Positions 1 through 64,000 of a stretch of DNA of 64,000 nt are shown here, piece after piece. The notes under the pieces were generated by a model. It was not told the origin of the DNA and did no database searches. It saw only the letters and a list, made by a program, of their open reading frames with translations. The position numbers and the translations under genes were made by a program. This DNA comes from Ardenticatenaceae bacterium (GTDB taxonomy: Bacteria > Chloroflexota > Anaerolineae > Promineifilales > Promineifilaceae), in contig JACKBN010000020.1 of assembly GCA_020634565.1 (NCBI GenBank), positions 885 to 64,884 of the forward strand, written 5' to 3'. The stretch's first letter is position 1. Each line of letters begins with the position of its first letter.

Positions 1-584
1 ATGTCGGTTTCCACAAAGCCGGGGGCCACCACGCCGACAAAAATGTTGTAAGGGGCCAAATATTTGGCCAGCGACTGGCTCATGGCGTTTAGCCCCGCTT
101 TGCTGGCACCGTAAGCGGGGGCGGTGGGTTCGCCCCTAAAGGCGCCGCGCGAAGAGACGTTGACGATACGGCCGTATCCCTGCTTAATCATCTGCTGCCC
201 TACCAAATAACTTAAATTGGCCACGCCCACCAAATTGACCGCCAGCGTGTTGTGCCAGGCTGTTTGCCACGCCGCAAAGCTCACCTCAGCCAGCGGATGC
301 TCTTCATAAATGCCCGCATTGTTGACGAGGATGTCGATACGGCCGTACTTTTCCACCACCTCCGCTACCAACCGCTCCAACGCTGCCGGATCAGCCATTT
401 CTGCCTGGGCGATGTGATGGTTACTGCCCTGGAGAGAAGCGGCCGTTTCTTCTGCAGCGGCCCGATTGCTGTGGTAATGCACCACCACTTGTGCCCCGTG
501 CTGGGCAAACTGCTGGCAAATTGCCCGCCCAATGCCGCGCGACCCACCAGTGACCAAAACTACTTTTTCTGAAAAATCCATCAT
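1..584 (-). CDS. Short-chain dehydrogenase/reductase (FabG-like); 3' end runs off the left edge of the window
   Basis: Absent from the ORF track because it is open to position 1. My translation of the minus strand from ATG 584 (or 581) gives [22 protein letters not shown]...VNNAG...YGASK. These are the TGxxxGxG Rossmann motif, NNAG and the YxxxK catalytic motif. GGAG sits at 588-591 on the minus strand. Confidence 0.8.
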
Positions 585-680
585 CTTCTCCTGAAAGATT
601 ATTGTTTAAGTTCTACAGATATAAAAAAGACCTGCCAGAATTTTGCTCTGGCAGGTCTGGAATTTTAGCCAAACGGCCGT

Positions 681-3600
681 TTAATTCTCATCGCTGGGTG
701 GTTGGGTGGGGGCAACGGCTTCTGTGGGCGCGATTTCGGTTGGCTCAACGGCCGTATCTTCTGCCCCATTATCTGTTTCTTCAACCGGTTCCTCACTGGC
801 GTCGTCAGCCGGTACATCCTCCTCTAGCGGTTCCTCGATCGATTCTTCATCTGGCGCGTCGATTGGTTCCTCTTCAAACGGCTCTTGCACAGGCTGTTCG
901 ATGGGTTGCGCGGGCGCAAAAATCGGCCCATATTTCAGCACGCGGTTATTGTTCGCATCCGCAATGTAGATGTTGTCCTGGTCGTCAATAAAGATGCCGT
1001 TGATCAGGTTAAAGCTGTTGACATCGGTGCCAAACTGGCCGAACTTGCCGATGTAGTTGCCCAGTTGGTCAAAAATCAGCACGCGCGGTGTTTCCGGATC
1101 CGTCACGTAAACGCGACCGCCGCTGTCAACTGCCAGGTATGGCTTGTTGTTCACCGAGCTATTGGCGGGCCAGCCTGTGTCCAGCAGCCATTCATTCACC
1201 GGAATCAAATCGGAAGTAAGCTGTTGGATACGGCCGTTCCACGTATCGGCCACGTACACAAAACCGTCATTCCCCACGGCAATGCCTACCGGCTCATAAA
1301 ACTGCCCCAGGGCCGAGCCAAACTGGTCGCCACCTGCGCCCAGTTGGCCAATGAAGTTGCCGCTCTGGTCCATCACCTGAATGCGATGATGACCGGTGTC
1401 AGTAACCAGCACAAGGCCATCGGCCGTCAGCGCCACTTCACGGGGTCCAAAGAACAGTCCCAGCCCCTGACCAGACGGATCGTCTGGCGTGTTGCCTGCC
1501 ATGCCATAGCTGCCTACAAACTGCCCATCCAGCGTAAATTTCTGCACGCGATGGTTCCAGGTGTCGGCCACATACACAAAGTTGTCGTCGATATTCAGAC
1601 CCCACGGGCCTTGCCCGTCGGCGCTAAACTGGCCACTGCCTGTGCCGGTGCTGCCGAAGCTGTCTACAAATTGGCCGTCGGCGTTGAACACCTGTACCCG
1701 CTGGTTGCCAGAATCGAGCACGTAGATACGGCCGTCGGCGCTCACCGCCACGTTGCGCGGAGCAGATAGTTGGTCATCGGCTGAGCCAGCCACGCCGCTG
1801 GGGTTGATAACCAGCGAAGGCAGTACGGAAATTTCGCCTTCTTCATAAGGCGGTTCCAGACTGCTAGCCCCCACAGCTTCCAAACCGTAATCCCAAAGGT
1901 CGGCCAGCACGTCGCGGCGGATGTAGAGGCGCAAATCGTCTCGCAATGGCCATTGGCCATCCGTCAGCGTGCCGCCAAACACCTGACTGTACTTGCTAAA
2001 ATCGCGGTAGAAGAAGATGTCCCACATGGCTTCACGCACGTTGGGATTTAACAAGCCGCGCCGCTCCTGGCCCTCTGGTCGGTTCGGGTTGCCCAGAATG
2101 GCGGCCCAATTAATGTTGCGATAATCCTCCATCGGCCACCAGAGGTAGGTGTAGGTGCGATAGGTGTAATTACTGCCCAAGATGCGGTCTACCTCATCCC
2201 AATTGCTGCGGCCCACCAGCACCACCGGAGATTCGTTCAGGGTGGGGGATGGACTTTCGCCGAAGTAGGTGCTGTTGGGATATTCACGCATGTACCAGGT
2301 GAACGGCCAGGAAACGCCGCTGCCGCCAAAGGCTACCCGAATGCTTTTGTCGCCGTTGAGCCGCATGGACAGGGTTTCGAGTTGATCCAGCACCATGCTT
2401 TTGGCTGCGGGTGCGCCGTGGGCATACACCATAAATTCGCGGGCATAATCGGCATTGGGCCAGCTGGATAAATACATGAAGCGCACGGTAAGCAGGCTCA
2501 GCAGGGTAAAGATGCTCAATACGACGAGGGGCCGGCGGAGACGGCCGTTTACCTCCTCCCGTACTTGCTGCCAGAACCAGAACACCACCGCCGCCAGTAC
2601 AATGCCGCCCAATACCTGACCCAGCTGGGTTAGATTATTGAGCTGCTGGTTGCCTAGCTGCACTTTGCCTAGCAAGACGGGTCCCAGCGCCACAAAAACG
2701 GAAATGATCAGCCCTAGCGTCAGCCCGGCAAACAGCAGCGCCTGCCGCGAGACTAGCTCGCGCCAATGAATATCTTTGAACCGCTCATTGATGTACCAGC
2801 CTGCCAGCAGCCCCATAGGAATGACAAAATGGGTGCTCAGCCACGGCATCTTTTCTCCGGCGATGCTGTAGGCTGCCCAGGTAAGCACGAGCCACCAGCT
2901 CACAAAGGCCACAAACTCGCACATAATGTCGCGGGCCAGCAGCTCCATCAGATTTGTCTCCACTCCATGGGCGCGCATAATTTGCCCCCGCCGAATGAAG
3001 AACCAGACCAAAATCGCCACGCCCAAAATGAGCAGCCCGATTAAAATGCCCGGCAGGCGGCTGATTTCCTGGCCGCTGAATACGTTATCCAGATTGAACA
3101 CCCAGTTTCCCAAACTGTAGGCAAGCAGGGCGATGAGAACGGCCGTAAGCCAGTACCCCGTCACCTGATTCAAACGCTGTTTGATTAGCCAAAAGCGAAT
3201 AGCCAGCAGCGAAAAGATCAGCGGCAAGAACTCATAGAAGGGCACCACAAAGAAGTAGTAGAAAGGCGGCTGATTGCCGCGCGCCACCTCCTGCTGCTCT
3301 AGCCAGTAGCCCAGCGAGCCAATCGTACCGCTAAACCAGCCATCCCGAATGTTGGTGAAAACGGAGGTGTACAGCACGAAGAAAATAACGTGGTAAATGA
3401 CGGCAGCAATAATCCAGCGGCGCCGATCCCACCACAGCCCGACCAAAATGGCTGCGGCCAGAGTGAAGACCAGAAAGAGTATCGTCAAAAAGAGGGAGGA
3501 ACCGACAAAATCACCCCAGCAGGTGGCGTTAAACGCGCGGCCAAAGAAAATTTGCACCGACGACATCGCCTCCTGCCCCGGCAAGAAGCAAGTTGCCATG

Positions 3601-4655
3601 GGGTTGCTGTCTTCCAGCGGTTTGCCCCCGGCAAGCACCACAAATAGCGGCGCTGCCATTGGCAAAATAAGGGTGGTAAACAGCAAAATCAGGTCAAACT
3701 CCGCGTAGTTTTTCAAAAACGGCCGAAAACGAGCCGCCATCCAAAATAAACCACCAGCCAGGGCAAAGATGCCCACAATTTCCACCCAGCCGAGCCGCTG
3801 TTCCACAATCGTGAGCGCCTCGTTGGTAGACGAAACAAAGGCATCTTCTACAGGATCGGCCGCAAAAACGCCGCTGTCTTCGGACAAAACGGGTTCTTCC
3901 ATTTGGGTCGCAAATCGCTGCCCCAGAAGCCCGCCGCTGAGCATGAGTAGCCCCAGCAGCACCAGCAGCACGGGCGAGGTGAGCCTGTCCAGATTGTTAC
4001 GCAGCCACGGGGCCATCCAAATTTGGGGCAGCAGGCGCAAAATCAAAAAGCTGCCAAAGATGGCCACGTAAATAAACGACACTTCCTTGGTGGAAAACAT
4101 GAGCGCATTACCCGCGGCAAACCACCACAAATATTTATCTTCCCGCGTCTGGAAGTAATGCCAGATGGCGATGAAAATAATCATCGCCCAGACGATCACG
4201 TAAATGTCGTGGCGAATGTAGCGTGAGTAGTAGGTGAGGTAAGGCGAAATGAGGAAGATGAAGCTGGTGGCCAGCGCGCCCACCTTGCCAAGCCAGGGCC
4301 GCAAAAAGTAGGGCATGGCTACTAAAATGATGCCAAAAATTGCCACGGGCACCCGCGCCGAAAAATCACTATCGCCTAACAGCCAGTAAAAAATGGGCGT
4401 GATGTGGAACAAAAAGGGGCCGTGCATTAGCGGCGTGTGGTTGAAACCATCCCCGATAAAAAATTGGTACGAAAATTGGGTGTGCAGGCTTTCATCATGG
4501 CTCATGACGCGGTCGCCCAGCCCCCAGAAGCGGGTCACAATGGCCACCAGCAAAATCGCGAGGTAAGCTGCTTTTTCCCAATCAATGTACAGGCTGGCCA
4601 GCAGCGGCCGGGATAGAAAATCGGTTTTCGGTTCAGGCGTTGTCAATTCACTCAT
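681..4655 (-). CDS. TIGR03663-like GT-C (PMT/ArnT-like) polytopic membrane protein fused to a six-bladed NHL beta-propeller and an acidic tail
   Basis: 1324-aa ORF. The N-terminal ~900 aa are highly hydrophobic and carry the DE (MSHDESLH) and HGP (PLMHGPFLF) motifs described for TIGR03663. Residues ~925-1245 hold six NHL-type blades (NQRVQVF, NHRVQKF, HHRIQVM, NGRIQQL, TPRVLIF, NNRVLKY). The last ~80 aa form a Glu/Asp/Pro-rich tail. Confidence 0.7.
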   Translation of the reverse strand: MSELTTPEPKTDFLSRPLLASLYIDWEKAAYLAILLVAIVTRFWGLGDRVMSHDESLHTQFSYQFFIGDGFNHTPLMHGPFLFHITPIFYWLLGDSDFSARVPVAIFGIILVAMPYFLRPWLGKVGALATSFIFLISPYLTYYSRYIRHDIYVIVWAMIIFIAIWHYFQTREDKYLWWFAAGNALMFSTKEVSFIYVAIFGSFLILRLLPQIWMAPWLRNNLDRLTSPVLLVLLGLLMLSGGLLGQRFATQMEEPVLSEDSGVFAADPVEDAFVSSTNEALTIVEQRLGWVEIVGIFALAGGLFWMAARFRPFLKNYAEFDLILLFTTLILPMAAPLFVVLAGGKPLEDSNPMATCFLPGQEAMSSVQIFFGRAFNATCWGDFVGSSLFLTILFLVFTLAAAILVGLWWDRRRWIIAAVIYHVIFFVLYTSVFTNIRDGWFSGTIGSLGYWLEQQEVARGNQPPFYYFFVVPFYEFLPLIFSLLAIRFWLIKQRLNQVTGYWLTAVLIALLAYSLGNWVFNLDNVFSGQEISRLPGILIGLLILGVAILVWFFIRRGQIMRAHGVETNLMELLARDIMCEFVAFVSWWLVLTWAAYSIAGEKMPWLSTHFVIPMGLLAGWYINERFKDIHWRELVSRQALLFAGLTLGLIISVFVALGPVLLGKVQLGNQQLNNLTQLGQVLGGIVLAAVVFWFWQQVREEVNGRLRRPLVVLSIFTLLSLLTVRFMYLSSWPNADYAREFMVYAHGAPAAKSMVLDQLETLSMRLNGDKSIRVAFGGSGVSWPFTWYMREYPNSTYFGESPSPTLNESPVVLVGRSNWDEVDRILGSNYTYRTYTYLWWPMEDYRNINWAAILGNPNRPEGQERRGLLNPNVREAMWDIFFYRDFSKYSQVFGGTLTDGQWPLRDDLRLYIRRDVLADLWDYGLEAVGASSLEPPYEEGEISVLPSLVINPSGVAGSADDQLSAPRNVAVSADGRIYVLDSGNQRVQVFNADGQFVDSFGSTGTGSGQFSADGQGPWGLNIDDNFVYVADTWNHRVQKFTLDGQFVGSYGMAGNTPDDPSGQGLGLFFGPREVALTADGLVLVTDTGHHRIQVMDQSGNFIGQLGAGGDQFGSALGQFYEPVGIAVGNDGFVYVADTWNGRIQQLTSDLIPVNEWLLDTGWPANSSVNNKPYLAVDSGGRVYVTDPETPRVLIFDQLGNYIGKFGQFGTDVNSFNLINGIFIDDQDNIYIADANNNRVLKYGPIFAPAQPIEQPVQEPFEEEPIDAPDEESIEEPLEEDVPADDASEEPVEETDNGAEDTAVEPTEIAPTEAVAPTQPPSDEN

Positions 4656-4662
4656 AATGGGT

Positions 4663-5199
4663 TCAATTTGTGTTGATAGGTACGGCCGCTACCGGTGTGG
4701 GCAGCGGAGCCGGGGTGGAGACAAAGTTGGGTTCCGGGTCGATTTGATTGGCGACGGCCGTTTCCGTCGGCATGGTTTGCGTTTCGGTGGCGGCGGGCGT
4801 GTGGGTCATGGTAGCGGTGACGGCTACCATGGTGGGTGGCGAGGGCCATAACGATGGTTGGCCACTGTTAAACCACTGCCAGCCGCCCAACAGGAGCACT
4901 AGCAGCATGGCCACCGCTGCTAACTGCCGTCCCAGCTGGCGTGGGGCAAAGCCTGGCCGGGTCAACCGCCGGCGCTGCGGTATGGTGGGCATGAGCTGTA
5001 CAAGACGGCCGTTATCAACGGCCGTTGCCTTTTGCAGCGTTTGCCTGACCAACTGCCCCACCTGCCGCTCCTGCTGCACCGCAGCCAGCAGGTCCGGGTC
5101 CTGGCTGATTTGGCGCGTTAGCAGCTCTTTTTCCGCAGCGGGCAGCAAATCAAGTACATACTCTTGCAGCAGATTTGTGCTTTTTCTGGTTTCAATCAT
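4663..5199 (-). CDS. Anti-sigma factor, single-pass membrane protein
   Basis: Lies immediately downstream of the ECF sigma gene. I prefer the start MIETRK at ATG 5199, which overlaps the sigma stop (ATGATTGA, 8-nt overlap). It has one hydrophobic helix (LAAVAMLLVLLLGGW) and a Pro/Thr-rich C-terminus. The 210-aa ORF-track start at 5295 would overlap the sigma gene by ~100 nt. Confidence 0.6.
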   Translation of the reverse strand: MIETRKSTNLLQEYVLDLLPAAEKELLTRQISQDPDLLAAVQQERQVGQLVRQTLQKATAVDNGRLVQLMPTIPQRRRLTRPGFAPRQLGRQLAAVAMLLVLLLGGWQWFNSGQPSLWPSPPTMVAVTATMTHTPAATETQTMPTETAVANQIDPEPNFVSTPAPLPTPVAAVPINTN

Positions 5200-5809
5200 G
5201 ATCAATCTGCTCCGCCAGCGCCTCACGCAAAGCGTTGTGCGCCAGCCGCATACGGGATTCGGCAGTTTTAGTGGGAACCCCCAAAATCTGGCCAATTTCC
5301 ACGTAAGTTAGCCCTTCGTAATAACGGAGAACGGCCGTTTCCCGCAGTTTGCCCGATAAATTCTGGATGGCCGTCCACACGACTTGTTGTTTTTCCGTGA
5401 GCTGCATCGTCTCGGCCGGCGTAGGCAAATCGCGATCCGGCACATCTTGGCTCATCAACTGCCCTAGTGAAAACGTGGGCAGCCATTTGCGCCGCCGTTT
5501 GTTGTGGCAGCGGCTCACGGCAATCTGGTACAGCCACGTTTTCAACGCCGATTTGGTGGCGTCATACTGCTCCAGGCGACGAAAAGCATACTCAAAGCTG
5601 TCTTGCAGGACTTCTTCGGCATCTTCCCGATTTTGCAGAAGGCTGTAACAGAGCCGGTAAATCATGCCTGCATACAGGTTATACAGCGCCACATAGGCCG
5701 TATCCTCACCCGCCAGGCAGCGCCGGATGAGCGCCTGACTTTGTTCGTCGGCGTAAGCAGGCGTTTCTGCGCCCCACGAGAGGGTGCCTTGGTCAGAAAA
5801 GGAACTCAT
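5192..5809 (-). CDS. ECF-type RNA polymerase sigma-70 family factor
   Basis: 205 aa. The region 2-like segment reads LYNLYAGMIYRLCYSLLQNREDAEEVLQDSFEYAF. The region 4 HTH reads LRETAVLRYYEGLTYVEIGQILGVPTKTAESRMRLA. Confidence 0.85.
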   Translation of the reverse strand: MSSFSDQGTLSWGAETPAYADEQSQALIRRCLAGEDTAYVALYNLYAGMIYRLCYSLLQNREDAEEVLQDSFEYAFRRLEQYDATKSALKTWLYQIAVSRCHNKRRRKWLPTFSLGQLMSQDVPDRDLPTPAETMQLTEKQQVVWTAIQNLSGKLRETAVLRYYEGLTYVEIGQILGVPTKTAESRMRLAHNALREALAEQIDHD

Positions 5810-5810
5810 G

Positions 5811-7568
5811 TTAGGGCTGTCCTGTCAATAAATCGGCCCGCACCCAGACAATAGCCCGCTCTACAGGCGTAACGGCCGTTGACTGATGAAAAAACCACCA
5901 GCGAAACGTGTCGTACAAAATGGTGGCCGATGGTTCGGTAAGTGGGATGGGCTCCAGACGACGGATGGCAAAATCGCTGCCGCTGTAGCTGACCGCCAGC
6001 GGTAACTCTGGATTGGCGTCGGTAATGATGACTTGCTGCGTGGGTGTTAGCGGCAGCGCGTTGAGCTGCTCCAGTCGGGGATACGCTTTCAGGTACCAGT
6101 TCAGCGCTGGCACATCCAGCCGGGTGCCAATTTGCAGCTGCGTATCAGAATTGGCCAGCTGGCGCGATAGGTCGCGCACGGTGGTATCCAGTTCACGCAT
6201 GGCAAAATCGGTGCCGCTGCTGACCCAGCGCTCGCGCGGATCGTTGGCTCCTTCCTGAGCCAGCCACCAGCCCGTGCCCCATTGGTAAAAAATGAAAAAG
6301 CCTAAAATGGCCAGCAAGACGCCTTGGGGAACGGCCGTTGCATCTTCCGAAGCGGTAAAATAGAGCACCAGCCCCACAAACAAAATCGCAAGCAAAATGA
6401 CCATCAAATAAATGGTGCTTTCTGGTGGATTTACCTGGGCTACACGTCCTAGACGAGCCAGATTTACAAAAATCACAAACGAACCAGCCAGGCTGACACC
6501 CCCAGCAATGCCGCTGAACCAATCCCACCGGCGACGCCAGGCCGCGTTGACCAAAATGCCTGCCAGTAAGGCGGTGGGCAGGGTGAGCAGCAGCCCATTG
6601 CTCATGAACGCTCGCTGGAGCAGCAGCAAAATCAGGCTGCCGCTGAACCAGTAAACGGCAAACAGCGCCAGCGGTTCACTGCGGACGATGGCCCAAATCA
6701 GGCCAAAAACCACCAAAATGACAAGGGCTGGCTCGTACCGCACAAAAGCGAGCAGCGGATCGAGCGTGCGTGCGCCGCCGAACTGCTGGAACCATTCGCC
6801 TGCGAGTCTGGCAGAACCACCCAACCCATTGGGCAGCAGCAAAAAGAAGGTGCTTAGCAGCAAAAACACGACGATGCCAACGGCCGTTCCCTTGCGCCAG
6901 TTGGTTTCGGTTGGTTTTACGTGCCAGCCTTCTACAAATAGCGAAAGCCCCAGTCGCGAATGGACAAACCAGGCTAGCAGCAGCGTCACCAGGCCGCTGT
7001 AAAACAGGGCTGAACTGCTCAATCCGAGGCCCAGCGCGGCAAAAAGCGTGTACAGCCAGCGCACAGCGGCCGTTTCCTGGTAGCGAATAAAGGCGATGAG
7101 CATCAGCAGCAGGGCAAAGAGGGCAATGCTGTCGCCGCCAACCGTGCGGGAGGCAATGGTATTGAGGGGAGAGATGGCCAGGAGAACGGCCGTTACCAAC
7201 GCGCCTTGGGTGCCCAAACGATGGCGCAGCAGCCAGGGCAGGCCGATGAGACCCAGCCCAAACAAGGCTGGAATCAAGCGCATGACCCCATCGCCAAAGC
7301 CAAACACCTGTGTGAGCCAGCTGGTGAGGCTGAAATAGGCAGGGCTTCCTGCGCTGAGCATGACCGCCTCCGGCTGCCAGAAGCGCCACACTTCCAGCGC
7401 TTGCAGCGCTTCAGTATCGGACAAGGGTAGATAACCAAGATTTGCCAGGCGCAAAATCGCGGCTGCCAGCAAGATAAGGCCCAGCAAGCCATCCGCCAGC
7501 GTCAGGCGGCTTAACCAACCGCTAATCGGCTGGCGATGCACAACTTGGGGCGTGGGAAATATCTCCAA
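5811..7568 (-). CDS. Divergent GT-C-fold (PMT_2/ArnT-like) polytopic membrane protein
   Basis: 585 aa with more than 10 hydrophobic segments. The N-terminal arrangement (LRLANLGYLPLSDTEAL) resembles the loop-1 acidic motif of GT39/GT83 enzymes. A hydrophilic C-terminal domain of ~150 aa follows. The stop is 1 nt from the sigma gene start. Confidence 0.5.
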   Translation of the reverse strand: MEIFPTPQVVHRQPISGWLSRLTLADGLLGLILLAAAILRLANLGYLPLSDTEALQALEVWRFWQPEAVMLSAGSPAYFSLTSWLTQVFGFGDGVMRLIPALFGLGLIGLPWLLRHRLGTQGALVTAVLLAISPLNTIASRTVGGDSIALFALLLMLIAFIRYQETAAVRWLYTLFAALGLGLSSSALFYSGLVTLLLAWFVHSRLGLSLFVEGWHVKPTETNWRKGTAVGIVVFLLLSTFFLLLPNGLGGSARLAGEWFQQFGGARTLDPLLAFVRYEPALVILVVFGLIWAIVRSEPLALFAVYWFSGSLILLLLQRAFMSNGLLLTLPTALLAGILVNAAWRRRWDWFSGIAGGVSLAGSFVIFVNLARLGRVAQVNPPESTIYLMVILLAILFVGLVLYFTASEDATAVPQGVLLAILGFFIFYQWGTGWWLAQEGANDPRERWVSSGTDFAMRELDTTVRDLSRQLANSDTQLQIGTRLDVPALNWYLKAYPRLEQLNALPLTPTQQVIITDANPELPLAVSYSGSDFAIRRLEPIPLTEPSATILYDTFRWWFFHQSTAVTPVERAIVWVRADLLTGQP

Positions 7569-7620
7569 TCTCTACTCTCCGATTTTCAATAATCAGTGTT
7601 CAGGCCAATTACTGACTTAC
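7561..7620. repeat. Short spacer built from family A/B repeat words
   Basis: CTCCAATCTCTACTCTCC...TAATCAGTG...AATTACTGACTTACTG lies between the GT-C-like gene start and the YYY-1 stop. Confidence 0.5.
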
Positions 7621-10289
7621 TGCGTACTGTTCTGCCAACGATAGATGGTAACAGAGCCGTTCTGGTAGGCAACTTCGAGCTGCTCGTTGAACTTGCTGGC
7701 ACCGGGCAAACGGCCGTTCACGCCGTAAGTATCCCGCTCCAGCCCACCAACGTAAATGTAAGCCACATCATAGGCATCGAGCACATTGGCAATGTTGTTG
7801 TTGTCCCAGTTGGGCAGCGTGTAAATTTCTCGCACAATGGGATCGCGCTCGGAAGGTTCAGGCGTGCTGTAGCCGCGCCACTGGTATTCATGCCCGGCCC
7901 AACCTAGCAGGGTGGGAATGCCAGTGCTAGCCGAGATACGGCCGTACGCCGAATATTGACCGCCCACTGCCTCAACAATTGTGGGTGTGCCATCTACATT
8001 GTCACGCAGCCACATGATTGCCGCGTACTCATCTGGGTTGAAACTGGCTGTCTGTGCCAAGCCATTTAGCGTAGGTGGTTGCCGATTGACGGAGTCAACC
8101 GGCCCGCGAAACTCGATAGCACGAGTTTGGACGGCAAGAATAGGAAAAAGCAAGGTTCCTATGAAAACGGCCGTATACACCACGGTCACGCCCGCAGGTA
8201 CCAACTTGTGACCGCTTTCTCGCGCCACTAGCCACAAGTAAGAGAGACTAAATAACCCCGCAACGCCAAACATCACCCACGTCTGGTAATAGAATTTAAA
8301 AACTGTGTTTAGCCGCACGCCAAAATTATCGCGCAAATAGACAAACTCTGGCCCAAGAGTGAGCAGAGCGCCAGTAGCGATGAGGAGGAGGATAAATGGG
8401 AGCGGCGAGGGGCTGACCTTTGCCGCAACCGGCACGCTGATTGGTTCTACCGCTTCCTCAGCGAAATTGTCCGCATCTTCCGGCTGGGTTTCTGTTGCGG
8501 TAGCTTCGTCTTCTGCCCCAAATAGTCCTTGCCAGGCCATCACGACCAGCCCCAGCAAAGCTGCCAGCATGAGCGTGACGCCGGGGATGGCCACTTTGGC
8601 CTGCACAATGGCGGGAAGAATGGCAAATACGGCCGTAGCACCCCAGCCAAACGCCACATTTCCTTCTGGACGGGGTGCCAGAGTGAGACCCAGTTCATTA
8701 GCCAAGCCTACAATTCTGCCTGCCCCGTCGGCGCTGCTGGCAACAATTAGCCCCAGCAGCACCGCCAGCACAAACAAACCAAGAATGAGCGAAACGGCCG
8801 TTATCACCCCCGCCTTCCACTGCTTAAACTTGTAGCGACTGACCAAACTCAACACCAATGTCCAAATACTCAGCAGCGGTAGACCAAAAATAATCAAAAA
8901 TTGCGGCAGACGTGTGGGGCGTACCAGCGTAGGCAGCAAATAAGGCGCGCCCGCCTGCGAGCGAAAGCCCAAATAAAATGGCAGGTAAAGAAAAATCGCG
9001 GGAATAACCAGCAAAATGGCCAGCCATATCGCCTCGGTAAGCCACTGGTTGCGCCAGCCAAAGCGTCGCCAGCGGTTCAGTATAAACGCCCCCAGCACCA
9101 CAAATAGATGAACCAGCACATCCCACGTGTTGAGGAAGGACAATCCGCCCAGAATCAGCACGGTAATTGCCCAAAGCGGCTTGTTTGGTACAAGAGATTG
9201 GAGATTAGAGATTATAGATTGATTGCTAGCCTTAATCTCCAATCTGAGGTCTCCGGTCTCCTTTTCTTGTAGCCACCACAAGAACGCCACCGCCAGACTC
9301 AAAAAGGCAAATGGCAGTGCCATGACATGGGGGTGCATATCGCCCAAAATAAAGCTAAAGCCGGGAAATTCTGCAATGGGTTCTAGCCCCTCGATCACTT
9401 GGCCAGACAAGGAATATTCATTAATGACGCGGGAACTGCGCCACCACCATAAATATCGTGGACTTTCTATATCAACTGCTGGTCCATTAATGTTGCGTAC
9501 GTCGAGCCATGCCCAAAATTCGGTGGAACCTATGCCATTCCCGTGTAACGTTTCCAGGATGACCTGTAGGTTTCCCGCTATAGGTAAAGCAATCGCCGCC
9601 ATCAGTCCCAAAGTCAGCGCCAGACGAGACGCGGCCTGTTTGAGGTGTTGCCCGTAACTGAGCACAAGATTATAAACAAGCCCAAATGCACCCACGCCCG
9701 TACCTGCAAGTAGCCAGGCAATGCCTAAATTAAAGGCAACTGGTTCAGAAACGGCCGCTAATCGAGCCAGCACCGAGGTCATCACATAACCAAAATAGTA
9801 GTAGCTAATGGCATAGCCAGAGAGCCATGGATCGACCGGAGGGAAGACTGGGCTGCGGCTGGCTGCGTTGAGAAAAGCAAACTCCATTGGTTTTTCGGTT
9901 CCGACGATGGCCGGGTTTTGAGCGCGCACCCAAACCCACAGGCCAAACAGCACCGCAAAAATCAGCTCGGTGAGCAGAATGTGCCGCCAACTGTCGCTGA
10001 GCCAGGTGCGCAGTTCGGTGCCTGTGTGGCGATATGCCCAGTAAGAAAGGCCCACCACCAGCGCCACCGCCAGCAAAATTCCGCCCAGATTATTTTGCAA
10101 AAAGCCCAGGCTGCCCAGCATCCAGAAAAGGTAGCTCACCAGCAGCAGCGACAGCATCTTGACAAACGCATAGCCGCGATCAGGCAGCTTTTTGAAGAGG
10201 GTGAAGGCCAGGGGGGTAACGGCCGTTCCCAACAGCAACAGCACAGCCCACCATCGAATCGCCGCAAAAATGTCTTCCCAAGCTAGCAT
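7617..10289 (-). CDS. DUF2298 / TIGR03662 'Chlor_Arch_YYY' membrane protein (copy 1)
   Basis: 890 aa and strongly hydrophobic. The signature reads VDPWLSGYAISYYYFGYV (YYYxG motif). Confidence 0.75.
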   Translation of the reverse strand: MLAWEDIFAAIRWWAVLLLLGTAVTPLAFTLFKKLPDRGYAFVKMLSLLLVSYLFWMLGSLGFLQNNLGGILLAVALVVGLSYWAYRHTGTELRTWLSDSWRHILLTELIFAVLFGLWVWVRAQNPAIVGTEKPMEFAFLNAASRSPVFPPVDPWLSGYAISYYYFGYVMTSVLARLAAVSEPVAFNLGIAWLLAGTGVGAFGLVYNLVLSYGQHLKQAASRLALTLGLMAAIALPIAGNLQVILETLHGNGIGSTEFWAWLDVRNINGPAVDIESPRYLWWWRSSRVINEYSLSGQVIEGLEPIAEFPGFSFILGDMHPHVMALPFAFLSLAVAFLWWLQEKETGDLRLEIKASNQSIISNLQSLVPNKPLWAITVLILGGLSFLNTWDVLVHLFVVLGAFILNRWRRFGWRNQWLTEAIWLAILLVIPAIFLYLPFYLGFRSQAGAPYLLPTLVRPTRLPQFLIIFGLPLLSIWTLVLSLVSRYKFKQWKAGVITAVSLILGLFVLAVLLGLIVASSADGAGRIVGLANELGLTLAPRPEGNVAFGWGATAVFAILPAIVQAKVAIPGVTLMLAALLGLVVMAWQGLFGAEDEATATETQPEDADNFAEEAVEPISVPVAAKVSPSPLPFILLLIATGALLTLGPEFVYLRDNFGVRLNTVFKFYYQTWVMFGVAGLFSLSYLWLVARESGHKLVPAGVTVVYTAVFIGTLLFPILAVQTRAIEFRGPVDSVNRQPPTLNGLAQTASFNPDEYAAIMWLRDNVDGTPTIVEAVGGQYSAYGRISASTGIPTLLGWAGHEYQWRGYSTPEPSERDPIVREIYTLPNWDNNNIANVLDAYDVAYIYVGGLERDTYGVNGRLPGASKFNEQLEVAYQNGSVTIYRWQNSTQ
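9194..9262. repeat. Family A heptamer (GGAGATT/AATCTCC) inverted block inside the YYY-1 coding sequence
   Basis: A 13-bp perfect inverted repeat pairs 9195-9207 with 9233-9245, flanked by further GAGATT/TCTCC units. It is translated as EIKASNQSIISNLQSL. Confidence 0.85.
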
Positions 10290-10297
10290 AGAATTAC

Positions 10298-13200
10298 CTA
10301 ATTACTCAACGAAATCGCACTGCCATCCAAAACTTTATAAATACTTGTCCCAGCGTTGCGATAAACTTCCTCTAAAACGCCCATTTCAACCATCTGGTCA
10401 AACTTGTTCAATCCGGCGGGTGTGTACAGCACCCACTCCAACTGGCCAACGTAGATGTAGCTCACGTCATACTTGGCCAGGATGTTTTGCGCTTCTGGCA
10501 CGTTGGTGCTGTTGTACAGCGTAGCCACATCCCGCAGCCGCTGGTCGATAAACTGGCCGGGCAAAATGGCCCGCTGCTGCCGCTGATGGCCACTCCAGCC
10601 AATGATGCCGGGCAGGCCCGTGTACATCGCTACGCGGTTGGTGATGGAGCGATAGTAGTTGTCGCTGTACCCCTCGGCCACCACGGGTGAGCCAGGGATG
10701 TTTTGCTGCATCCACTTCAATGCTTCGTAATCGAAGGAGAGCGGTACGTTACCCCCGCCAGCCGCTCCCTGGCTTTCAAAATAGTTGGCGTAAGGCATGA
10801 AGGCCATACCGTCTAGCGTCACGGGCGCTTCCTGGCTGAGGCGCACTTCCCACTTGGCCTTGGTGGCCAAAATTGGGTAGAGGGCCGCGGCAGCAACGAG
10901 GACACCCAGCACTGCCAGCCACGTTTTGCGTCTGATCTCTTTCTTTTGGATAGAAGGCCAGGCCCAAACGGCCGTTACGCCCCCCACCACGCTTAAAATC
11001 AGCCACACCTGCATGTAAAACTTGAAGACGGTGTTCATGCGCCCGACCGTGTTTTCCACCACAAAAAACTCGACAAACAGGGTGATGGCCAACGCCGAGG
11101 CGATCAAAATGAGCACGATGCGGCGGGCGGTGGGCAAATTGGGCTGCAAACCAAGCAGTCCGGCTATCACCGTGAGCGTTAGCACAACGGGAGCAATCCA
11201 ATAACCCATGCGGAACAAAATCAGCAGCAGGATGATGTACAGGCCCAGCGCCAGGAGCATTGGCGCTGCCGCCGGTTCCCATTGCCGCAAACCATCTTGC
11301 GTCCAGCTTTTGGTCCAGGCGCGAAACTCTCGGGCCAAATGGGTCAGAACGAAAAACAGGAACAGGCCGTAGATGACCAGATAATTTCCCAAATAGCTGG
11401 TTGACCCGTCCCAAGGGGCAAGTGAGTTGAAACCAGCGCCGAAGTTGCTGCTAAACGGCCAAAAGAGCAAGAAGGCCAGGCCGATGAGTACGGCCGTTTT
11501 CAGCCCAATCTGGCCCAAAAGTTGCAGGTTAAAGGTACGGCCGTTCTCCTCAATCACCGCATAAACCACCGCCAACACGCCAATCACGGCGTAGGTCGGC
11601 AAATCCCAAATGTTGGTCGCTTGCAGCACGCCAATGGCCAGCGCCCCCACAAACCAGATGAGCGCCGTTTCCCACCAGGCTGTACCTACAGCATCCGATT
11701 TGTTTTTGGCTTTTAGCGCCAGCGAAATGGCCCAGGCCAGCGCCAGCATTGTCAGCGGCAGGGCAATCATGTGGGCGTGCAAATCGCCGTAGAGGAAGGT
11801 GAAGAAAGGAAATTCAGTGATGGGGCCAGCTTCGCCTTCGTTAAAGTTAAGGGCACGGGAGGCGAGAAAGAACCAGTCGCCGGGATAAATCGGCGCGGGT
11901 GTGCCGCTCAGCACTTTGAAACCGCCGTCCAGGGTGCGAACAGCCGTTCCCACCAGCGGAATGTTCTCTTCCAGCGTCGGATTGCCCGCCTTGTACCACG
12001 CATCGGTTAGCACCCCCACCTCCGCCAGGTTGCCCAGGAGGATGGCCAGGGTGATGGCGATCAAGCCAGCGTAAATACTTGTTCTTTGACCTGGAGACAG
12101 GGTGATAAGGTGACGGGGTGACGGTTCATTCACCTTGTCACCTTGTCTCCGGGTCACCTTGTCACTAGAAGACACTAAATCATACGCTATGGAGAACACC
12201 GCCATGCCCGTAAAGCTGAACAGCATGGACAAATTCAGGTTGTAGGCAATGGTCGGGACGATGCCTAAAATTTTGGTTAGCACGCCAGCATAGACGAAGC
12301 CGTAGTAGTAGTAATTGATGTAGCCGCCCGCAAACCAGGGATCGTAAGGAGGGAAGCTGGTGGATTTGAGAACGGCCGTAAAATAAGTCAGGTCCATCGG
12401 TTTTTCGCCGCCCCAGATCACGTCCCAGACGTCCGGGTTGCGCACGCGGATGAGGATGGCAATCAGGTACAGCGCCACCGCAATGAGTTCCACCACGCCA
12501 ATAAACGCCAGATTCTCCCGCACCCAGGTGCGAATTTCGCCACCGCGCCGGATGAGCACCAGCCCGCTCAAAATCACGATGATCAGCAGGGCCAGCAGGT
12601 GCGTGCCGCGCGAATTTTGGAACAGCTGCATGCTGGCCGTCAGCCAGACAAAGTAAGAGATCAGCAAAATGGAGAGAATGCGCGAGATGATGTAGCCTCG
12701 GCTGGGCAGCCAGCGGAAGATGGCAAAGGTGAGCGGAAACGTAAGCAGGCCCAACGCAATAACCGCCAGCCACCAAACGGCCGCTGCCAGCCCCGAATTC
12801 TGCGATAGTGCGCCATCCGGGTTAAAGATGTTGCTAAAGGTGCCATTGGCCCGCTGGGTTGCCGCGGCGGTTTCCGACAGCATCAGCCCATTCACCGCTT
12901 CTGTCGCCTGGCCGGGATTCATAAACACCGCCTGGCTCAAATCCACTTCGCCCAAAATAGTGGCCGTGTTTTCCCGACTGTACGCCTCGGTTTTGGCAAA
13001 AATCCAGACCGGCGGATGGTCGTAGACGCTAAACGCTTCTTCAGCAGCCAGATCGCCCGGCGGCGGCCAGCCAATCTCTGGCATTTCACCCCAGCCTACT
13101 TGCCCGGTGGTGTCGCTGATGTACAGCGGCCCGATTTGCAGCGGCGCGTGAAATTCAGCCACCAAGTCAAAACCCAGCTCGCCGTTGAACAGCGCTTCGT

Positions 13201-13741
13201 AGTAGCGGGTGGTCATAGGGTAGGTGAGCGGCAGGCGGGGCAGCGACCAGATGGCGCGCTGGCTGCTCAACACCACGTAATCGGCTTCGTCGAGCCAGGC
13301 TACCATCTCTTCCCGCTTTTCCGGGCCGTCGGGATTGGTGATGGGGCGCTGTCCGCCAGTGATTTCGGTGAAATGTGAACCGTAGGCAGAACGGCCGTCT
13401 ACGTCAAACGGTAAAATGCCGTCCCAATGCTCATTCATGAGCAAGCTGGTTTGGGCGCGCACGGTTGTGTTCCCGGCAGTGAGTTCCAGCATGAGTTGTT
13501 GCGGCGTGTTGGCGGGAACGGCCGTATCTGCCAAATCTAGCAGGTAGCTTGCTTCCTCTTCCGTCACCACCAGATCAGTGGTTTCGCTGGAGCCGTTGAT
13601 CAGACCCGCCCGTATGCTAATCTCCTGGCTTTGCCCGGTGCGCAGCCCTGCTGGATCGCTGGGGATGAACAGTTTATTGAGGCGAACGGCCGTTAGCGTA
13701 CCGTCTTCAGGCAATGCCGTCAGCAAAAGAGGGGTTGCCAC
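10298..13741 (-). CDS. DUF2298 / TIGR03662 'Chlor_Arch_YYY' membrane protein (copy 2) with an N-terminal ~330-aa soluble domain
   Basis: 1147 aa. The signature reads [19 protein letters not shown]. The GTG start is taken from the ORF track and no ATG lies nearby. The gene is in the same frame as the upstream frameshifted gene but separated from it by TGA and TAG. Confidence 0.7.
12093..12165. repeat. Family C octamer (CAAGGTGA/TCACCTTG) inverted block inside the YYY-2 coding sequence
   Basis: 12093-12113 pairs with 12130-12150 at 19 of 21 positions, and an extra TCACCTTGTCAC unit follows. It is translated as [26 protein letters not shown]. Confidence 0.85.
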
Positions 13742-13762
13742 CTACTTGAAAATCGTACCCTT

Positions 13763-15366
13763 TCAGGGCAGCGTCAGCTCTTTGGTTTCGCCGTTGGCTT
13801 CATAAATGAGGGTTGCGCCCGTGGGAATATTCTCAAACATCCACTTGGAGGCAGCAATGCGGGTAACCGGCTCCCGGTAAATCTGCACGAAGGCATTGGC
13901 CCACAAAAAGCTGGGAATCACAACCAGGGCAATCAGGCCAGCGGCCAGGGCTTGTTTCAGTGCGCGCCGCTGCTCGCTCTGCCGCGCGCGCTGCCAGATG
14001 GCCCACAGCGCCCAGCCACCCAGCAAAAAGAGGGTGGGTAAATCGGCAAAAAGTAGCGGATTGATTTGACCCAGCGGGTAGCCATGAACAAAAAGTAGAG
14101 CAGGCTCCAGCTAACGGGGATGGCGTGGGCCAGCCAATCGGGCCAGGCGCGCACGATGCGCCACAGCGCCCAAAACAGTCCCGCCCAGGCAGTCAATCCA
14201 GCGGCGATGCCCATGCCATACAGCACCATGTTGGTAAACGGGAAAACAATGGCATCGCGATCGGTCCATTGCAGCGCGGGTGGAAGGAAGCTTCCGGCTT
14301 TGCTGCTGCTGGATTTCATCCATGTTGCTGCGCCACTGCGGGTTGAAGCCCATGAGGGAACGCAGCCAGACCGAGAGTGTGCCCGGTTCCTCACCCGTTT
14401 GGGTGATGATTTCATTGCGGGCAATGGTGGCATCGGCGAAGGCGTATGGCTGGGCCAGGCGGAACACCACCAGCGAGACGGTGGCGGCGACCAATACGCC
14501 CAAAAAGACGCGCTGAAAATTGAGCGCGCCAATGCTGGTATGGCGGATGCTTTGCCAGGTGTGCCCCGGCGTACCAGCCAGGCCACGGCCGAAATGTTGA
14601 TGATCACCGCCAGCGGCGCGACGTTGATGCGGGAAGCCACCGCCAAGCCTAAACTGAGGCCAAACAAAAGCCACCAGTGGATTTGCCACTTCGCTTTGTC
14701 ATCGCCAAATCCTGCGGCGCGTACGGCTGTATACACGCCCAACGCCGTAAAAAAGGCAGCCCAATTGTCCATTGTGAAAAAGTGGGATTGTTGAATGGCC
14801 ATAACGGCCGTTCCCTGAAAAAATGCCGCCAGTAAGCCCGCCTGCCAACTATACAGTCGGCGGCCAATCAGATAGGTGAGCAAAACAGTGAACAAATCAA
14901 CGAGGGCTGAGAGGAAACGGCCGCTTTGCTGCAGGCCATAAAAGCTGTTGTAGGTTTGGGCGCACAGGTCCGGGAAGTTGTTGCAGGCGGAAGCGGCCCA
15001 TTCGGCAAAGTAGCGCGTAAACGTCATGGGGAAGTTGCCGTAGACGTAGAATCCCTTGTCCACATTGTACGGATTCAGCGGCGACTCGGAGGTGCGCATG
15101 TATTCAAAGAAGCTGTCGGCTGGCTGCAAACGGCTGGCGACGTCCATCAGGAAAAATTCGTCGGGGTGTAAGAAGTTGCCTTCGCCCCACGTTAGTCCGG
15201 TGAAGCGAAAATAAGCCGCCATGGCCAGGATGAGTAGCAAAATGAGGACGCTGAGTGATTCCCAGGAAAGGCGTTGTTTGGTTTCTGCTGGAGATTCTAT
15301 TGTTTCAGGAACGGCCGTTTCGGTTTCCAGTTCCTGCTTCTCTTCTGCCACAGTGGTCATAAGCAA
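13763..15366 (-). pseudogene. GT39-like (phospholipid-carrier-dependent glycosyltransferase-like) membrane protein gene interrupted by three frameshifts
   Basis: Plausible protein sequence switches between ORFs. ORF 13957..15366 reads well from 15366 to ~14575 (FLHPDEFFL, YGNFPM motifs). ORF 14111..14689 takes over from ~14575 to ~14290 (HTWQSIRHTSIGALNF...NMDEIQQQQ). The first frame resumes from ~14290 to ~14035 (ALQWTDRDAIVFPFTNMVLYGMG...RYFLPIYP). ORF 13763..14026 covers the rest (LLGGWALWAIWQR...). Each switch lies at a short homopolymer run. Confidence 0.6.
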
Positions 15367-15590
15367 TCATTTTGACTTTGGTGGATTGGTTTTCGCAAGC
15401 TTCTTACTGTTATACACACTCACCCTTTCATTTTTCTTACAAATTGATGAGTACCTGCCCAAAATAAAGTGTATGCCAGCACAAGGGCTGAATTTTAGCG
15501 GAAAGTGGCATCTTTTCCAACGCGCGCCCACGCTTGAGAAGGGTTTTCGGCAGCAAGAAGCTGAAAATCGCTACCTGCTCTGGTACCCGT

Positions 15591-15899
15591 CTAGCGATTC
15601 AGCACCAGCAGTAAAATGACGGCAAACAATGCCCAGAATCCTAGCTGCGCCACAGAAAAAAAGAGCATCCAGATGAGGCGCTTCATGCCGCTAAAAATGG
15701 GCGTTTGGCGAAAGACTAAAAAGATGCCGATTCCCGCGACCAACAGCTGTAAGAGAACCAGCAGGAATACGGCCGTTTCCGTCGTTGCAATGGACGCTTT
15801 TTCAAGGGCCACCGCTGCGGTGATAATGAGCAAACCGGAAAAGATAACGGTTAAGGCCCAGGTAACGGCCGTATAAATCGCGACCTTTTTTGTTGACAT
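15591..15899 (-). CDS. Small hypothetical membrane protein (three hydrophobic helices)
   Basis: I prefer the internal start MSTKKVAIYTAVTW (ATG 15899). The 168-aa ORF-track start overlaps the upstream gene by ~175 nt. Confidence 0.45.
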   Translation of the reverse strand: MSTKKVAIYTAVTWALTVIFSGLLIITAAVALEKASIATTETAVFLLVLLQLLVAGIGIFLVFRQTPIFSGMKRLIWMLFFSVAQLGFWALFAVILLLVLNR

Positions 15900-15922
15900 A
15901 AATAATCTTTTACTTTTCCTTT

Positions 15923-16744
15923 TTATTGAGGAGGTGGCCAAATTTGGCGTAAGTAGGGTTCGATGCCGCGCTCTGGCTGCCAGTTTTGCGGATAGCCCAG
16001 CGACACTTCCTCGAAGCGCACGCCGTCCCGAAGGTGTGTGCCGCGAATGTGCAGATGGCCGTAAACAACGGCCGTTATCGGAAAACGCCTGTGCCAATCT
16101 TCCGTCAGTTTACTGCCGCACCAGAGGGAAAAGCGGGGAATGAGCCGCAAATTCACCAGGTCATAGCGCAGGGGGTAATGGTTGATGAGGATGATGCTGC
16201 CGTGAACGGCCGTTTCCGTGAGCCTGTCCTCTGTATAGCGGCAGCGCGCCTGGCACCACGCCTGTCGTGACGGGTAAGGGTCAGGGTGCAGGATGATTTC
16301 ATCCGTGGCCACCACACCAGCCGCTTCGGCCCAGGCCAGCGCCTCCTCGTCGGGGATTTCGTCCGGGCGAAAGCTGTAATCATAAAGCGTAAAGGTAGGG
16401 GCAATAAAAAGGGGCGATTCGCTATCGGGCCAGGGCACAAATGGATCTTCTGGCGTGTGCACCCCAAATTCCCGGCAAATTTGCACCAGCTGAAAATATT
16501 TGCCGAGGCCGCGCTTGCTTTCTTGATCAGAAGGGATGGTCCAGAGATCGTGGTTGCCGGGCGTCCAGAAAATCCTGCCGAAGCGATGACTCAGCAAATC
16601 CATTGCGCGCCGAAAATCACGAATCTTTTCGGCCACATCACCAGCAACAATGAGCCAATCGTCTGGATAGGCAGCCATCCGGCTGAGCGCCGCCCAATTT
16701 TCTGCGTGATTCAGGTGCAGGTCGCTAATGGCGAGTAAACGCAT
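15923..16744 (-). CDS. Metallophosphoesterase (calcineurin-like)
   Basis: 273 aa. Motifs are MRLLAISDLHLNH, LIVAGDV, TPGNHDLW and VYGHLH. Confidence 0.8.
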   Translation of the reverse strand: MRLLAISDLHLNHAENWAALSRMAAYPDDWLIVAGDVAEKIRDFRRAMDLLSHRFGRIFWTPGNHDLWTIPSDQESKRGLGKYFQLVQICREFGVHTPEDPFVPWPDSESPLFIAPTFTLYDYSFRPDEIPDEEALAWAEAAGVVATDEIILHPDPYPSRQAWCQARCRYTEDRLTETAVHGSIILINHYPLRYDLVNLRLIPRFSLWCGSKLTEDWHRRFPITAVVYGHLHIRGTHLRDGVRFEEVSLGYPQNWQPERGIEPYLRQIWPPPQ

Positions 16745-16754
16745 GACCTGGGGT

Positions 16755-16830
16755 CAGTAATGGGTAAGCCAGTAATCAGTGAGCCGATTTAACGCATACG
16801 GAACACGGTTACCGATTCACTGGTTACTGG
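16755..16830. repeat. Family B (GTAATCAGTGA-type) hairpin element in the phosphoesterase/crp spacer
   Basis: CCAGTAATCAGTGA (16769-16782) pairs with TCACTGGTTACTGG (16817-16830) at 13 of 14 positions. Confidence 0.75.
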
Positions 16831-17544
16831 TTAGATAGAGCCGCCGGAGATTTGAATGAGGTTTTGCAGCTCGTCTTCATCGAGGATGGTGAATTTACGG
16901 CCGCTTACTCTTACCCAGCCCGCGCGCCGGAAGCGCCCCAGCGCTTTGTTAATGCTGACGCGCGTTGCGCCAGTCATTTCTGCCAGATCCGTTTGCGTCA
17001 GGGAAAGCTCAATGCGAATGCCGTCGTCTGTTTTTTGGCCATGCTGAGAAGCCAGTTGCAGCAGCTGGCGGGCCAATCGGGCGGGCAAATCGAGGAAGAA
17101 GATGTCGCTGATTTGGTTGTTGAGCCGTCTGATATGTTGGGCCAGCGTGTGCAGCACATGCAGGGCAAAATCAGGATTGTCGCCTATGTAGCGAATAAAT
17201 TCTTCGCGATGCAGGGTCAATGTTTCTGTTTCTTCCAGCGCCTCTGCGGTGGCGGAGCGGGGAGAGTCATCTAAAAGAGCCAGTTCGCCAAAGAAATCAC
17301 CGGCGCCAAAGATGGCTAGCATTGCTTCTTGCCCATCCAATGTGGTGTGGGTAATTTTCACTTTGCCGTTAACGATTATGTAAAGCAGCCCGCCAGGATC
17401 GCCATGATGAAAGATAACCTGATCAGGTCCAAAGCGACGCAAAACCAATCGTTTGGAGAGGTTTTTGGCTTCATCATCTTGCAGATTATTGAAAAACGGA
17501 ACAAGTTGTAACGCTTGTTTGGCGGCGAATTTCTGGTTTCTCAT
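16831..17544 (-). CDS. Crp/Fnr family transcriptional regulator
   Basis: 237 aa. A cNMP-binding beta-barrel (FGELALLDDSPRSATAEA) precedes a C-terminal HTH (LTQTDLAEMTGATRVSINKAL). Confidence 0.85.
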   Translation of the reverse strand: MRNQKFAAKQALQLVPFFNNLQDDEAKNLSKRLVLRRFGPDQVIFHHGDPGGLLYIIVNGKVKITHTTLDGQEAMLAIFGAGDFFGELALLDDSPRSATAEALEETETLTLHREEFIRYIGDNPDFALHVLHTLAQHIRRLNNQISDIFFLDLPARLARQLLQLASQHGQKTDDGIRIELSLTQTDLAEMTGATRVSINKALGRFRRAGWVRVSGRKFTILDEDELQNLIQISGGSI

Positions 17545-17617
17545 AACATCTCTTCCTGTGGGTGCGTAAACTCTTCTTGTGTTGCCCTAGCCAAATTTAG
17601 GGATGCTGCTGGCGAAG

Positions 17618-18523
17618 TTATTCATTGCCATTGGCTAATTGTATCTCATCATAAACATGTTCCAAACTATATTTTAGCTGCTTTTTAAGCCACTCCTGCG
17701 GCAGAGGTGGGTCGGGGTAGAGGGTTAAAAAGTCTCGTAGATAGCTGTGAATTTCCTCGCGGGGGCGTTGTTCTGCGATGTGGACTTGCAGGCGCTCACG
17801 CATGGTTTGGATGTAGTTGGATACGGCCGTTAGCGCATCCAGGCTGCACGGTTTGCCTCGTCCTGGCACAATATGTTGGATCGGATCGGGCCAATTTTCA
17901 AGTTGCTTGAGCGTTTCCAGCCATGCGGCCGTATCTGCTTCGACCAGTAGCGGGGGGCAGTCAGTCACCACGCAGTCGCCGGTAAACATGACGCCACTTT
18001 GCGGTAAGTAAACACCAATGCTGCCCGCCGTGGGGCCAGGCGCAGCAAACATCTGAATTTCGACCCCACCTTTCCAGATTTGCATGAATTTGGTAAAGCT
18101 CATGCTGGCATGTTCTACCGGGCTTTGGCTTAGCTCGCGGCCAAATTCAGGGTTGCGGCTGCTAAGGCTTTCCAGCAGCTGCTGTGGATATCGTTTGTCA
18201 TAGCTGCGCAATCTATCAGCTGTGGTTTCGTGGGCCACAACGGGTGCATTGAGCCAGCGCGCATTCATAATGCGATCGCCGTGATAATCTGTAAGAATCG
18301 TGTATTGCACGGAGCGGGGAGACAGAGCGTGCAGCCGCATGGCCCAGTCGCGGGCCTGACGCGGATAGGAAGGTGCGTCTATGGCAATGATGCCGCGCCG
18401 GGTACGGATTGCCCCAACATTCACTCCTTCGTACTCTGTTTCTATGAAGATGTTTTCCGCTATTTCTTGCATAAGCTTCCTGTAAGTGGGTAATTGGCGA
18501 TTGATTCTAACGAATCTGGCCAA
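17618..18523 (-). CDS. MBL-fold metallo-hydrolase family protein
   Basis: 301 aa. ILTDYHGDRIMNA is a degenerate HxHxDH region, and FTGDCV also fits. The start may be internal, since the ORF overlaps the alaX-like gene by 17 nt. Confidence 0.55.
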   Translation of the reverse strand: MARFVRINRQLPTYRKLMQEIAENIFIETEYEGVNVGAIRTRRGIIAIDAPSYPRQARDWAMRLHALSPRSVQYTILTDYHGDRIMNARWLNAPVVAHETTADRLRSYDKRYPQQLLESLSSRNPEFGRELSQSPVEHASMSFTKFMQIWKGGVEIQMFAAPGPTAGSIGVYLPQSGVMFTGDCVVTDCPPLLVEADTAAWLETLKQLENWPDPIQHIVPGRGKPCSLDALTAVSNYIQTMRERLQVHIAEQRPREEIHSYLRDFLTLYPDPPLPQEWLKKQLKYSLEHVYDEIQLANGNE

Positions 18524-19733
18524 CGAGCAGCCGTTCTGCTTTTTCGATCGCTTGCTCTACGCGTTCTTTGTCAGTCGCCGGGCCACCGCCTTGGGCCATG
18601 ATGGGGGAACCACCTCCGGCGGCTGAGCCCAAGATTTGCAGGGCGGGTTTGAGGAGCTGGTTCATTTCGCCAGGGGCATCTTTGGCGCGGCAAAAGAGCA
18701 GCTGTGATTTCTCTCCGGCCAGGCCCAGTAGGGCAACAACCTGGCTGTTTTGGGTGAGATGGCTGCCTAAAATGCGCAGTTGGCCGGGATCACACTCATT
18801 GTCAGAAAAAACTCGGGTGATAACGGCCGTTTGTCCCACCATTTTGCTATTTTTGAGCATCTCAGCCGCTTCAAAAAAGAGCAGCTGCTCCTGCTGCTTT
18901 TTGAGCTGGCGGCGATTTTCCTTGTTTTCTTCTTTGGCCCGCAGCACGCTGGGCACCACATCTTCAATGCCGGTGGTCAGCTCATTGGTTAACTGATTAA
19001 CGATACCATTTTTAAGGCGATAATCCTGCAAAGCCCGTTTGCCGCAGGCAAACTCAACGCGCAGCTGGTTGTTTTGTCGCTCTAGCTTAACCACCTTGAT
19101 CATGCCCACTTCCCCTGTGTGGCTCACATGGGTGCCGCCACAGGCGGTCAGGTCAAACTTTTCGATCTCGATGAGCCGCAATTTGCCCTGACGCACGGGT
19201 GGCAGTTTACGCAGCGACAGCTTTTTTGCCTCTTCTAGCGAAACGCTGCGAATATGAATGGGCCGGTTTTGCCAGATGATCTGGTTGGCCAAATATTCAG
19301 CTTCTTCCACCTGGGTGGGGCTAAGCTGGGCCGTGTGCAAATCAATGGTGAGGCTGTTGTCGCTTAAATGAAAGCCCACCGTTTCTGCCTGGGCCACCTG
19401 GATAAAGGATTGAGACAGGATGTGCTGCCCGGTATGCTGCTGCATGTGGTCGAAGCGTCGCGTCCAGTTGATGTGGGCGCTAATTTTATCGTCCCACAAC
19501 TCTCTGGTGTCTAGCCAATGGAGAATGGCTTCATCTTTCTCGCGAATAGAAACGTTGGTTACAGGAATGTTGTTGATGGTGCCAATGTCGAAGGGCTGCC
19601 CGCCTGAGGTGGGGTAAAAGTAGGTTTGGTCGAGAACAACGGCCGTTTGCCCCTCATCTCTTACCCGTTCTACGATGGTGGCTTCAAAGCGGATGTTATA
19701 CGCGTTTTGGTAGTAGAGCCTTTTGCTTATCAT
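18507..19733 (-). CDS. alaX: Alanyl-tRNA editing protein, AlaX-L type (tRNA_SAD plus DHHA1-like C-terminus)
   Basis: 408 aa. Motifs are QTYFYPTSGGQPFDIG, the HTGQHILS metal motif and CGGTHV. Confidence 0.75.
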   Translation of the reverse strand: MISKRLYYQNAYNIRFEATIVERVRDEGQTAVVLDQTYFYPTSGGQPFDIGTINNIPVTNVSIREKDEAILHWLDTRELWDDKISAHINWTRRFDHMQQHTGQHILSQSFIQVAQAETVGFHLSDNSLTIDLHTAQLSPTQVEEAEYLANQIIWQNRPIHIRSVSLEEAKKLSLRKLPPVRQGKLRLIEIEKFDLTACGGTHVSHTGEVGMIKVVKLERQNNQLRVEFACGKRALQDYRLKNGIVNQLTNELTTGIEDVVPSVLRAKEENKENRRQLKKQQEQLLFFEAAEMLKNSKMVGQTAVITRVFSDNECDPGQLRILGSHLTQNSQVVALLGLAGEKSQLLFCRAKDAPGEMNQLLKPALQILGSAAGGGSPIMAQGGGPATDKERVEQAIEKAERLLVGQIR

Positions 19734-19878
19734 GCTACGGTTTCCACTGTGTGGGATTGGTGCGTTTAGAATGAAGACAATAATACCAGAATAATGCGCA
19801 GGTGCATCTATACGGTACTTAAGGGCAAACGAAGTACGCTATGGAGAGGTGGAATTTGCCAGTGGGATCAGGAGGGAA

Positions 19879-22005
19879 TTATTCTGGTGCCAGGGGTAGC
19901 GTGAAGTTAAACCGGGCACCGCCTGTTGGCGCATCATCGACCCAAATACGGCCGTTATGCGCTTCCACAGCTAAACGGCAAAAGGCCAAACCCAGTCCCA
20001 ATCCCTTGGCATTGCTGTCTTTGGACTGAATACGCTCGAACTTTTCAAAGATAGATTCTCTGAACTGCGGAGGAATCCCATGCCCTTGGTCGCTAATGGA
20101 TATCTGAAGGCGTTTGGCATCTACTTGCAACTCACCACTCAAGGTAATCGTCTGGTCTTCGGAACTGTACTTGAGAGCGTTATTAATCAAATTGACCAAA
20201 ACGCGCCGAATCATATCTTCTTCAGCATACACATGCGGTAAATCATCGGGCAGTGAGTTGGCGAAGTGAATACGCCGCTGCTCAAAGTTAGGCAGTTCAA
20301 TTTCGTACACTTCCTGAACCAGATTGTTGATGTTGACACGCACTTGTTCGGTAATCGGTTGGCCAGCTTCAAGTCGGTTAATATCCAACAAGGAGCGAAT
20401 GAGCGTTTCCAACCGACGGCTGCTCCGTCGAGCAATGTCCAACATGGCGTACAGCGGCGAATTGGCCGATTCTGGTGGAATTTCGTAAGCCAGCAGTTCC
20501 AGGCTGGAGATAACGTTGCCCAGCGGACTTTGCAAGTCATGGAACAACATGGCGGTTAAATCTTCCCGCATTTTTTCCAGCTCAACTTGTTCGGTAATGT
20601 CGTGGTGAATCCATTGCAGCAGTTGGTCATCTCCGTGAATGGTCCGTTTGGTGTAGACCTCCATCGGAATGGGGGAAGCGTTTTTAGCTCGAACTTTGCT
20701 TTGGAACATCAAAACTTTGTCTGAGCGGATTTTCTTGGCTTTGGGGAGTACGGCCGTATCCGGGTGTAAATCCTGAATCGACATGTGTAACAATTCGTTC
20801 CGTGTGTAACCCAGCAGATCCGACGACCGACGATTTGCTTCCACAACACGGCCGCGCATATCTGTCAAAATAATCGGGTCCACCGTATCCTGGAACAAGC
20901 TGTTGTAGTGCGTTTCAGCGGCCACAGTTCGGGCATACTGCTGGGCATTGGCAATAGCCGTGCTGGCAATATTGGCCAGATTAACCAGCACATCTAAATC
21001 TTCTTCCGTAAAGGTGCTGTCAATGGGATTGATCGCTTGAACGGTACCCAGCACCTCGCCTTTGAAGATCATGGGGGCGCAAATCATTCCCAATGTTTTG
21101 TAGCCGGTGCGTTCATCACCCAGGTTGTGAAAACGCGGGTCCATTCGCGTTTCAGCCACCAGAGCTGGTTCTGCGTGCTGCACCACCCAGCCAGATAAAC
21201 CTTGATTGCTGGGTAAGCGCAGCCCTACAATTTCCTTGGCGCCAATCCCCTCGGAAACTTGATATACCAATTCATTGGTCTGAACATCAACCAGCGCAAT
21301 GGAGATGGCTTCTGCATTGAGGAAATCATTCATTTGCGCCAGTAGAGATTGCATAATCTCGTTAATGTCGAGCGACGAGTTAATGACGCGGCTGGCTTCA
21401 TTGAGCAAGTCAGAAATTTTTAGCTGACGTTGTGAATCTTCATAAAGGCGTGCATTTTCAATACTGCTGGCTGCCTGGTTAGAGATAGCGGTAAGCAGAT
21501 TCAGATCACGGTCGTCAAATTGATTGATGCCCACTTTATGAATGGTAATGGTACCAATCACGCGATTTCTAACAGAAAATGGGGTGCAAATGACAGACCA
21601 GGAGGTGGTGCTGGTGATGTGCCCAGGTCGAGGCAGCCAGCGTTCGTCTGTTTGGGTATCGCTAATGATGCATGGTTCGTGGTTTCTGATCACCCAGCCA
21701 GCAACACCGCTGTCCATAATGGTTTCCAGGAACTCTTCAGACTGAGCAAAGTGAGCGTTTTCTCCCGTGAGCCAGGCATATTCCACTTTCTGTGCTTCAT
21801 TGACAACAATAATGCTGCCATCATTGGCTTCTAATTGCTGTACAGAAAGATTGAGGACCCTGGGAAGAATGAGATTAATGTTGAGACCATCAGCTTCCAC
21901 CTGCTTAAGCATGTCATTGACGACATAGAGGGTGTGCAGACGGTCGCTGTCTCTCAGCTCTGGGGTATATTCCGCGTCTTTAATAGAGTGTGCCATTGGA
22001 AACAT
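19879..22005 (-). CDS. Cytoplasmic sensor histidine kinase (GAF-GAF-PAS-HisKA-HATPase_c)
   Basis: 708 aa. The H-box reads LFHDLQSPLGNV, the N-box LINNALKYS, and the G-boxes DQGHGIP and GLGLGLAF. Confidence 0.85.
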   Translation of the reverse strand: MFPMAHSIKDAEYTPELRDSDRLHTLYVVNDMLKQVEADGLNINLILPRVLNLSVQQLEANDGSIIVVNEAQKVEYAWLTGENAHFAQSEEFLETIMDSGVAGWVIRNHEPCIISDTQTDERWLPRPGHITSTTSWSVICTPFSVRNRVIGTITIHKVGINQFDDRDLNLLTAISNQAASSIENARLYEDSQRQLKISDLLNEASRVINSSLDINEIMQSLLAQMNDFLNAEAISIALVDVQTNELVYQVSEGIGAKEIVGLRLPSNQGLSGWVVQHAEPALVAETRMDPRFHNLGDERTGYKTLGMICAPMIFKGEVLGTVQAINPIDSTFTEEDLDVLVNLANIASTAIANAQQYARTVAAETHYNSLFQDTVDPIILTDMRGRVVEANRRSSDLLGYTRNELLHMSIQDLHPDTAVLPKAKKIRSDKVLMFQSKVRAKNASPIPMEVYTKRTIHGDDQLLQWIHHDITEQVELEKMREDLTAMLFHDLQSPLGNVISSLELLAYEIPPESANSPLYAMLDIARRSSRRLETLIRSLLDINRLEAGQPITEQVRVNINNLVQEVYEIELPNFEQRRIHFANSLPDDLPHVYAEEDMIRRVLVNLINNALKYSSEDQTITLSGELQVDAKRLQISISDQGHGIPPQFRESIFEKFERIQSKDSNAKGLGLGLAFCRLAVEAHNGRIWVDDAPTGGARFNFTLPLAPE

Positions 22006-22147
22006 AATACCATGTTATTCGACGATATTTCTACTATCTGGTTTACAGTTAATAGTAATAATTTTTATTCAATCTGCCTGTAACCAGCTTAACTAATGAT
22101 ATGGTGCTGGGCGTTTTCGTTTGGTAGCCTATCTCGTGGGAGGATGT

Positions 22148-23161
22148 TTAGGTGAGCTGTAGGCTGGGAATGACGTCCAGATTTAAGGGATCCTGACGGC
22201 CGTTTACAAAATGCCAATGAGCCGCTGCTCCAATCATAGCAGCATTGTCAGTGCAGAGAATAGGAGGGGGGTAACGCACCGGAATGGTGAGCGTTTCAGA
22301 CATGGTGCGCCTGAGTTCTCGGTTGGCCGAGACACCACCCGCCAGATGCACGGCCGTTACGCCATGCGTTTCAGCCGCCCAGGCTGTCTTGGTAACCAAC
22401 GCCTCGATGACGGCCGTTTGGAAGCTGGCAGCTAAATCCTCTACCGGCAGTTTTTTCTTGTCAAAATGTTTGATTTGTCGGGAAACGGCCGTCTTCAAGC
22501 CGCTGAAACTAAAATTGTAGCCATCATCCATAACGGCCCGCGGAAATTTAAATGCGGTCGCATTGCCCGAGGGAGCCAGCTTGTCAATGGCCGGGCCACC
22601 GGGGAACGGCAAGCCCAAAACGCGTCCCACTTTGTCAAACGCCTCACCGGCGGCGTCGTCTAGCGTGCCACCCAGATGTTGGTACTGACCATGACCCGTC
22701 ATTAGATACAATTCTGTGTGTCCACCGCTTACAACCAACGTCAGTAGGGGAAATTCGATCTCATCTACCTGTTCGGTAAGCCAAAGCGAGTAAATGTGCC
22801 CCTCGATGTGGTTGATGCCCAAAAATGGTTTATTGCGCGCCACAGCCAATCCCTTGGCCATGTTTACGCCGACTAGTAGCGATCCCACCAAGCCGGGACC
22901 ACGGGTTACGGCAATGCAATCGATGTCATCCAGCCCCATGTGGGCCTCTTCCAAGGCTTGCTGCACCACGGCATGAATGACTTCTACATGTTTGCGCGAG
23001 GCAACTTCGGGAAAAACGCCACCAAATTGGGCGTGCAGGTCTACCTGGCTGGCAATGATGTTGCTGAGGATGGTACGGCCGTCTTCCACGACAGCCGCAG
23101 AGGTTTCATCGCACGAAGTCTCGATAGCCAAAATACGGCTGTGTTGATCTGTTTTGGTCAT
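22148..23161 (-). CDS. tsaD: tRNA N6-adenosine threonylcarbamoyltransferase TsaD
   Basis: 337 aa. Motifs are ILAIETSCDETSAAVV, GINHIEGHI and the SGGHT Kae1/TsaD signatures. Confidence 0.9.
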   Translation of the reverse strand: MTKTDQHSRILAIETSCDETSAAVVEDGRTILSNIIASQVDLHAQFGGVFPEVASRKHVEVIHAVVQQALEEAHMGLDDIDCIAVTRGPGLVGSLLVGVNMAKGLAVARNKPFLGINHIEGHIYSLWLTEQVDEIEFPLLTLVVSGGHTELYLMTGHGQYQHLGGTLDDAAGEAFDKVGRVLGLPFPGGPAIDKLAPSGNATAFKFPRAVMDDGYNFSFSGLKTAVSRQIKHFDKKKLPVEDLAASFQTAVIEALVTKTAWAAETHGVTAVHLAGGVSANRELRRTMSETLTIPVRYPPPILCTDNAAMIGAAAHWHFVNGRQDPLNLDVIPSLQLT

Positions 23162-23356
23162 AAATGTTGCTAGTAAACGTTTTGATCACTCTTAAACTGG
23201 TTTTGGCAGTTTAACATCAAAACGATAATTAAAATAAGAAGTTTAGCTTATGCGTGCAATTAGCAAAACTTTTCCGCAAGAGGTATGAAATGATGATTTT
23301 TGTTGAACGAAGTCAAAAAGATGGTTTGGTGTGATTCGCGCGAATTTGACTTCTAT

Positions 23357-24763
23357 CTACTGTCCAGTGTTACAGTTTACCAGCGATCGCAGTAATATTT
23401 CAACCTGTTCGGGCAAAATAGTACGAGGGTCTATTAAGAAACGGCCGTCTTGAATACGTCCAATCACCGGGATTTTCTCTTGGCGCAGGCGGGCTGCCAG
23501 CTGATCTGGATCATCATGATTGATGGCCACAACGCGGCTAGGAAGACTGGTGCCAGGTAAGCTGCCGCCGCCCACGGTGGAACGGCCGTCTACCACTTCT
23601 GCCTGAATCCCCTGTTCTTGCAACCGGGCTGCCCAGGTATCCGCCTCTGGTCCAATTTTGTCCAGCGGACGCGAAATCATGCGCCAGACGAGAATCTCCT
23701 CCAGCGCATTTTCGGTGAGGTAATGGGTGAGTGTAGCGGAGAGCCCTGCCAGACAAAGCTTGTCGGCGCGCACGGCGCGGGCCAGCGGATGTTTTTTGAG
23801 CCGCGCCACCAAATCCTGCCGCCCGACCAAGATGCCCGCCTGCGGCCCGCCTAACAGCTTGTCGCCACTGAAAGCCACCACATCGGCCCCCGCCGCCAGG
23901 CCATCAAGCACGGTCGGTTCTGGTTCCAGACCGTACGGACTGCTGTCTAGCAGGGCGCCGCTGCCCTGATCATACAGCAGGGGTAGGTTGTGTTCGTGGG
24001 CCAATTCAGCCAGTTCGGCCAATGTGGGTTCACTTGTGAAGCCGATGACTTTGTAGTTGGAGTGGTGAGCTACGAGCAGAGCGGCCGTGTTTTCCGTAAT
24101 TGCATTTTGGTAATCGCGCAGATGGGTGCGGTTGGTGGTGCCCACTTCTACTAATTTAGCGCCGGATTGGGCCATCACGTCGGGAATGCGGAAGCCGCCA
24201 CCAATTTCGACCAGTTGCCCCCGGCTGATGATCACTTCTTTGCCCTGACAGAGCGTGGTGAGCATGAGCAAAACGGCCGCTGCGTTATTGTTCACCACCA
24301 GCGCCGCCTCAGCGTCGGTGATGCGAGTAAGTAGCTGTTCCGCATGCACAGTGCGGGAACCGCGCTGGCCGCTGGGCAGATCATATTCCAAGGTGCTGTA
24401 CCCTTTGGCCGCATCTTCGATGGCCTGACGCGCGGCGGCGCTAAGCGGCGCACGCCCCAAATTGGTATGCACAATCACACCCGTGCCGTTGATGACGGGT
24501 TGCAGGGTGGGGGCAAGATAACTTTCCAGCCAGACACGGGCATCATCTACCAGCATGGCGTTCATCGGCGCGTAGCTGGCTTTGCCGCCGAGAATAGAGC
24601 TGCGAGCGGCCTCCAAACTTTGGCGCAAGCTTTCTACGGTGAGGGAACGGCCGTACGCCAGCATCATATCCACCGCCATCGCCGTATTCAACAAACGATC
24701 GACACTGGGGAGTTCACGCAGCAAGGTTTGTGTTTTTTCTTTGCTTGGGGATTGCTCTTTCAT
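23357..24763 (-). CDS. selA: L-seryl-tRNA(Sec) selenium transferase SelA
   Basis: 468 aa. Motifs are LRELPSVDRLL, NGTGVIVHTNLGRAPL and FSGDKLLGGPQAGI (the PLP lysine context). Confidence 0.85.
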   Translation of the reverse strand: MKEQSPSKEKTQTLLRELPSVDRLLNTAMAVDMMLAYGRSLTVESLRQSLEAARSSILGGKASYAPMNAMLVDDARVWLESYLAPTLQPVINGTGVIVHTNLGRAPLSAAARQAIEDAAKGYSTLEYDLPSGQRGSRTVHAEQLLTRITDAEAALVVNNNAAAVLLMLTTLCQGKEVIISRGQLVEIGGGFRIPDVMAQSGAKLVEVGTTNRTHLRDYQNAITENTAALLVAHHSNYKVIGFTSEPTLAELAELAHEHNLPLLYDQGSGALLDSSPYGLEPEPTVLDGLAAGADVVAFSGDKLLGGPQAGILVGRQDLVARLKKHPLARAVRADKLCLAGLSATLTHYLTENALEEILVWRMISRPLDKIGPEADTWAARLQEQGIQAEVVDGRSTVGGGSLPGTSLPSRVVAINHDDPDQLAARLRQEKIPVIGRIQDGRFLIDPRTILPEQVEILLRSLVNCNTGQ

Positions 24764-24765
24764 AA

Positions 24766-24836
24766 TCAGGTAATCGGTTATCGGTGAACGGTAATCGGTG
24801 TTTTTACGGATAACTGATAACCGATTACCGTTTACG
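24766..24836. repeat. Family B heptamer (CGGTAAT/ATTACCG) hairpin element in the selA upstream spacer
   Basis: A 14-bp perfect inverted repeat pairs 24769-24782 with 24816-24829, plus flanking heptamer units. Confidence 0.85.
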
Positions 24837-24838
24837 AG

Positions 24839-25393
24839 TTACTGCAAGTTCGCTTGTGCCGTGCGGCTGCGAATTTGTAGCAGGATTTCAAATAAAATAA
24901 GAACGGCCGCAACCAATAACGCGACCGCCAGTCCAAACGTGCGGTTCATTTGCAGCCAAAGGCAAAATGCCACCCAGATGCCCGCCGCCATCGCCTGGCG
25001 CAGCGCCACCATCAGCCGGGAAGATTCGATGCGACCAAAGCGGCGGTCTGTAAAAGCGGTAAAGCGGCGATTCAGCAGGTAGGAAATGGGCAGCGTGAGT
25101 CCGGTAACGGCCGTTAACACCGTCGCCAAAAAGACCAGAATAATTTCATAGTTGGCCGCCTCCAGCAGTGAGGCGGCGTCGGCGCGACCTTCAGCAGCGG
25201 CACGCACCAAATCCAGCCGGTTGATGTCGATAGGCCACCAATTGTTGATGACGTATTCCATCGCCAGCAGCCCCACGGCTATCAAAAGTACGCCTAAAAT
25301 GAGGGCGGAGATAAAGCCAAACCGATCTTTTCCTTCCATAAGGTCCATAAGGTTTATTATACCTTGTTTGTCGCTACTCAAAGATTGGGCCAA
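24839..25393 (-). CDS. Hypothetical membrane protein
   Basis: 184-aa ORF with four hydrophobic segments. I recognise no family. Confidence 0.4.
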   Translation of the reverse strand: MAQSLSSDKQGIINLMDLMEGKDRFGFISALILGVLLIAVGLLAMEYVINNWWPIDINRLDLVRAAAEGRADAASLLEAANYEIILVFLATVLTAVTGLTLPISYLLNRRFTAFTDRRFGRIESSRLMVALRQAMAAGIWVAFCLWLQMNRTFGLAVALLVAAVLILFEILLQIRSRTAQANLQ

Positions 25394-25424
25394 TTTGCTT
25401 AGTCGCGAACACTTCTTTCATAAA

Positions 25425-25853
25425 TTACGCAATTGGTTGTTGGAGCAATTCAAGCAGTGCCTGACCATACGCTTCGCTGGGATCAACGGCCGTAAACTGC
25501 ACTCTCTTCCCACCTAACGAAATTTCACAGGCATACGCTTCGTCTTGCCGCTGGAGCTGAAGGAAACGGCCGTTTCGCGCCGCCAACTCTTCCTCTAAAT
25601 TTTCCCGCAGCTGGCTTTCGGTGGGCATCCAGACCGCTTCATGCGTCAGCAAATAATCCATCGCCCACTCCGATGTGCCGTGGAACATCATCGCGGGCCA
25701 GCCGCGCAGCAGTTCCATTGTCACCATCATGTCTGAGAGTACAAAGATACGGCCGTCCATATCCCGATCAGGAATGGCAAAAAAATCATGCACCGAAGTG
25801 TGCCACACCAATCCAGCTTCTTTCAACTGCACTGCCAACGCTTGAGAAATCAT
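25425..25853 (-). CDS. Conserved hypothetical protein
   Basis: 142-aa ORF with good coding appearance (ALAVQLKEAGLVW...WMPTESQLRE). Function unknown. Confidence 0.4.
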   Translation of the reverse strand: MISQALAVQLKEAGLVWHTSVHDFFAIPDRDMDGRIFVLSDMMVTMELLRGWPAMMFHGTSEWAMDYLLTHEAVWMPTESQLRENLEEELAARNGRFLQLQRQDEAYACEISLGGKRVQFTAVDPSEAYGQALLELLQQPIA

Positions 25854-25892
25854 CCAGCTTCCTTTTTAACCTATCTTTTCTTACATGAATGA

Positions 25893-25963
25893 GGACACAG
25901 ATTTACACAGATGGACACGGATAAAAATAAAAAATCAGTGCAAATTTGTGTTTATCAGTGTCC
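25893..25963. repeat. Family D nonamer (CACAGATTT-type) element in the divergent spacer upstream of dnaE
   Basis: GGACACAGATTTACACAGATGGACACGGAT lies opposite CAAATTTGTGTTTATCAGTGTCC as imperfect inverted blocks. Confidence 0.65.
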
Positions 25964-26021
25964 CATCTTAAGCGAAAAAGCCCTTGCCAATAACCGCTCT
26001 CGAACATATGATCCAAAATGC

Positions 26022-29000
26022 ATGAACGAAACCTTCACCCATCTACGCGTCCATTCCCATTATACCCTGTTGGGCGCAACTGCCACTGTGGAGCAGCTGG
26101 TTGCCCGTGCCGCTAACCAGGCGCTGCCTGCGCTGGCCCTCACCGACGGCGCGGCGCTGTACGGCGCAGTTGCCTTCAACCGCGCCTGCCTCGCCGCTGG
26201 TATTCAGCCAGTGTTGGGTATGACCCTGCGCGTCACGCTGCCGGAAGCGATGAACTTGCCGGGGCCGGGCTGGGGCGAACTGGTGCTGCTGGCCAAAGAC
26301 TCGGTGGGCTATCGCTCATTGTGCGGCCTTTCTTCGCTGATGCAGGGCAGCGGACAGCGAGAGCAGATTTTGCGGCAGGGGCTGGATTGGGATGAATTAC
26401 GGCCGTTTACCCCCCATCTCATCGCCATCGACAGCGGCAAAACCGGCTGGCTGGCCCGACTGGTTGCTGCCGGACAACCTAAACTGGCCGCGCGGTATGC
26501 TTCTCGCCTGGCCGGGCTGTTCGAGTCAGATGGTTACCTGGGCGTCACGATTCAACAGCCCGCCGACGTGGCCCTGGCGCGGGAAGCCAGCAGCGTGGCG
26601 GCTCGATTTGGTTTGCAAGCGGCGGCGCTCCAGCCCATTTTTTGCCTGGAACCAGACGAAGCGCCCCGACTGCGCCTGCTGGCGGCGATTGACCAGAACT
26701 GCCATCTCACGGAGGTGCCTGCCGAATCACTGCCCGGTGGTGGTGGGGCCGATGCGGAGCTGCATTGGCTACCTGCCGAAACGGTAGCGGAACGATTTGC
26801 CGATCTGCCGGAAGCAGTGGCCACGGTAGGCAAAATTGTGGCCAAATGCGAACCGGCGCTGCCGGACGGCCGTCCCATCTGGCCCAAGCTGGATTTACCA
26901 GCGGAGCAGACGGTGGAGGATGCGCTGGCGGCAGCGGCGCAGGCTGGATTGCGCGAGAAATATGGCCCTTCCCCCGATTCTTCAATTTTTGCTCGGCTGG
27001 AAAAAGAAATCGCCTCCATCAATCGGTACGGTTTTGCCCCGCTCTTTTTGCTGGTGGCCGACATCACCCGCTTTGCCCGCGAAACGGCCGTACCCGTGAA
27101 CACGCGCGGCAGCGTGGCCAACTCGCTGGTGGCCTACTGCCTGGGCATCACCCAGGTGGACCCCATTGCCAACGAGCTGCTGTTTGAGCGGTTTCTTAAC
27201 CCGGCGCGGGCTAATTTGCCCGATATCGACCTTGATTTTTGCAGCCGCCGCCGGGACGAGGTGCTGAATTACGTGCGCGAAAAGTATGGCGAAGACCGCG
27301 TCGCCCTCGTGGCCACGATTAGCACCATGCAGCCCACATCGGCCGTGCGGGAGACGGCCAAAGCCCACGGTTTGCCCGAAGCGGAGATCAAGGCGCTGAC
27401 GGCGCTGCTGCCCCGTGGCTGGGCATCCCGCTCCGCGCCGCCGCAGCGAAAAACCGCTGGACGATGTGCGGGCCGAGGTGGAAGACGTGGCGCAGCATAA
27501 AGTTCTCGCCGATGCTTTTTCCCTCATCGGGCAGCCGCATCATCTGAGCATTCATCCCGGCGGCATCGTCATTTCGCCGGGGCCGATGACCGACTACGTG
27601 CCGGTGCAACTTGCCCCCAAAGGGTTTCTCATCACCCAATACGACCATCGGGACGTGGAGAAAATTGGCCTGCCCAAGATTGATTTGCTGGGCATCCGCG
27701 CCCTCACGGTGCTGGCGGACACGGCCGAAGCGATTCGCACCACGCTGGACCCTGCGTTTGATTTGCTAAACATACCGCCAGACGATGAGGAAACGGCCGT
27801 TCACCTGCAAACCGGCCAAACCATCGGTGTTTTTCAATGCGAAAGCTCCGGGGCGCGGCGCACGCTGCGGCAATTGAATGCTGCCAATCTGCGCGATTTG
27901 GCGGTGGCCAACGCTTTCTTCAAGCCAGGCCCAGCCACGGGCGGCATGGCCCAGGCCTTTGTGCGGCGCTATCGCGGCGAGGAGCAGGTCGCTTTTTTGC
28001 ATCCGGCGCTGGAACCCATTTTGGGCAGCACCCAGGGCGTCATGCTGTTTCAGGAGCAAGTTTTGCGTGTAGCCACTGAGATTGCGCATCTTAGTTGGGC
28101 TGAAGCGGATCATTTGCGGCGCGGTATGAGCAAATTCAAGGCGGATGAGATGGCGGCGATGCGACAGCGTTTTGTGCTGGGCTGCCAGGAGAAAAGTGAC
28201 TTTAGCAAAGAACAGGCAACCACGCTTTGGGATCAGGTGATGCCCTTTGCGGGCTATGGTTTTAATCAGGGGCACGCCACGGCTTATGCGGATGTTAGTT
28301 ATCGCTCGGCTTATTTGAAGGCGCATTATCCGGCGCAGTTTTTGTGCGCTCGGCTGCGCGATTATGGCGGCTTTCACCATCCGGCCATTTATATTGCTGA
28401 AGCGCAGCGGTTGGGCATTGGGGTGCGTCCGCCGCATGTGAATTTTAGCGGGCGCAAGTTTACGCTGACAACCGGCGAGCCATCCCCGATTTTGTGGATG
28501 GGGTTGGGGCAGGTGCGGGATTTGCGGCGGTCGGCGGTGCGGGCGATTGTGCAGGCGCGGGAGGAACGGCCGTTCACGAACCTCCACGATCTGCTTAGCC
28601 GGGTCGATCTGCAAAAGAAAGAAATCAGCCACCTGATCCAGTGTGGCGGATTGGATGGCCTGGGCGAAAGCCGCGCCGCGCTGCTGGCGGAGGCGGCGGA
28701 TGTGGCTCGGGCGGGCAGCGCGCACCAGTTGGGTTTTGATTTGGGCTTGAAAACCAAAATTGAGGCGGAAAGTTTAGCGGAGCGTTTGGCCTGGGAAACG
28801 GCCGTTCTTGGTTGGCCTGTTTCGGCTAGTCCGGTGGCAGTGGTGCAAGATCAGGCTGCGGATGATGTGCCGCTGCGCTATGTGCCTCGTTTGCGTAACC
28901 AAAAAACGACGGTGGCTGGGGTTCGCTTGCCGGGCTGGACAGGTGGACGCGGCTTCTATTTTGGCGATGGTGATAGTTTTGAAATTGTGCAGCTGCAAAA

Positions 29001-29121
29001 AACGGCCGTTGCCAAAAGCAAGATTAAAGCGTGGCTGCCAGCGCGCCTGACAGGGTATTGGCGGGAAGATGCCTGGGGCGGTGGGTGGTTCGAAGCGGTA
29101 GATGTTGCTATCCTCTTATAA
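26022..29121 (+). CDS. dnaE: DNA polymerase III alpha subunit family (DnaE) with one reading-frame break near 27400-27425
   Basis: ORFs 25911..27500 and 27415..29121 together read as one DnaE. The PHP domain is HLRVHSHYTLLGA...LALTD. The palm/fingers region reads DIDLDFCSRRRDEVLNYVREKYG, HPGGIVISPGPM, GLPKIDLLGIRALT and FQCESSGARR. The OB fold lies near the end (TVAGVRLPGWTGGRGFYFGDGDSFEIVQL). The likely true start is MNETFTHLRVH at 26022. The join LLPRGW/HPAPRRRSEKPLDD needs a 1-nt shift at the GGG run 27421-27423. Confidence 0.8.
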
Positions 29122-29206
29122 ACAACCCATAAAATTTGTGACTTGAATTCTATGTGGGGGTTCTAACTTGGGGACGCAAAATGGGCGTCATTTAATCTGG
29201 TAAATT

Positions 29207-29211
29207 GGAGG
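29207..29211 (+). promoter_or_regulatory. Shine-Dalgarno (GGAGG) for mscL
   Basis: GGAGG lies 10 nt upstream of ATG 29222. Confidence 0.55.
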
Positions 29212-29221
29212 AAAAAGGAAA

Positions 29222-29596
29222 ATGTTTAAAGAGTTTCGGGCGTTTATTGCCAAAGGAAATGTGCTGGATTTGGCCGTGGCGGTCATTATCGGTGGTGCGT
29301 TTGGCGCGATTGTGACTTCATTGGTTAATGACATTATCATGCCGTTAATCGGGGTGATTTTGGGAGGTGTTGATTTCACCTCATTGGCTATTCAAGCGGG
29401 CGATGCCAGTATCACTTACGGTAATTTCATTCAAGCCATTATCAATTTCTTGATTATCGCCTTTGTCATTTTCATGATTGTGCGGACGGCCGACAATATG
29501 AAAAAGAAAGAAGAGGCAGCCCCTGCACCGCCCGCCGGACCCACCACTGAAGAACTTCTGGTGCAAATTCGTGATTTGCTAAAAGAAAAGGCTTAG
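29222..29596 (+). CDS. mscL: Large-conductance mechanosensitive channel MscL
   Basis: 124 aa. The N-terminus [44 protein letters not shown] is canonical for MscL. Confidence 0.92.
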
Positions 29597-29634
29597 CTTT
29601 TCGCTTCGTTCTTGTTTTGAAACCCCACACAGGC

Positions 29635-29672
29635 AAACGGCCGCTTCCAGTTTTAATTGGAAGCGGCCGTTT
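29635..29672. terminator. Bidirectional intrinsic terminator between convergent mscL and the receiver gene
   Basis: A perfect 15-bp stem pairs AAACGGCCGCTTCCA (29635-29649) with TGGAAGCGGCCGTTT (29658-29672) around an 8-nt loop. A T-rich run (TTTGCTTTT) follows on the plus strand. The arms contain one-mismatch variants of the iterated palindrome. Confidence 0.75.
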
Positions 29673-29677
29673 TGCTT

Positions 29678-30064
29678 TTACGCTGCCGGCGCCAACAGCC
29701 GTTCGATGAGGGCTGAAAACTCCATGACGTGCAGCGGTTTGGCCACAAAATAGTCACAGCCGTTGGCCAGCAAAAACGCTTCATCAAATTGAAACGCGTG
29801 GGCGGTTAAGGCTATCAGCGGCACATCGGGGCCAATGAGCTGGCGTAAGGGGAAAAGCAGTTGGCTGTGCGCTTCTTCGATGCTGTTGTCTGGCAGTAAA
29901 ATGTCAGTGAGTACGAGGTTGTACTGCTTGGTTTGAACAAGTTGCAGGGCAGAAACGGCCGTTGTTGCCCGATCCACCTCTAATCCCAAACGATTTAAAA
30001 TACGCTCCACCAGGCGGAAATTGTCATCATTGTCCTCGATGTACAGGATTTGCTGATTACTCAT
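29678..30064 (-). CDS. Single-domain response regulator (receiver only)
   Basis: I prefer the start MSNQQILYIEDNDDN at ATG 30064, which overlaps the kinase stop by 8 nt (ATGAGTAA). Receiver motifs are YIEDNDD, LVLTDILLPD and LTAHA. Confidence 0.8.
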   Translation of the reverse strand: MSNQQILYIEDNDDNFRLVERILNRLGLEVDRATTAVSALQLVQTKQYNLVLTDILLPDNSIEEAHSQLLFPLRQLIGPDVPLIALTAHAFQFDEAFLLANGCDYFVAKPLHVMEFSALIERLLAPAA

Positions 30065-31922
30065 CAGGCGTGTCGCTTTCTGACAGATTGCGTGGCAGCG
30101 TGACCACAAACTTGGAGCCTTGCCCCACTATACTCTCCACAGCGATTGATCCCCCGTGGAGCTGTATCAAATCGCGGGCAATTGGCAGCCCCAGGCCCGT
30201 TCCGCGCAGGGTGCGGTTTTTGGGTGTGTCTACCTGGGTAAAGGTCTCGAATAAGGCAGACATCTGATCGGCAGGGATACCAATGCCGTTGTCTTCGACG
30301 ATGAACTGAATAGAAACGGCCGTTGCCTCAGCCGTCAACTTCACCCAGCCCTCATCGGTGAACTTGAACGCATTGCTCAGCAAATTGAGCAAAACTTGTT
30401 TGATACGCATTGTGTCTACAATGAATTCAGGTAACTCAGGATCGGCGATTACAATAAATTCCACACCATTTTTGGCTGAGCGGGCTACCACATCAGCCAC
30501 CTCATGCACAATTAGCCAGGGAGAGGCGCGTTCTGGGTAAATAACCAGCTTACCCGTTTCAATCTTGGCCATATCCAACACTTCGTTGACCAATTCCAAC
30601 AGGTGTAGACCATTTTTGTGGATGCGCTGAACATCTTCTACCAGCATCAAATTTTGCTGCTCAGTCAGCTCCAGCTCAATAAGTTCCGCAAAACCGATAA
30701 TAGAGTTGAGCGGCGTGCGCAGCTCGTGACTCATTGTCGCCAAAAACCGGCTTTTGGCCTGACTGGCCTGAAGAGCTTGTTCCTCGGCTCGTTTGCGTTC
30801 TTGAATTTCTCGCTCTAACTCTTTGGCTTTTTGTTGAAGCAGTTCAGCTTCACGGTGGGCTGCCTCTGTACGATAAGCTACTTCCAGATCATGCCGTGCT
30901 TGTTTTGATTTTTCATCGAAAACAATCTCTTTGAGTTTGTGAAATTGTTGGAAGCAGTGCAGCGCCCGCTCAAAATTGCCCATGCCTTTGTATGCTTCAG
31001 CCAGTTTTTCATACACTTCGAAAATGAACTGTTTGCCTGCTGAAGATTTGGCAATTTCTAGCGATTCCTCAAGATGTTTAACTGCTTCTGGATAGCGGTG
31101 CTGTAAAATACAAAGCTTACCCAGATTCCATAAGGAATGGAGACGGCGCGGTTTCAAGCTCTCAGTTTGCAAAAAGTCTAAATTTTGCTGAAAGTAGGTA
31201 ACTGCCTGCTCTAGCTGGCCTAAGCCCATGTATCCTTCACCAATCCGATTTCTGGCAAAAACTGCGCTGAACAGATTGTTATTGGACAGGGTGATGGCCA
31301 GTGCCCGCTGACCGTATGCCAATGCCTGCGCAAACTCACCGATTTTCACGTATTCCAGGGCGCAGTTGTTAAGCGCGAATTCAACTCCCGGTAAATTGTG
31401 GGCTTCTTTGAGTGTCAGAACCTGGTTCAGGTGGCGCAGCGCTTGCTCACTGTTGCCCATCTCCCCATACACCAGCCCAATGCCGCTTAGCGCCTCGGCT
31501 TCGGCCAGAAGATTCTCTTCCCGGCGGCTCAGTTCCAACGCTTGAAGGTAGTAAGACAATGCTTCCGTAAAGTTGCCCAACTCCATTTGCACAAAACCGA
31601 GCAGCCGCAAAATGCTGGCTTTCTGCACGTTTTCGTGATGCGCTTCTGTCAGTGCAGCCGCTTTTTCTAGGTAATGGATAGCGGCCTCATTGTTGCGCAG
31701 ATCGTTGAACAAGCTGCCGATTTGTTTAAAAATGGGGATGGAAAGCTTCGGGTCGAGGTTGTGTGTTTCTACGATTTCCTGGGCTTTGTTTAGATGAACG
31801 ATCGCCTCTTGGAAATCAAAGGTGGCAAAGTAATCAGCCAACTCGTGCAGCGCAGTGACTGTTTGTAGCGGGGTTTCGGCGTGGGTTACGGCCGTCTGGA
31901 GTTGTTCTAGCGTTTGGTTCAT
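30057..31922 (-). CDS. TPR-repeat sensor histidine kinase (soluble)
   Basis: 621 aa. The N-terminal ~330 aa are TPR-like repeats (AL.YY.QAL, A..Y..EAL periodicity), followed by a coiled coil. The H-box reads FLATMSHELRTPLNSI, the N-box LLSNAFKFT and the G2 box GTGLGLPI. Confidence 0.85.
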   Translation of the reverse strand: MNQTLEQLQTAVTHAETPLQTVTALHELADYFATFDFQEAIVHLNKAQEIVETHNLDPKLSIPIFKQIGSLFNDLRNNEAAIHYLEKAAALTEAHHENVQKASILRLLGFVQMELGNFTEALSYYLQALELSRREENLLAEAEALSGIGLVYGEMGNSEQALRHLNQVLTLKEAHNLPGVEFALNNCALEYVKIGEFAQALAYGQRALAITLSNNNLFSAVFARNRIGEGYMGLGQLEQAVTYFQQNLDFLQTESLKPRRLHSLWNLGKLCILQHRYPEAVKHLEESLEIAKSSAGKQFIFEVYEKLAEAYKGMGNFERALHCFQQFHKLKEIVFDEKSKQARHDLEVAYRTEAAHREAELLQQKAKELEREIQERKRAEEQALQASQAKSRFLATMSHELRTPLNSIIGFAELIELELTEQQNLMLVEDVQRIHKNGLHLLELVNEVLDMAKIETGKLVIYPERASPWLIVHEVADVVARSAKNGVEFIVIADPELPEFIVDTMRIKQVLLNLLSNAFKFTDEGWVKLTAEATAVSIQFIVEDNGIGIPADQMSALFETFTQVDTPKNRTLRGTGLGLPIARDLIQLHGGSIAVESIVGQGSKFVVTLPRNLSESDTPDE

Positions 31923-32034
31923 AGATTTTGGGTTGTGTAACTAGAAAATGGGTTCACAACGGCCGTATGGCTCTGCCCCTCGTATTGCGCCCCGAAAGTT
32001 CGCATCAGGTTTATGAAAATGGCGCAATACTTAA

Positions 32035-32086
32035 ACAGTCCGGCAAACTCGACATAATGAAGTCATTTAGATTTGCGCCGGACTGT
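32035..32086 (-). terminator. Possible terminator hairpin downstream of the PEP-utilising enzyme gene
   Basis: A perfect 10-bp stem pairs ACAGTCCGGC (32035-32044) with GCCGGACTGT (32077-32086). The loop is long at 32 nt and the U-tract is weak. Confidence 0.3.
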
Positions 32087-32134
32087 ACTAGTATAGTTTT
32101 TTAACCCAAGATCGCCAGTGAATTTTGCCAGAAA

Positions 32135-34813
32135 TTACAGAATCTCCACAAACCCTTCATCCCCATGTACGCGAATGTGCTGCCCAGTTTGTATTTGCCG
32201 CGTAGCATCCGCTACGCCGACGACGGCGGGGATGCCATATTCGCGGGCCACTACCGAGCCGTGGGTCATCAGGCCACCCACTTCCATTACTAGGGCGGCA
32301 GCGTTAATAAACAGCGGTGTCCAGCCCGGATCGGTGAATGGGGCAATGAGGATTTCGCCCTTGGCCAGCACATCTTTGGTGGGGTCCATTACGACTTTGG
32401 CAATGCCCTCGATGGTGCCACTGGAAGCAGCGCTGCCCACCAGCGCACCTTCGGGCAGGCCTTCCCGGCTGATTTTGGCCTGCACAATTTCGCCGTCGCT
32501 GGTGAGCAGGCGGGGCGGGGTGAGCTTGTGGCAGCGGGCAAATTCTGCCTGGCGCTGCGAGATAAGCGGCCGTATTTCCAGTTCCGGGTTGGCGGCAAAC
32601 TGAATCAACTCGGCCAGGTCGAGGTGGTAAATGTCGTCGGGGTGGGTGATACGGCCGTTTTCAACCAATCGCCCCGCCTCTTCCTGCAAAATTGGCTTGA
32701 CCATGCCCAACAGCTTGATGATGCAAAACTTGGGATGCTCTCGCCCCGGTGTGTAGCCGCGCACTGTTTTCACCAGGCGGCGCACCAGCGGACGGCGCAC
32801 AAAACCAAACAATCCTTGCCCGGCTGCGGCGATGAGCCGCTGGCCAGCCGCTTCGCCTGCGGCAGACATTTGGGCGTGGTGGGCGCGATGGCTGCCCGGT
32901 TCTTTGTGCTGCAAGTTGCCAATCACAAATTGCAACAACGAGGTGGGGTCTTCGCGCCAGCGGAGGCGCGAAATGTCAATTTCTGACGGGCCACGCATGC
33001 CATAGCGAGCCAGAAAATCGGCCCAGCCCGCCAGAAATGGGGCGCTGCCGGGCACGCTGGCGGCGCTGGCCAATGCCTGTGCTGGCGGATTGTTTTGAAA
33101 ATGAGCGACCAGTTCGGGTGACTGTCGCACCAAATCGGCCAAATCGCCAACGGCGAGGTCCATTTCGGTGGTGACATTGCCAGAGAGTCCGCGGGCAACG
33201 GCCGTTAAATCATCCGGGTTGGCGCGCTGGCTCATGAGCTTAGCCAGCAGCCGCTGCGAAGCGATGCCGCTGGCCACCAGGGCGGCAAAATCGGGGAGTA
33301 GGAAGTTAAAGACGCCACCAATTTCTTGCTCGATTTGTTGCAGGCGGGCGGCTCCCGCTGGTTGGGCCAAAATGCGCTGCTGGCTGGCTGCTACCAGTGT
33401 GTCCATCCGGTCGGTTAGCTCCTGGAGCGTGGCTTGTGGCTCGCGTCGCAGCACAAATTTGAAGACCGTTTTGATGATGGGGCCGAGGTAGGAAAATACG
33501 TCCCGCAGGTGCGTTTTGGGATGAAGTTGGGCCAGGCGCTGCCGAAATTCAGGCCGCTCGATTGCCGCCCGAATGCCTGCGGCAATTTGCTCATCGGCCA
33601 GGGTGAGGAAGATGGGTACCAGCTTGCGGCCCAGGCGCAGGTTGAGTAGGGGCGTTGTGTCAATGTACATGCGGCCGCCGGCTGCGGCGACGCTTTGGCT
33701 GCGGCTAGTCGGGCCAGCGATCTTTTGCGTGGGGAACATCAGCCGCCAAAAGTCCAGCCCCAGTCGCTTGACGGGGTCCAGCATCACCTGGGCGTGGCTC
33801 AGGCTGACGTAGAGGTGGAGTGCGTCATCCTGCGGCTGCGGTTCGGGCAGGGGGAAAAGCGTGGTGATGGGGCGGGTTTGCAGCAGGTAGATTTCCCCGT
33901 CGGCGATGGCCCATTCGATGTCTTGTGGCTTGTGGTAATGGGCTTCGATGCGCTTGCCCAGCTTTGCCAGGGCGATGGCTTGCGCTTGGCTGAGGACCTG
34001 GGCGTGGCGCTGGTCATCGCTGAGGGTTTCCTGGATGGTGCCGCCTTGGGGTAACGGCCGTATCGCCAACTGCTTGTCCCCAATTTTTGTTTCGATGAGC
34101 TGATGGGTGCGGCTGTCTACTCGGTACAAATCGGCCGTGACCAGCCCGGCGACAAGTGCTTCACCCAAGCCGTAGCTGGCGTCGATAGAGCAGATGTGGC
34201 GATGCTGGCTGACTGGATCGGCGGTGAACAGGATGCCGGAGATGTCTGGCAACACCATTTGCTGCACCACGACGGAGAGGGCAACCTCTTCATGAGCAAA
34301 GCCGTTGCGCTGGCGGTACAAAATCGCCCGATCGGTGAAAAGCGATGCCCAGCAGCGGCGCACGGCATCCAAAATATCGGCTTCGCCCTGCACGTTGAGG
34401 TAGGTGTCTTGCTGCCCGGCAAAGGAAGCGTCGGGCAAATCTTCGGCGGTGGCGCTGGAACGCACGGCGTAGGCGGCGTTAGGGTCGAGGTGATGGAGAG
34501 TTTGAGTAACGGCCGTACCAATCGCATCGGGTATGGCTGTTTCATGCAGCGCCTGGCGAATTTGCTCGCCAACTTTGCGCGTAGTCACTAAATCTTCCGC
34601 TGGGATGGCGTCCAGGGCGGCGTAAAAATCGGACATTTGCGGGCAGGCGGCCACAAAATCGTGGAAGGCACGGGTAGTAACGCAGAAGCCGGGCGGCACG
34701 GGGAAGCTGGCCCGGGACATTTCGCCCAGGTTGGCTCCCTTGCCGCCGACCAGCGGCAGATCAGCGGCGGAAATTTGTTGAAAGGGAAGTGTGTAGGGAA
34801 TATGGTTTGTCAT
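32135..34813 (-). CDS. PEP-utilising enzyme family protein (PpsA / rifampicin-phosphotransferase-like three-domain architecture)
   Basis: 892 aa. The N-terminal PPDK_N ATP-grasp region reads LVGGKGANLGEM and AVRSSATAEDLPDASFAGQQDTYLN. A central domain follows. The C-terminal swivel His domain reads FTDPGWTPLFINAAALVMEVGGLMTHGSVVAREYGIPAV. Confidence 0.75.
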   Translation of the reverse strand: MTNHIPYTLPFQQISAADLPLVGGKGANLGEMSRASFPVPPGFCVTTRAFHDFVAACPQMSDFYAALDAIPAEDLVTTRKVGEQIRQALHETAIPDAIGTAVTQTLHHLDPNAAYAVRSSATAEDLPDASFAGQQDTYLNVQGEADILDAVRRCWASLFTDRAILYRQRNGFAHEEVALSVVVQQMVLPDISGILFTADPVSQHRHICSIDASYGLGEALVAGLVTADLYRVDSRTHQLIETKIGDKQLAIRPLPQGGTIQETLSDDQRHAQVLSQAQAIALAKLGKRIEAHYHKPQDIEWAIADGEIYLLQTRPITTLFPLPEPQPQDDALHLYVSLSHAQVMLDPVKRLGLDFWRLMFPTQKIAGPTSRSQSVAAAGGRMYIDTTPLLNLRLGRKLVPIFLTLADEQIAAGIRAAIERPEFRQRLAQLHPKTHLRDVFSYLGPIIKTVFKFVLRREPQATLQELTDRMDTLVAASQQRILAQPAGAARLQQIEQEIGGVFNFLLPDFAALVASGIASQRLLAKLMSQRANPDDLTAVARGLSGNVTTEMDLAVGDLADLVRQSPELVAHFQNNPPAQALASAASVPGSAPFLAGWADFLARYGMRGPSEIDISRLRWREDPTSLLQFVIGNLQHKEPGSHRAHHAQMSAAGEAAGQRLIAAAGQGLFGFVRRPLVRRLVKTVRGYTPGREHPKFCIIKLLGMVKPILQEEAGRLVENGRITHPDDIYHLDLAELIQFAANPELEIRPLISQRQAEFARCHKLTPPRLLTSDGEIVQAKISREGLPEGALVGSAASSGTIEGIAKVVMDPTKDVLAKGEILIAPFTDPGWTPLFINAAALVMEVGGLMTHGSVVAREYGIPAVVGVADATRQIQTGQHIRVHGDEGFVEIL

Positions 34814-34822
34814 GATTTATCC

Positions 34823-35893
34823 TCAATGGTTTTGCCCGAAAATGGTGGTTTGGGGGTGAAATTCGCTCCAGCCCAGCCAAAATTGGCGTTGGATGGGGAG
34901 GGGTTGGGTGGTGTCGAGACGGCCGTCTTCCGTTTGGCGGTAGGCGTGCAGGCGGTCATTTGGGGCATCATAAAACACCGTTACCAGCACGCCACCGAGT
35001 GTGTCAGGAATTAGCTTTGCATTTTTTAGGTGGGTTAAAGGGTAAGCGCGCGCTTCGCCGTTGAGCAGTAGCCCCCCCACTTCTTCATGGGAGGGCAGGC
35101 GGGTGTCGTTGCGGTTGAGACCGGGAGTTTTGTAGCTGCCGGTGAATTTCTCTAGCAAAAACTCAAGCTGTTGAAAAGAAAGTAATCCTTGGGGCGGATT
35201 GGTTGGTTCGATGGAAACGGCCGTTTGTGGATGTCGCCTTACCCAATCGTGCCAGGTGGTTTGCTCGCCGCCGATGAGTTCAAGCTGCGCGCCTTTGAGC
35301 GGCCCATGCAGCGCTTCACCCGTGGCTTGCTGCCAAATGGTGCCCGTTTCACGATCCTGCATGATGAGATTTCGTCGCCAGACGCCGAGCACCTCAAAGG
35401 TGAGTCGCTGGCCATTGACCGTGGCGGCGTACACGAGGCCGCTGCGGCAAGCCGCTCAGTAAGCTGCCAGAACGGGTATTTGCCCAATGACATCGTTGAT
35501 GAGGTGGCGCGGCACTAAATTGGCGTAGTCCCAGGCGTGGGGCTGCTCCCCGACAAGTGTGCCAAGGATGACGGCCGTATTTGTCAGATTCACTCTTTTG
35601 GCAGGGGCGTGGGGTGGATCGATTAGGTCCACAAAAATGCGGCGCGGTTCTAAAAATTGGGATTGCAGGGCAAAGATGGTGCCGGGCAGCAGCATCAATC
35701 CACGACGCAGTGAAGGTGCCTTGCGCCAATTCTGCCAAATGAGCAGCCAACCCAGCAGCCCCAACGTGCGCCGCAGCGGATTGACGTTGCCCAGGCGAGC
35801 CAGGGTGCCAATGCCTAGCTGGGGCAGAAATGCGGGAAACATAGGGGCAAGGCCCCCGATGGCGGCTAAAAGCACGCCCAAAAATGATTTCAT
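34823..35893 (-). CDS. DUF3179 domain protein with in-frame TGA at 35456-35458 (candidate selenocysteine, UxxC)
   Basis: ORFs 35456..35893 and 34823..35434 share one frame and are separated only by TGA plus 7 sense codons. The joined sequence reads HLINDVIGQIPVLAAY-U-AACRSGLVYAATVNGQRLTFEV...DRETGTIWQQ...TTWHDWVRRHPQTAV, which is DUF3179-like. A second degenerate DUF3179-like half follows. Confidence 0.6.
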
Positions 35894-36002
35894 TTTTCTC
35901 TTCTATGGTTCTGAACTTACGCAGATTGGACCAATTTTAGTTGGGAATAGGTCGCAGGCTCGGTAATTAAATTGGTCCAATCTTTTATCAATGGCGTCAG
36001 TC

Positions 36003-36770
36003 TTATGGTTGTTTTAGACCGTCTAAAAATAGTTCGGTGATGAAAACGGCCGTTTCTTGCGGCTCTGGGTTGGGCAGCTTGTAGTAGATAGGCATGATTA
36101 AACCGAACGACAAAATCATCCCCGTCAAGGCGGTGGCCGCTTGCTGCGGATCGATGGGACGGAGCTGCCCGGCATCCATTTGGCTTTGTAAAAAGTTGGC
36201 CACCCGGCTGAGACTGCGCTGCTGAAACGGCCGTAAATTCATCAACTCATCGCGCCATTCGCGGGCATTGCTAAAGCTGTGCTGCACCATATCCTGATGC
36301 TCCAGAATGAACCGGATCATCGTTTCGACCAACTGCGCCAAATCATGTCGCAAATCACCCGTCAATTCATGTTCTGTTACCGGCAAATGCGGGTGAAATG
36401 CCTGCAAGAAGGCGCGCAGCAGCCCGGTTTTGTCACCAAAATGGCGATACACGGTGGCCACACCGACGTTGGCTTCCTCTGCGATTTGCTCCATCGTGGG
36501 GATCATCAGGCCTTGCTGGGCAAACAGGGTGCGCGCAGCCTGCAAAATGCGGTTCGGCGCATCTTGCTGTTCCAGATCGTCCAGGCCGTGCTCGGTGGCC
36601 AGCCGCTTGAGGATCGCTTTTTTGCCGCCAAGCTGGCGGTAAAGGGTGGCGCGGGAAACACCAGCTTTTGCGGCGAGCTGGTCCATGGTGAAGGAAACGG
36701 CCGTTTCCTCCGCCAATTCTCGCGCGGCGTTCAGTACCTGCTTTTCATCTAATTCGCTTTGAGATGACAT
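36003..36770 (-). CDS. TetR/AcrR family transcriptional regulator
   Basis: 255 aa with two TetR-type HTH-like segments (FTMDQLAAKAGVSRATLYRQ and PTMEQIAEEANVGVATVYRHF). Confidence 0.8.
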   Translation of the reverse strand: MSSQSELDEKQVLNAARELAEETAVSFTMDQLAAKAGVSRATLYRQLGGKKAILKRLATEHGLDDLEQQDAPNRILQAARTLFAQQGLMIPTMEQIAEEANVGVATVYRHFGDKTGLLRAFLQAFHPHLPVTEHELTGDLRHDLAQLVETMIRFILEHQDMVQHSFSNAREWRDELMNLRPFQQRSLSRVANFLQSQMDAGQLRPIDPQQAATALTGMILSFGLIMPIYYKLPNPEPQETAVFITELFLDGLKQP

Positions 36771-36860
36771 GATAGATATTTTATCTATCGTTTCGTATCA
36801 TGTCAATAGCTGCGTAAAAACGGGGTTGCCCAGGGTGAGTGCCGCTCTTACAATCAGGAG

Positions 36861-37595
36861 ATGCAACTTTATATGATCAGACACGCACAATCGGAAAATA
36901 ATGAATTGTGGGCGCGAACGGGCAGCAGCAACGGCCGTTCGCCGGACCCCCTTTTAACGGAAATTGGTGAGCAACAAGCGGCACATTTAGCCCAGCAAAT
37001 CGCCCAAAATTGGGAGAATGCCGACCCAGACAACGATCTGCACAATCGCCGTGGTTACCAGTTCACACACCTGTACAGCAGCCTCATGGTGCGGGCCATC
37101 ACCACCGGCATGGCGATTGCCGAACAGGTGGGTATGCCCTTAGTCGCCTGGGAAACGATTCACGAATTTGGCGGTATTTTTGAACGGGATCACGAAACGG
37201 AGGAGCGCACAGGTCTGCCAGGGCCCAATCGGCCGTTTTTTGCCAAACATTATCCAAACGTCGTCTTGCCAGATTATTTGGGCGAGGCGGGCTGGTGGGA
37301 ACGGCCGTATGAAACGCGCGAGCAGGGGATGCAGCGTGCCCAACTTTTTTTGGATGAGCTGCAAGAACGGCATCAGCCCGAAGACCGCGTGGCGATTGTG
37401 ACCCATGGCGGCTTTTTTGTGGCGGTGCTGCGTACCTTGTTTGGCTATACAACCATGGATAATTCTGAAGCTCAGAATCGCATCTGGCTGCATGCCAACA
37501 ATACCTCCATCTCCCGGCTGGATTTTAATGAAGAGCGGGTGGAACTTGTTTATCTAAACCGGGTCGATCATTTACCGATTGACCTCATTACCTGA
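36861..37595 (+). CDS. Histidine phosphatase (phosphoglycerate mutase-like) family protein
   Basis: 244 aa. Motifs are LYMIRHAQSENN (RH motif) and IVTHGGFF (second catalytic His). Confidence 0.75.
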   Translation: MQLYMIRHAQSENNELWARTGSSNGRSPDPLLTEIGEQQAAHLAQQIAQNWENADPDNDLHNRRGYQFTHLYSSLMVRAITTGMAIAEQVGMPLVAWETIHEFGGIFERDHETEERTGLPGPNRPFFAKHYPNVVLPDYLGEAGWWERPYETREQGMQRAQLFLDELQERHQPEDRVAIVTHGGFFVAVLRTLFGYTTMDNSEAQNRIWLHANNTSISRLDFNEERVELVYLNRVDHLPIDLIT

Positions 37596-37605
37596 GCCTG
37601 ACGGC

Positions 37606-38064
37606 ATGAAAGCGATCAACTTCAAGAAAACGATTCAGATTGGGGCGACGGCAACGGCCGTTTATGAGCATCTCGCCAACATCCAGAACCATCCTGGCTT
37701 GCAGCCGCTGGTTGTGGCCACAGAAGAAATCGCGCGCCGTGTGGATGCGGCTGGCCACACGGTTGTGGAATTTTACGCGGTTGAATTGTTCCGCTTTCTG
37801 GGGATTTTGTCCTATCGCAACAAAATTCGGGTGACGATGACGCAGCTGCCAGCAGAAAACCTGCTGATTCAGGCGGTAGATAGCTTCCCCAACATTCGTT
37901 TGGTGAGCCGGACCGTGTTTGTGGAAGTGGCTGGCGGAACGGCCGTTACCGAAACCATCGACATTGAATCCCCCAATTTGGTGGCCAACTTTGTGGCAAA
38001 AACGGCCGATTCAGCCCATGAAACTCTGCTACAAAACTTGAAAAAACGTTTAGAAGCAGGTTAG
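37606..38064 (+). CDS. SRPBCC (polyketide cyclase/START-like) family protein
   Basis: I prefer the ATG at 37606 (MKAINFKKTIQIGATATAVYEHL). The ORF-track TTG start at 37579 overlaps the previous gene. Size and N-terminal pattern are typical of SRPBCC proteins. Confidence 0.5.
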   Translation: MKAINFKKTIQIGATATAVYEHLANIQNHPGLQPLVVATEEIARRVDAAGHTVVEFYAVELFRFLGILSYRNKIRVTMTQLPAENLLIQAVDSFPNIRLVSRTVFVEVAGGTAVTETIDIESPNLVANFVAKTADSAHETLLQNLKKRLEAG

Positions 38065-38117
38065 CCGCCCATCCAGAAGGTGATCTCAGCTACTAAACGA
38101 TTGGATAAAAAGAGACT

Positions 38118-38888
38118 ATGTTTAATTTAGCCAACTCCCATCGCTCTATTCGCGCCTACACCAACCAGGATGTAGACGACAGTTTATTGAATGAACTGCT
38201 CATGACCGGTTTGCGCAGCTCAAGCTCTGGCAATATGCAAACCTGGTCGGTCATTGTCACCAGAGACGAAGCCGCCAAACAGAAGCTTTACGAAGCCCAT
38301 TATGAACAGCCAATGGTTTTGCAGGCCCCCATCGTACTGACCTTTTGCTCGGATGTGTTCCGCATGCGGGAATGGATTCGGGTGAATCAGTCCAAGCAAA
38401 GCTTTGATGACTTTTTGGGTTTTCTCACCGGCGCTGTCGATGCTGTGATTGCCGCGCAAACTATCTACCTGGCGGCCGAATCGAAGGGGCTGGGCATCTG
38501 CTACATGGGCACCACTTGGTGGTCGGCCGATGACATCATCGAGATTTTGGGGCTGCCGCAGGGCGTTTTTCCGGTGACCAGCATTGTGCTGGGGCATCCC
38601 GCCGAAGACCCCGCACTGCGCGATCGCCTGCCGCTGGAACTGTTAGTGCATCGGGAGCGGTATCACATTTTGTCCGACGCGGAAATCAAAGCGCAGCACG
38701 CGGCGCGGGAGAAAAATGCGTGGGCGCGCTACAACGCCAATGAGGAACTGCGTGACACACTGGCGGCAGCGGGCATTACCAAAGTGACCGATTTTTACAC
38801 GTCGGAATACAAATATTCCAAAGAGCTGCACCAGCGCGTCAGCGAAATGTTGGTAGCAACGTTACAAAAGCAAGGTTTGTGGCTGTAG
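38118..38888 (+). CDS. NfsA-like NADPH-dependent nitroreductase family protein
   Basis: 256 aa. SHRSIRAYTNQDV, RSSSSGNMQTWSVIV and GLGICYMG match the NfsA/Frp pattern. Confidence 0.75.
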   Translation: MFNLANSHRSIRAYTNQDVDDSLLNELLMTGLRSSSSGNMQTWSVIVTRDEAAKQKLYEAHYEQPMVLQAPIVLTFCSDVFRMREWIRVNQSKQSFDDFLGFLTGAVDAVIAAQTIYLAAESKGLGICYMGTTWWSADDIIEILGLPQGVFPVTSIVLGHPAEDPALRDRLPLELLVHRERYHILSDAEIKAQHAAREKNAWARYNANEELRDTLAAAGITKVTDFYTSEYKYSKELHQRVSEMLVATLQKQGLWL

Positions 38889-38898
38889 TCTAAGCCAC

Positions 38899-40629
38899 TT
38901 ACATTGAGATGGAGCCTTTGCGGAAATCGGTCTTGCCAATCATGACGTTGATCAGGACGGGACGGCCGTTTTCTGCCACCGCTTTCCCCTGAGCCAAAAT
39001 CTCATTCAATTGCACTGGATCATCGACACAAAAACCATCGCCGCCGTATCCTTGGGCGACGACATGGTAGTTGGTTTGGGCCAGATCTGTGCCCAGCGGC
39101 GTGCCTAAAATTTCCACCTGGTCTCTGGCAATTTGCGCCCACGAGGCGTCGTTGCCAATCAGGGCAATAATGGCCACGCCGTGCCGGGCAAACGTGTCGA
39201 ATTCCGCCAACGAATACCCTGCGGAGCCATCCCCATAGAGCAGCCACACTTCCGCATCGGGACGGCACAGCTTGGCGGCCAGGGCAAAGCCACCGCCCGC
39301 ACCCAGCGTGCCAAAGGCGCCGGGGTCCAGCCAGCTCAGCGGCCCGCGTGGCCGCACGATGTAGCTGGCCGTGGCCACAAAATCGCCGCCATCGCCAATG
39401 AGAACGCTGTCTTCGGCAACGGCCGTTTCCAACTGCTGGCACAACCAAACCGGATTCACCAGCCCGGTCTCTTCTTCGGCTGTCTGGCTGATTTCAGCAT
39501 CCCGCGCGGCATCGCGTTCGATGAGCGTGTTGTGCCACGTTTGCCAGCTGTTGTCTGGCTGCCAGTTGGCCGCCAGCGTACGCAAAAATGCGCCGGGATC
39601 GGCGAGAATGCCGATGTCGGGCCGGCGGTTTTTGTTCAAATCTTCTTCACTTCGGTTGATTGAGATGTAGGTAGCCCGTTTGGGAATGGAACGGCCGTAT
39701 CCCAGTCGGAAATCGGCGGGCACACCGGCCAAAATAATCACATCCGCCTCGCGCAGCGCCTTGCTGCGCTTGTGCCGCAAATGCAGCGCGTCCCGCCCCA
39801 ATAATCCCCGGGCCATGCCAGAAAGGTAGGTGGGGATGTTTAGCTTTTGCACCGCTGCTTGCAAAGCGTCCCCCTGTGCGGCGTCAATCAATGCCTGGCT
39901 GCCGATGATGAGTAACGGCCGTTTGGCTCCGGCCAGTGCTTTGGCCACCTGCTGCACCTCGCCGCTGGCGGGTAGTGAGGGGATGACCAGCGGCGGCTCG
40001 CTGGCGCGCTGCTCCCAGGCGCGGCCAAACGTGCGGCGCAGATGGGTCTCAAAGTAAAGCGACATCGCTTTGCCTGCCAGCCCTTTGCCGCTGGAACCCA
40101 TCGTCCAGCTGCGCACCACATCCTCTGGGTAAAGCAAATCAATCGGAATTTCCAGGAAAACGGGGCCGGGCACGCCCTGCTGGCACGTTTGGAACGCTTC
40201 TTCGAGCAAAGGCACGATGTCGCGCACTTTTTTGGCGGCGCGTGCCCACTTGACGATAGGCCGCACCAGCGCCAGTTGGTCGATGTCTTGCAGCGCGCCA
40301 CGTCCTTTGAGCAGCGTTGCCGCCGAGCCGCCAATCAGCACCAGCGGCGATTGGGCCATTTGCGCATTTTTGAGGGCGGTGATCGTGTTGGTGACGCCTG
40401 GCCCGGCGGTGACGGCGGCCACACCGGGCACACCGGTTAATCGGGCCGTGGCGTCGGCGGCAAAAACGGCCGTTGCCTCATGCCGCACATCAATGACCCG
40501 GATGCCTTGTGCTTCGGCCCCCACCAAAATCGGCGAAATGTGCCCACCGCAGAGCGTATACAAAAATTGCACACCTTGCTTTTGCAGCACCTCGCCAACC
40601 AACACGCCACCATTCATTTCTACTGCCAT
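38899..40629 (-). CDS. Thiamine-pyrophosphate-dependent enzyme (acetolactate synthase / 2-hydroxyacyl-CoA lyase family)
   Basis: 576 aa. The TPP_N segment reads [16 protein letters not shown] and [14 protein letters not shown]. The TPP-binding segment reads [15 protein letters not shown]...[11 protein letters not shown]...NN-like. Confidence 0.8.
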
Positions 40630-40650
40630 ACCCTACTCCTTTGCGATTTG

Positions 40651-40719
40651 GAACACAGATAGACGCAGATTTCACGGATTTTTAGATTTATCTGTGTTTA
40701 TCTGTGGAAATCCGTGTCC
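40651..40719. repeat. Family D nonamer element between the TPP enzyme start and the kinase stop
   Basis: CACAGATAG ACGCAGATT TCACGGATT is followed by ATCTGTGTT TATCTGTGG AAATCCGTG. Confidence 0.7.
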
Positions 40720-40726
40720 TATTTTA

Positions 40727-41824
40727 TCATGCGGAGAGGGGTAGGGTGAGGGTGAAGCTGCTGCCCTGATTGAGTCCGGGGGAAACGGCCGTAACTTCCC
40801 CACCATGCGCCTTGGCAATCGCCCGCACGATGGCCAGCCCCAGGCCCGTGCCGCCGCTTTCCCGGCTGCGCGACGGGTCGGCGCGGTAAAACCGGTCGAA
40901 GACGTGGCTGATCTGCTCGGGCGTCATGCCGCTGCCGCTGTCCTGCACTCGAATTTCGAGCACCTCATTGACCTGCTCCACGGCCAACAAAATGTGGCCG
41001 CCTGCGGGCGTGTGGCGCAGGGCGTTGCCTACCAGATTGTGCAGGCTTTGGCGCAATCGCGCCTCATCTGCCTGAATGGGGGGCAGATGGCCGAGCAGTT
41101 CGGCATGCAGCTCCACTTCCTGCGTTTGGGCGATGGGTTGGAAGGCAACGGCCGTTTCCTTCACCAAAGTCGCCACGTCCACGGTTGCCATGTTTAGCGA
41201 CAATTGGGACGCTTCTGCCTGGGCCAGCTCGCGCAAATCGTCGATGAGGCGCGTGAGCAGGCGGGTTTGCTCGTACAGGCGGGCCACTTCTTCTTTTTCC
41301 AGCGGATACACATCGTCCAAAATGGCCCGCAAATTGCCCTGGATGACGGTGACGGGCGTGCGCAGCTCGTGGGCCACGTCGGCCAGCAGATTGCGCCGCA
41401 GCGTTTCGGCTTCTTCCAGCCGCCCGGCCATCTCGTTAAACGCATCGGCCAGGGCGACGATTTCTTCGCTGCCGCTGACCTGCACGCGCTGGCTCAGGTT
41501 GCGGCTGCCAAAACTGCGGGCGGCGGCGGCCAGTTTGTCTAACGGCCGTACCAGTGACCGCGCCAGAAAAATCCCCATCACCAGCCCCACCGTCCCGCCG
41601 CCGATGATAAAAATGGCAATCTGCCGTGGAATAAACTCGCGGAAAAACAGTTGGAACTGGGCCACCGTTTCGGCGGGCAGCGTTTCCAGCGCGGCAATCA
41701 GTTCGGGCGTTGGCTCCACCAGGTTAAACGTGCGCATCAAAGCGGAAAAGGTGAGCGGGATGAGCATCACCAAAAAAATGACGCTGACAAAGGCCAGAAT
41801 AAAGCGCGTTTGCAGCCGGTTCAT
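40727..41824 (-). CDS. HAMP-domain sensor histidine kinase
   Basis: 365 aa with two TM segments and a HAMP domain. The H-box reads [16 protein letters not shown], the N-box LVGNALRHT and the G box GTGLGLAIV. Its ATG overlaps the regulator stop (ATGA at 41821-41824). Confidence 0.88.
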
Positions 41825-42534
41825 GGTTGCTCCACCAGGCGGTAACCCACGCCATAAACGGTCTGAATCAGGGAGGGATTTTTGGGATCTGGCTCAATTT
41901 TGCGCCGTAGATTTTTGATGTGGCTGTCCAGCGTGCGGTCCATGCCGATGTACTCTTGCCCCAGCCCGTGCTCAATCAGTTCGCTGCGAGTGAAAACGAA
42001 GCCGGGGTTTTCTAGCATGGTTTGCAGCAAGCTAAATTCGGAAGGGGTGAGATCGACGGCACGGCCGTTTACCGACACCGTGCGCCGACCTGTGTCCAAA
42101 TGAATCCCGCTGACCTGGAAGACGGCCGTTTCCAATCCCTCATCACTACTGATTAACCGGCTTTTGGCGCGCAGCTGGGCGCGGACCCGGGCCACCACCT
42201 CGGCCGGATTAAACGGCTTGGTCACGTAATCATCCGCGCCCAACTCCAGCCCCACGATTTTGTCGCTATCCTCGACTCGCGCCGTGAGCATGATGATGGG
42301 CATGGGTCGCAGCGTTTCTTCTTGCCGCACCAGCCGGGTGATGTCGTAGCCATCCATGTCTGGCAGCATCAGGTCCAGCACGAGTAAATCCGGCTTTTCC
42401 CGGCGCAGGCTGTGAACGGCCGTACGGCCGTCATGCGCCACCAGCACGTCAAACCCCGCCTTTTCCAGATACCCCCGCAGCAGCCGGGCAATCTCTTTAT
42501 CGTCGTCAACTACCAGAATTTGTTGCTTTTTCAT
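41821..42534 (-). CDS. OmpR/PhoB-type response regulator
   Basis: 237 aa. The receiver domain reads ILVVDDD, LLVLDLMLPDMDG and MLTAR. The winged-helix domain reads LTPSEFSLLQTM and VYGVGYRL. Confidence 0.9.
   Translation of the reverse strand: MKKQQILVVDDDKEIARLLRGYLEKAGFDVLVAHDGRTAVHSLRREKPDLLVLDLMLPDMDGYDITRLVRQEETLRPMPIIMLTARVEDSDKIVGLELGADDYVTKPFNPAEVVARVRAQLRAKSRLISSDEGLETAVFQVSGIHLDTGRRTVSVNGRAVDLTPSEFSLLQTMLENPGFVFTRSELIEHGLGQEYIGMDRTLDSHIKNLRRKIEPDPKNPSLIQTVYGVGYRLVEQP
42416..42431. repeat. Two abutting copies of the dispersed palindrome ACGGCCGT
   Basis: ACGGCCGTACGGCCGT lies inside the response-regulator gene and is read as D-G-R-T-A-V-H. It represents ~134 dispersed copies in the window. 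Confidence 0.95.
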
Positions 42535-42540
42535 GGTCTT

Positions 42541-42640
42541 TGTAATTTGGTAATTGAGTAATTGGGTAATTCACCCCTTCACCCGTTCACCTTGTCACCA
42601 AGCGTTCGAAGAACGCAGTCACCCCTTCACCTTGTCAAAA
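42541..42640. repeat. Family C octamer tract (plus GTAATTG heptamers) in the regulator/ABC permease spacer
   Basis: The tract reads GGTAATTGAGTAATTGGGTAATT, then TCACCCCT TCACCCGT TCACCTTG TCACCA. The small palindrome GCGTTCGAAGAACGC follows, then GTCACCCCTTCACCTTGTCA. Confidence 0.75.
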
Positions 42641-42645
42641 CTATA

Positions 42646-43866
42646 TCACTCATACCGCAGTGCTTCAATCGGCCGTAACCCAGCGGCCCGCCAGGCCGGA
42701 TAAATGCCAAACGCCAGACCCACGCCAGCAGCAAACCCGGTGGCCAGCAGCACCGTGCTCGCTTCGACAACCGGCTCGATATCCAGCGCCGGGCCGGTGA
42801 CAGAAGCAATCAGTACGCCCAAGGTGATGCCCAAAGCGCCACCCAACAGGCTCAGCAGCAGCGACTCCAGCAAAAACTGGGCGAGAATATCCCGCTTGAG
42901 GGCCCCCACTGCCTTGCGGATGCCAATCTCTCGCGTCCGTTCCGTTACGCTTACCAGCATGATGTTCATAATGCCGATGCCGCCCACCAGCAGCGAAATG
43001 CCGGCGATGGCGCCGAGGAAGGCCGTCAGCGTGGCCGTGACTGTATCAAAGGTGGCAATCAGGTCTGTCTGGCTGAAGATGGAAAAATCATCTTCGCCAG
43101 CGTAAGCAATGCGGTGTTCCTCGCGTAGAATGTCCGTTACCTGAGTGATGGCCGCATCTGTTTGATCTTCGCTGACAACCTGAGCCAGGATGCTGTTGAC
43201 CGCTTTGTCGCCGCTGCGGGTGCGCGTGGGATACAGGCGGCTTTGCGCCGTGGAGATGGGAATGTAGACCGTTTCGTCTGGGCTGTTGCCCAGGCCCAGG
43301 CCCTGCTGAGCCAAAACGCCCACCACTTCATAGCTGACGCCGCTGATTTTGACCGATTTGCCTACCGGGTACTCGTCGCCAAATAGCTCGGTCACCACGT
43401 TGGAACCCAGTACCGCCACGCGGGCGCTGGTTTCGATGTCGTTGTCGGTGAGACCATCGCCCGCCGTGAAGTCGGTCAGGTTGGTGAGGGCAAAGTAGTT
43501 GGCAGTGACGCCATTGACGGATTGTGAGGCAGAGCCGCCTGCGTAAACAATTTCTTGCTGCCCGGCAACGCTGGCACCCACCTGGGCAATGTCTGGCGCA
43601 TAGAGCGGGTCAGACAGCGCATCAACATCATCCAGGCTCAGCGAGGGCAGGCCGCCGCTGTTTTCTAGGTCGGTGCTGATGGTGAGCAGGTTGGAGCCGA
43701 TGCTCTGGATTTCACTGGTGACAGAGGCGCTGACGCCGCTGCCAATGGCCATCAAGGCAATCACGGCCGCTACGCCAATAATCACGCCCAGCATGGTCAA
43801 AATTGCTCGCATTTTGTTGGCCATCAAGCTATCAACGGCCGTTAAAAAACTTTCTGAAAGATTCAT
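42646..43866 (-). CDS. ABC transporter permease, MacB/FtsX type
   Basis: 406 aa. A MacB_PCD periplasmic domain lies between TM1 and the C-terminal FtsX region (GIGIMNIMLVSVTERTREIGIRKAVGA). Confidence 0.88.
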   Translation of the reverse strand: MNLSESFLTAVDSLMANKMRAILTMLGVIIGVAAVIALMAIGSGVSASVTSEIQSIGSNLLTISTDLENSGGLPSLSLDDVDALSDPLYAPDIAQVGASVAGQQEIVYAGGSASQSVNGVTANYFALTNLTDFTAGDGLTDNDIETSARVAVLGSNVVTELFGDEYPVGKSVKISGVSYEVVGVLAQQGLGLGNSPDETVYIPISTAQSRLYPTRTRSGDKAVNSILAQVVSEDQTDAAITQVTDILREEHRIAYAGEDDFSIFSQTDLIATFDTVTATLTAFLGAIAGISLLVGGIGIMNIMLVSVTERTREIGIRKAVGALKRDILAQFLLESLLLSLLGGALGITLGVLIASVTGPALDIEPVVEASTVLLATGFAAGVGLAFGIYPAWRAAGLRPIEALRYE

Positions 43867-43886
43867 GATTTCCTCTAAAAATTAGT

Positions 43887-43944
43887 CACAGATTTCGCAG
43901 ATTACACAGATTTTTGATACAAAATTGAATCTGCGAAATCTGTG
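43887..43944. repeat. Family D hairpin element between the ABC permease and ATPase genes
   Basis: A 17-bp perfect inverted repeat pairs CACAGATTTCGCAGATT (43887-43903) with AATCTGCGAAATCTGTG (43928-43944). Confidence 0.9.
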
Positions 43945-43946
43945 GA

Positions 43947-44615
43947 TTATAAATGCTCCACGATCACGCCGTCGCGAATCCAGATGGTGCGTTGGGCGTG
44001 TTCGGCCACTTCGGGGTCGTGGGTGATCATCACAATGGTCATTCCCTTGGCGTGCAGGTCCTTGAAGATGTTCAGGATTTCTTCACCCGATTGGGTATCC
44101 AGCGCGCCGGTTGGCTCGTCGGCCAGGATGATGCTGGGGGTGGTTGCCAGGGCGCGGGCGATAGCCACACGCTGCTGCTGCCCACCAGACAGTTCGTCTG
44201 GTTTGTGGTCGATTCGTTGGCCTAACCCTACGGCCGTTAATGCTTCTTTGGCTCGTTCTAAGCGTTCGGAACGGCCGTAACCGCCATACATCAAAGGCAG
44301 GGCGACTTGTTTTTCGGCCGTGGTGCGCGGCAGCAAATTAAACTGCTGGAAGACAAAACCAATGCGCTGGTTGCGTACTTTGGCTTGCTCATCGTCGCTC
44401 ATCTGGCTGACGTCGATGCCGTCCAGCGTGTAGCGCCCGCCGGATGGGATATCCAGACAGCCAATCACGTTCATCAGCGTGCTTTTGCCCGAGCCAGACG
44501 GCCCCATGATGGCCACAAATTCGCCTTCGTTGATGGTCAGGTCCACGCCGCGCAGGGCATGTACCATCATCTCACCCATCTCGTATGACTTGGTAATGTT
44601 GGTTAGTTCAATCAT
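43947..44615 (-). CDS. ABC transporter ATP-binding protein (MacB/LolD-like)
   Basis: Walker A reads GPSGSGKST, the signature [15 protein letters not shown] and Walker [10 protein letters not shown] prefer the start [11 protein letters not shown] at ATG 44615, because the ORF-track N-terminal extension reads through a repeat element. Confidence 0.9.
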
Positions 44616-44638
44616 TTTACGTTCCTGATTCTTATCAA

Positions 44639-44678
44639 CAGATTTCACAGATTAAAAAGATTAAATCTGTAAAATCTG
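44639..44678. repeat. Family D hairpin element between the ABC ATPase and HlyD genes
   Basis: CAGATTTCACAGATT (44639-44653) pairs with AATCTGTAAAATCTG (44664-44678) at 14 of 15 positions. Confidence 0.85.
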
Positions 44679-44702
44679 CGAAATCTTTGATTCTTTCCTT
44701 TC

Positions 44703-46322
44703 TTAATTTCCGCTGAACGGACCATTACCGGGCGTAAACAAATCATCCACGGGAACGGCCGTTTCAATCAACAGTTCATCTCCAGCGGTTAAGCCGCTGG
44801 TAATTTGCGTATATTCATCATCGCGCAGGCCGATGGTCACTTCAATCACCTCGCCGTCGGCGCGGGTCACATAAAATTTGTCAGCGGCGCGATCCTGAGT
44901 GATGGCGCGGTTGGGCACCAGCAGCACGTCGCTGCGCTGGGCGGTGATCAGGTTCGCATTGGCCGTCATGCCGACGCGGATGGGCAGGTTGGTGTCGCCC
45001 AGCGCCAGGTAAACGGCGTAGGTAACCAGCCCGCTGCCCTGGGAAGCCGTGTTGCGTGGCGCAATCGAAACCACCGTGGCCTCAATTTCTTCGTCCGGCC
45101 AGGTTTCCAGGGTGATGACGGCCTGTTGGTCCAGAATGATGTTGCTGATGTCTACCTCGTCCACATCCAGCACCAGCTCCAGGCTGTCGGGATTAAACAT
45201 CTCGACCACCACGCCGCTGGCCTGCTCGCCGATGCTGACGTTTACGGCCGTAATCACCCCGGCATATGGCGCGGTCAACGTGGCGTTGGCCAGATTTTGC
45301 TCGGCGCGGGCCAGATTGGTTTGCGCCTGGATGAGTTGCGCCTCAGCAATGGCAATTTGCTCGTCGGAGGCGCCGCGCACCAGCCGATCCAGCGTGGCTT
45401 CCGCTGAGGCCAGCGTCGCTTCGGCCTGGGCAATTTGCACGTCGGAGGCGCCTTCTTGCACCTGTTGTAGACGCAGTTCGGCCGTTTTCAGTGAAGCTGA
45501 GGCCAGACTCACCGATGCCTGGGCAGCGGCAATCGAGTTTGGATCGCCGTTGAGCAGTTCGTTCAGCGTTTCCTGGGCGGCTTGTAGTTCGGCGTTGGCT
45601 TGCAAAGCGGCCGTTCGTGCCGCTAGTTCCATGTTCGCCAGCTGATCTTCAGAGATGTAGTCGTTTTCCGTTACCAAAACGGTGCTGTGCTGCTCGGCGG
45701 CTTGCGTAGCGGCCGTTTGGGCCAGTTCCAGCTGAATTTGGGCGGCGGCGATCGCTTCGGCATCGGCTGCGGCTCTCAAGTCAGACAGGCGAGCGTAGGC
45801 GGCGTTAAGTTCTGCCTGAGCCGCCTGGACATCGGCTTCGGCAGCAGCGATGTCGTTGGCATTGGGGCCGTCCAGTAAATCAGCCAGATTGGCTTCGGCG
45901 CTGGCGACGCTGGCTTCGGCGGCGGCCAAATCAGCCTCGGTGGCGGGTTCTTGCAGCGTGTCCAGGTTGGTTTCCTGAATGATGACGGCTTGGGTAGCAT
46001 TGGCGACATCGCGTTCGAGAGCGGCCGTTTCCAGCTGCAAAAGTGGTTGTCCGGCGGTGACGGAATCACCCACCGCCACGTAGATTTCCGCTACCGTGCC
46101 GCCGCGCAGCAGCGCGAGAGCGGCCGTTTGCTCGGCCTCAATGTTGCCGCTGGCGGTGGCGCTGGCTGATAAATCGCCGATGAAAGCGGTGACGATGTCA
46201 CCGGTTTGCGGCTCCTGTGCGGCGGCGCTGCGCTGTCCCTGCTGCACAAAAAACAGGGCGGTGATGAGCGCTAATGTGCCAATGCCAATTAAAAACCATC
46301 TGCTTCGTAGTAACTTTTTCAT
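44703..46322 (-). CDS. HlyD-family periplasmic adaptor subunit (copy 2)
   Basis: I prefer the start MKKLLRSRWFLIGIG at ATG 46322. The protein has a signal-anchor, a long Ala/Gln/Glu-rich coiled coil and a C-terminal beta-barrel (GMTANANLITAQRSDVLLVPNRAI). Confidence 0.85.
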   Translation of the reverse strand: MKKLLRSRWFLIGIGTLALITALFFVQQGQRSAAAQEPQTGDIVTAFIGDLSASATASGNIEAEQTAALALLRGGTVAEIYVAVGDSVTAGQPLLQLETAALERDVANATQAVIIQETNLDTLQEPATEADLAAAEASVASAEANLADLLDGPNANDIAAAEADVQAAQAELNAAYARLSDLRAAADAEAIAAAQIQLELAQTAATQAAEQHSTVLVTENDYISEDQLANMELAARTAALQANAELQAAQETLNELLNGDPNSIAAAQASVSLASASLKTAELRLQQVQEGASDVQIAQAEATLASAEATLDRLVRGASDEQIAIAEAQLIQAQTNLARAEQNLANATLTAPYAGVITAVNVSIGEQASGVVVEMFNPDSLELVLDVDEVDISNIILDQQAVITLETWPDEEIEATVVSIAPRNTASQGSGLVTYAVYLALGDTNLPIRVGMTANANLITAQRSDVLLVPNRAITQDRAADKFYVTRADGEVIEVTIGLRDDEYTQITSGLTAGDELLIETAVPVDDLFTPGNGPFSGN

Positions 46323-46335
46323 GAGATTATTCCTT

Positions 46336-47883
46336 TTACCCGCCAAACGGTCCTGGTCGGTTGAATTCTTCAGTTGGCTGGCTGCTGACGAGGCGCAAGA
46401 CGTCGCCTTCGACCAGGCCAGCGGTAATTTGCGTGTTTTCGCCGTCGCGCAGGCCAATCGACACTTCCACCTGGCGGAAGCTGCCGTCCGACTGCTGTAC
46501 ATCGACAAAATATTTGCCTGCGGCGCGGTCGGGCGTGATGGCGGCGTTGGGCACCAGCAGCACGTCTTCGCGTTGGGCTGTAATCAGGTTGGCGTTGGCC
46601 GTCAGGCCGATGAGCGTGGGCAGGTCGTCGGCCTGGTAAGCCAGGTGCACCTCGTAGGTGACCAGCGCGCTGTTTTGGTTGCTGGCGCTGGGGGCGATGG
46701 TCACGATTTCGCTGTCGAATTCGCGCTCCGGCCACGCTTCCAGCGTCACAATGGCGGGCTGACCGACGTCGAAGCTGCCAATGTCTACCTCATCCACACT
46801 CAGGACCAGCTCCAGGCTGCTGCTGTCTACCAGCTCCACCACGGGGCCGCTGGCAATTTCACCTTCGCTGACGTAAACGGCCGTTACTACCCCGGCAAAT
46901 GGGGCCACAATCGAGGCGTCGGCCAACGCTTCTTGCGCCTCAGCCAGCGTCAGTTCCGCTTGGGCGACTTCTGCTTCGGCAGCACGGATTTCTTCGGTAG
47001 TGGGGCCAGCCTGTAAATTGGACAAATTGGCCTGGGCTTGAGCAACGGCCGCTTCTGCATTGGCGATATTGGCGGCTGTGGCACCGGCCAGCGTGCTGTC
47101 CAGATCGATCTGGCTGCCAGCGACGCGGGCATTGGCGGCAGCGACGCTGCTTTGCGCGGCGTTGGTGCTGGGGCCAGCTTGCAGCGTATCCAGCTGCGCT
47201 TGAGCGTTGGCTACGGCTTGTTCAGCTTGCAGCCGCGCCTGGTGATTGGCCTCATTCGGGTTGTCTTCGTTGATTTCGATGGCGCGATCCAGCTGCTGCT
47301 GTGCGGCCAGCAAGTTTGCTTCGGCGGCGGTAATTTGGGATTGGCTAATGCTGCTCTGGCTGTTGTTCAAATCGGCAACGGAGGCATTGAGTTGGGCCTG
47401 AGCGGAGGCAACGGCCGTTTCGCCAAGTGCGATTTCTGTTTCTGTGGGGCCAGCTAACAGATTGTCTAGCTGAGTTTGGGCGCTGGCCAGGGCGGCCTGG
47501 GCGCTGGCAATTTCGGCGTCGGTGGCTGGAGCTAGCAAATTATCCAGACGGGCCTGAGCCAGCACCACCGTTTGGGCGGCGTTGTCTACAGTAAATTGCA
47601 AATCGGTGCTGTCTAGCTGGACCAGCAGATCGCCGGGCTGGACGACATCGCCCAGCCGCACGGCCACGGTGGTGACGCGAGCGGGGCTGCTGGCAGTGAG
47701 TACCGCCTCGCGCTGGGGCAGTACCTGCCCGCTGGCCGTGGCGCTGGCTGATAGATCGCCGATGGTGGCAACGGCCGTTTCTGTCTCTGGCGCGGCGCTG
47801 GAATTGGTGGCGGTGCAGCTAATCAGCAGCGCGGCCAAAATGGTGAAGACTGTGCCCAGGGCCAGCCATCTTTTTTTGTTCAT
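46336..47883 (-). CDS. HlyD-family periplasmic adaptor subunit (copy 1, lipobox-like LISC)
   Basis: I prefer the start MNKKRWLALGTVFTILAALLISCTA at ATG 47883. It is a paralogue of the downstream gene (GLTANANLITAQREDVLLVPNAAI). Confidence 0.85.
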   Translation of the reverse strand: MNKKRWLALGTVFTILAALLISCTATNSSAAPETETAVATIGDLSASATASGQVLPQREAVLTASSPARVTTVAVRLGDVVQPGDLLVQLDSTDLQFTVDNAAQTVVLAQARLDNLLAPATDAEIASAQAALASAQTQLDNLLAGPTETEIALGETAVASAQAQLNASVADLNNSQSSISQSQITAAEANLLAAQQQLDRAIEINEDNPNEANHQARLQAEQAVANAQAQLDTLQAGPSTNAAQSSVAAANARVAGSQIDLDSTLAGATAANIANAEAAVAQAQANLSNLQAGPTTEEIRAAEAEVAQAELTLAEAQEALADASIVAPFAGVVTAVYVSEGEIASGPVVELVDSSSLELVLSVDEVDIGSFDVGQPAIVTLEAWPEREFDSEIVTIAPSASNQNSALVTYEVHLAYQADDLPTLIGLTANANLITAQREDVLLVPNAAITPDRAAGKYFVDVQQSDGSFRQVEVSIGLRDGENTQITAGLVEGDVLRLVSSQPTEEFNRPGPFGG

Positions 47884-48187
47884 CGTGATGCTCCTCAAGA
47901 TTTCGTTGAGACCGGACAGGTTTACTGCGTTGGCTGCTGGAGAAGATATTTTGCTCGGCAAAGTTTCTGAAGTGAGACGTTGCTTTGTAAACCTGTCGGG
48001 TCTTGTAAATTTCGTATGATGAACAGTTTAGCGGGCGAATCTGGAGAAGTTATGGAGAAGTGTGGTAGATAGTTTGCAAATGATGCCGGTTGGGCGACAG
48101 CGTGAGAAGGGCAGCAACTGCCGGTCGCCGTTTGGGGGAAACGGCCGTAACCAATTCATGGTTTTCAAGTGCTCGGAGGTCACCAAT

Positions 48188-48232
48188 AGGGCGACGCACA
48201 TCTGTGGTGTTTTGCTACAAGTGCGTCGCCCT
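48188..48232 (-). terminator. Stem-loop just downstream of the SET-domain gene
   Basis: A perfect 12-bp stem pairs AGGGCGACGCAC (48188-48199) with GTGCGTCGCCCT (48221-48232) around a 21-nt loop. No clear U-tract. Confidence 0.4.
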
Positions 48233-48244
48233 GACTCAAGGTGG

Positions 48245-48841
48245 TTAGGCGGGATGGGTTGGGGTGTTGTGCAGGGCCTGAACGGAGCGGAAGTTGCCTA
48301 GCGCCAGATCTTGGGTAACGGCCGTTTGTGTTTCTTCGTCCAGGTAGCGCCAGAGGGGCTGTTCCAGACTGTTGAGCTGGCCCAGGGCGGCGCTGAGTTG
48401 GGCATCCCATTGGTGAACGAGGGCGGTGAAGTCAGACGGCCGTATGCTGCCACGGCAGGCCGCATGGCCACAGGCGCAGGGCATGTCGTAGGGCAGATTG
48501 AATTGGCCGTAATCATCGGTGATTTCTTCGCCTGGCTGGATGTCGCGCACGGCAATCTCAAAGCCGTAGCCGGTGCTCAGGGCATTACTCTGACAGCTGT
48601 GGTTTACGTATCGGGCAATGTCCCAGCTCAGCAGGCGAGAGCCGTCTTTTTCAACCGTGCTGTACTTGTCCAGAATGGGCTGGTAGATGTCGGCGGTAAG
48701 CAGGGGGTGGTCGGCGGGAAGAACAATTTCCAGTGCATCCTGGACGTAAACGATGGTGCCTTGGGGGATGAAGGTGGTGGCAAAAACGCCAAAGCCAATC
48801 GAGGGGCTGATGTAGCGTAATTCGGTTGCCGGATGAATCAT
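48245..48841 (-). CDS. SET-domain protein (putative lysine methyltransferase)
   Basis: I prefer the start MIHPATELRYISPSIGFGVFA at ATG 48841. Motifs are NHSCQSNA, GEEITDDYG and the post-SET-like Cys cluster CACGHAACRG. Confidence 0.75.
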   Translation of the reverse strand: MIHPATELRYISPSIGFGVFATTFIPQGTIVYVQDALEIVLPADHPLLTADIYQPILDKYSTVEKDGSRLLSWDIARYVNHSCQSNALSTGYGFEIAVRDIQPGEEITDDYGQFNLPYDMPCACGHAACRGSIRPSDFTALVHQWDAQLSAALGQLNSLEQPLWRYLDEETQTAVTQDLALGNFRSVQALHNTPTHPA

Positions 48842-48982
48842 AGAGTTGCTTGTCTTGCTCCTTGTTCTTGCAAAAGAACGAAAAAAGTTTCTCGCAGTAT
48901 AGCGCAACTGAGGCGCTTTTCAAGCAATTTGGACGCAACGGGAACGGCCGTTTTTGCGTACAGTTTGCCAGGAGTGTGAGAA

Positions 48983-49423
48983 ATGATTAACCAATGGCGA
49001 ACGCGTGAAGGTGATCTGTTTATGGCTTCGATTGTGGCTGGAATTCTGGCGGCTGGCGGGCTGATGTGGTTGTTTCGCCTGCACTTTTTTCTGGCGCTGA
49101 TTGTCTTTTTAATCGTCTTTGTGTTTACCTTTGACCGGACGCGTCTTTACCACAAAACAATGGTGAAAGTGTTTGCCGCTTCCTTCGCAGATACGCGTCA
49201 AATTGTGCACAATGTCCTCAAGGAAAAAGGATTGCCGTTCTTGCCTATGGGCAGCGATCAATACCTGATCGAGGATGAGGTGAGCATTAAGTTGATGCCC
49301 TTTAATAAGCAAGGATTTCAAGGAACGGCAGTTTCCCTCATTCCCCAAAACCACGAGAGCCAGCAACTCATCTTCAGCCTGCGCAACAAGCTGGATGAAG
49401 CCTTTCGTCCGCGTGGTTTGTGA
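48983..49423 (+). CDS. Hypothetical membrane protein
   Basis: 146-aa ORF with two N-terminal hydrophobic helices. I recognise no family. Confidence 0.4.
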   Translation: MINQWRTREGDLFMASIVAGILAAGGLMWLFRLHFFLALIVFLIVFVFTFDRTRLYHKTMVKVFAASFADTRQIVHNVLKEKGLPFLPMGSDQYLIEDEVSIKLMPFNKQGFQGTAVSLIPQNHESQQLIFSLRNKLDEAFRPRGL

Positions 49424-49427
49424 GACC

Positions 49428-50891
49428 CTACGCCAAATCTTCTAACACCAATTCAGCCGCCACCTTGCCGGAGAGTGTGACCATCGGGACGCCGCCGCCA
49501 GGGTGGGTGGTGCCCCCGGCAAAATAAAGCCCTGCAATTTGGTTGGAGCGGTTGTGCGGCCGTTTAAAAGCAGCCCAACGTGAATTTGGGGACGCGCCAT
49601 ACAGCGCTCCCTGCCACGCGCCGCTGCCTGCGGCCAAATCGTGCGGCGTCAAAATCTGCTCGGTAACGATGTGATCTCGCACGTCAAAGCCAAAGTTAGC
49701 AATTTTTTGCAGGATGAGATCGCGGTAATTTTGTTGGTTCGTGTGCCAATCGAAACGGCCGTCTAGCGGCGGCGCGTTGACCAGCACAAACCAGTTTTCG
49801 CCACCCTCCGGCGCGTGCTCTGGGTCGGTTTTGCTGGTGATGGCGATGTAGATGGTGGGATCATCTGGCGGTTGGCCTTGCGCAAAGATGGCCTCAAATT
49901 CGGCCGGGTAATCCGGCGAGAAGAGTATGTTGTGGTGCGCCAGTTCGGGAAACTGCTTGTTGATGCCCAGCAGGAGGATGAAGCCGGAGCAAGATGGGTC
50001 GAATTGTGAATTGTGAATGGTGGATTGTGAATTTTTAAGTAAGTGTTTTTGGGTGGTGGTGACGTCGAGGTTGCTGACGACGGCCGTTCCCTTTACTTTT
50101 TCCCCGTTTTCCAGGATGAGGTGGGAGAAACGGCCGTTAACCACCCCGATTTCCTGCACGCCGCAGTTGGTATGAATCGTCACGCCCAGTTCCTTGGCCA
50201 GCCTGGCCATCGCCTGGGCAATGGCGTAGATGCCGCCGCGCGGGTACCAGACGCCGCCGTTCAGCTCCACGTGGGCGATGACGTTGAGTGTGGCCGGGGC
50301 CAGGTATGGGCTGCCGCCGACGTAGGTGGCAAAGCGGCCCAAAAGCTGCCGCAGCTCTGGCGATTGCACATGATTTTCAATCGCCTGCTGCATCGTGCGC
50401 AGGCCGTCAATCTTGAACCAGTCTGGGAAGGGCACGCGCAGAAAACTGCGCCAGGTAGGTGGTCGGTCGTAGATGAAGACGGGGCCGGTGATGCGGTGAA
50501 TTTGCTCAGCGTAGCGCAAATACTTCTCATAGCCAGCCACATCTTCTGCGGCGATTTTGCGGATTTGCGTGGCCATCGCTTCCGGGTTTTCCTTGGCGTC
50601 GAGGACGGTGCCGTTAGGGTAAAAGTATCGTGTCAGCGGATCGACGGGTTCGAGCGTGAGGTAATCTTCTAGGCGGCGTCCGGCGCTGGTGAATAGCTCC
50701 TCAAACACGTGCCGCATGGTGATTACCGACGGGCCAATATCCCAGCGGAAGCCGTCGGCCTCGATTTGGCCCATCTTGCCACCCACTTGTGGGTTCTTTT
50801 CGTAAATCGTGACGCGCTGCCCGGCGGCCGCCAGCCGGATGGCTGTGCTCAGTCCGCCGATGCCTGCGCCGATGATGAGGATTTCGTTCAT
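49428..50891 (-). CDS. Phytoene-desaturase-family oxidoreductase (CrtD-like carotenoid 3',4'-desaturase candidate)
   Basis: 487 aa. The FAD motif reads ILIIGAGIGGLSTAIRLAAAGQRVTIYEKNPQVGGK. The C-terminal CrtI-family motif reads GLYFAGGTTHPGGGVPMV. It is the last gene of the carotenoid cluster. Confidence 0.7.
   Translation of the reverse strand: MNEILIIGAGIGGLSTAIRLAAAGQRVTIYEKNPQVGGKMGQIEADGFRWDIGPSVITMRHVFEELFTSAGRRLEDYLTLEPVDPLTRYFYPNGTVLDAKENPEAMATQIRKIAAEDVAGYEKYLRYAEQIHRITGPVFIYDRPPTWRSFLRVPFPDWFKIDGLRTMQQAIENHVQSPELRQLLGRFATYVGGSPYLAPATLNVIAHVELNGGVWYPRGGIYAIAQAMARLAKELGVTIHTNCGVQEIGVVNGRFSHLILENGEKVKGTAVVSNLDVTTTQKHLLKNSQSTIHNSQFDPSCSGFILLLGINKQFPELAHHNILFSPDYPAEFEAIFAQGQPPDDPTIYIAITSKTDPEHAPEGGENWFVLVNAPPLDGRFDWHTNQQNYRDLILQKIANFGFDVRDHIVTEQILTPHDLAAGSGAWQGALYGASPNSRWAAFKRPHNRSNQIAGLYFAGGTTHPGGGVPMVTLSGKVAAELVLEDLA
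50001..50036. repeat. Family E heptamer tandem (GAATTGT x5, imperfect) inside the CrtD-like coding sequence
   Basis: GAATTGT GAATTGT GAATGGT GGATTGT GAATTTT is translated on the minus strand as KNSQSTIHNSQF. Confidence 0.8.
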
Positions 50892-50901
50892 AGGTAATTG
50901 G

Positions 50902-50968
50902 GGAGATTGGAGACTGGAGATTGGAGATTAAAAAGTCTCCAGTTTCTAATCTCCAATCTCCAATCTCC
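50902..50968. repeat. Family A heptamer hairpin at the GT2 / CrtD-like junction
   Basis: A 15-bp perfect inverted repeat pairs 50916-50930 with 50947-50961. A nested GGAGACT/AGTCTCC pair is also present. The right arm encodes the last residues (LEIGD) and the stop of the GT2 ORF. Confidence 0.9.
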
Positions 50969-52058
50969 TGCCTTTCCACTCTGCCGTGCCGTGCCGCTGC
51001 CACTGAATTGATTGGAAGGCGATGCGGGTCATCATCAGGACGGAGATGGGCATGAGCAGGGCATCAAGGGGGCGTTGGTGGGTGAAAACGGCCGTTCCGC
51101 CCCGCAACACCACGCCAGCCAATCCCAAACCCAACGGCCACACATCCAAAGTGGTGGCAAACCAGAGCCAGGGAAACAGAAAAATGATCCAGTGAAATAC
51201 GGTCGAGAGCAGCAAAAAAGGGATGCTGTTGCCGTGCCCGGCCAGAATATTTTTGGCAAAGCCCGCCCGTACTTCTGGCCAATTTTGGTACATGCGGCAG
51301 CTTACCAGCCGGTTGCCATCGGCCATGCGCAGCCGCAATTTGTGCGCTTTGATAGCTTTGGCCAGGGCTACATCCTCGATGACGTTGTTGTGAACGGCCG
51401 TATGCCCCCCCACTTTTTCATACGCCTCGCGCCGGAACAGCAAGCATTGCCCGTTGGCAGCGGCGAAGGCGGGCAGATTTGTGTAATGCACCGGCAGGAT
51501 AGGCAGATAACACAAAATGGCAAAGCTCATGAGGGGCACAACGAGTCGTTCTGGCCAGGTTTCTGTTTGCTGCGTGGGCCAGACGGTGAGCAGGTCGGCC
51601 TGCTCGGTTTGGGCCAGGGCCAGCAGCGCCGCCAGCGCGTTAGGTGCCCAGCGCACGTCCGCATCTGCGAAGAGCAAGTACTCCCCGGTGGCGGCCTGGC
51701 TGAGCTGGTGACAGGCCCAATTTTTGCCCAACCAGCCGGGTGGCAGCGGCGTGCCAGACAGCAACCGGAAGCGGGCGTCGCCATTAGCGGCTTGGGTGGC
51801 GATGGCTCCGGTGCCGTCGTCGGACTGGTCGTCGAGGAGGATGAGTTCAAAGTTGGTGACCGTTTGCGCCAATAAAGCCCGAATCGTTTGGCCGATAACG
51901 ACCGCTTCGTTACGCGCTGGTATCAAAATAGAGAGTTTGGGCTGCTGCGCCAGTTGGGTTGCCTTGAGGCGGGGGAAGAAGAGGAAGTTGGAAACGGCCG
52001 TTATCCCCAAAATCAGCAGTGCGAATGAAGTGAATCCCCCGAGTATCGTTAAAATCAT
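50946..52058 (-). CDS. Family 2 glycosyltransferase (candidate carotenoid glycosyltransferase, CruC-like role)
   Basis: Motifs are LSILIPARNEAVVIGQTI, the ILLDDQSDDGT DxD region and FADADV. I prefer the start MILTILGG at ATG 52058, which forms an ATGA overlap with the upstream plsY-like stop. Confidence 0.7.
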   Translation of the reverse strand: MILTILGGFTSFALLILGITAVSNFLFFPRLKATQLAQQPKLSILIPARNEAVVIGQTIRALLAQTVTNFELILLDDQSDDGTGAIATQAANGDARFRLLSGTPLPPGWLGKNWACHQLSQAATGEYLLFADADVRWAPNALAALLALAQTEQADLLTVWPTQQTETWPERLVVPLMSFAILCYLPILPVHYTNLPAFAAANGQCLLFRREAYEKVGGHTAVHNNVIEDVALAKAIKAHKLRLRMADGNRLVSCRMYQNWPEVRAGFAKNILAGHGNSIPFLLLSTVFHWIIFLFPWLWFATTLDVWPLGLGLAGVVLRGGTAVFTHQRPLDALLMPISVLMMTRIAFQSIQWQRHGTAEWKGRRLEIGD

Positions 52059-52657
52059 GGGTTTGTTTTTTTGCGGCGACGAGACGGCCGTTTTCCCAAA
52101 TCCGCCCGGTGATTGTACGCCAGTAACCCCATCTGCACCGCCCACACGCCCAGTAAAACTGGGTCATCGAACCAGACGAGCAGCGCGATGAGCATGCCCA
52201 CCATTGTCAGCATCACCGCCCAGCCGGACGGCGTGATGAGCAGCGTAAACAGAATCAGCAGCGAGAGTGAAATGGGCGGCATTGTCCAAATGGTGATGCC
52301 GATCCAGACGCCAAATGCGGAGGCAATCGCTTTGCCCCCGCGCCAGTTGAGAAAAGGTGAAAAAGTGTGTCCTAAGGGTGGGGCCAACGAAATTGGAATG
52401 AGCGGCCAGCCTTCCACGCCAAAAATGTGTACTGCCAATCCCAGCGGCAGCGCCCCCTTCGCGATATCCAACATGAGCGCCAAAATGAAAGGCGGCATCC
52501 CGCCCGCGCGTAGCACGTTGGTCGCCCCAGGATTTTTGTCGCCGAATTGGCGAATATCTTTGCCCAGCATTAATTTGCCCACCCAAACAGAAAACGGCAG
52601 CGCGCCGAGCGTAAAACCGAAGAGGGTCCAGAGGAGGGTGGGGAGGAGTTGGTTCAT
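52055..52657 (-). CDS. plsY: PlsY-family acyl-phosphate acyltransferase
   Basis: 200 aa. GALPFSVWVGKLMLGKDIRQFGDKNPGATNVLRAGG and RGGKAIASAFG match PlsY (PF02660). Confidence 0.75.
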   Translation of the reverse strand: MNQLLPTLLWTLFGFTLGALPFSVWVGKLMLGKDIRQFGDKNPGATNVLRAGGMPPFILALMLDIAKGALPLGLAVHIFGVEGWPLIPISLAPPLGHTFSPFLNWRGGKAIASAFGVWIGITIWTMPPISLSLLILFTLLITPSGWAVMLTMVGMLIALLVWFDDPVLLGVWAVQMGLLAYNHRADLGKRPSRRRKKTNP

Positions 52658-52695
52658 AAGAAAGTGTGCAAGTGAGCAAGTGAACTGATTACCGA

Positions 52696-53505
52696 TTACT
52701 GCTTACTGAATACCGAGCGCCAGCCTAGCCAAACAAATAAACCCATCACCGTGCCGCCGACGAGGGCGGGGCCGACCAGACCCCAGAAGAAGAGCAGGCC
52801 GAATGTTTCCAGAAACCAGGTGATGGTGTAGATGATCAGCAGCGGGCGGGCGGGTAGATTTTGCGGTCGGATGAGGGCGGTGAGCAGTACGGCCGTTCCT
52901 AACCATCCCACATAATTGACCCAGGGAATACCAAAATAGCCGCTGGGTTCATGCCAGACCCACAATCCCCAACTAACCATTTGCGGATCGAGAAACAAAT
53001 CCCAGGCGGTGAAGGCTAGTCCGGCCAGCAGCAGGTACAGCCAGCGATTGTTGGCCCATCTGCCGGGCAGCTGCGCTTGCATGAGACGGGCCACGACCCA
53101 GGCGGCGGGCAGCATCATGAACCAGGCGAAGGGAATAAGTACTGGCACGTGGGCAATTTGCGGCTGCATCAAATCGGTGTAGCTGTAGCTGCCGAAGGGG
53201 AAGCCGGTGGTGGAGCCGAGCCATTCTACAAACAGGGTCAGTGCAGCGATGAGTACGGCCGTTCCCATCGTTTTGGGCCAGCCCCAGGAATCACGCACCA
53301 TTAGGAAAACGGCCGTTGCTTGCAGCAACACGCCCAACGTCAGCCCCAGCGGAATGATTTCCGGCCCCCAAATCCACTTCATGATGGGCAGGCTGATCAT
53401 GGCCAGCACCCAGAGGGCGATGAGGGTGGTGGTTAGAGATGGGGAGCCGGTAATCAGTGATCGGTAATCAGTAATCAGTTGCGGTTGGACTCGTTTGCTT
53501 TCCAC
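52696..53505 (-). CDS. cruF: Carotenoid biosynthesis protein, PF04240/CruF-like (carotenoid 1,2-hydratase candidate)
   Basis: 269-aa membrane protein. LFVEWLGSTTGFPFGSYSYTD, FTAWDLFLDPQMV and GIPWVNYVGW resemble the CruF family. The N-terminus is uncertain because codons ~9-20 are a heptamer repeat block. An alternative ATG lies at 53400. Confidence 0.65.
   Translation of the reverse strand: MESKRVQPQLITDYRSLITGSPSLTTTLIALWVLAMISLPIMKWIWGPEIIPLGLTLGVLLQATAVFLMVRDSWGWPKTMGTAVLIAALTLFVEWLGSTTGFPFGSYSYTDLMQPQIAHVPVLIPFAWFMMLPAAWVVARLMQAQLPGRWANNRWLYLLLAGLAFTAWDLFLDPQMVSWGLWVWHEPSGYFGIPWVNYVGWLGTAVLLTALIRPQNLPARPLLIIYTITWFLETFGLLFFWGLVGPALVGGTVMGLFVWLGWRSVFSKQ
53447..53480. repeat. Family B heptamer tandem at the 5' end of the cruF-like ORF
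   Basis: CCGGTAATCAGTGATCGGTAATCAGTAATCAGTT is translated as QLITDYRSLITG if the ORF-track start is used. Confidence 0.8.
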
Positions 53506-53508
53506 TTT

Positions 53509-54330
53509 TTATTTTTCACTCGTTACGGGTAGCCGGTTGATACGCCATTGGGAGACGGCCGTTTTCATCTGTGCCAACCGTTCCTGACTTTCTGTTGCTA
53601 AAAACAGCGTCATGCCGAAGGTGACCAGGACGTTGGTGATGAGGAAGAAGAGAAACTCTTCAAAGGGCAGAATGCCGCCAAGATACCAATTTAGCGTTTG
53701 GGCCGGGTCAATGGTCCAGATGCCGTCGTAGATGGCCAGGGCGTCGGCAGCAGCGAGGAAAAGGGTGGGGGGTACCAGTCCCAGCAGCACGATTTTACGG
53801 TGCTGCCACAGAATATCGCCGCCAAAGCCTACTTGCAGCATGATGGGCAGCAGCGCCCAGGCTAGAATCAGGGCCATGTAGGTGCCGGGTGCCCAACTGG
53901 TGACCAGGATAGCAACCATGATGACCCAAATAATGCCTAAAATGGTGAGGGCGGTGTAACGGAAACGGCCGTTTTCCCATCCCTTCTGCACTGTGTCCGG
54001 CTGACGCCGCAGCCAAAACAGCAGCCACAGCCCCGTCATGATTGGCTGCACAAGGAAAAAGGTGTACTCCTCGATGGGCACATAGCCGAATACAATGCCG
54101 GTCACCTTCGCCTGGTCGTACCACCAAACGGAAGTTGCCACCAGATAGTTATCCCACGGCGTGGTGTAGACCAAAGCCATTGCCAAATGCAGCGCCAAAA
54201 TCGCATAAGGTGGATAGCTGGCAAAGCACCGGGGCACCTGGCGGCCCAAACGGGCATCGCGCCAGGTAAGCCCCAGCAATATCACAATGGGAATGGCCAA
54301 GAAGAGGCTGAGAAAGCCGAAGTAGGTCAT
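53509..54330 (-). CDS. Fused heterodimer-type lycopene cyclase (two lycopene_cyc domains, CrtYc-CrtYd-like)
   Basis: 273-aa membrane protein. The two halves each carry a PxEE(x) motif context (VPIEEYTFFLVQP and LPFEEFLFFLITN), typical of TIGR03462 lycopene cyclase domains. Confidence 0.75.
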   Translation of the reverse strand: MTYFGFLSLFLAIPIVILLGLTWRDARLGRQVPRCFASYPPYAILALHLAMALVYTTPWDNYLVATSVWWYDQAKVTGIVFGYVPIEEYTFFLVQPIMTGLWLLFWLRRQPDTVQKGWENGRFRYTALTILGIIWVIMVAILVTSWAPGTYMALILAWALLPIMLQVGFGGDILWQHRKIVLLGLVPPTLFLAAADALAIYDGIWTIDPAQTLNWYLGGILPFEEFLFFLITNVLVTFGMTLFLATESQERLAQMKTAVSQWRINRLPVTSEK

Positions 54331-54334
54331 GTTT

Positions 54335-54441
54335 TTCCGTTATCGGTAATCCGTTATCGGTAATCCGTGAACCGTGAACGGTAATCGGTAAGCGTTTTTA
54401 TCGTTTACCGACCACCGATTACTGATTACCGTTTACCGAAC
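54335..54441. repeat. Family B heptamer inverted block filling the cyclase/crtI spacer
   Basis: The left block reads CCGTTAT CGGTAAT CCGTTAT CGGTAAT CCGTGAA CCGTGAA CGGTAAT CGGTAAG. The right block reads CGTTTAC CGACCAC CGATTAC TGATTAC CGTTTAC CGAACAC. Confidence 0.85.
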
Positions 54442-55956
54442 ACTGACAGGCGCGCCCATGATCAAATCTTCCGCAATTTTGCTGGAGGAGAGCACACCGG
54501 GCAAACCTGCGCCGGGGTGCGTACCTGCACCGACAAAGTAGAGATTGTCGATATCTTCCGAGCGGTTGTGCGGACGGAACCAGGCCGACTGCGTCAAAAT
54601 TGGTTCGACGGAGAAGGCGGAGCCGAGATGGCTGTTGAGATTCCCCTGGAAGTGGCGGGGGTCAATGTGCCGCTCGGTGACGATGTTGGCCTGCAAATCG
54701 GGCAGGTAATTGTCTTCCAGAAACTGCATGATGGCGTCGCGATATGGCTTGGCCGTTTTGTCCCAGTCGATGCCGGAACCAAGGTGCGGCACGGGGGACA
54801 GGACGTAGAATCCTTCGTGCCCTTCGGGCGCAATGCTGGGGTCCGTCGTCGTGGGCATGTGTAGGTAAAGCGAAAAGTCATCGGACAGCTGCTTGTTTTT
54901 GAAGATGTCTTGTAGCAACCCTTTGTACCGTTCGCTAAGAATGATGTTGTGGTGGGCCAGATGGCCGTCGTTGTACCGCTTTTTCGTCCCAAAATAAATC
55001 ACAAAGAGGGACATGCTGTAGCGCGTCAGGTTTTTGTAGCGGAAGTCGGAGTTGCGCAGGCTGCGGTTTTTGCTGTCGATGAGTTGGGTGTAGGTGAAGG
55101 CGACATCAGCGTTGGAGATGACGTGGTCGGCATAATGCACGGTGCCGTCCTTGAGACGAATGCCAGTGGCGCGTTTGTTTTCTACGAGAATTTCATCTAC
55201 TTCGGCGTTGAGGTGGAAACGGCCGTTTAACTCCTCAATCAAGCGTCCAAAGGCACGTACTAAGGCTCCGGTGCCGCCCATCACGTAATGCACACCCCAT
55301 TCCCGCTCCAGGTAATGGATCATGGCGTAAATGGAGGTGGTGTCGAACGGGTTGCCGCCCACCAGCAGCGGATGGAACGAGAAGCAGCGGCGCAAAAATT
55401 CATTCTCGATGAACTGCGAGGCGTAATTGTAGACCGTTTTGTGCGACTGCAAGCGCAGCAGGTCAGGAATGACGCGAATCATGTCATTGACAGACAAAAA
55501 TGGTTGGTCGGCCAGCTCCACGAACCCTTTTTCAAAGATCGCTTTGGTGGTAGCCATAAACCGCTTGTACCCTTCACGGTCGGCCCGGTTCCACTTCTCA
55601 ATCTGGTTGAGGATGAATTCTTCGTCGTTGTTGTAGTCTAGATAACGGCCGTTATGGTCAAAGATGCGGTAGAACGGATCGCAGGCCACAAACTCCACGT
55701 AATCTTCCCGCTTGCGCCCCGCCAGCTCAAAAATATCGTCGAACATGAACGGCGCGGTGATGACCGTCGGGCCAGCATCAAACTTGAAGCCGTCTTGCTC
55801 AAAGACGTAGGCCCGGCCACCGGGCTGGTCCAATTTCTCAAAAATATCGACCTGGTAACCTTGTGCGGCCAGCCGTGCGGCTGCGCCCAAACCACCAAAT
55901 CCACTGCCAATGATGATAACTTTTTCTTTCATGATTTCGCTTTTCTGGGAGTACAT
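54433..55956 (-). CDS. crtI: Phytoene desaturase CrtI
   Basis: 507-aa ORF. The likely true start is [22 protein letters not shown] at ATG 55932. The C-terminal motif reads [18 protein letters not shown]. Confidence 0.88.
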
Positions 55957-56083
55957 CCCAGGCTAAAGTTGGGGGATGTTTTACTCTACCCCGCTGGTAA
56001 AATGATATTTTTGCAGCAGGAAAAAGTGATGGCTCCACCCTTTTCCCTACTTCCCTCTTTTTACTTCGATTAAATAAGTTTAT

Positions 56084-56141
56084 AGAAGTTCAACTTTTGG
56101 CTAATTACGGCGTTGCGTCGTTGAGAAAAAGTTGAACTTCT
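56084..56141. repeat. Perfect 15-bp inverted repeat in the crtB/crtI spacer
   Basis: AGAAGTTCAACTTTT (56084-56098) pairs with AAAAGTTGAACTTCT (56127-56141) around a 28-nt loop. Confidence 0.85.
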
Positions 56142-56156
56142 CTCTTAACACCGTAT

Positions 56157-57230
56157 TTACCCTTGCGGCACCGCATACAAATTTTCAGTTTCGATGGGTG
56201 ATTGATGCGAACAGGCAACCAGCGCTGGCTGGGTGTGGACCGGTTTGTCTACCAAATGGATGTACTGGTTGGTTTTGGAACGCCACCAGATGCCGGGCAG
56301 ATGGGCCATTTTTTCTTGCTTGGTTGTGTGGGCGCGGCGGCTGAAAACATCGTAATCGTGCGCTTCGATGTCGTCCAGGATGGCACGGTACAGTTCGGCG
56401 GCGGCGGCAATGGCGAAACGGCCGTTTTTACCCAACATAGCCACCCCTGGCAGCGCCTCCGCGTAAAGCTGCCGCGCCCGCCGAATCTGGAAGCGCATGA
56501 AGGCGCGCCAGCGGTGGTCGATAATGCCTGCGGCAATATCCTCTTCTGTCAGATTAAACATGCGTAATTCTTCAAGGGGGAGGTAGAGACGGCCGTTTTC
56601 CCAATCTTCCTGCACATCACGCAAAATATTGGTAAGTTGCAGCGCTACGCCCAGCTTAATGGCATAAGGAATCGCTTTGTGCCCGTCGTAACCCACAATG
56701 TGCATGGCCATCAGGCCCACTGTGGAGGCCACGCCATAGCAATATTGGGCCAGCTCACTGAACGTTTCGTAACGGCTGTGAACCAGGTCAGATGTGACCC
56801 CGTCTAGCAACTGCTCCGCATAGCGGCGCGGAATGTTGAAATTGGCGCGCGTATCGGCCCAGGCCAGCGCCACCAAATTGTAAATGGGGGGGTGATTAGC
56901 CAAACTTTCTTGCCGCCATTGCAAAATGCGCTGGTGCTGATTTTCGCTTTCTTTGTCTACCAAATCATCACTAACGCGGCAAAAAGCGTACAAAGCACGC
57001 GCAGCTTGCCGTTGGTCTTTAGGAAGAAGTCCAGATGCCAAATAAAACGTGCGGCTGTGATGTTTGGTGATGACGGCGCAATATTCATACGCTTGGGCCA
57101 GGTGTTCGCGGCCATTATAAACAGGCTCATTAATGCTCTCATGATCCAGGGCGTGATGAGCTAAGCGCAGTAAACGTGTTTCCCAAACTGTTGGTTCTAA
57201 AGTTTCTAACGCCATCTCTTCCTCCTTCAA
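56157..57230 (-). CDS. crtB: Phytoene synthase CrtB (squalene/phytoene synthase family)
   Basis: 357 aa. The Asp-rich motifs are [12 protein letters not shown] and [18 protein letters not shown]. Confidence 0.88.
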
Positions 57231-57309
57231 AAACTGATTGCCTCAAAAATAAGTGCGCAAGTTGTCGGGGGCGTCTAAATAGAAAACAGCTTTTTAGAAG
57301 CTTGAGAAG

Positions 57310-57338
57310 ATGTTAGCCCACTCAATTTATTTTGTCAA
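57310..57338 (-). promoter_or_regulatory. Sigma-70-like promoter candidate for the carotenoid operon
   Basis: On the minus strand, TTGACA (57338-57333) is followed by a 17-nt spacer and TAACAT (57315-57310), about 80 nt upstream of the crtB ATG. Confidence 0.3.
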
Positions 57339-57487
57339 GGTATTGTTTATATTTTGGATTGATTTTTGCGGTTTTCGGCCTAGTTCGCCTTGAATAGTTG
57401 TGCAAAACATGCGTTTGAACAGGTTTTGTAGAGCGTGCCTGGAAAATGTGCAGGTAGCAAATTGCCTCAAACGGCCGTTACAAATCC

Positions 57488-59608
<2,121 letters not shown>

Positions 59609-59647
59609 TTTTTTTAGTTAAAAGTAAAAAGTAACAAGTGGCACTTT

Positions 59648-60550
59648 TTACGCCTGAATTTTTGGTAATAAGTGGGCTACCACGTCGGCATCGTTTTGCG
59701 GAGTGGGGACATTGTTGAAAAGCTGCCATGTTTCGGTGTGGCTGGCGGTGGCGTCTGGTTCTAGCCGCACCAGCGGTGCGAGGCTTTCCAACTCCATGAT
59801 CTCGTTGTTGGTGAACAGTTCAGCCGAACAGTTGCGGTCTGGATAGTTAGCCTGTGGATCGTGAGGCGGGAATGTTTTGAGGAAGAAACGGCCGTTGTGT
59901 ACATATCCCAACCAACCCGGAAAATTGTCGCTGCCGATCTTTTGCGGTGTGGCTGCCTCTGGGTCTTGACGCAGCAAAATGAACTGCTCGCCCCAGGTCC
60001 AGCGTGGGTCCGCCATGTTGGTGTAGGCCCAGGTGACGAGGTTTCCGGTGGGCAGCAGGTTGCCTTCGTGACTGCCGCGCGGGGGAAGAGGGAATACGGC
60101 CGTTCCCCCCGTCGTCATCACCGAGAGCGCCCAAGGCGCCAGCTCTACAGCCCATGGATTCAGATTTTGCACGGTGTGCGTTAACGTGACTTTCGCCTCT
60201 TGCGGGTCAAGGGCAATGTCGATGATTTTTTGCATGCGTGTAGTGGTTTCTACGGGGGCGATGAAGCGGACAAACGCGCCATGATCTTCCACCGTGACCG
60301 GATTGTTATCCGGGTAGTATGTGCGCGGCTGCTGTTCAGGGGCCAGCCAGAAGCGGTGGCCACCATAGCTCTGCCATTCGGCATCCCCTGTGCGGCCAAC
60401 CTGGCCCGCAAGTTCGGCAAAGATATTTTCTCCGCCGACAAAGCTGAAGTGAATAATGCGGGGGCCAACATCGGCCGTCACGACAAGTTCGATCTGTTGG
60501 TTGCTGAGCTGAATGCAGTTTTCCCAGCCGAGAAAGGATATCTGTTTCAC
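59648..60550 (-). CDS. Hypothetical protein, DUF4380-like (aldose-epimerase-like fold suspected)
   Basis: 300-aa ORF with good coding appearance (GGHRFWLAPE). The family assignment is from memory and weak. Confidence 0.4.
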   Translation of the reverse strand: MKQISFLGWENCIQLSNQQIELVVTADVGPRIIHFSFVGGENIFAELAGQVGRTGDAEWQSYGGHRFWLAPEQQPRTYYPDNNPVTVEDHGAFVRFIAPVETTTRMQKIIDIALDPQEAKVTLTHTVQNLNPWAVELAPWALSVMTTGGTAVFPLPPRGSHEGNLLPTGNLVTWAYTNMADPRWTWGEQFILLRQDPEAATPQKIGSDNFPGWLGYVHNGRFFLKTFPPHDPQANYPDRNCSAELFTNNEIMELESLAPLVRLEPDATASHTETWQLFNNVPTPQNDADVVAHLLPKIQA

Positions 60551-60854
60551 ACTAACTCCTTGGAATCTTTTTTAGCGCAGAGTTACAGAGGTGCAGAGGT
60601 AAAAATGGGTGCTGCGTCTGTACCGCACCCGGAAATTTTACTATGAATGGCGGGGAAATGCAGGAGAACGGCCGTAATCCCAAAATTCCCTTTTAAGCAA
60701 CCGCCCCCTCACTTGTCATTTCGAGGTCCTCCGAGAAATCCCATTCAAAATTCACCTAAAGTTACCTTCATTAAGTAAGCCATTCTCAATTTCACTCCCA
60801 CCCCCAATCCTCACTTAAATCCTGCCATTTTGGGTTCATTCCACACGCGACGCC

Positions 60855-60917
60855 CTAAGTGCCGACGTAGAGGGTGCCGCTAAGGCTGCTCATGATGTAG
60901 AAGTAGTATTGTTTCAT
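60855..60917 (-). pseudogene. Remnant of a small GIY-YIG (UPF0213-type) nuclease gene
   Basis: The minus-strand translation MKQYYFYIMSSLSGTLYVGT* matches the characteristic N-terminus of small GIY-YIG proteins. Shifted frames downstream still read RRVW and NPKWQDL fragments. Confidence 0.45.
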
Positions 60918-61005
60918 GGTTTGGGTGGCAGTTGATTGGGATTTCTCCCGATGGTCGAAATGACAAGAGTGTGTTGTGTTGCTTTGAGTTTTTCGCTTAC
61001 CAAAA

Positions 61006-61033
61006 TCACCTTGTCACCCTGTCACCTTGTCAC
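61006..61033. repeat. Family C octamer tandem overlapping the stop of the ABC-2/GldG gene
   Basis: TCACCTTG TCACCCTG TCACCTTG TCAC. The TGA stop at 61030-61032 lies inside the last unit. Confidence 0.8.
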
Positions 61034-63120
61034 AAACGCTTCCGGCGCGAAACCCACACCCATACGCCCGCCAGTGCCAGCAGACCCGGCGTGAGGAAAA
61101 TGCTAACCAATTGCAGCAGCGTGAGCTGGCTTTGGGTGATGGTCACCTGTCGCGGGATCGATTCGCGGGCGGAGAGTTGAATCGAGACGACGTCATCCAC
61201 CAGCCAATTGGCAGCATTTTCAAAGAGGAAGCTATTGCCGCCCTGCTGAATGAAGCTGTTGCTTAGGAAATCGGTGTCGCCGAAGACGACGAGGCGGGCG
61301 CCGCTGGTGGTGTTGAGCGCGCTCAAGGCGACGGTCAGTTGGCCGGCAGCGTCTTCTGCGTCTGGGGAGACTTCACCGGCATTGATCATCTGCTCAAAGT
61401 TGGTTTCGCCCCAAGCCAGTTCGCTAGTGGTGATGAGATTTACGGCCGTTACATCCCCCGGTAGTTCTGTCGCAATGGAGCGGGCCACGTTGAAAATGGT
61501 GCCAAACTGCGCCAAATCCTGAGTGATGGGGCTGTCACCGTATTGTGCCCCGATGAACGTGAGGCCAATTGTTTGCCCCGCCTGCGCCAGCGAAGCGTCG
61601 ATAATCAAGTCATTGCGCAGAGTGATGCCCCAGCTATCTTGCAGCCAGGCCAGCAGTCCGTCATCTTCGGCAGCGATGCGACCTTCGGTATCGACTGCGT
61701 CGCGGGCCAGGAAGAGGGCGCCGCCGCTGTCTACGTAGCGGGTGAGGGCGTCCAGTTCGGCAGCGGCCAGCGGGGCTTGCTGATCAATCAAGAAAACGGC
61801 GCTGGCGTCGGCTGGAACCTCGCCTTCGGTGAACAAATTGAGCGATTGGATGGTGAAGCCGCTTTCTTGCAGGAGGGTAACGGCCGTTCCAATCCCCTCT
61901 TCGCTAAAATCTTGCCAATCCCGCTCGCCGTGCCCCGTGAGGAAGTAGGCGATTTTGACAGTGGGATTGAGCGTGCGCACCAGGGCGGTATGCAAATCCC
62001 GGTCGGTGAGGGTGGACGCTTTGGCGAAGCTGCCATCATCACGGGTAAAGACCAGCGTCCCAGCAAAAGAAAGATCATACTGCTCCGCCAGCAGCGGGTT
62101 TTCATTGGGATCGATAAACTCATAGCTGAGCTGGTCGCTGTACGCCTGCATCGTTTGCAGGGCGGCTTCCGCCTGGCTTTGCTGCAAGGCGGTTTCGGCC
62201 GTGTAAAAACCGATAACGTGAATAGGCTCGTCTAAACTTTGCAGCAGCGTGACGGTTTCTGGCAGCGGGGTGAGGGCGTTGTCGGCGGTGGTATCGTAGC
62301 GCCAGCCAGGGTTTTGGAAGGTGAAGACGTAGAGCAGGCCGAAAATGGCGATCGTTCCCGCCAATTTTGCCCAATCCAATGTGGCCAATCGCCCCCGCTT
62401 GCTTTTGAGGATGAGCGTGGTGGCTAGCAGGAAAACGGCCGTTATCGCCACAAAATAGAGCCCATCCTTTGCCAGCAGCACGCCGCGGAAAAAGTTGTCT
62501 TGGTGGTTGGCCAGAGAGAGTTCGGTTAGGAGGGTAACGGCCGTTTCGCCCACAGCAAACGCCTGGGCCACAATGGTGAGCAGATACAGCAGCAGCGTGA
62601 TGCCTAGCGCCACGATGAAGGCCACAATCTGGTTTTCCGTGAGCGCAGAGGCCAGCAGGCCAATGCCCAGCAGCGCTGCGCCGTAGAGCAGCACGCCCAG
62701 ATAGGCGGACCAAATCGGGCCAGGGTCAGGATTGCCAAAGATGAACAGAATGAGCGGAAACACAAAGGTGAGGGCGGCGGTAAGCGCGTAAAACAAGAAT
62801 CCCGCCAAAAATTTGCCCAGCACCAGTTCGCCATCTCGGATGGGTAGGGAGAGCAGCAGTTCCAGCGTGCCGCTGCGCTGCTCTTCGGCCAGCAGGCGCA
62901 TGGTGAGTGCAGGCGTGGCAAACAGATAAAGGAAGGTGAACAGTCCGAGCACGCTTTGTACGTCTAGCGGTAATACGCCGGGTTGGGTGGCATGAACGAA
63001 CAGCTCGGAGGCAAAAATGTAGCCGGTTAGCAGTAGTAGTACCACGCCAAAAACGTAGGCCAGCGGCTGGGCAAACAGGGCACCCAGTTCCCGCCGGGCA
63101 ATTTGCCAGACGTTATGCAT
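61030..63120 (-). CDS. Fused ABC-2 permease (GldF-like) plus GldG-like extracytoplasmic domain protein
   Basis: 696 aa. The N-terminal ~240 aa form a six-TM ABC-2 permease. A large soluble domain follows, of the ABC_transp_aux/GldG type, with a C-terminal TM anchor. Confidence 0.65.
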   Translation of the reverse strand: MHNVWQIARRELGALFAQPLAYVFGVVLLLLTGYIFASELFVHATQPGVLPLDVQSVLGLFTFLYLFATPALTMRLLAEEQRSGTLELLLSLPIRDGELVLGKFLAGFLFYALTAALTFVFPLILFIFGNPDPGPIWSAYLGVLLYGAALLGIGLLASALTENQIVAFIVALGITLLLYLLTIVAQAFAVGETAVTLLTELSLANHQDNFFRGVLLAKDGLYFVAITAVFLLATTLILKSKRGRLATLDWAKLAGTIAIFGLLYVFTFQNPGWRYDTTADNALTPLPETVTLLQSLDEPIHVIGFYTAETALQQSQAEAALQTMQAYSDQLSYEFIDPNENPLLAEQYDLSFAGTLVFTRDDGSFAKASTLTDRDLHTALVRTLNPTVKIAYFLTGHGERDWQDFSEEGIGTAVTLLQESGFTIQSLNLFTEGEVPADASAVFLIDQQAPLAAAELDALTRYVDSGGALFLARDAVDTEGRIAAEDDGLLAWLQDSWGITLRNDLIIDASLAQAGQTIGLTFIGAQYGDSPITQDLAQFGTIFNVARSIATELPGDVTAVNLITTSELAWGETNFEQMINAGEVSPDAEDAAGQLTVALSALNTTSGARLVVFGDTDFLSNSFIQQGGNSFLFENAANWLVDDVVSIQLSARESIPRQVTITQSQLTLLQLVSIFLTPGLLALAGVWVWVSRRKRL

Positions 63121-63177
63121 TGGTGGCCTCGCGGGGGATTTTTAACGCAAAGGCGCAAAGGCGCAGCGGTGGGGTGT

Positions 63178-64000
63178 TCATGAGGGCACCTTGTTTTCTT
63201 CGAAGGGAATGGGGGCGGTTTGGGCTTCCTTGAGCTTTTCCAGGAAGAGGGTTTCCAGACTGAGCCGGTTGGTTTTCAGTTCGAGTAGGCCCCAATTTTG
63301 AGACACGGCCGTTTCGGCCACCAGTTGTTTCGTTTCATCTCGGCCGTCGAAGCTGAGCAGGAATTGGTTGGGGGTGTCGGGATAAACGGCCGTTACGCCC
63401 GCAATGCTTTGCAAAATGTCGTAGCTGTTTTCGGCTGGATTGGCTAGCTGGAGGGTGAGCTGGCTGCTGCCCTGTTTGATTTGGCTCATGGGTAGGTCGG
63501 CCTGAATACGGCCGTTCATCAACAAAATCACCCGGTTGCATACTTGCTCTACCTCGGCCAGCAGGTGCGTGCTTAGCAGCACCGTGCGCTGGCGGCCCAC
63601 CGTGGCAATCAGTTGGCGAATGTCCACAATTTGCGCCGGGTCGAGGCCAATCGTTGGCTCATCGAGGATGAGTACATCTGGATCATGCAGCAGCGCTTGC
63701 GCCAGGCCGACACGCTGGCGCATCCCTTTAGACAGTTTGCCGATGAAGCTTTCGGCGCGGTCGAGCAAGCCGACCGCTTCCAGCACCTCGTCCACGCGGT
63801 CCCACACGTCGTCCAGCCGCCGCACCTGGCCGATAAAGTGCAGATAGCCTTCCACCGTCATCTCCGGGTAGAGGGGGACGGTTTCAGGCAGGTAGCCTAA
63901 ATGCCGTCGTGCCTGCAAACTGTCATTGACGGTGTGGTGTCCGGCGATAAATGCTTCGCCAGCGCTGGGCGGCAGATAGCCGGTGAGCAGGCGCATGGTG
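63178..64000 (-). CDS. ABC transporter ATP-binding protein (GldA-like); 5' end outside the window
   Basis: The frame is open to the window edge and the Walker A motif is missing. The signature LSKGMRQRVGLAQAL, Walker B LILDEPTIGLD and H-loop STHLL are present. Confidence 0.85.
   Translation of the reverse strand, partial: TMRLLTGYLPPSAGEAFIAGHHTVNDSLQARRHLGYLPETVPLYPEMTVEGYLHFIGQVRRLDDVWDRVDEVLEAVGLLDRAESFIGKLSKGMRQRVGLAQALLHDPDVLILDEPTIGLDPAQIVDIRQLIATVGRQRTVLLSTHLLAEVEQVCNRVILLMNGRIQADLPMSQIKQGSSQLTLQLANPAENSYDILQSIAGVTAVYPDTPNQFLLSFDGRDETKQLVAETAVSQNWGLLELKTNRLSLETLFLEKLKEAQTAPIPFEENKVPS

Follow-up and report, generated by a model that had tools for sequence, protein, structure and literature searches.

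How do hairpin-forming repeats come to lie in frame inside conserved protein-coding genes? The question is raised by a 64,000-nt stretch (the window) of an Ardenticatenaceae MAG near Ca. Leptofilum, a group of filamentous Chloroflexota; the host is not a cyanobacterium. The first-pass annotation had read the repeats as frame-preserving insertions, tolerated or selected, and the peptides that it quoted are exact and lie where it placed them in the ORF translations. Its overall interpretation is partly supported: the repeat origin and permissive sites of the segments stand, but simple insertion and universal hairpins do not.

Repeat families of the window

Arrays with a period of 7-10 nt and at least 2.5 copies number 28 in the window vs. 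0-3 per shuffle in 20 dinucleotide shuffles, an enrichment of ~25x, and 172 arrays were counted in 300 kb, the commonest units being AATCGGT, AATCTCC, AAAAGTG, AATTCAC, AAGGTGAC and AAAGGCGC. The families are built from tandem units of 7, 8 or 9 nt, and most form hairpins of the type (unit)n-loop-(complement)n, with the purine-rich arm 5′ in 18 of 19 hairpins. They usually occupy short operon spacers, abutting the next start codon and often providing the stop of the preceding gene. Intergenic elements include the following:

16755-16833, no strand assigned: hairpin of CAGTAAT-type units, overlapping the stop of a Crp-like gene (fold z -4.0)
24763-24835, no strand assigned: family B hairpin, 1 nt upstream of the selA start (fold z -4.5)
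42542-42640, no strand assigned: arrays of GTAATTGG and TTCACCCC/GTCACCYY (TRF)
43886-43944, no strand assigned: hairpin CACAGATTT...AAATCTGYG (inverted repeat I16, 17 bp perfect; fold z -9.6)
63146-63165, no strand assigned: CGCAAAGG x2.5 (TRF)

The units found in genes recur between genes, both in the window and in its relatives; the CGCAAAGG unit is coding (FNAKAQRRRG) within CrtD and YYY-1 of relatives.

Repeat-coded loops of two DUF2298 proteins

7617-10289, minus strand: YYY-1, a DUF2298 membrane protein of 890 aa (Pfam PF10060, E 3e-110)
9187-9262, minus strand: family A hairpin (GGAGAYY)n-loop-(AATCTCC-like)n in YYY-1 (TRF array 9193-9220)
10298-13741, minus strand: YYY-2 ORF, DUF2298, the C-terminal two-thirds of a PMT_2+DUF2298 gene (ORF list, Pfam)
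12087-12165, minus strand: family C hairpin (CAAGGTGA)n-loop-(TCACCTTG)n in YYY-2 (inverted repeat I3, arms 12087-12121 and 12130-12164)
13742-15366, minus strand: N-terminal part of the YYY-2 gene, PMT_2 domain (the protein alignment leaves the frame, then returns)

The YYY-1 hairpin is read as ...ETGDLRLEIKASNQSIISNLQSL... at residues ~343-367, between predicted TM helices 320-340 and 370-386 of a structure model whose pLDDT falls below 50 at residues 344-354. Syntenic orthologues are 74-85% identical. The hairpin is strongly folded in eight of eight clade members (z -3.5 to -8.7), the window copy (-23.2 kcal/mol, z -3.5) being the most decayed and those of seven relatives folding at -34 to -50 kcal/mol; the corresponding loop of repeat-free L022 gives z +1.5. 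Across ~120 orthologues, six or more repeat families are represented in this loop, and some orthologues have none there: family A in the Leptofilum clade, and in other lineages CGCAAAGG with AAATCTGTG, ATTCACA, TCACCTTG, GAGEQ/APLL-type repeats and others. By a strict test, 60 of 104 orthologues have no repeat in the loop, and repeat-free orthologues retain the W..W..R..L..IG.PLW motif. Between anchors the loop is equally long with or without repeats (median 50 vs. 49 aa).

Repeat-coded peptides cluster at four sites of YYY-1 in 120 orthologues (residues 80-99, 210-229, 340-369 and 590-629), which are its least conserved bins, and the repeat match rate is 3.5% in the loop vs. 0.13% elsewhere. 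Amino-acid identity is 0.61 in the loop vs. 0.83 in the rest of the gene. The three codon positions of the loop are about equally conserved (0.76/0.79/0.66), third positions in the gene being only 58% identical (gene median 0.56). Together with the kept folding, this suggests nucleotide-level constraint or continual homogenisation, not free decay.

The YYY-2 hairpin (-38.1 kcal/mol, z -5.3) is read in frame as a 26-residue peptide. At this site, loop 1, the hairpin is of family C, family A or a GC-rich type among syntenic orthologues that share at least 78% identity; P0242 is the window's closest relative (86% identity), yet has another repeat family there. In loop 2, a family A hairpin of 87 nt is present in L019 and L105; the site is empty in the window and in L023, L106 and L107. 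The segments are thus polymorphic among close relatives, and both their repeat origin and their restriction to particular lineages are supported. Comparison of filled and empty loop 2 sites showed no target-site duplication. Since a composite variant with a nested GCARCCNNAGGYTGC mini-hairpin is shared by different loops (loop 2 of L019 and L105, loop 1 of L104), whole elements appear to be copied. Inserts of 15 and 24 nt are nested inside family A arms, the 24-nt insert in L105-L107, and in P0249 a GC-rich element sits between family A remnants.

The orthologue alignments qualify the proposal of insertion. In YYY-1 and in the CrtD-like desaturase of the window (below), repeat-free loops are equally long, and the repeats replace unconstrained native loop sequence with no net addition. 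Net gain is found only in YYY-2, ~7 aa in loop 1 and ~20 aa in loop 2, the latter in relatives only.

Full-length YYY-2 orthologues have 1,663-1,714 aa (~1,700 aa). In the window, the gene is interrupted by 1-2-nt deletions relative to L019, at ~14567, 14289, 14039, 13767 and 13733, all in short G/C runs and none inside a repeat. The assertion that no element introduces a stop or frameshift is therefore right for the repeats themselves, but YYY-2 is frameshifted upstream, outside them.

Single-arm arrays, gene ends and stop codons

49428-50891, minus strand: CrtD-like carotenoid desaturase, 487 aa (Pfam Amino_oxidase; model pLDDT 84.6)
50001-50036, minus strand: single-arm heptamer array, ATTCACA on the coding strand (TRF, 4.7 copies)
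50902-50968, no strand assigned: intergenic family A hairpin between GT2 and CrtD (inverted repeats I5, I8, I9)
50946-52145, minus strand: GT2 glycosyltransferase ORF (ORF list, Pfam)
52662-52716, no strand assigned: AAGTGAGC and GATTACC arrays, from the PlsY-like gene start to the cruF stop (TRF; overlap the last 6 cruF codons)
52696-53505, minus strand: cruF-like gene, Caroten_synth, repeat-coded at both ends (ORF list, Pfam)
53447-53480, minus strand: ATTACYG array (family B, stop-free orientation) in cruF (TRF 53448-53479)
53497-53521, minus strand: AGTGAAA/AATAAAA units with the lycopene-cyclase-domain stop (53509-53511) and the cruF GTG start (from the sequence)
54336-54446, no strand assigned: family B hairpin (CGGTAAT...ATTACCG) (inverted repeats I1, I2; -42.2 kcal/mol, z -4.2)
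61006-61033, no strand assigned: TCACCTTG x3.5 array, family C, single arm (TRF)
61030-63120, minus strand: ABC-2 permease/GldG-like fusion gene (ORF list, Pfam)

The CrtD array is read as NSQSTIHNSQFD and, with a fold of 0 kcal/mol, is not a hairpin. That label, given to all the elements, suits those of YYY-1 and YYY-2, which fold, but not those of CrtD and cruF, which are single-arm tandem arrays. The CrtD model matches PDB 4rep (gamma-carotene desaturase) with a TM-score of 0.92, and this solved structure aligns through the segment without a gap. The segment is modelled as coil, with helix 277-284 before it and strand 304-310 after it, and pLDDT drops below 50 at 289-295; the expectation that the repeat-coded segments are loops was upheld, as low-confidence coil or loop, in the two modelled proteins (YYY-1 and CrtD). 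At the same site, relatives carry zero, one or two further repeat blocks, and both unit number and the unit itself vary (ATTCACA in the window, ATTCACC in L006, ATTAACA/ATTTACC in L005 and L009).

Repeats also supply gene ends. The GT2/CrtD spacer hairpin (-43.2 kcal/mol, z -8.9) ends 10 nt before the CrtD ATG, and its part at 50946-50968 codes RLEIGD and the TAG stop of GT2 (...RRLEIGD*), as had been proposed. GT2 conservation stops at ...WKGR, after which relatives have RLE(I/T/A)GD* or a ~30-aa tail from a GC-rich repeat; the listed GTG probably lies upstream of the true GT2 start (the L001 orthologue has 368 aa). The early cruF codons attributed to family B units are confirmed as LITDYRSLITG at codons ~10-20, from a single arm and not a hairpin. 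GTG 53503-53505 is the sole canonical in-frame cruF start upstream of TM helix 1, and relatives begin with LPITDYRLLIT and similar, or with a different tail. Missed at first were the cruF C-terminus SVFSKQ*, which CAGTAAG/CGGTAAT units encode in every clade member; the C-terminus and stop (SEK*) of the lycopene-cyclase-domain gene, also from repeat units; and 54433-54446, which codes VSVR and the stop of a 507-aa desaturase. The AGTGAAA/AATAAAA stop/start arrangement recurs in L003, L005, L006 and L009. The ABC-2/GldG stop likewise comes from a repeat, as claimed, TGA 61030-61032 beginning the fourth TCACCTTG unit; here the repeat contributes the stop codon only, which could be coincidence.

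By orthologue comparison, the repeat-coded segments are all found in variable loops or terminal tails, and in every orthologue examined they are open, in frame and a multiple of three in length. GGAGATT arrays are stop-free in all six frames, and whole hairpins occur in genes. CGGTAAT and TGTGAAT arms contain stops, so only the ATTACCG (cruF) and ATTCACA (CrtD) arms occur in coding sequence. Perfect CAAGGTGA triplets would place TGA in every frame; coding family C copies are broken after two units (by TGG or a 7-nt unit), and the intergenic copy at 61006-61033 is perfect. The in-frame state is a survivorship effect within intact genes and is not by itself evidence of positive selection.

Origin and persistence of the in-gene copies

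The in-gene elements are observed to belong to the dispersed families, to lie in the loops of lowest conservation, to differ between relatives in presence and in family, to avoid stops and to conserve length. These observations are probably best explained by dispersed repeats of the REP, STRR or TAACTGA kind that turn over rapidly and persist only in permissive sites, where stop-free and a multiple of three in length. In-gene copies would arise when whole elements are copied or spread by gene conversion, after which units slip, and would last only where the protein accepts any sequence: inter-helix loops of both DUF2298 proteins, a desaturase surface loop that is disordered, and tails at either terminus. 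There the ribosome would translate straight through the repeats, purifying selection would retain stop-free, multiple-of-three versions and trim the loop to about its native length, and elements without specific protein function would be displaced by other families over short evolutionary times. Translation, neutrality, the copying mechanism and mobility are the parts that we infer, the last because neither a target-site duplication (YYY-2 loop 2) nor a transposase gene (within the window) was found.

The strong YYY-1 folding throughout the clade counts against this explanation, as does the 18/19 polarity of the hairpins, which a neutral-only picture leaves unexplained; recurrent independent acquisition at one loop in many lineages could also mean function rather than mere tolerance. 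These points would be explained if selection acted on the coding hairpins as RNA or DNA structures, held at a constant position in a long membrane-protein gene, the peptide being incidental. Such a structure could make translation pause between TM helices, provide a site for RNase processing or for stabilisation, or offer an array to which a repeat-recognising protein binds. We regard this reading as rather unlikely. Although all eight YYY-1 hairpin orthologues keep folding that repeat-free L022 lacks, the window copy is the most decayed, more than half of the orthologues do without a repeat by the strict test, and the window has no YYY-2 loop 2 hairpin. The near-equal codon positions, with third-position identity of 0.66 above the gene median, are weakened by 14 of 82 gene windows whose third-position identity is as high as that of the loop, and compensatory change affects only 2 of 21 pairs. 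Different families do reach the same loops, and intergenic copies lie directly upstream of starts, as do TAACTGA repeats, for which a post-transcriptional role has been proposed (PMC4679880); but the CrtD and cruF elements are unfolded, and repeats are confined to the least conserved loops, as a tolerance filter predicts.

That the arrays never move, chance 7-8-nt duplications being expanded in place by slippage, with fold-back or template switching making the inverted arm and a few slippage-prone units recurring, seems to us quite improbable. Orthologous CrtD arrays do show concerted unit change and differences in unit number, the lack of target-site duplication and transposase would fit, and heptamers are reported, as summarised in PMC4679880, to be the commonest long simple repeats in many bacteria, with slippage proposed. 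Against this, the same dozen units appear at unrelated loci and across orthologues only 35-60% identical, ~87-nt hairpins are either complete or missing altogether, and the empty site shows no seed, the identical nested-mini-hairpin composite occupies two different loops, and elements nest within elements (L105-L107, P0249). Hardly credible is a misleading frame, with host ORFs that are pseudogenes or assembly artefacts, or repeats bypassed in translation or cut from the mRNA: assembly indels exist, as in frameshifted YYY-2 and a DnaE-like gene split into overlapping ORFs (25911-27500 and 27415-29121), but the frameshifts fall outside the repeats, the protein is highly conserved to either side of them, and independent MAGs and complete genomes of other projects also have the elements in frame; in all orthologues they are stop-free and a multiple of three in length. 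Coding family C copies also appear to have lost an in-frame TGA, a loss needless in a bypassed or excised segment.

Dispersed repeats of this kind have several known counterparts. The analogy with Rickettsia palindromic elements (RPE), drawn in the first-pass annotation, is fair as a description of how the system works. RPE (Ogata et al. 2000) are ~100-150 bp long, conserved in whole-element sequence and peptide, and found in Rickettsia only (PMC10969869). They share with the elements described here dispersed palindromic families between genes and in frame inside conserved unrelated genes, peptide added where the fold tolerates it, and no element-encoded transposase (PMC10969869). In contrast to RPE, the window elements are 35-110 nt arrays of tandem 7-9-nt units, from Chloroflexota, in many families of variable length that succeed one another at a given loop and leave it no longer than before. 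Borg tandem repeats create disordered protein regions, and their genic copies never break frame (PMC9879509); they too are fast-evolving nucleotide tandem repeats between and inside genes, favouring membrane or extracellular proteins and disordered segments (PMC9879509), whereas the units here are dispersed genome-wide and, being 7 or 8 nt long, keep frame only at the whole-element level. REP, BIME and REPIN elements share short, imperfect, highly repeated, non-autonomous palindromes in operon spacers but are single conserved palindromes, strictly extragenic and RAYT transposase-linked (PMC3116915); here the arms are tandem arrays, copies also lie in coding sequence, and no RAYT was seen in the window.

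TAACTGA heptamers (MacGregor 2015) occur in Beggiatoaceae, cyanobacteria and Bacteroidetes, with one unit dominating and all but one of 170 sets being direct repeats (PMC4679880). They resemble the window repeats in being tandem heptamers, repeated 2-7 times, that lie mainly between genes, within a few nt before a start, and overlap upstream stop codons in filamentous hosts, with the stop-containing orientation at gene ends and the stop-free one sometimes in ORFs, at the protein periphery (PMC4679880). Their peptides LITDN-/LSVISYQ (PMC4679880) compare with LITDYRSLITG of cruF, and the selA-upstream hairpin includes GATAACT/GATAACC units (24809-24830) that are TAACTGA-like, as one-mismatch relatives or rotations. 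Here, however, a dozen or more units are used, mostly in hairpins with fixed polarity, and full hairpins lie deep in conserved genes, in inter-helix loops and not only at protein ends. With the TAACTGA repeats we group, as heptamer relatives of the window elements, the cyanobacterial STRR heptamers reportedly described by Mazel et al. in 1990. Nostoc SDR elements, attributed to Elhai et al. in 2008, are said to be hairpin-forming, 21-27 nt long, and to insert into other repeats and occasionally genes; by description they recall the nested inserts in family A arms, but phylum and sequences differ. 'Selfish DNA inside genes' is thus a known theme, and what is new here is the exchange of one repeat family for another within a single protein loop.

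Anatomy and placement of the tandem-unit repeats

Tandem Repeats Finder detected 28 arrays with a period of 7-10 and at least 2.5 copies in the window, against 0-3 such arrays in 20 dinucleotide-preserving shuffles. A census of 300 kb of Ardenticatenaceae loci gave 172 arrays, of which 105 have period 7. Unit length is 7, 8 or 9 nt, and elements measure 35-110 nt. The dominant units are GGAGATT, CGGTAAT, AAAAGTG, ATTCACA and CAAGGTGA; those recurring in the census are AATCGGT (equivalent to CGGTAAT), AATCTCC (equivalent to GGAGATT), AAAAGTG, AATTCAC, AAGGTGAC and AAAGGCGC. Many units have a GATT core (GGAGATT, CCGATTA, CAGATTT) and many a GTGA core (AAGTGAA, GGTGACA, GGGTGAA, GTGAATT), which hints at two superfamilies or a common recognition motif.

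The usual layout is n copies of a unit, a short loop and n copies of the complement. Copies of the same family (A, GGAGAYY units; B, CGGTAAT/ATTACCG; C, CAAGGTGA-type units) have the 7-8-nt unit alone in common, with loop, unit number and flanks varying. A palindromic repeat family dispersed over many loci, as proposed in the first-pass annotation, was indeed found. Among 19 strictly defined tandem-unit hairpins, 18 carry the purine-rich arm 5′ and its complement 3′, the reverse arrangement being essentially unseen; because the elements are palindromic, this polarity holds on either strand. Examples of the fixed polarity lie at 50902-50968, 24763-24835, 12087-12165 and 43886-43944, and also in the related loci L003-L023. 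Most repeat sets are paired as hairpins (z -3.5 to -9.6), intergenic copies folding with z -4 to -9.6. The earlier description of the genic copies as hairpins applies to YYY-1 (-23.2 kcal/mol, z -3.5) and YYY-2 (-38.1 kcal/mol, z -5.3) but not to the CrtD element, a one-armed array with a folding energy of 0 kcal/mol, or to the N-terminal element of cruF, also one-armed.

A scan of the whole window against Rfam gave no family reaching its gathering score, no transposase is encoded among the window ORFs, and no RAYT (IS200/IS605-like TnpA) was found among the 47 window ORFs. A phmmer search with the 33-aa translation of a perfect intergenic family A hairpin, a very short query, returned 8 matches; the six inspected comprise four short ORFs across (GGAGAYT)n arrays and two unrelated repeat proteins.

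The 64-kb window holds 134 copies of the octamer palindrome ACGGCCGT versus 1.2 expected from shuffles (maximum 4), or ~1 per 480 bp. Its copies are both genic and intergenic (for example 168-175, 42416-42431 and 60668-60675) and are often extended to AACGGCCGTT. It is similar to the cyanobacterial highly iterated palindrome HIP1, the host here being a Chloroflexota genome.

In the window, ~14 of 18 elements terminate no more than 30 nt from a start codon, and in many the first units encode the final residues of the preceding gene along with its stop. Gene ends supplied in this way are RLEIGD-stop in GT2 (LEIGD-stop in the first-pass annotation), FSKQ-stop in cruF, VSVR-stop in a 507-aa desaturase and SEK-stop in the lycopene-cyclase-domain gene; these four carotenoid-cluster genes show the same arrangement in most or all clade members. 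In the GldG gene of the window, the array supplies the stop codon only. Starts are affected as well: a (GGACACAGAT)x3 array at 25893-25922 covers the ATG and first four codons (MDTDK) of a DnaE-like ORF. Within the window, three elements are embedded deep inside genes, and relatives have many more such copies. The genes with repeat-coded segments, ends or stops are the following:

7617-10289, minus strand: YYY-1, an 890-aa DUF2298 membrane protein
10298-13741, minus strand: YYY-2, an ORF covering the C-terminal two-thirds of a PMT_2+DUF2298 gene
49428-50891, minus strand: CrtD-like desaturase
50946-52145, minus strand: GT2
52696-53505, minus strand: cruF
61030-63120, minus strand: GldG, an ABC-2/GldG-like fusion

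Repeat-coded segments in conserved genes

Pfam identifies these genes as two DUF2298 proteins, an Amino_oxidase desaturase, a GT2, a Caroten_synth protein (CruF) and an ABC-2/GldG-type fusion. The window has a G+C content of ~55%, and its genes, nearly all of them on the minus strand, are closely packed in operon-like runs. The loci nearest to it belong to Ardenticatenaceae MAGs and to Candidatus Leptofilum, a filamentous Chloroflexota genus of activated sludge (PMC10746286). The protein hits and locus titles led to rejection of a cyanobacterial origin, at which cruF, the heptamers and the HIP-like palindrome had hinted. The CrtD-like protein and the YYY-2 ORF are each 100% identical to an NCBI protein titled 'MAG: Ardenticatenaceae bacterium' (P0001 and P0241, respectively); exact-sequence look-ups of the window CrtD and the related protein P0004 gave no match.

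All translations quoted in the first-pass annotation are present in the window ORFs. Its statement that no frameshift occurs is correct for the repeats, none of which contains a frame-breaking deletion of YYY-2, but YYY-2 itself is broken in this assembly by 1-2-nt deletions outside them. YYY-2 orthologues are PMT_2+DUF2298 proteins of 1,663-1,714 aa; in the window the N-terminal third (13742-15366) leaves the frame and returns to it through 1-2-nt deletions in short G/C runs, as judged against the related locus L019. A DnaE-like polymerase gene is also split, into overlapping ORFs at 25911-27500 and 27415-29121. The splitting of these long genes suggests assembly indel errors or pseudogenes, and the YYY-2 deletions together with the DnaE-like split make indel errors of assembly the likely cause. 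Two HlyD-family ORFs (44703-46508 and 46336-47961) overlap by ~170 nt, which may reflect a further frameshift or a wrongly set start codon.

The YYY-1 element is flanked by the conserved LPFAFLSL...LWWL helix and PLW...GGLSFLNTWD. Family A occupies this loop in 25 of 25 Leptofilum-clade members, reading EIGDWRLE...QSLISNLQSL. In other lineages the loop holds CGCAAAGG + AAATCTGTG (reading FNAKAQRR...SAESVKSVDS), ATTCACA arrays (reading NSQFTIHNSQFTI), TCACCTTG (reading SPRHLVTLSP), or sequences reading GAGEQ.../...APLL, EQYSVNS and others. DUF2298 genes at 35-41% identity have SLISNLQSPFSNLQ-type arrays in this position too, and a metagenome scan, which recovered mostly distant DUF2298 genes (35-56% identity), added further lineages with repeats in the loop. 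Many orthologues are repeat-free, with the common motif W..W..R..L..IG.PLW. The segment had been taken for an addition, but the loop is equally long in these repeat-free orthologues, the median anchor-to-anchor length being 49 aa with repeats and 50 aa without. Across 120 orthologues, repeat-coded 5-mers in YYY-1 fall into four clusters (residues 80-99, 210-229, 340-369 and 590-629), which are the least conserved bins. A structural model of modest confidence (pLDDT 66) predicts the segment as a low-confidence linker between transmembrane helices 320-340 and 370-386. The likeness of ...SNLQSLVPNK in the window to LASLQSLVHEIG in the repeat-free protein P0185 was dismissed as chance or convergence, there being no heptamer at that place in the DNA of L022, a locus repeat-free at the YYY-1 loop and at YYY-2 loop 1. 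A 24-nt insert, CCTTCGRCTACRCTCAGGACAARC (peptide PSxTLRTS), lies within the YYY-1 hairpin of the related loci L105, L106 and L107 at ~10270-10300.

The alignment of 30 CrtD orthologues is gap-free except at the repeat site, where distant orthologues have 11-14 unrelated residues. The site consists of (ATTCACA)n alone in the window, L002, L003 and L010; L004-L006 have an extra (CGCAAAGG)3, reading FNAKAQRRRG, and L001 and L007-L009 a further ~60-nt block, all versions being in frame. The heptamer unit varies among genomes (ATTCACC, ATTAACA, ATTTACC). In the AlphaFold model (pLDDT 84.6), which matches the gamma-carotene desaturase structure 4rep with a TM-score of 0.92, residues 285-303 are coil, with pLDDT <50 at 289-295. 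The sequence alignment with 4rep has no gap across the repeat segment; therefore the array in the window replaces a native loop and adds no length, contrary to its annotation as an insertion.

In cruF, the GTG at 53503-53505 is the only canonical in-frame start upstream of the first transmembrane helix, and thus the ATTACYG array encodes residues ~10-20. The N-terminal tail is of like type in close relatives, of another kind in L007 and L008, and unrelated but similar in length in the distant L011. Conservation of GT2 stops at ...WKGR, beyond which relatives carry either RLExGD-stop (family A) or a ~30-aa tail from a GC-rich family. This GC-rich family, CCCCTCCC...GGGAGAGGGCTGGGGTGAGGG, reads ...PLPxxGRE...SPSQGEGWGEG...; it forms the C-terminal tail at the 3′ end of GT2 in L006, L007 and L008 and fills YYY-2 loop 1 in L105, L106 and L107, and the window lacks it at both sites. 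The carotenoid cluster (49428-57230, minus strand) is compact, with its order kept in Ca. Leptofilum, and comprises phytoene synthase, a CrtI-like desaturase, a fused lycopene-cyclase-domain protein, CruF, a PlsY-like acyltransferase, GT2 and the CrtD-like desaturase, which suggests that this non-phototrophic member of the Chloroflexota makes a hydroxy-carotenoid that is glycosylated and possibly acylated.

Different repeat families in the YYY-2 loops

Orthology of YYY-2 is backed by synteny, and loop 1 was compared among orthologues that are syntenic and share at least 78% identity. Family C occupies it in the window, P0243, P0244, P0246, P0247, P0256 and L023; family A in P0245/L019, P0251, P0252, P0253/L104 and P0255; and the GC-rich hairpin in P0242/L107, P0249/L106, P0250 and P0254/L105. 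The family thus differs even between the window and its closest relative, P0242. In P0249, family-A-like flanks (AWRR...ITALNQKAI) persist around the GC-rich element, which suggests that families turn over when one element inserts into another already present and deletion follows.

Loop 1 is shorter in the repeat-free L022, and among 115 orthologues the loop 1 region is ~7 aa longer with repeats. Loop 2 has 12 residues in the window, L023, L106 and L107, and in L019 and L105 an 87-nt family A hairpin stands in place of ~7 native codons; the loop 2 region measures 73.5 aa with repeats versus 53 aa without (~+20 aa). An addition relative to repeat-free orthologues, claimed for the genic elements in general, is therefore seen only in YYY-2 and not in YYY-1 or the window CrtD. 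Comparison of filled and empty loop 2 revealed no target-site duplication, a weak test at one site with 15-20% divergence.

A composite variant in which a GCARCCNNAGGYTGC mini-hairpin is nested in family A occurs in loop 2 of L019 and L105 and in loop 1 of L104. Its presence in two different loops argues for copying of whole elements. The mini-hairpin is 15 nt long (peptide SRSRRLPIS) and lies in family A 3′ arms of different YYY-2 loops:

L019, 4559-4573: GCARCCNNAGGYTGC mini-hairpin
L105, 7734-7748: GCARCCNNAGGYTGC mini-hairpin
L104, 7239-7253: GCARCCNNAGGYTGC mini-hairpin

Proposed selection on in-frame repeats and relation to known systems

Three heptamers span 21 nt, and a heptamer array gives one 7-aa periodic peptide whatever the frame; it is therefore open or closed in all frames of a strand. 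GGAGATT contains a stop trinucleotide on neither strand, and its family is seen as complete hairpins in genes. CGGTAAT contains TAA and TGTGAAT contains TGA, and coding sequence has only their opposite arms, unpartnered (ATTACCG in cruF, ATTCACA in CrtD). Three perfect CAAGGTGA units would bring a TGA into each frame. All units are perfect in the intergenic copy at 61006-61033, and in coding copies TGG, CGGAGA or a 7-nt unit intervenes once two units have passed. Such stop avoidance is what purifying selection on a translated segment would predict, and it would be pointless were the segment bypassed or excised. Together with the recovery of the elements in independent assemblies, this pattern makes an artefact, a pseudogene or a bypass unlikely.

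The best-supported interpretation is a selection filter acting upon a pervasive repeat system. Elements would appear at any place, and those that persist would be in spacers and in the few stretches of protein able to take any sequence. Surviving genic elements would be translated, kept open and of a length divisible by three, and would be trimmed to a tolerated length and swapped for other families.

Apart from artefact, its chief rivals are that the coding hairpins act as nucleic acid and that the arrays originate by purely local slippage. A nucleic-acid function would fit the retained folding, the convergence of families on the same loops and the fixed polarity, but many orthologues are repeat-free and the CrtD and cruF elements do not fold. 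The YYY-1 hairpin folds in seven relatives at -34 to -50 kcal/mol (z -4 to -8.7), versus z +1.5 at the same loop of the repeat-free L022, and RNAalifold on eight orthologous hairpins found 21 pairs, only 2 of them with compensatory change. Codons aligned across eight clade members give identities of 0.85/0.92/0.58 at positions 1/2/3 for the gene and 0.76/0.79/0.66 for the loop, with amino-acid identity of 0.61 in the loop and 0.83 elsewhere; third-position identity as high as the loop's occurs in 14 of 82 gene windows. By these identities, the loop segment evolves as a nucleotide element and not as a coding one. The retained fold fits structure selection, homogenisation by conversion or recent replacement alike. 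Local slippage accords with the concerted unit changes in CrtD; against it stand the units common across deep divergence, the all-or-none occurrence of the hairpins and the presence of the composite variant in two loops. It is also conceivable, but in our view improbable, that an undescribed Chloroflexota process overwrites unconstrained DNA with purine-arm-5′ tandem-unit hairpins and continually re-homogenises them, perhaps through gene conversion templated by the hairpins or an enzyme that recognises their structure. In that case the hairpins inside long membrane-protein genes would be kept for a useful nucleic-acid structure, serving for instance in pausing, processing or protein binding. 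Such a process would explain why the same loops are taken by unrelated families and why stems stay near-perfect across ~20% protein divergence.

In their mode of action the repeats appear closest to the Rickettsia palindromic elements (RPE; PMC10969869), as the first-pass annotation had surmised: here, too, in-frame copies lie in conserved genes of unrelated function (two DUF2298 genes, the desaturase, GT2 and CruF). However, RPE, found in Rickettsia and not in Ardenticatenaceae of the Chloroflexota, are ~100-150 bp long with a conserved whole-element sequence and peptide, in contrast to 35-110 nt with only the unit in common. With the TAACTGA and STRR repeats they share head-to-tail heptamers in few copies per set and many sets, and a mostly intergenic location a few nt upstream of start codons and overlapping the upstream stop; the orientation rule and an LITD peptide are common to MacGregor's TAACTGA repeats (PMC4679880). 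The unit differs, only GATAACT/GATAACC at 24809-24830 coming near TAACTGA, and those sets are direct repeats without an inverted partner, whereas most sets here are hairpins. The repeats belong neither to RPE nor to the TAACTGA type, because they have no long conserved unit, their dominant units are not TAACTGA, and they form hairpins instead of direct repeats. REP/REPIN elements are extragenic and RAYT-linked (PMC3116915), unlike the three elements deep in window genes; MITEs have terminal inverted repeats flanked by the target-site duplication for which YYY-2 loop 2 gave its weak negative; and the genic repeats of Borgs have units divisible by three (PMC9879509), compared with 7 or 8 nt for genic units here.

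Our literature search found no report on such repeats, or on an iterated palindrome of the ACGGCCGT kind, in Chloroflexota, and no description there of a many-family, tandem-unit, fixed-polarity hairpin architecture. Nor was a description found of the same loops repeatedly overwritten at constant length with families swapped between close relatives.

The repeats provide a link to heptamer repeats, as yet without explanation, that other filamentous bacteria carry, the cyanobacterial STRR and the Beggiatoaceae TAACTGA. The repeat-coded peptides and repeat-supplied starts and stops mislead gene callers and alignments in this group. The orthologue series is a rare time-lapse that shows one loop, all inside a genus-level clade, without an element, with one, with a replacement from another family, or with nested elements, making the origin, copying mechanism and fate of the repeats testable by comparative genomics, and it presents membrane-protein loops rewritten wholesale at unchanged length.

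Follow-up and report, generated by a model that had tools for sequence, protein, structure and literature searches.

Positions 35893..34823, on the minus strand of the window (the whole stretch of DNA analysed, 64,000 nucleotides), very probably hold one single gene coding for a 356-residue DUF3179 protein of a Promineifilaceae-like Chloroflexota bacterium, in which the UGA at codon 146 is read as selenocysteine (Sec). That this in-frame UGA encodes Sec is almost certain. The evidence comes from the reading frame and the extent of the protein domain, from the codon found at the same column in relatives, and from a conserved hairpin that follows the UGA.

The gene (34823..35893, minus strand) consists of 356 codons plus a TGA stop, and its predicted product starts with hydrophobic helices that are followed by the DUF3179 domain. 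It appears as two minus-strand ORFs, 35456..35893 (145 aa) and 34823..35434 (203 aa), which lie in the same frame with a stop-to-stop distance of 633 nt. What separates them is a single TGA (35458..35456), followed by seven sense codons (A-A-C-R-S-G-L), and the read-through translation runs ...IPVLAAY-*-AACRSGLVYAATVNGQRLTFEVLG... Both the coordinates and the translation agree with the preliminary description of this DNA, which had reported two ORFs in one frame, 633 nt from stop to stop and separated by a single TGA and seven codons. The predicted Sec codon (35456..35458, minus strand) opens a U-A-A-C motif and falls on the column where homologues have the first, invariant Cys of CxxC. Cys149 (35447..35449, minus strand), which would be the resolving or partner residue of this UxxC motif, is an invariant column and is kept in all Sec forms. 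A GUG located within the loop of the SECIS-like hairpin (35432..35434, minus strand) is where gene callers begin a spurious ORF of 203 aa; since this conserved codon resembles a start codon, gene callers split the DUF3179 gene. The codon for Cys149 falls in DNA that they treat as intergenic.

With Cys substituted at the TGA, the joined 356-residue product matches the Pfam DUF3179 profile (PF11376) with 140 bits (E = 1.4e-40, cutoff 27), and the alignment, which extends from residue 95 to 349 over profile positions 12-292 of 292, runs across the TGA. On its own, the downstream half reaches 101.6 bits and is aligned from profile position 74 onwards, and the upstream half alone gives no match to PF11376, consistent with the earlier statement that neither half is a complete DUF3179 domain. 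No NCBIfam model matches the joined protein.

At 69-99% identity, the nearest proteins in the database all correspond to ORFs of about 203 aa and cover no more than the C-terminal 56% of the query, and such half-length fragments represent about 53 of the best 120 database matches listed. The full-length Cys homologues (about 350 aa, 30-43% identity) are single chains colinear with the joined product, and all of them harbor [W/Y/F]-C-x-x-C-[R/N/H]-S at the position of the TGA, where the joined product reads Y-U-A-A-C-R-S. C146 and C149 are invariant in an alignment of 13 sequences as well as in one of 42, so that the placement of the TGA on the first Cys of a CxxC pair, already proposed in the preliminary description, holds; the profile search and the inspection of the homologous column that it recommended gave a match spanning the TGA and a Cys in the non-TGA homologues. 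The form of the motif given there, (Y/F)CPLC, has to be corrected, as the family mostly presents CAAC or CALC and CPLC is found in a minority only. The 42-sequence alignment also shows a C-terminal W-x-x-W-x-E-F-H-P motif, in which W339, W342 and E344 are invariant and H346 and P347 nearly so. Other invariant or nearly invariant polar residues in this alignment are H130, N175, D180, Q188, T191 and E193, in addition to E344 and H346.

In each of nine contigs carrying half-length relatives, the upstream ORF ends 21 nt before the annotated start, and an in-frame TGA is present at the same column, followed by xxC. A genome scan limited to one genome per species returned 80 loci, in which the column codon is TGA in 32 cases and TGT or TGC in 48. 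After removal of duplicates and inclusion of the loci fetched earlier, the distinct set comprises 37 TGA forms and 47 Cys forms (25 TGT, 22 TGC), and the TGA stands at the identical column in all 37 distinct split relatives. The Sec forms belong to Chloroflexota, Planctomycetota (MAG), Myxococcales (MAG) and Acidobacteriota. Those most closely related to the window are from Promineifilaceae (74-80% identity), and others were identified in Anaerolineae and in loci recorded as Thermoflexus hugenholtzii and Litorilinea aerophila. The Sec forms of Acidobacteriota represent a separate clade, reading W-U-S-Y-C-N-T-A-L-V-F-R-A. Over the upstream 145 codons, compared among eight close relatives, differences are most numerous at third codon positions, fewer at first and fewest at second ones, and amino acid identity is 66-82%; this excess at third positions and this level of identity indicate that the upstream part is translated and under selection.

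The UGA is followed, inside the coding region, by a hairpin with the features of a bacterial SECIS element. Counting the U of UGA as position 1, its conserved core lies at nt 17-35 (35424..35442, minus strand) and consists of a GCGGC/GCCGC stem plus the pairs N22-N30 and U23-A29. The Chloroflexota-type consensus is UGA NNN NNN UGY CGC AGC GGC [C/A/G]UC GUG UA[U/C] GCC GCC, where G17-C21 pairs with G31-C35, N22 pairs with N30 when they are A-U or G-C, and a U23-A29 pair is possible. The apical loop, C24-G25-U26-G27-U28, begins 20 nt after the UGA. A longer hairpin (35419..35447, minus strand) extends this core by a 2x2 internal loop and, below it, a 3-bp stem that only the window and its close relatives possess. 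This is the structure put forward in the preliminary description (5 + 3 bp with a 2x2 internal loop and GU in the apical loop); it does exist, but its conserved part is limited to the upper 5-7 bp and the loop, whereas the lower stem is specific to the Promineifilaceae-like clade, its pairs failing to form in 4 to 16 of 24 sequences.

Across the 24 sequences, 96-100% have standard pairing at each of the five core pairs, and every change there replaces C by U opposite G and is compatible with wobble pairing. The pair 22-30 is A-U in 12 of them, G-C in 3 and unpaired in the remaining 9, including the C-C of the window. The switch between A-U and G-C at this pair uses the synonymous third base of a Tyr codon, and protein-level selection alone is therefore insufficient to account for it. 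Synonymous entropy is 0 at codons +6, +7 and +8 (GGC, AUC and GUG), 0.25-0.9 bit at codons +4, +5 and +9 to +11, and 1-2.4 bits at most flanking codons. The GUG of the loop is invariant in all 25 clade-A sequences. In the Acidobacteriota the stem differs (GGCCCU/AGGGCC), but CGUGU is again found, equally far from the UGA. Moreover, the Sec forms keep the peptide G-[LIV]-V-Y-A-A (A-L-V-F-R-A in Acidobacteriota), whereas the Cys forms vary freely at those positions (VFSRV, LYNPV, VYDRD, etc.), a difference that is as expected if an RNA structure constrains the protein sequence.

The mean MFE of nt 10-48 is -12.8 kcal/mol in the Sec forms versus -8.3 kcal/mol in the Cys forms (37 versus 47 sequences; Mann-Whitney p = 6e-8). 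The same interval of the window folds at -14.4 kcal/mol (RNAfold), and taken alone the hairpin of the window is not stabler than shuffles of the same composition (z = -0.12), so that the case for it rests on comparative evidence. The shuffle control on the whole structure is modest, with 17 of 500 shuffles reaching the observed score, and most stem pairs never vary. A covariance model, a check that had been suggested beforehand, was built from 23 relatives with the window left out, and it detected one site in the 64-kb window (35414..35458, 61 bits, E = 9e-14), the next match having 11 bits. Among 60 further loci, comprising Cys forms and the Acidobacteriota Sec forms, none scored above 17 bits (E > 0.05), although the Cys forms code for almost the same peptide. 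The Cys-form homologues are devoid of the hairpin. A search of the whole window against Rfam gave no match at gathering thresholds, and relaxed thresholds over 35350-35500 gave noise only.

In bacterial SECIS (bSECIS) elements the upper stem has 4-16 bp and the apical loop 3-9 nt, the loop lies 16-37 nt from the UGA, one of the first two loop nucleotides is a G, with G or U as the usual next base, and the MFE does not exceed -7.5 kcal/mol (PMC13188914). The present element is within the limits for stem, loop, distance and MFE, with a stem of 5 bp and a loop of 9 nt (7 bp and 5 nt, respectively, in the Ile/Val variants). Counted from the UGA, its loop begins after 18-20 nt, and the spacing is therefore SECIS-compatible, as had been anticipated. 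Fifteen relatives, those with A22-U30 or G22-C30, have the loop C-G-U-G-U and obey the rule concerning the G. For the C22/C30 mismatch of the window, RNAfold gives a 9-nt loop, CUCGUGUAC, with G at position 4; a G at loop position 2 would require the isolated U23-A29 pair to form.

The gene selA, a marker of the selenocysteine-decoding trait, is present in the window. It lies on the minus strand at 23357..24763, codes for L-seryl-tRNA(Sec) selenium transferase and matches NCBIfam TIGR00474 with 584 bits (cutoff 267.9, E = 1.7e-175), which confirms the assignment made in the preliminary description. Neither selB, selD nor a gene for tRNA-Sec was found within the 64-kb window, over which ARAGORN detected no tRNA gene of any kind. 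TGA ends 8 of the 36 long non-overlapping ORFs of the window, the DUF3179 gene included; as an ordinary stop in these ORFs, it is not reassigned. Six other long frames of the window are interrupted by TGA, and no second selenoprotein is apparent among them. The one searched against Pfam, at 52164..52679, was rejected, having no match to a family and overlapping the real plsY gene in another frame, and most of the remaining ones look, by their coordinates, like alternative frames of longer ORFs.

Other explanations of the in-frame TGA were considered. A nonsense mutation or a miscalled base may have broken an ordinary Cys-type DUF3179 gene, and since dnaE is split between two frames in the same window, the assembly may indeed hold errors or pseudogenes. 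Such an accident is nevertheless extremely improbable here: the TGA recurs at one column in 37 distinct sequences that come from four phyla and were assembled independently, purifying selection acts on both halves, and the hairpin after the codon is specific to the TGA forms. The public annotations of relatives, for their part, list exactly the two ORFs, which would correspond to a 145-aa membrane protein ending at the UGA and a 203-aa soluble protein starting from the GTG at 35434; termination at the UGA would also give a short N-terminal product when selenium is scarce. However, the 21-nt gap between the two codes for the conserved A-A-C-R-S-G-L, and with it for the second Cys of CxxC, which is invariant. 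The Pfam domain is incomplete in either half, the Cys-form homologues all consist of one chain of about 350 aa, and no Shine-Dalgarno-like sequence was seen by eye before the GTG. We consider two independent polypeptides very unlikely.

The full-length protein could also be made by a selenium-independent read-through, the UGA being decoded as Cys or Trp by a near-cognate tRNA or following a reassignment of the code. The fact that selB, selC and selD were not seen within the 64-kb window would be in line with this, but TGA remains an ordinary stop for the 8 of 36 long ORFs mentioned above, selA is present, and the conserved hairpin fits the bSECIS limits for stem, loop, distance and MFE. Moreover, the column is Cys in all other homologues, and selenoproteins are classically recognised by such a Sec/Cys pair. 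Decoding without selenium therefore has hardly any probability in its favor, and Sec at codon 146 of one continuous gene is the reading that we retain.

According to this reading, when the ribosome reaches the UGA at codon 146, the mRNA located 17-35 nt downstream would be folded into a short GC-rich hairpin that presents the C-G-U-G-U loop 20 nt after the UGA and would act as a bacterial SECIS. SelB carrying Sec-tRNA(Sec) would recognise this hairpin, allowing Sec to be inserted and termination to be avoided. The resulting protein would be anchored in the membrane by its N-terminal hydrophobic helices, followed by a beta-rich domain made of two similar repeats, and Sec146 and Cys149 would form a U-x-x-C centre replacing the C-x-x-C of most homologues. 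By analogy with other UxxC selenoproteins, we infer for this centre of a membrane-anchored protein, as the likeliest roles, redox cycling via a selenylsulfide or the binding of a metal.

The architecture was approached through P0015, the full-length Cys homologue nearest to the protein, whose AlphaFold2 model (pLDDT 93.8, pTM 0.89) displays three N-terminal helices (residues 2-77) and then a beta-rich domain where a strand-strand-helix-strand-strand-strand pattern occurs twice. By tblastn, the second half aligns weakly to the first one, with H-Q-P-x-S-D-T-T-T-A-F opposite the W-U/C-x-x-C segment. These features suggest that the DUF3179 domain arose by internal duplication, the CxxC being kept in the first repeat only. 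When the model was compared with the PDB by Foldseek, no match was significant (lowest E = 0.06), and a PDB sequence search found nothing. The recurring Foldseek matches are local, over about 90 residues, and concern Rieske ferredoxins and NirD-type small subunits with a probability of 0.6-0.8. A Rieske/NirD-like domain was rejected, the matches to 3gce, 4aiv and 3c0d having E = 0.15-0.66 over about 90 residues and the motif being a CxxC after P-[RH]-H, not the CxH/CxxH cluster ligands; the resemblance of the model to these proteins may serve as a weak lead. Haem binding through CxxCH was also discarded: a few members do read U/C-x-x-C-H, but most have R, N or Q at that place. Judging from the alignment, the conserved polar residues together with the two Cys resemble a catalytic site or a metal site more closely than a simple dithiol.

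The DUF3179 gene lies directly downstream of a gene coding for a TetR-family regulator (36003..36770, minus strand), identified by NCBIfam TetR-type matches and preceded by a promoter-like site, TTGACA-17-TAAAAT, with 11 of 12 positions (36806..36778, minus strand). A rifampicin-phosphotransferase-like/PEP-synthase-like phosphotransferase gene (32135..34813, minus strand) starts 9 nt after the DUF3179 stop. The latter matches NF004878 with 1033.7 bits (cutoff 945) and the Rph equivalog NF041857 with 803 bits, under its cutoff of 999, and by these profile matches its product is assigned to the PEP-utilising group related to rifampicin phosphotransferase. No terminator-like site was found on the minus strand between the TetR, DUF3179 and phosphotransferase genes, and the DUF3179 gene is probably co-transcribed with its two neighbors.

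The order TetR, DUF3179, Rph-like is kept in Promineifilaceae-type loci (TetR synteny in L001-L005). The Rph-like gene is found directly upstream of DUF3179 instead in L018, L024 and L028 (the last from Litorilinea), three Sec-form loci that are more distantly related, and altogether it adjoins a Sec-form DUF3179 gene in 10 loci and in two gene orders. Other DUF3179 loci have genes for TetR regulators, ABC or MFS transporters and aminoglycoside-modifying-enzyme-like proteins nearby. Neighbor clustering over 84 loci revealed no universally conserved partner; a recurrent 480-aa "neighbor" in this clustering is antisense to the DUF3179 gene, has no Pfam match and was discarded as a shadow ORF. 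The neighborhood as a whole is suggestive of small-molecule handling. A more precise proposal, which we regard as improbable, would pair Sec-DUF3179, through redox chemistry or a metal, with the Rph-like PEP-dependent phosphotransferase, the two belonging to a module of Chloroflexota that is controlled by TetR and deals with small molecules (xenobiotics or antibiotics). As the adjacency is kept in 10 loci despite the inverted order, a functional link is more suggested than plain inherited synteny. If true, this partnership with the phosphotransferase would provide the first functional context for DUF3179 and its selenium dependence.

The practical value of these results concerns annotation. 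The gene is deposited as two ORFs in genomes of Promineifilaceae, Anaerolineae and Ardenticatenaceae and in many metagenome assemblies, the halves in relatives being an unnamed 145-aa protein and a DUF3179 fragment (about 195-235 aa) that starts from the GUG of the SECIS loop. Reading the UGA as Sec restores the full-length protein and marks these Chloroflexota as selenocysteine users. In addition, the comparative data offer a clean example of a coding-region SECIS that constrains the protein sequence. Knowledge of selenoproteins is otherwise unchanged, the family and its Sec position being already catalogued.

Indeed, the "DUF3179 domain-containing protein" (pfam11376, UxxC/T) is a listed prokaryotic selenoprotein family (PMC9312934, Zhang et al. 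2022), and the same entry appears in the family table of a 2026 AEM review (PMC13188914); both tables credit the metagenome study of the Olavius symbionts by Zhang & Gladyshev 2007 (PMC1976440). The preliminary description had presented the gene as a new selenoprotein, a claim that these tables contradict. One member of the family (P0067) bears the NCBI name "DUF3179 domain-containing (seleno)protein", and it is not matched by any NCBIfam model, so that this name must originate from a different rule. The searchable literature yielded no experimental Sec incorporation in any DUF3179 protein. The DUF3179 family, the Sec position and the downstream stem-loop are thus already known, and the present gene is a mis-annotated further member; what is specific here is the two-ORF annotation of the carrier lineage in public records and the comparative description of the SECIS.

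Compared by family and motif with the catalogued DUF3179 selenoproteins, for which the tables give one representative accession each (MBW1804167.1 and MDJ0986319.1) without a SECIS description, the present one shares the Pfam family, the position of Sec (U first in UxxC), the Sec/Cys pair and a stem-loop after the UGA. It differs in coming from a Promineifilaceae-like Chloroflexota, a lineage where the gene is annotated as two ORFs. Similarly to the bSECISearch consensus and to SECIS elements of the E. coli fdhF type, the hairpin lies inside the coding region and has a G followed by a U in its loop, whereas the window variant differs from the consensus by a C-C mismatch below the loop, and there is no sequence similarity to the fdhF SECIS. 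As in other bacterial UxxC/CxxU redox selenoproteins, which have a thioredoxin fold or bind metals and of which the UxxC cation-transporting ATPase and the CobW-like entries in these tables are examples, Sec replaces one Cys of a CxxC, and a redox or metal-binding role is expected for proteins of this type (PMC1976440). Finally, the predicted fold of DUF3179, with its hydrophobic helices and two beta-rich repeats, is not thioredoxin-like and sets the family apart from the UxxC selenoproteins of the thioredoxin fold.

The apical loop of the predicted SECIS element contains an invariant GUG (35432..35434, - strand in the window), which occupies the same site in the DUF3179 loci of relatives L001-L032. 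Gene callers consistently take this GUG as a start codon, both in the window and at the equivalent site of these loci. As a result, public databases hold a systematic set of truncated "DUF3179" entries, each about 195-240 aa long, to which about 53 of the 120 best database matches belong.

In the window, the DUF3179 gene adjoins a gene coding for an Rph-like / PEP-synthase-like phosphotransferase (32135..34813, -), and Sec-form DUF3179 genes are next to such a gene in 10 loci (L010-L016, L018, L024 and L028, the latter from Litorilinea aerophila). The phosphotransferase gene lies downstream in Promineifilaceae, whereas it lies upstream in three more distant lineages; that the two genes have stayed together although their order is reversed may point to a functional connection between them. 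The locus is also flanked by genes coding for a histidine phosphatase (36861..37595, +), a nitroreductase (38118..38888, +) and a TPP-dependent enzyme (38899..40629, -). The first and the last of these recur near the DUF3179 locus of the relatives L001 and L002, suggesting that the local neighbourhood is conserved beyond the putative operon. The more distant Sec-form genes L006 and L007 are surrounded by genes resembling drug-resistance genes, namely a TetR regulator and a DrrA-like ABC transporter for L006, and a GNAT acetyltransferase, an aminoglycoside nucleotidyltransferase-like gene and an APH for L007 (JGI 3300009506 contig).

The dnaE gene of the window (DNA polymerase III alpha, 25911..29121, +) is broken into two ORFs, 25911..27500 and 27415..29121, which overlap and are read in different frames; each has strong DnaE-domain matches. 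The split is due to a frameshift within 27415-27500, a region with an A5 run at about 27450, and is either an indel introduced during assembly or a real disruption of the gene, which is relevant to the reliability of the window sequence.

The DUF3179 domain itself looks like an internal tandem duplication: a secondary-structure pattern occurs repeatedly in the AlphaFold2 model of P0015, the closest full-length Cys homologue, and its two halves, N-terminal and C-terminal, show a weak alignment to each other (second tblastn segments, L071-L086). The CxxC/UxxC motif is kept in the first repeat only.

Finally, among the Cys-form homologues nearest to the Acidobacteriota Sec clade, some (L071-L074, Acidobacteriota) still fold into a strong hairpin where the SECIS would lie, roughly nt 17-37 downstream of the TGC/TGT, for example GGCGCGG-UGUU-UCGCGCC in L072 (-16.9 kcal/mol). 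Such a hairpin could be a fossil SECIS that has outlived a recent switch from Sec to Cys, or it could represent a pre-adaptation.
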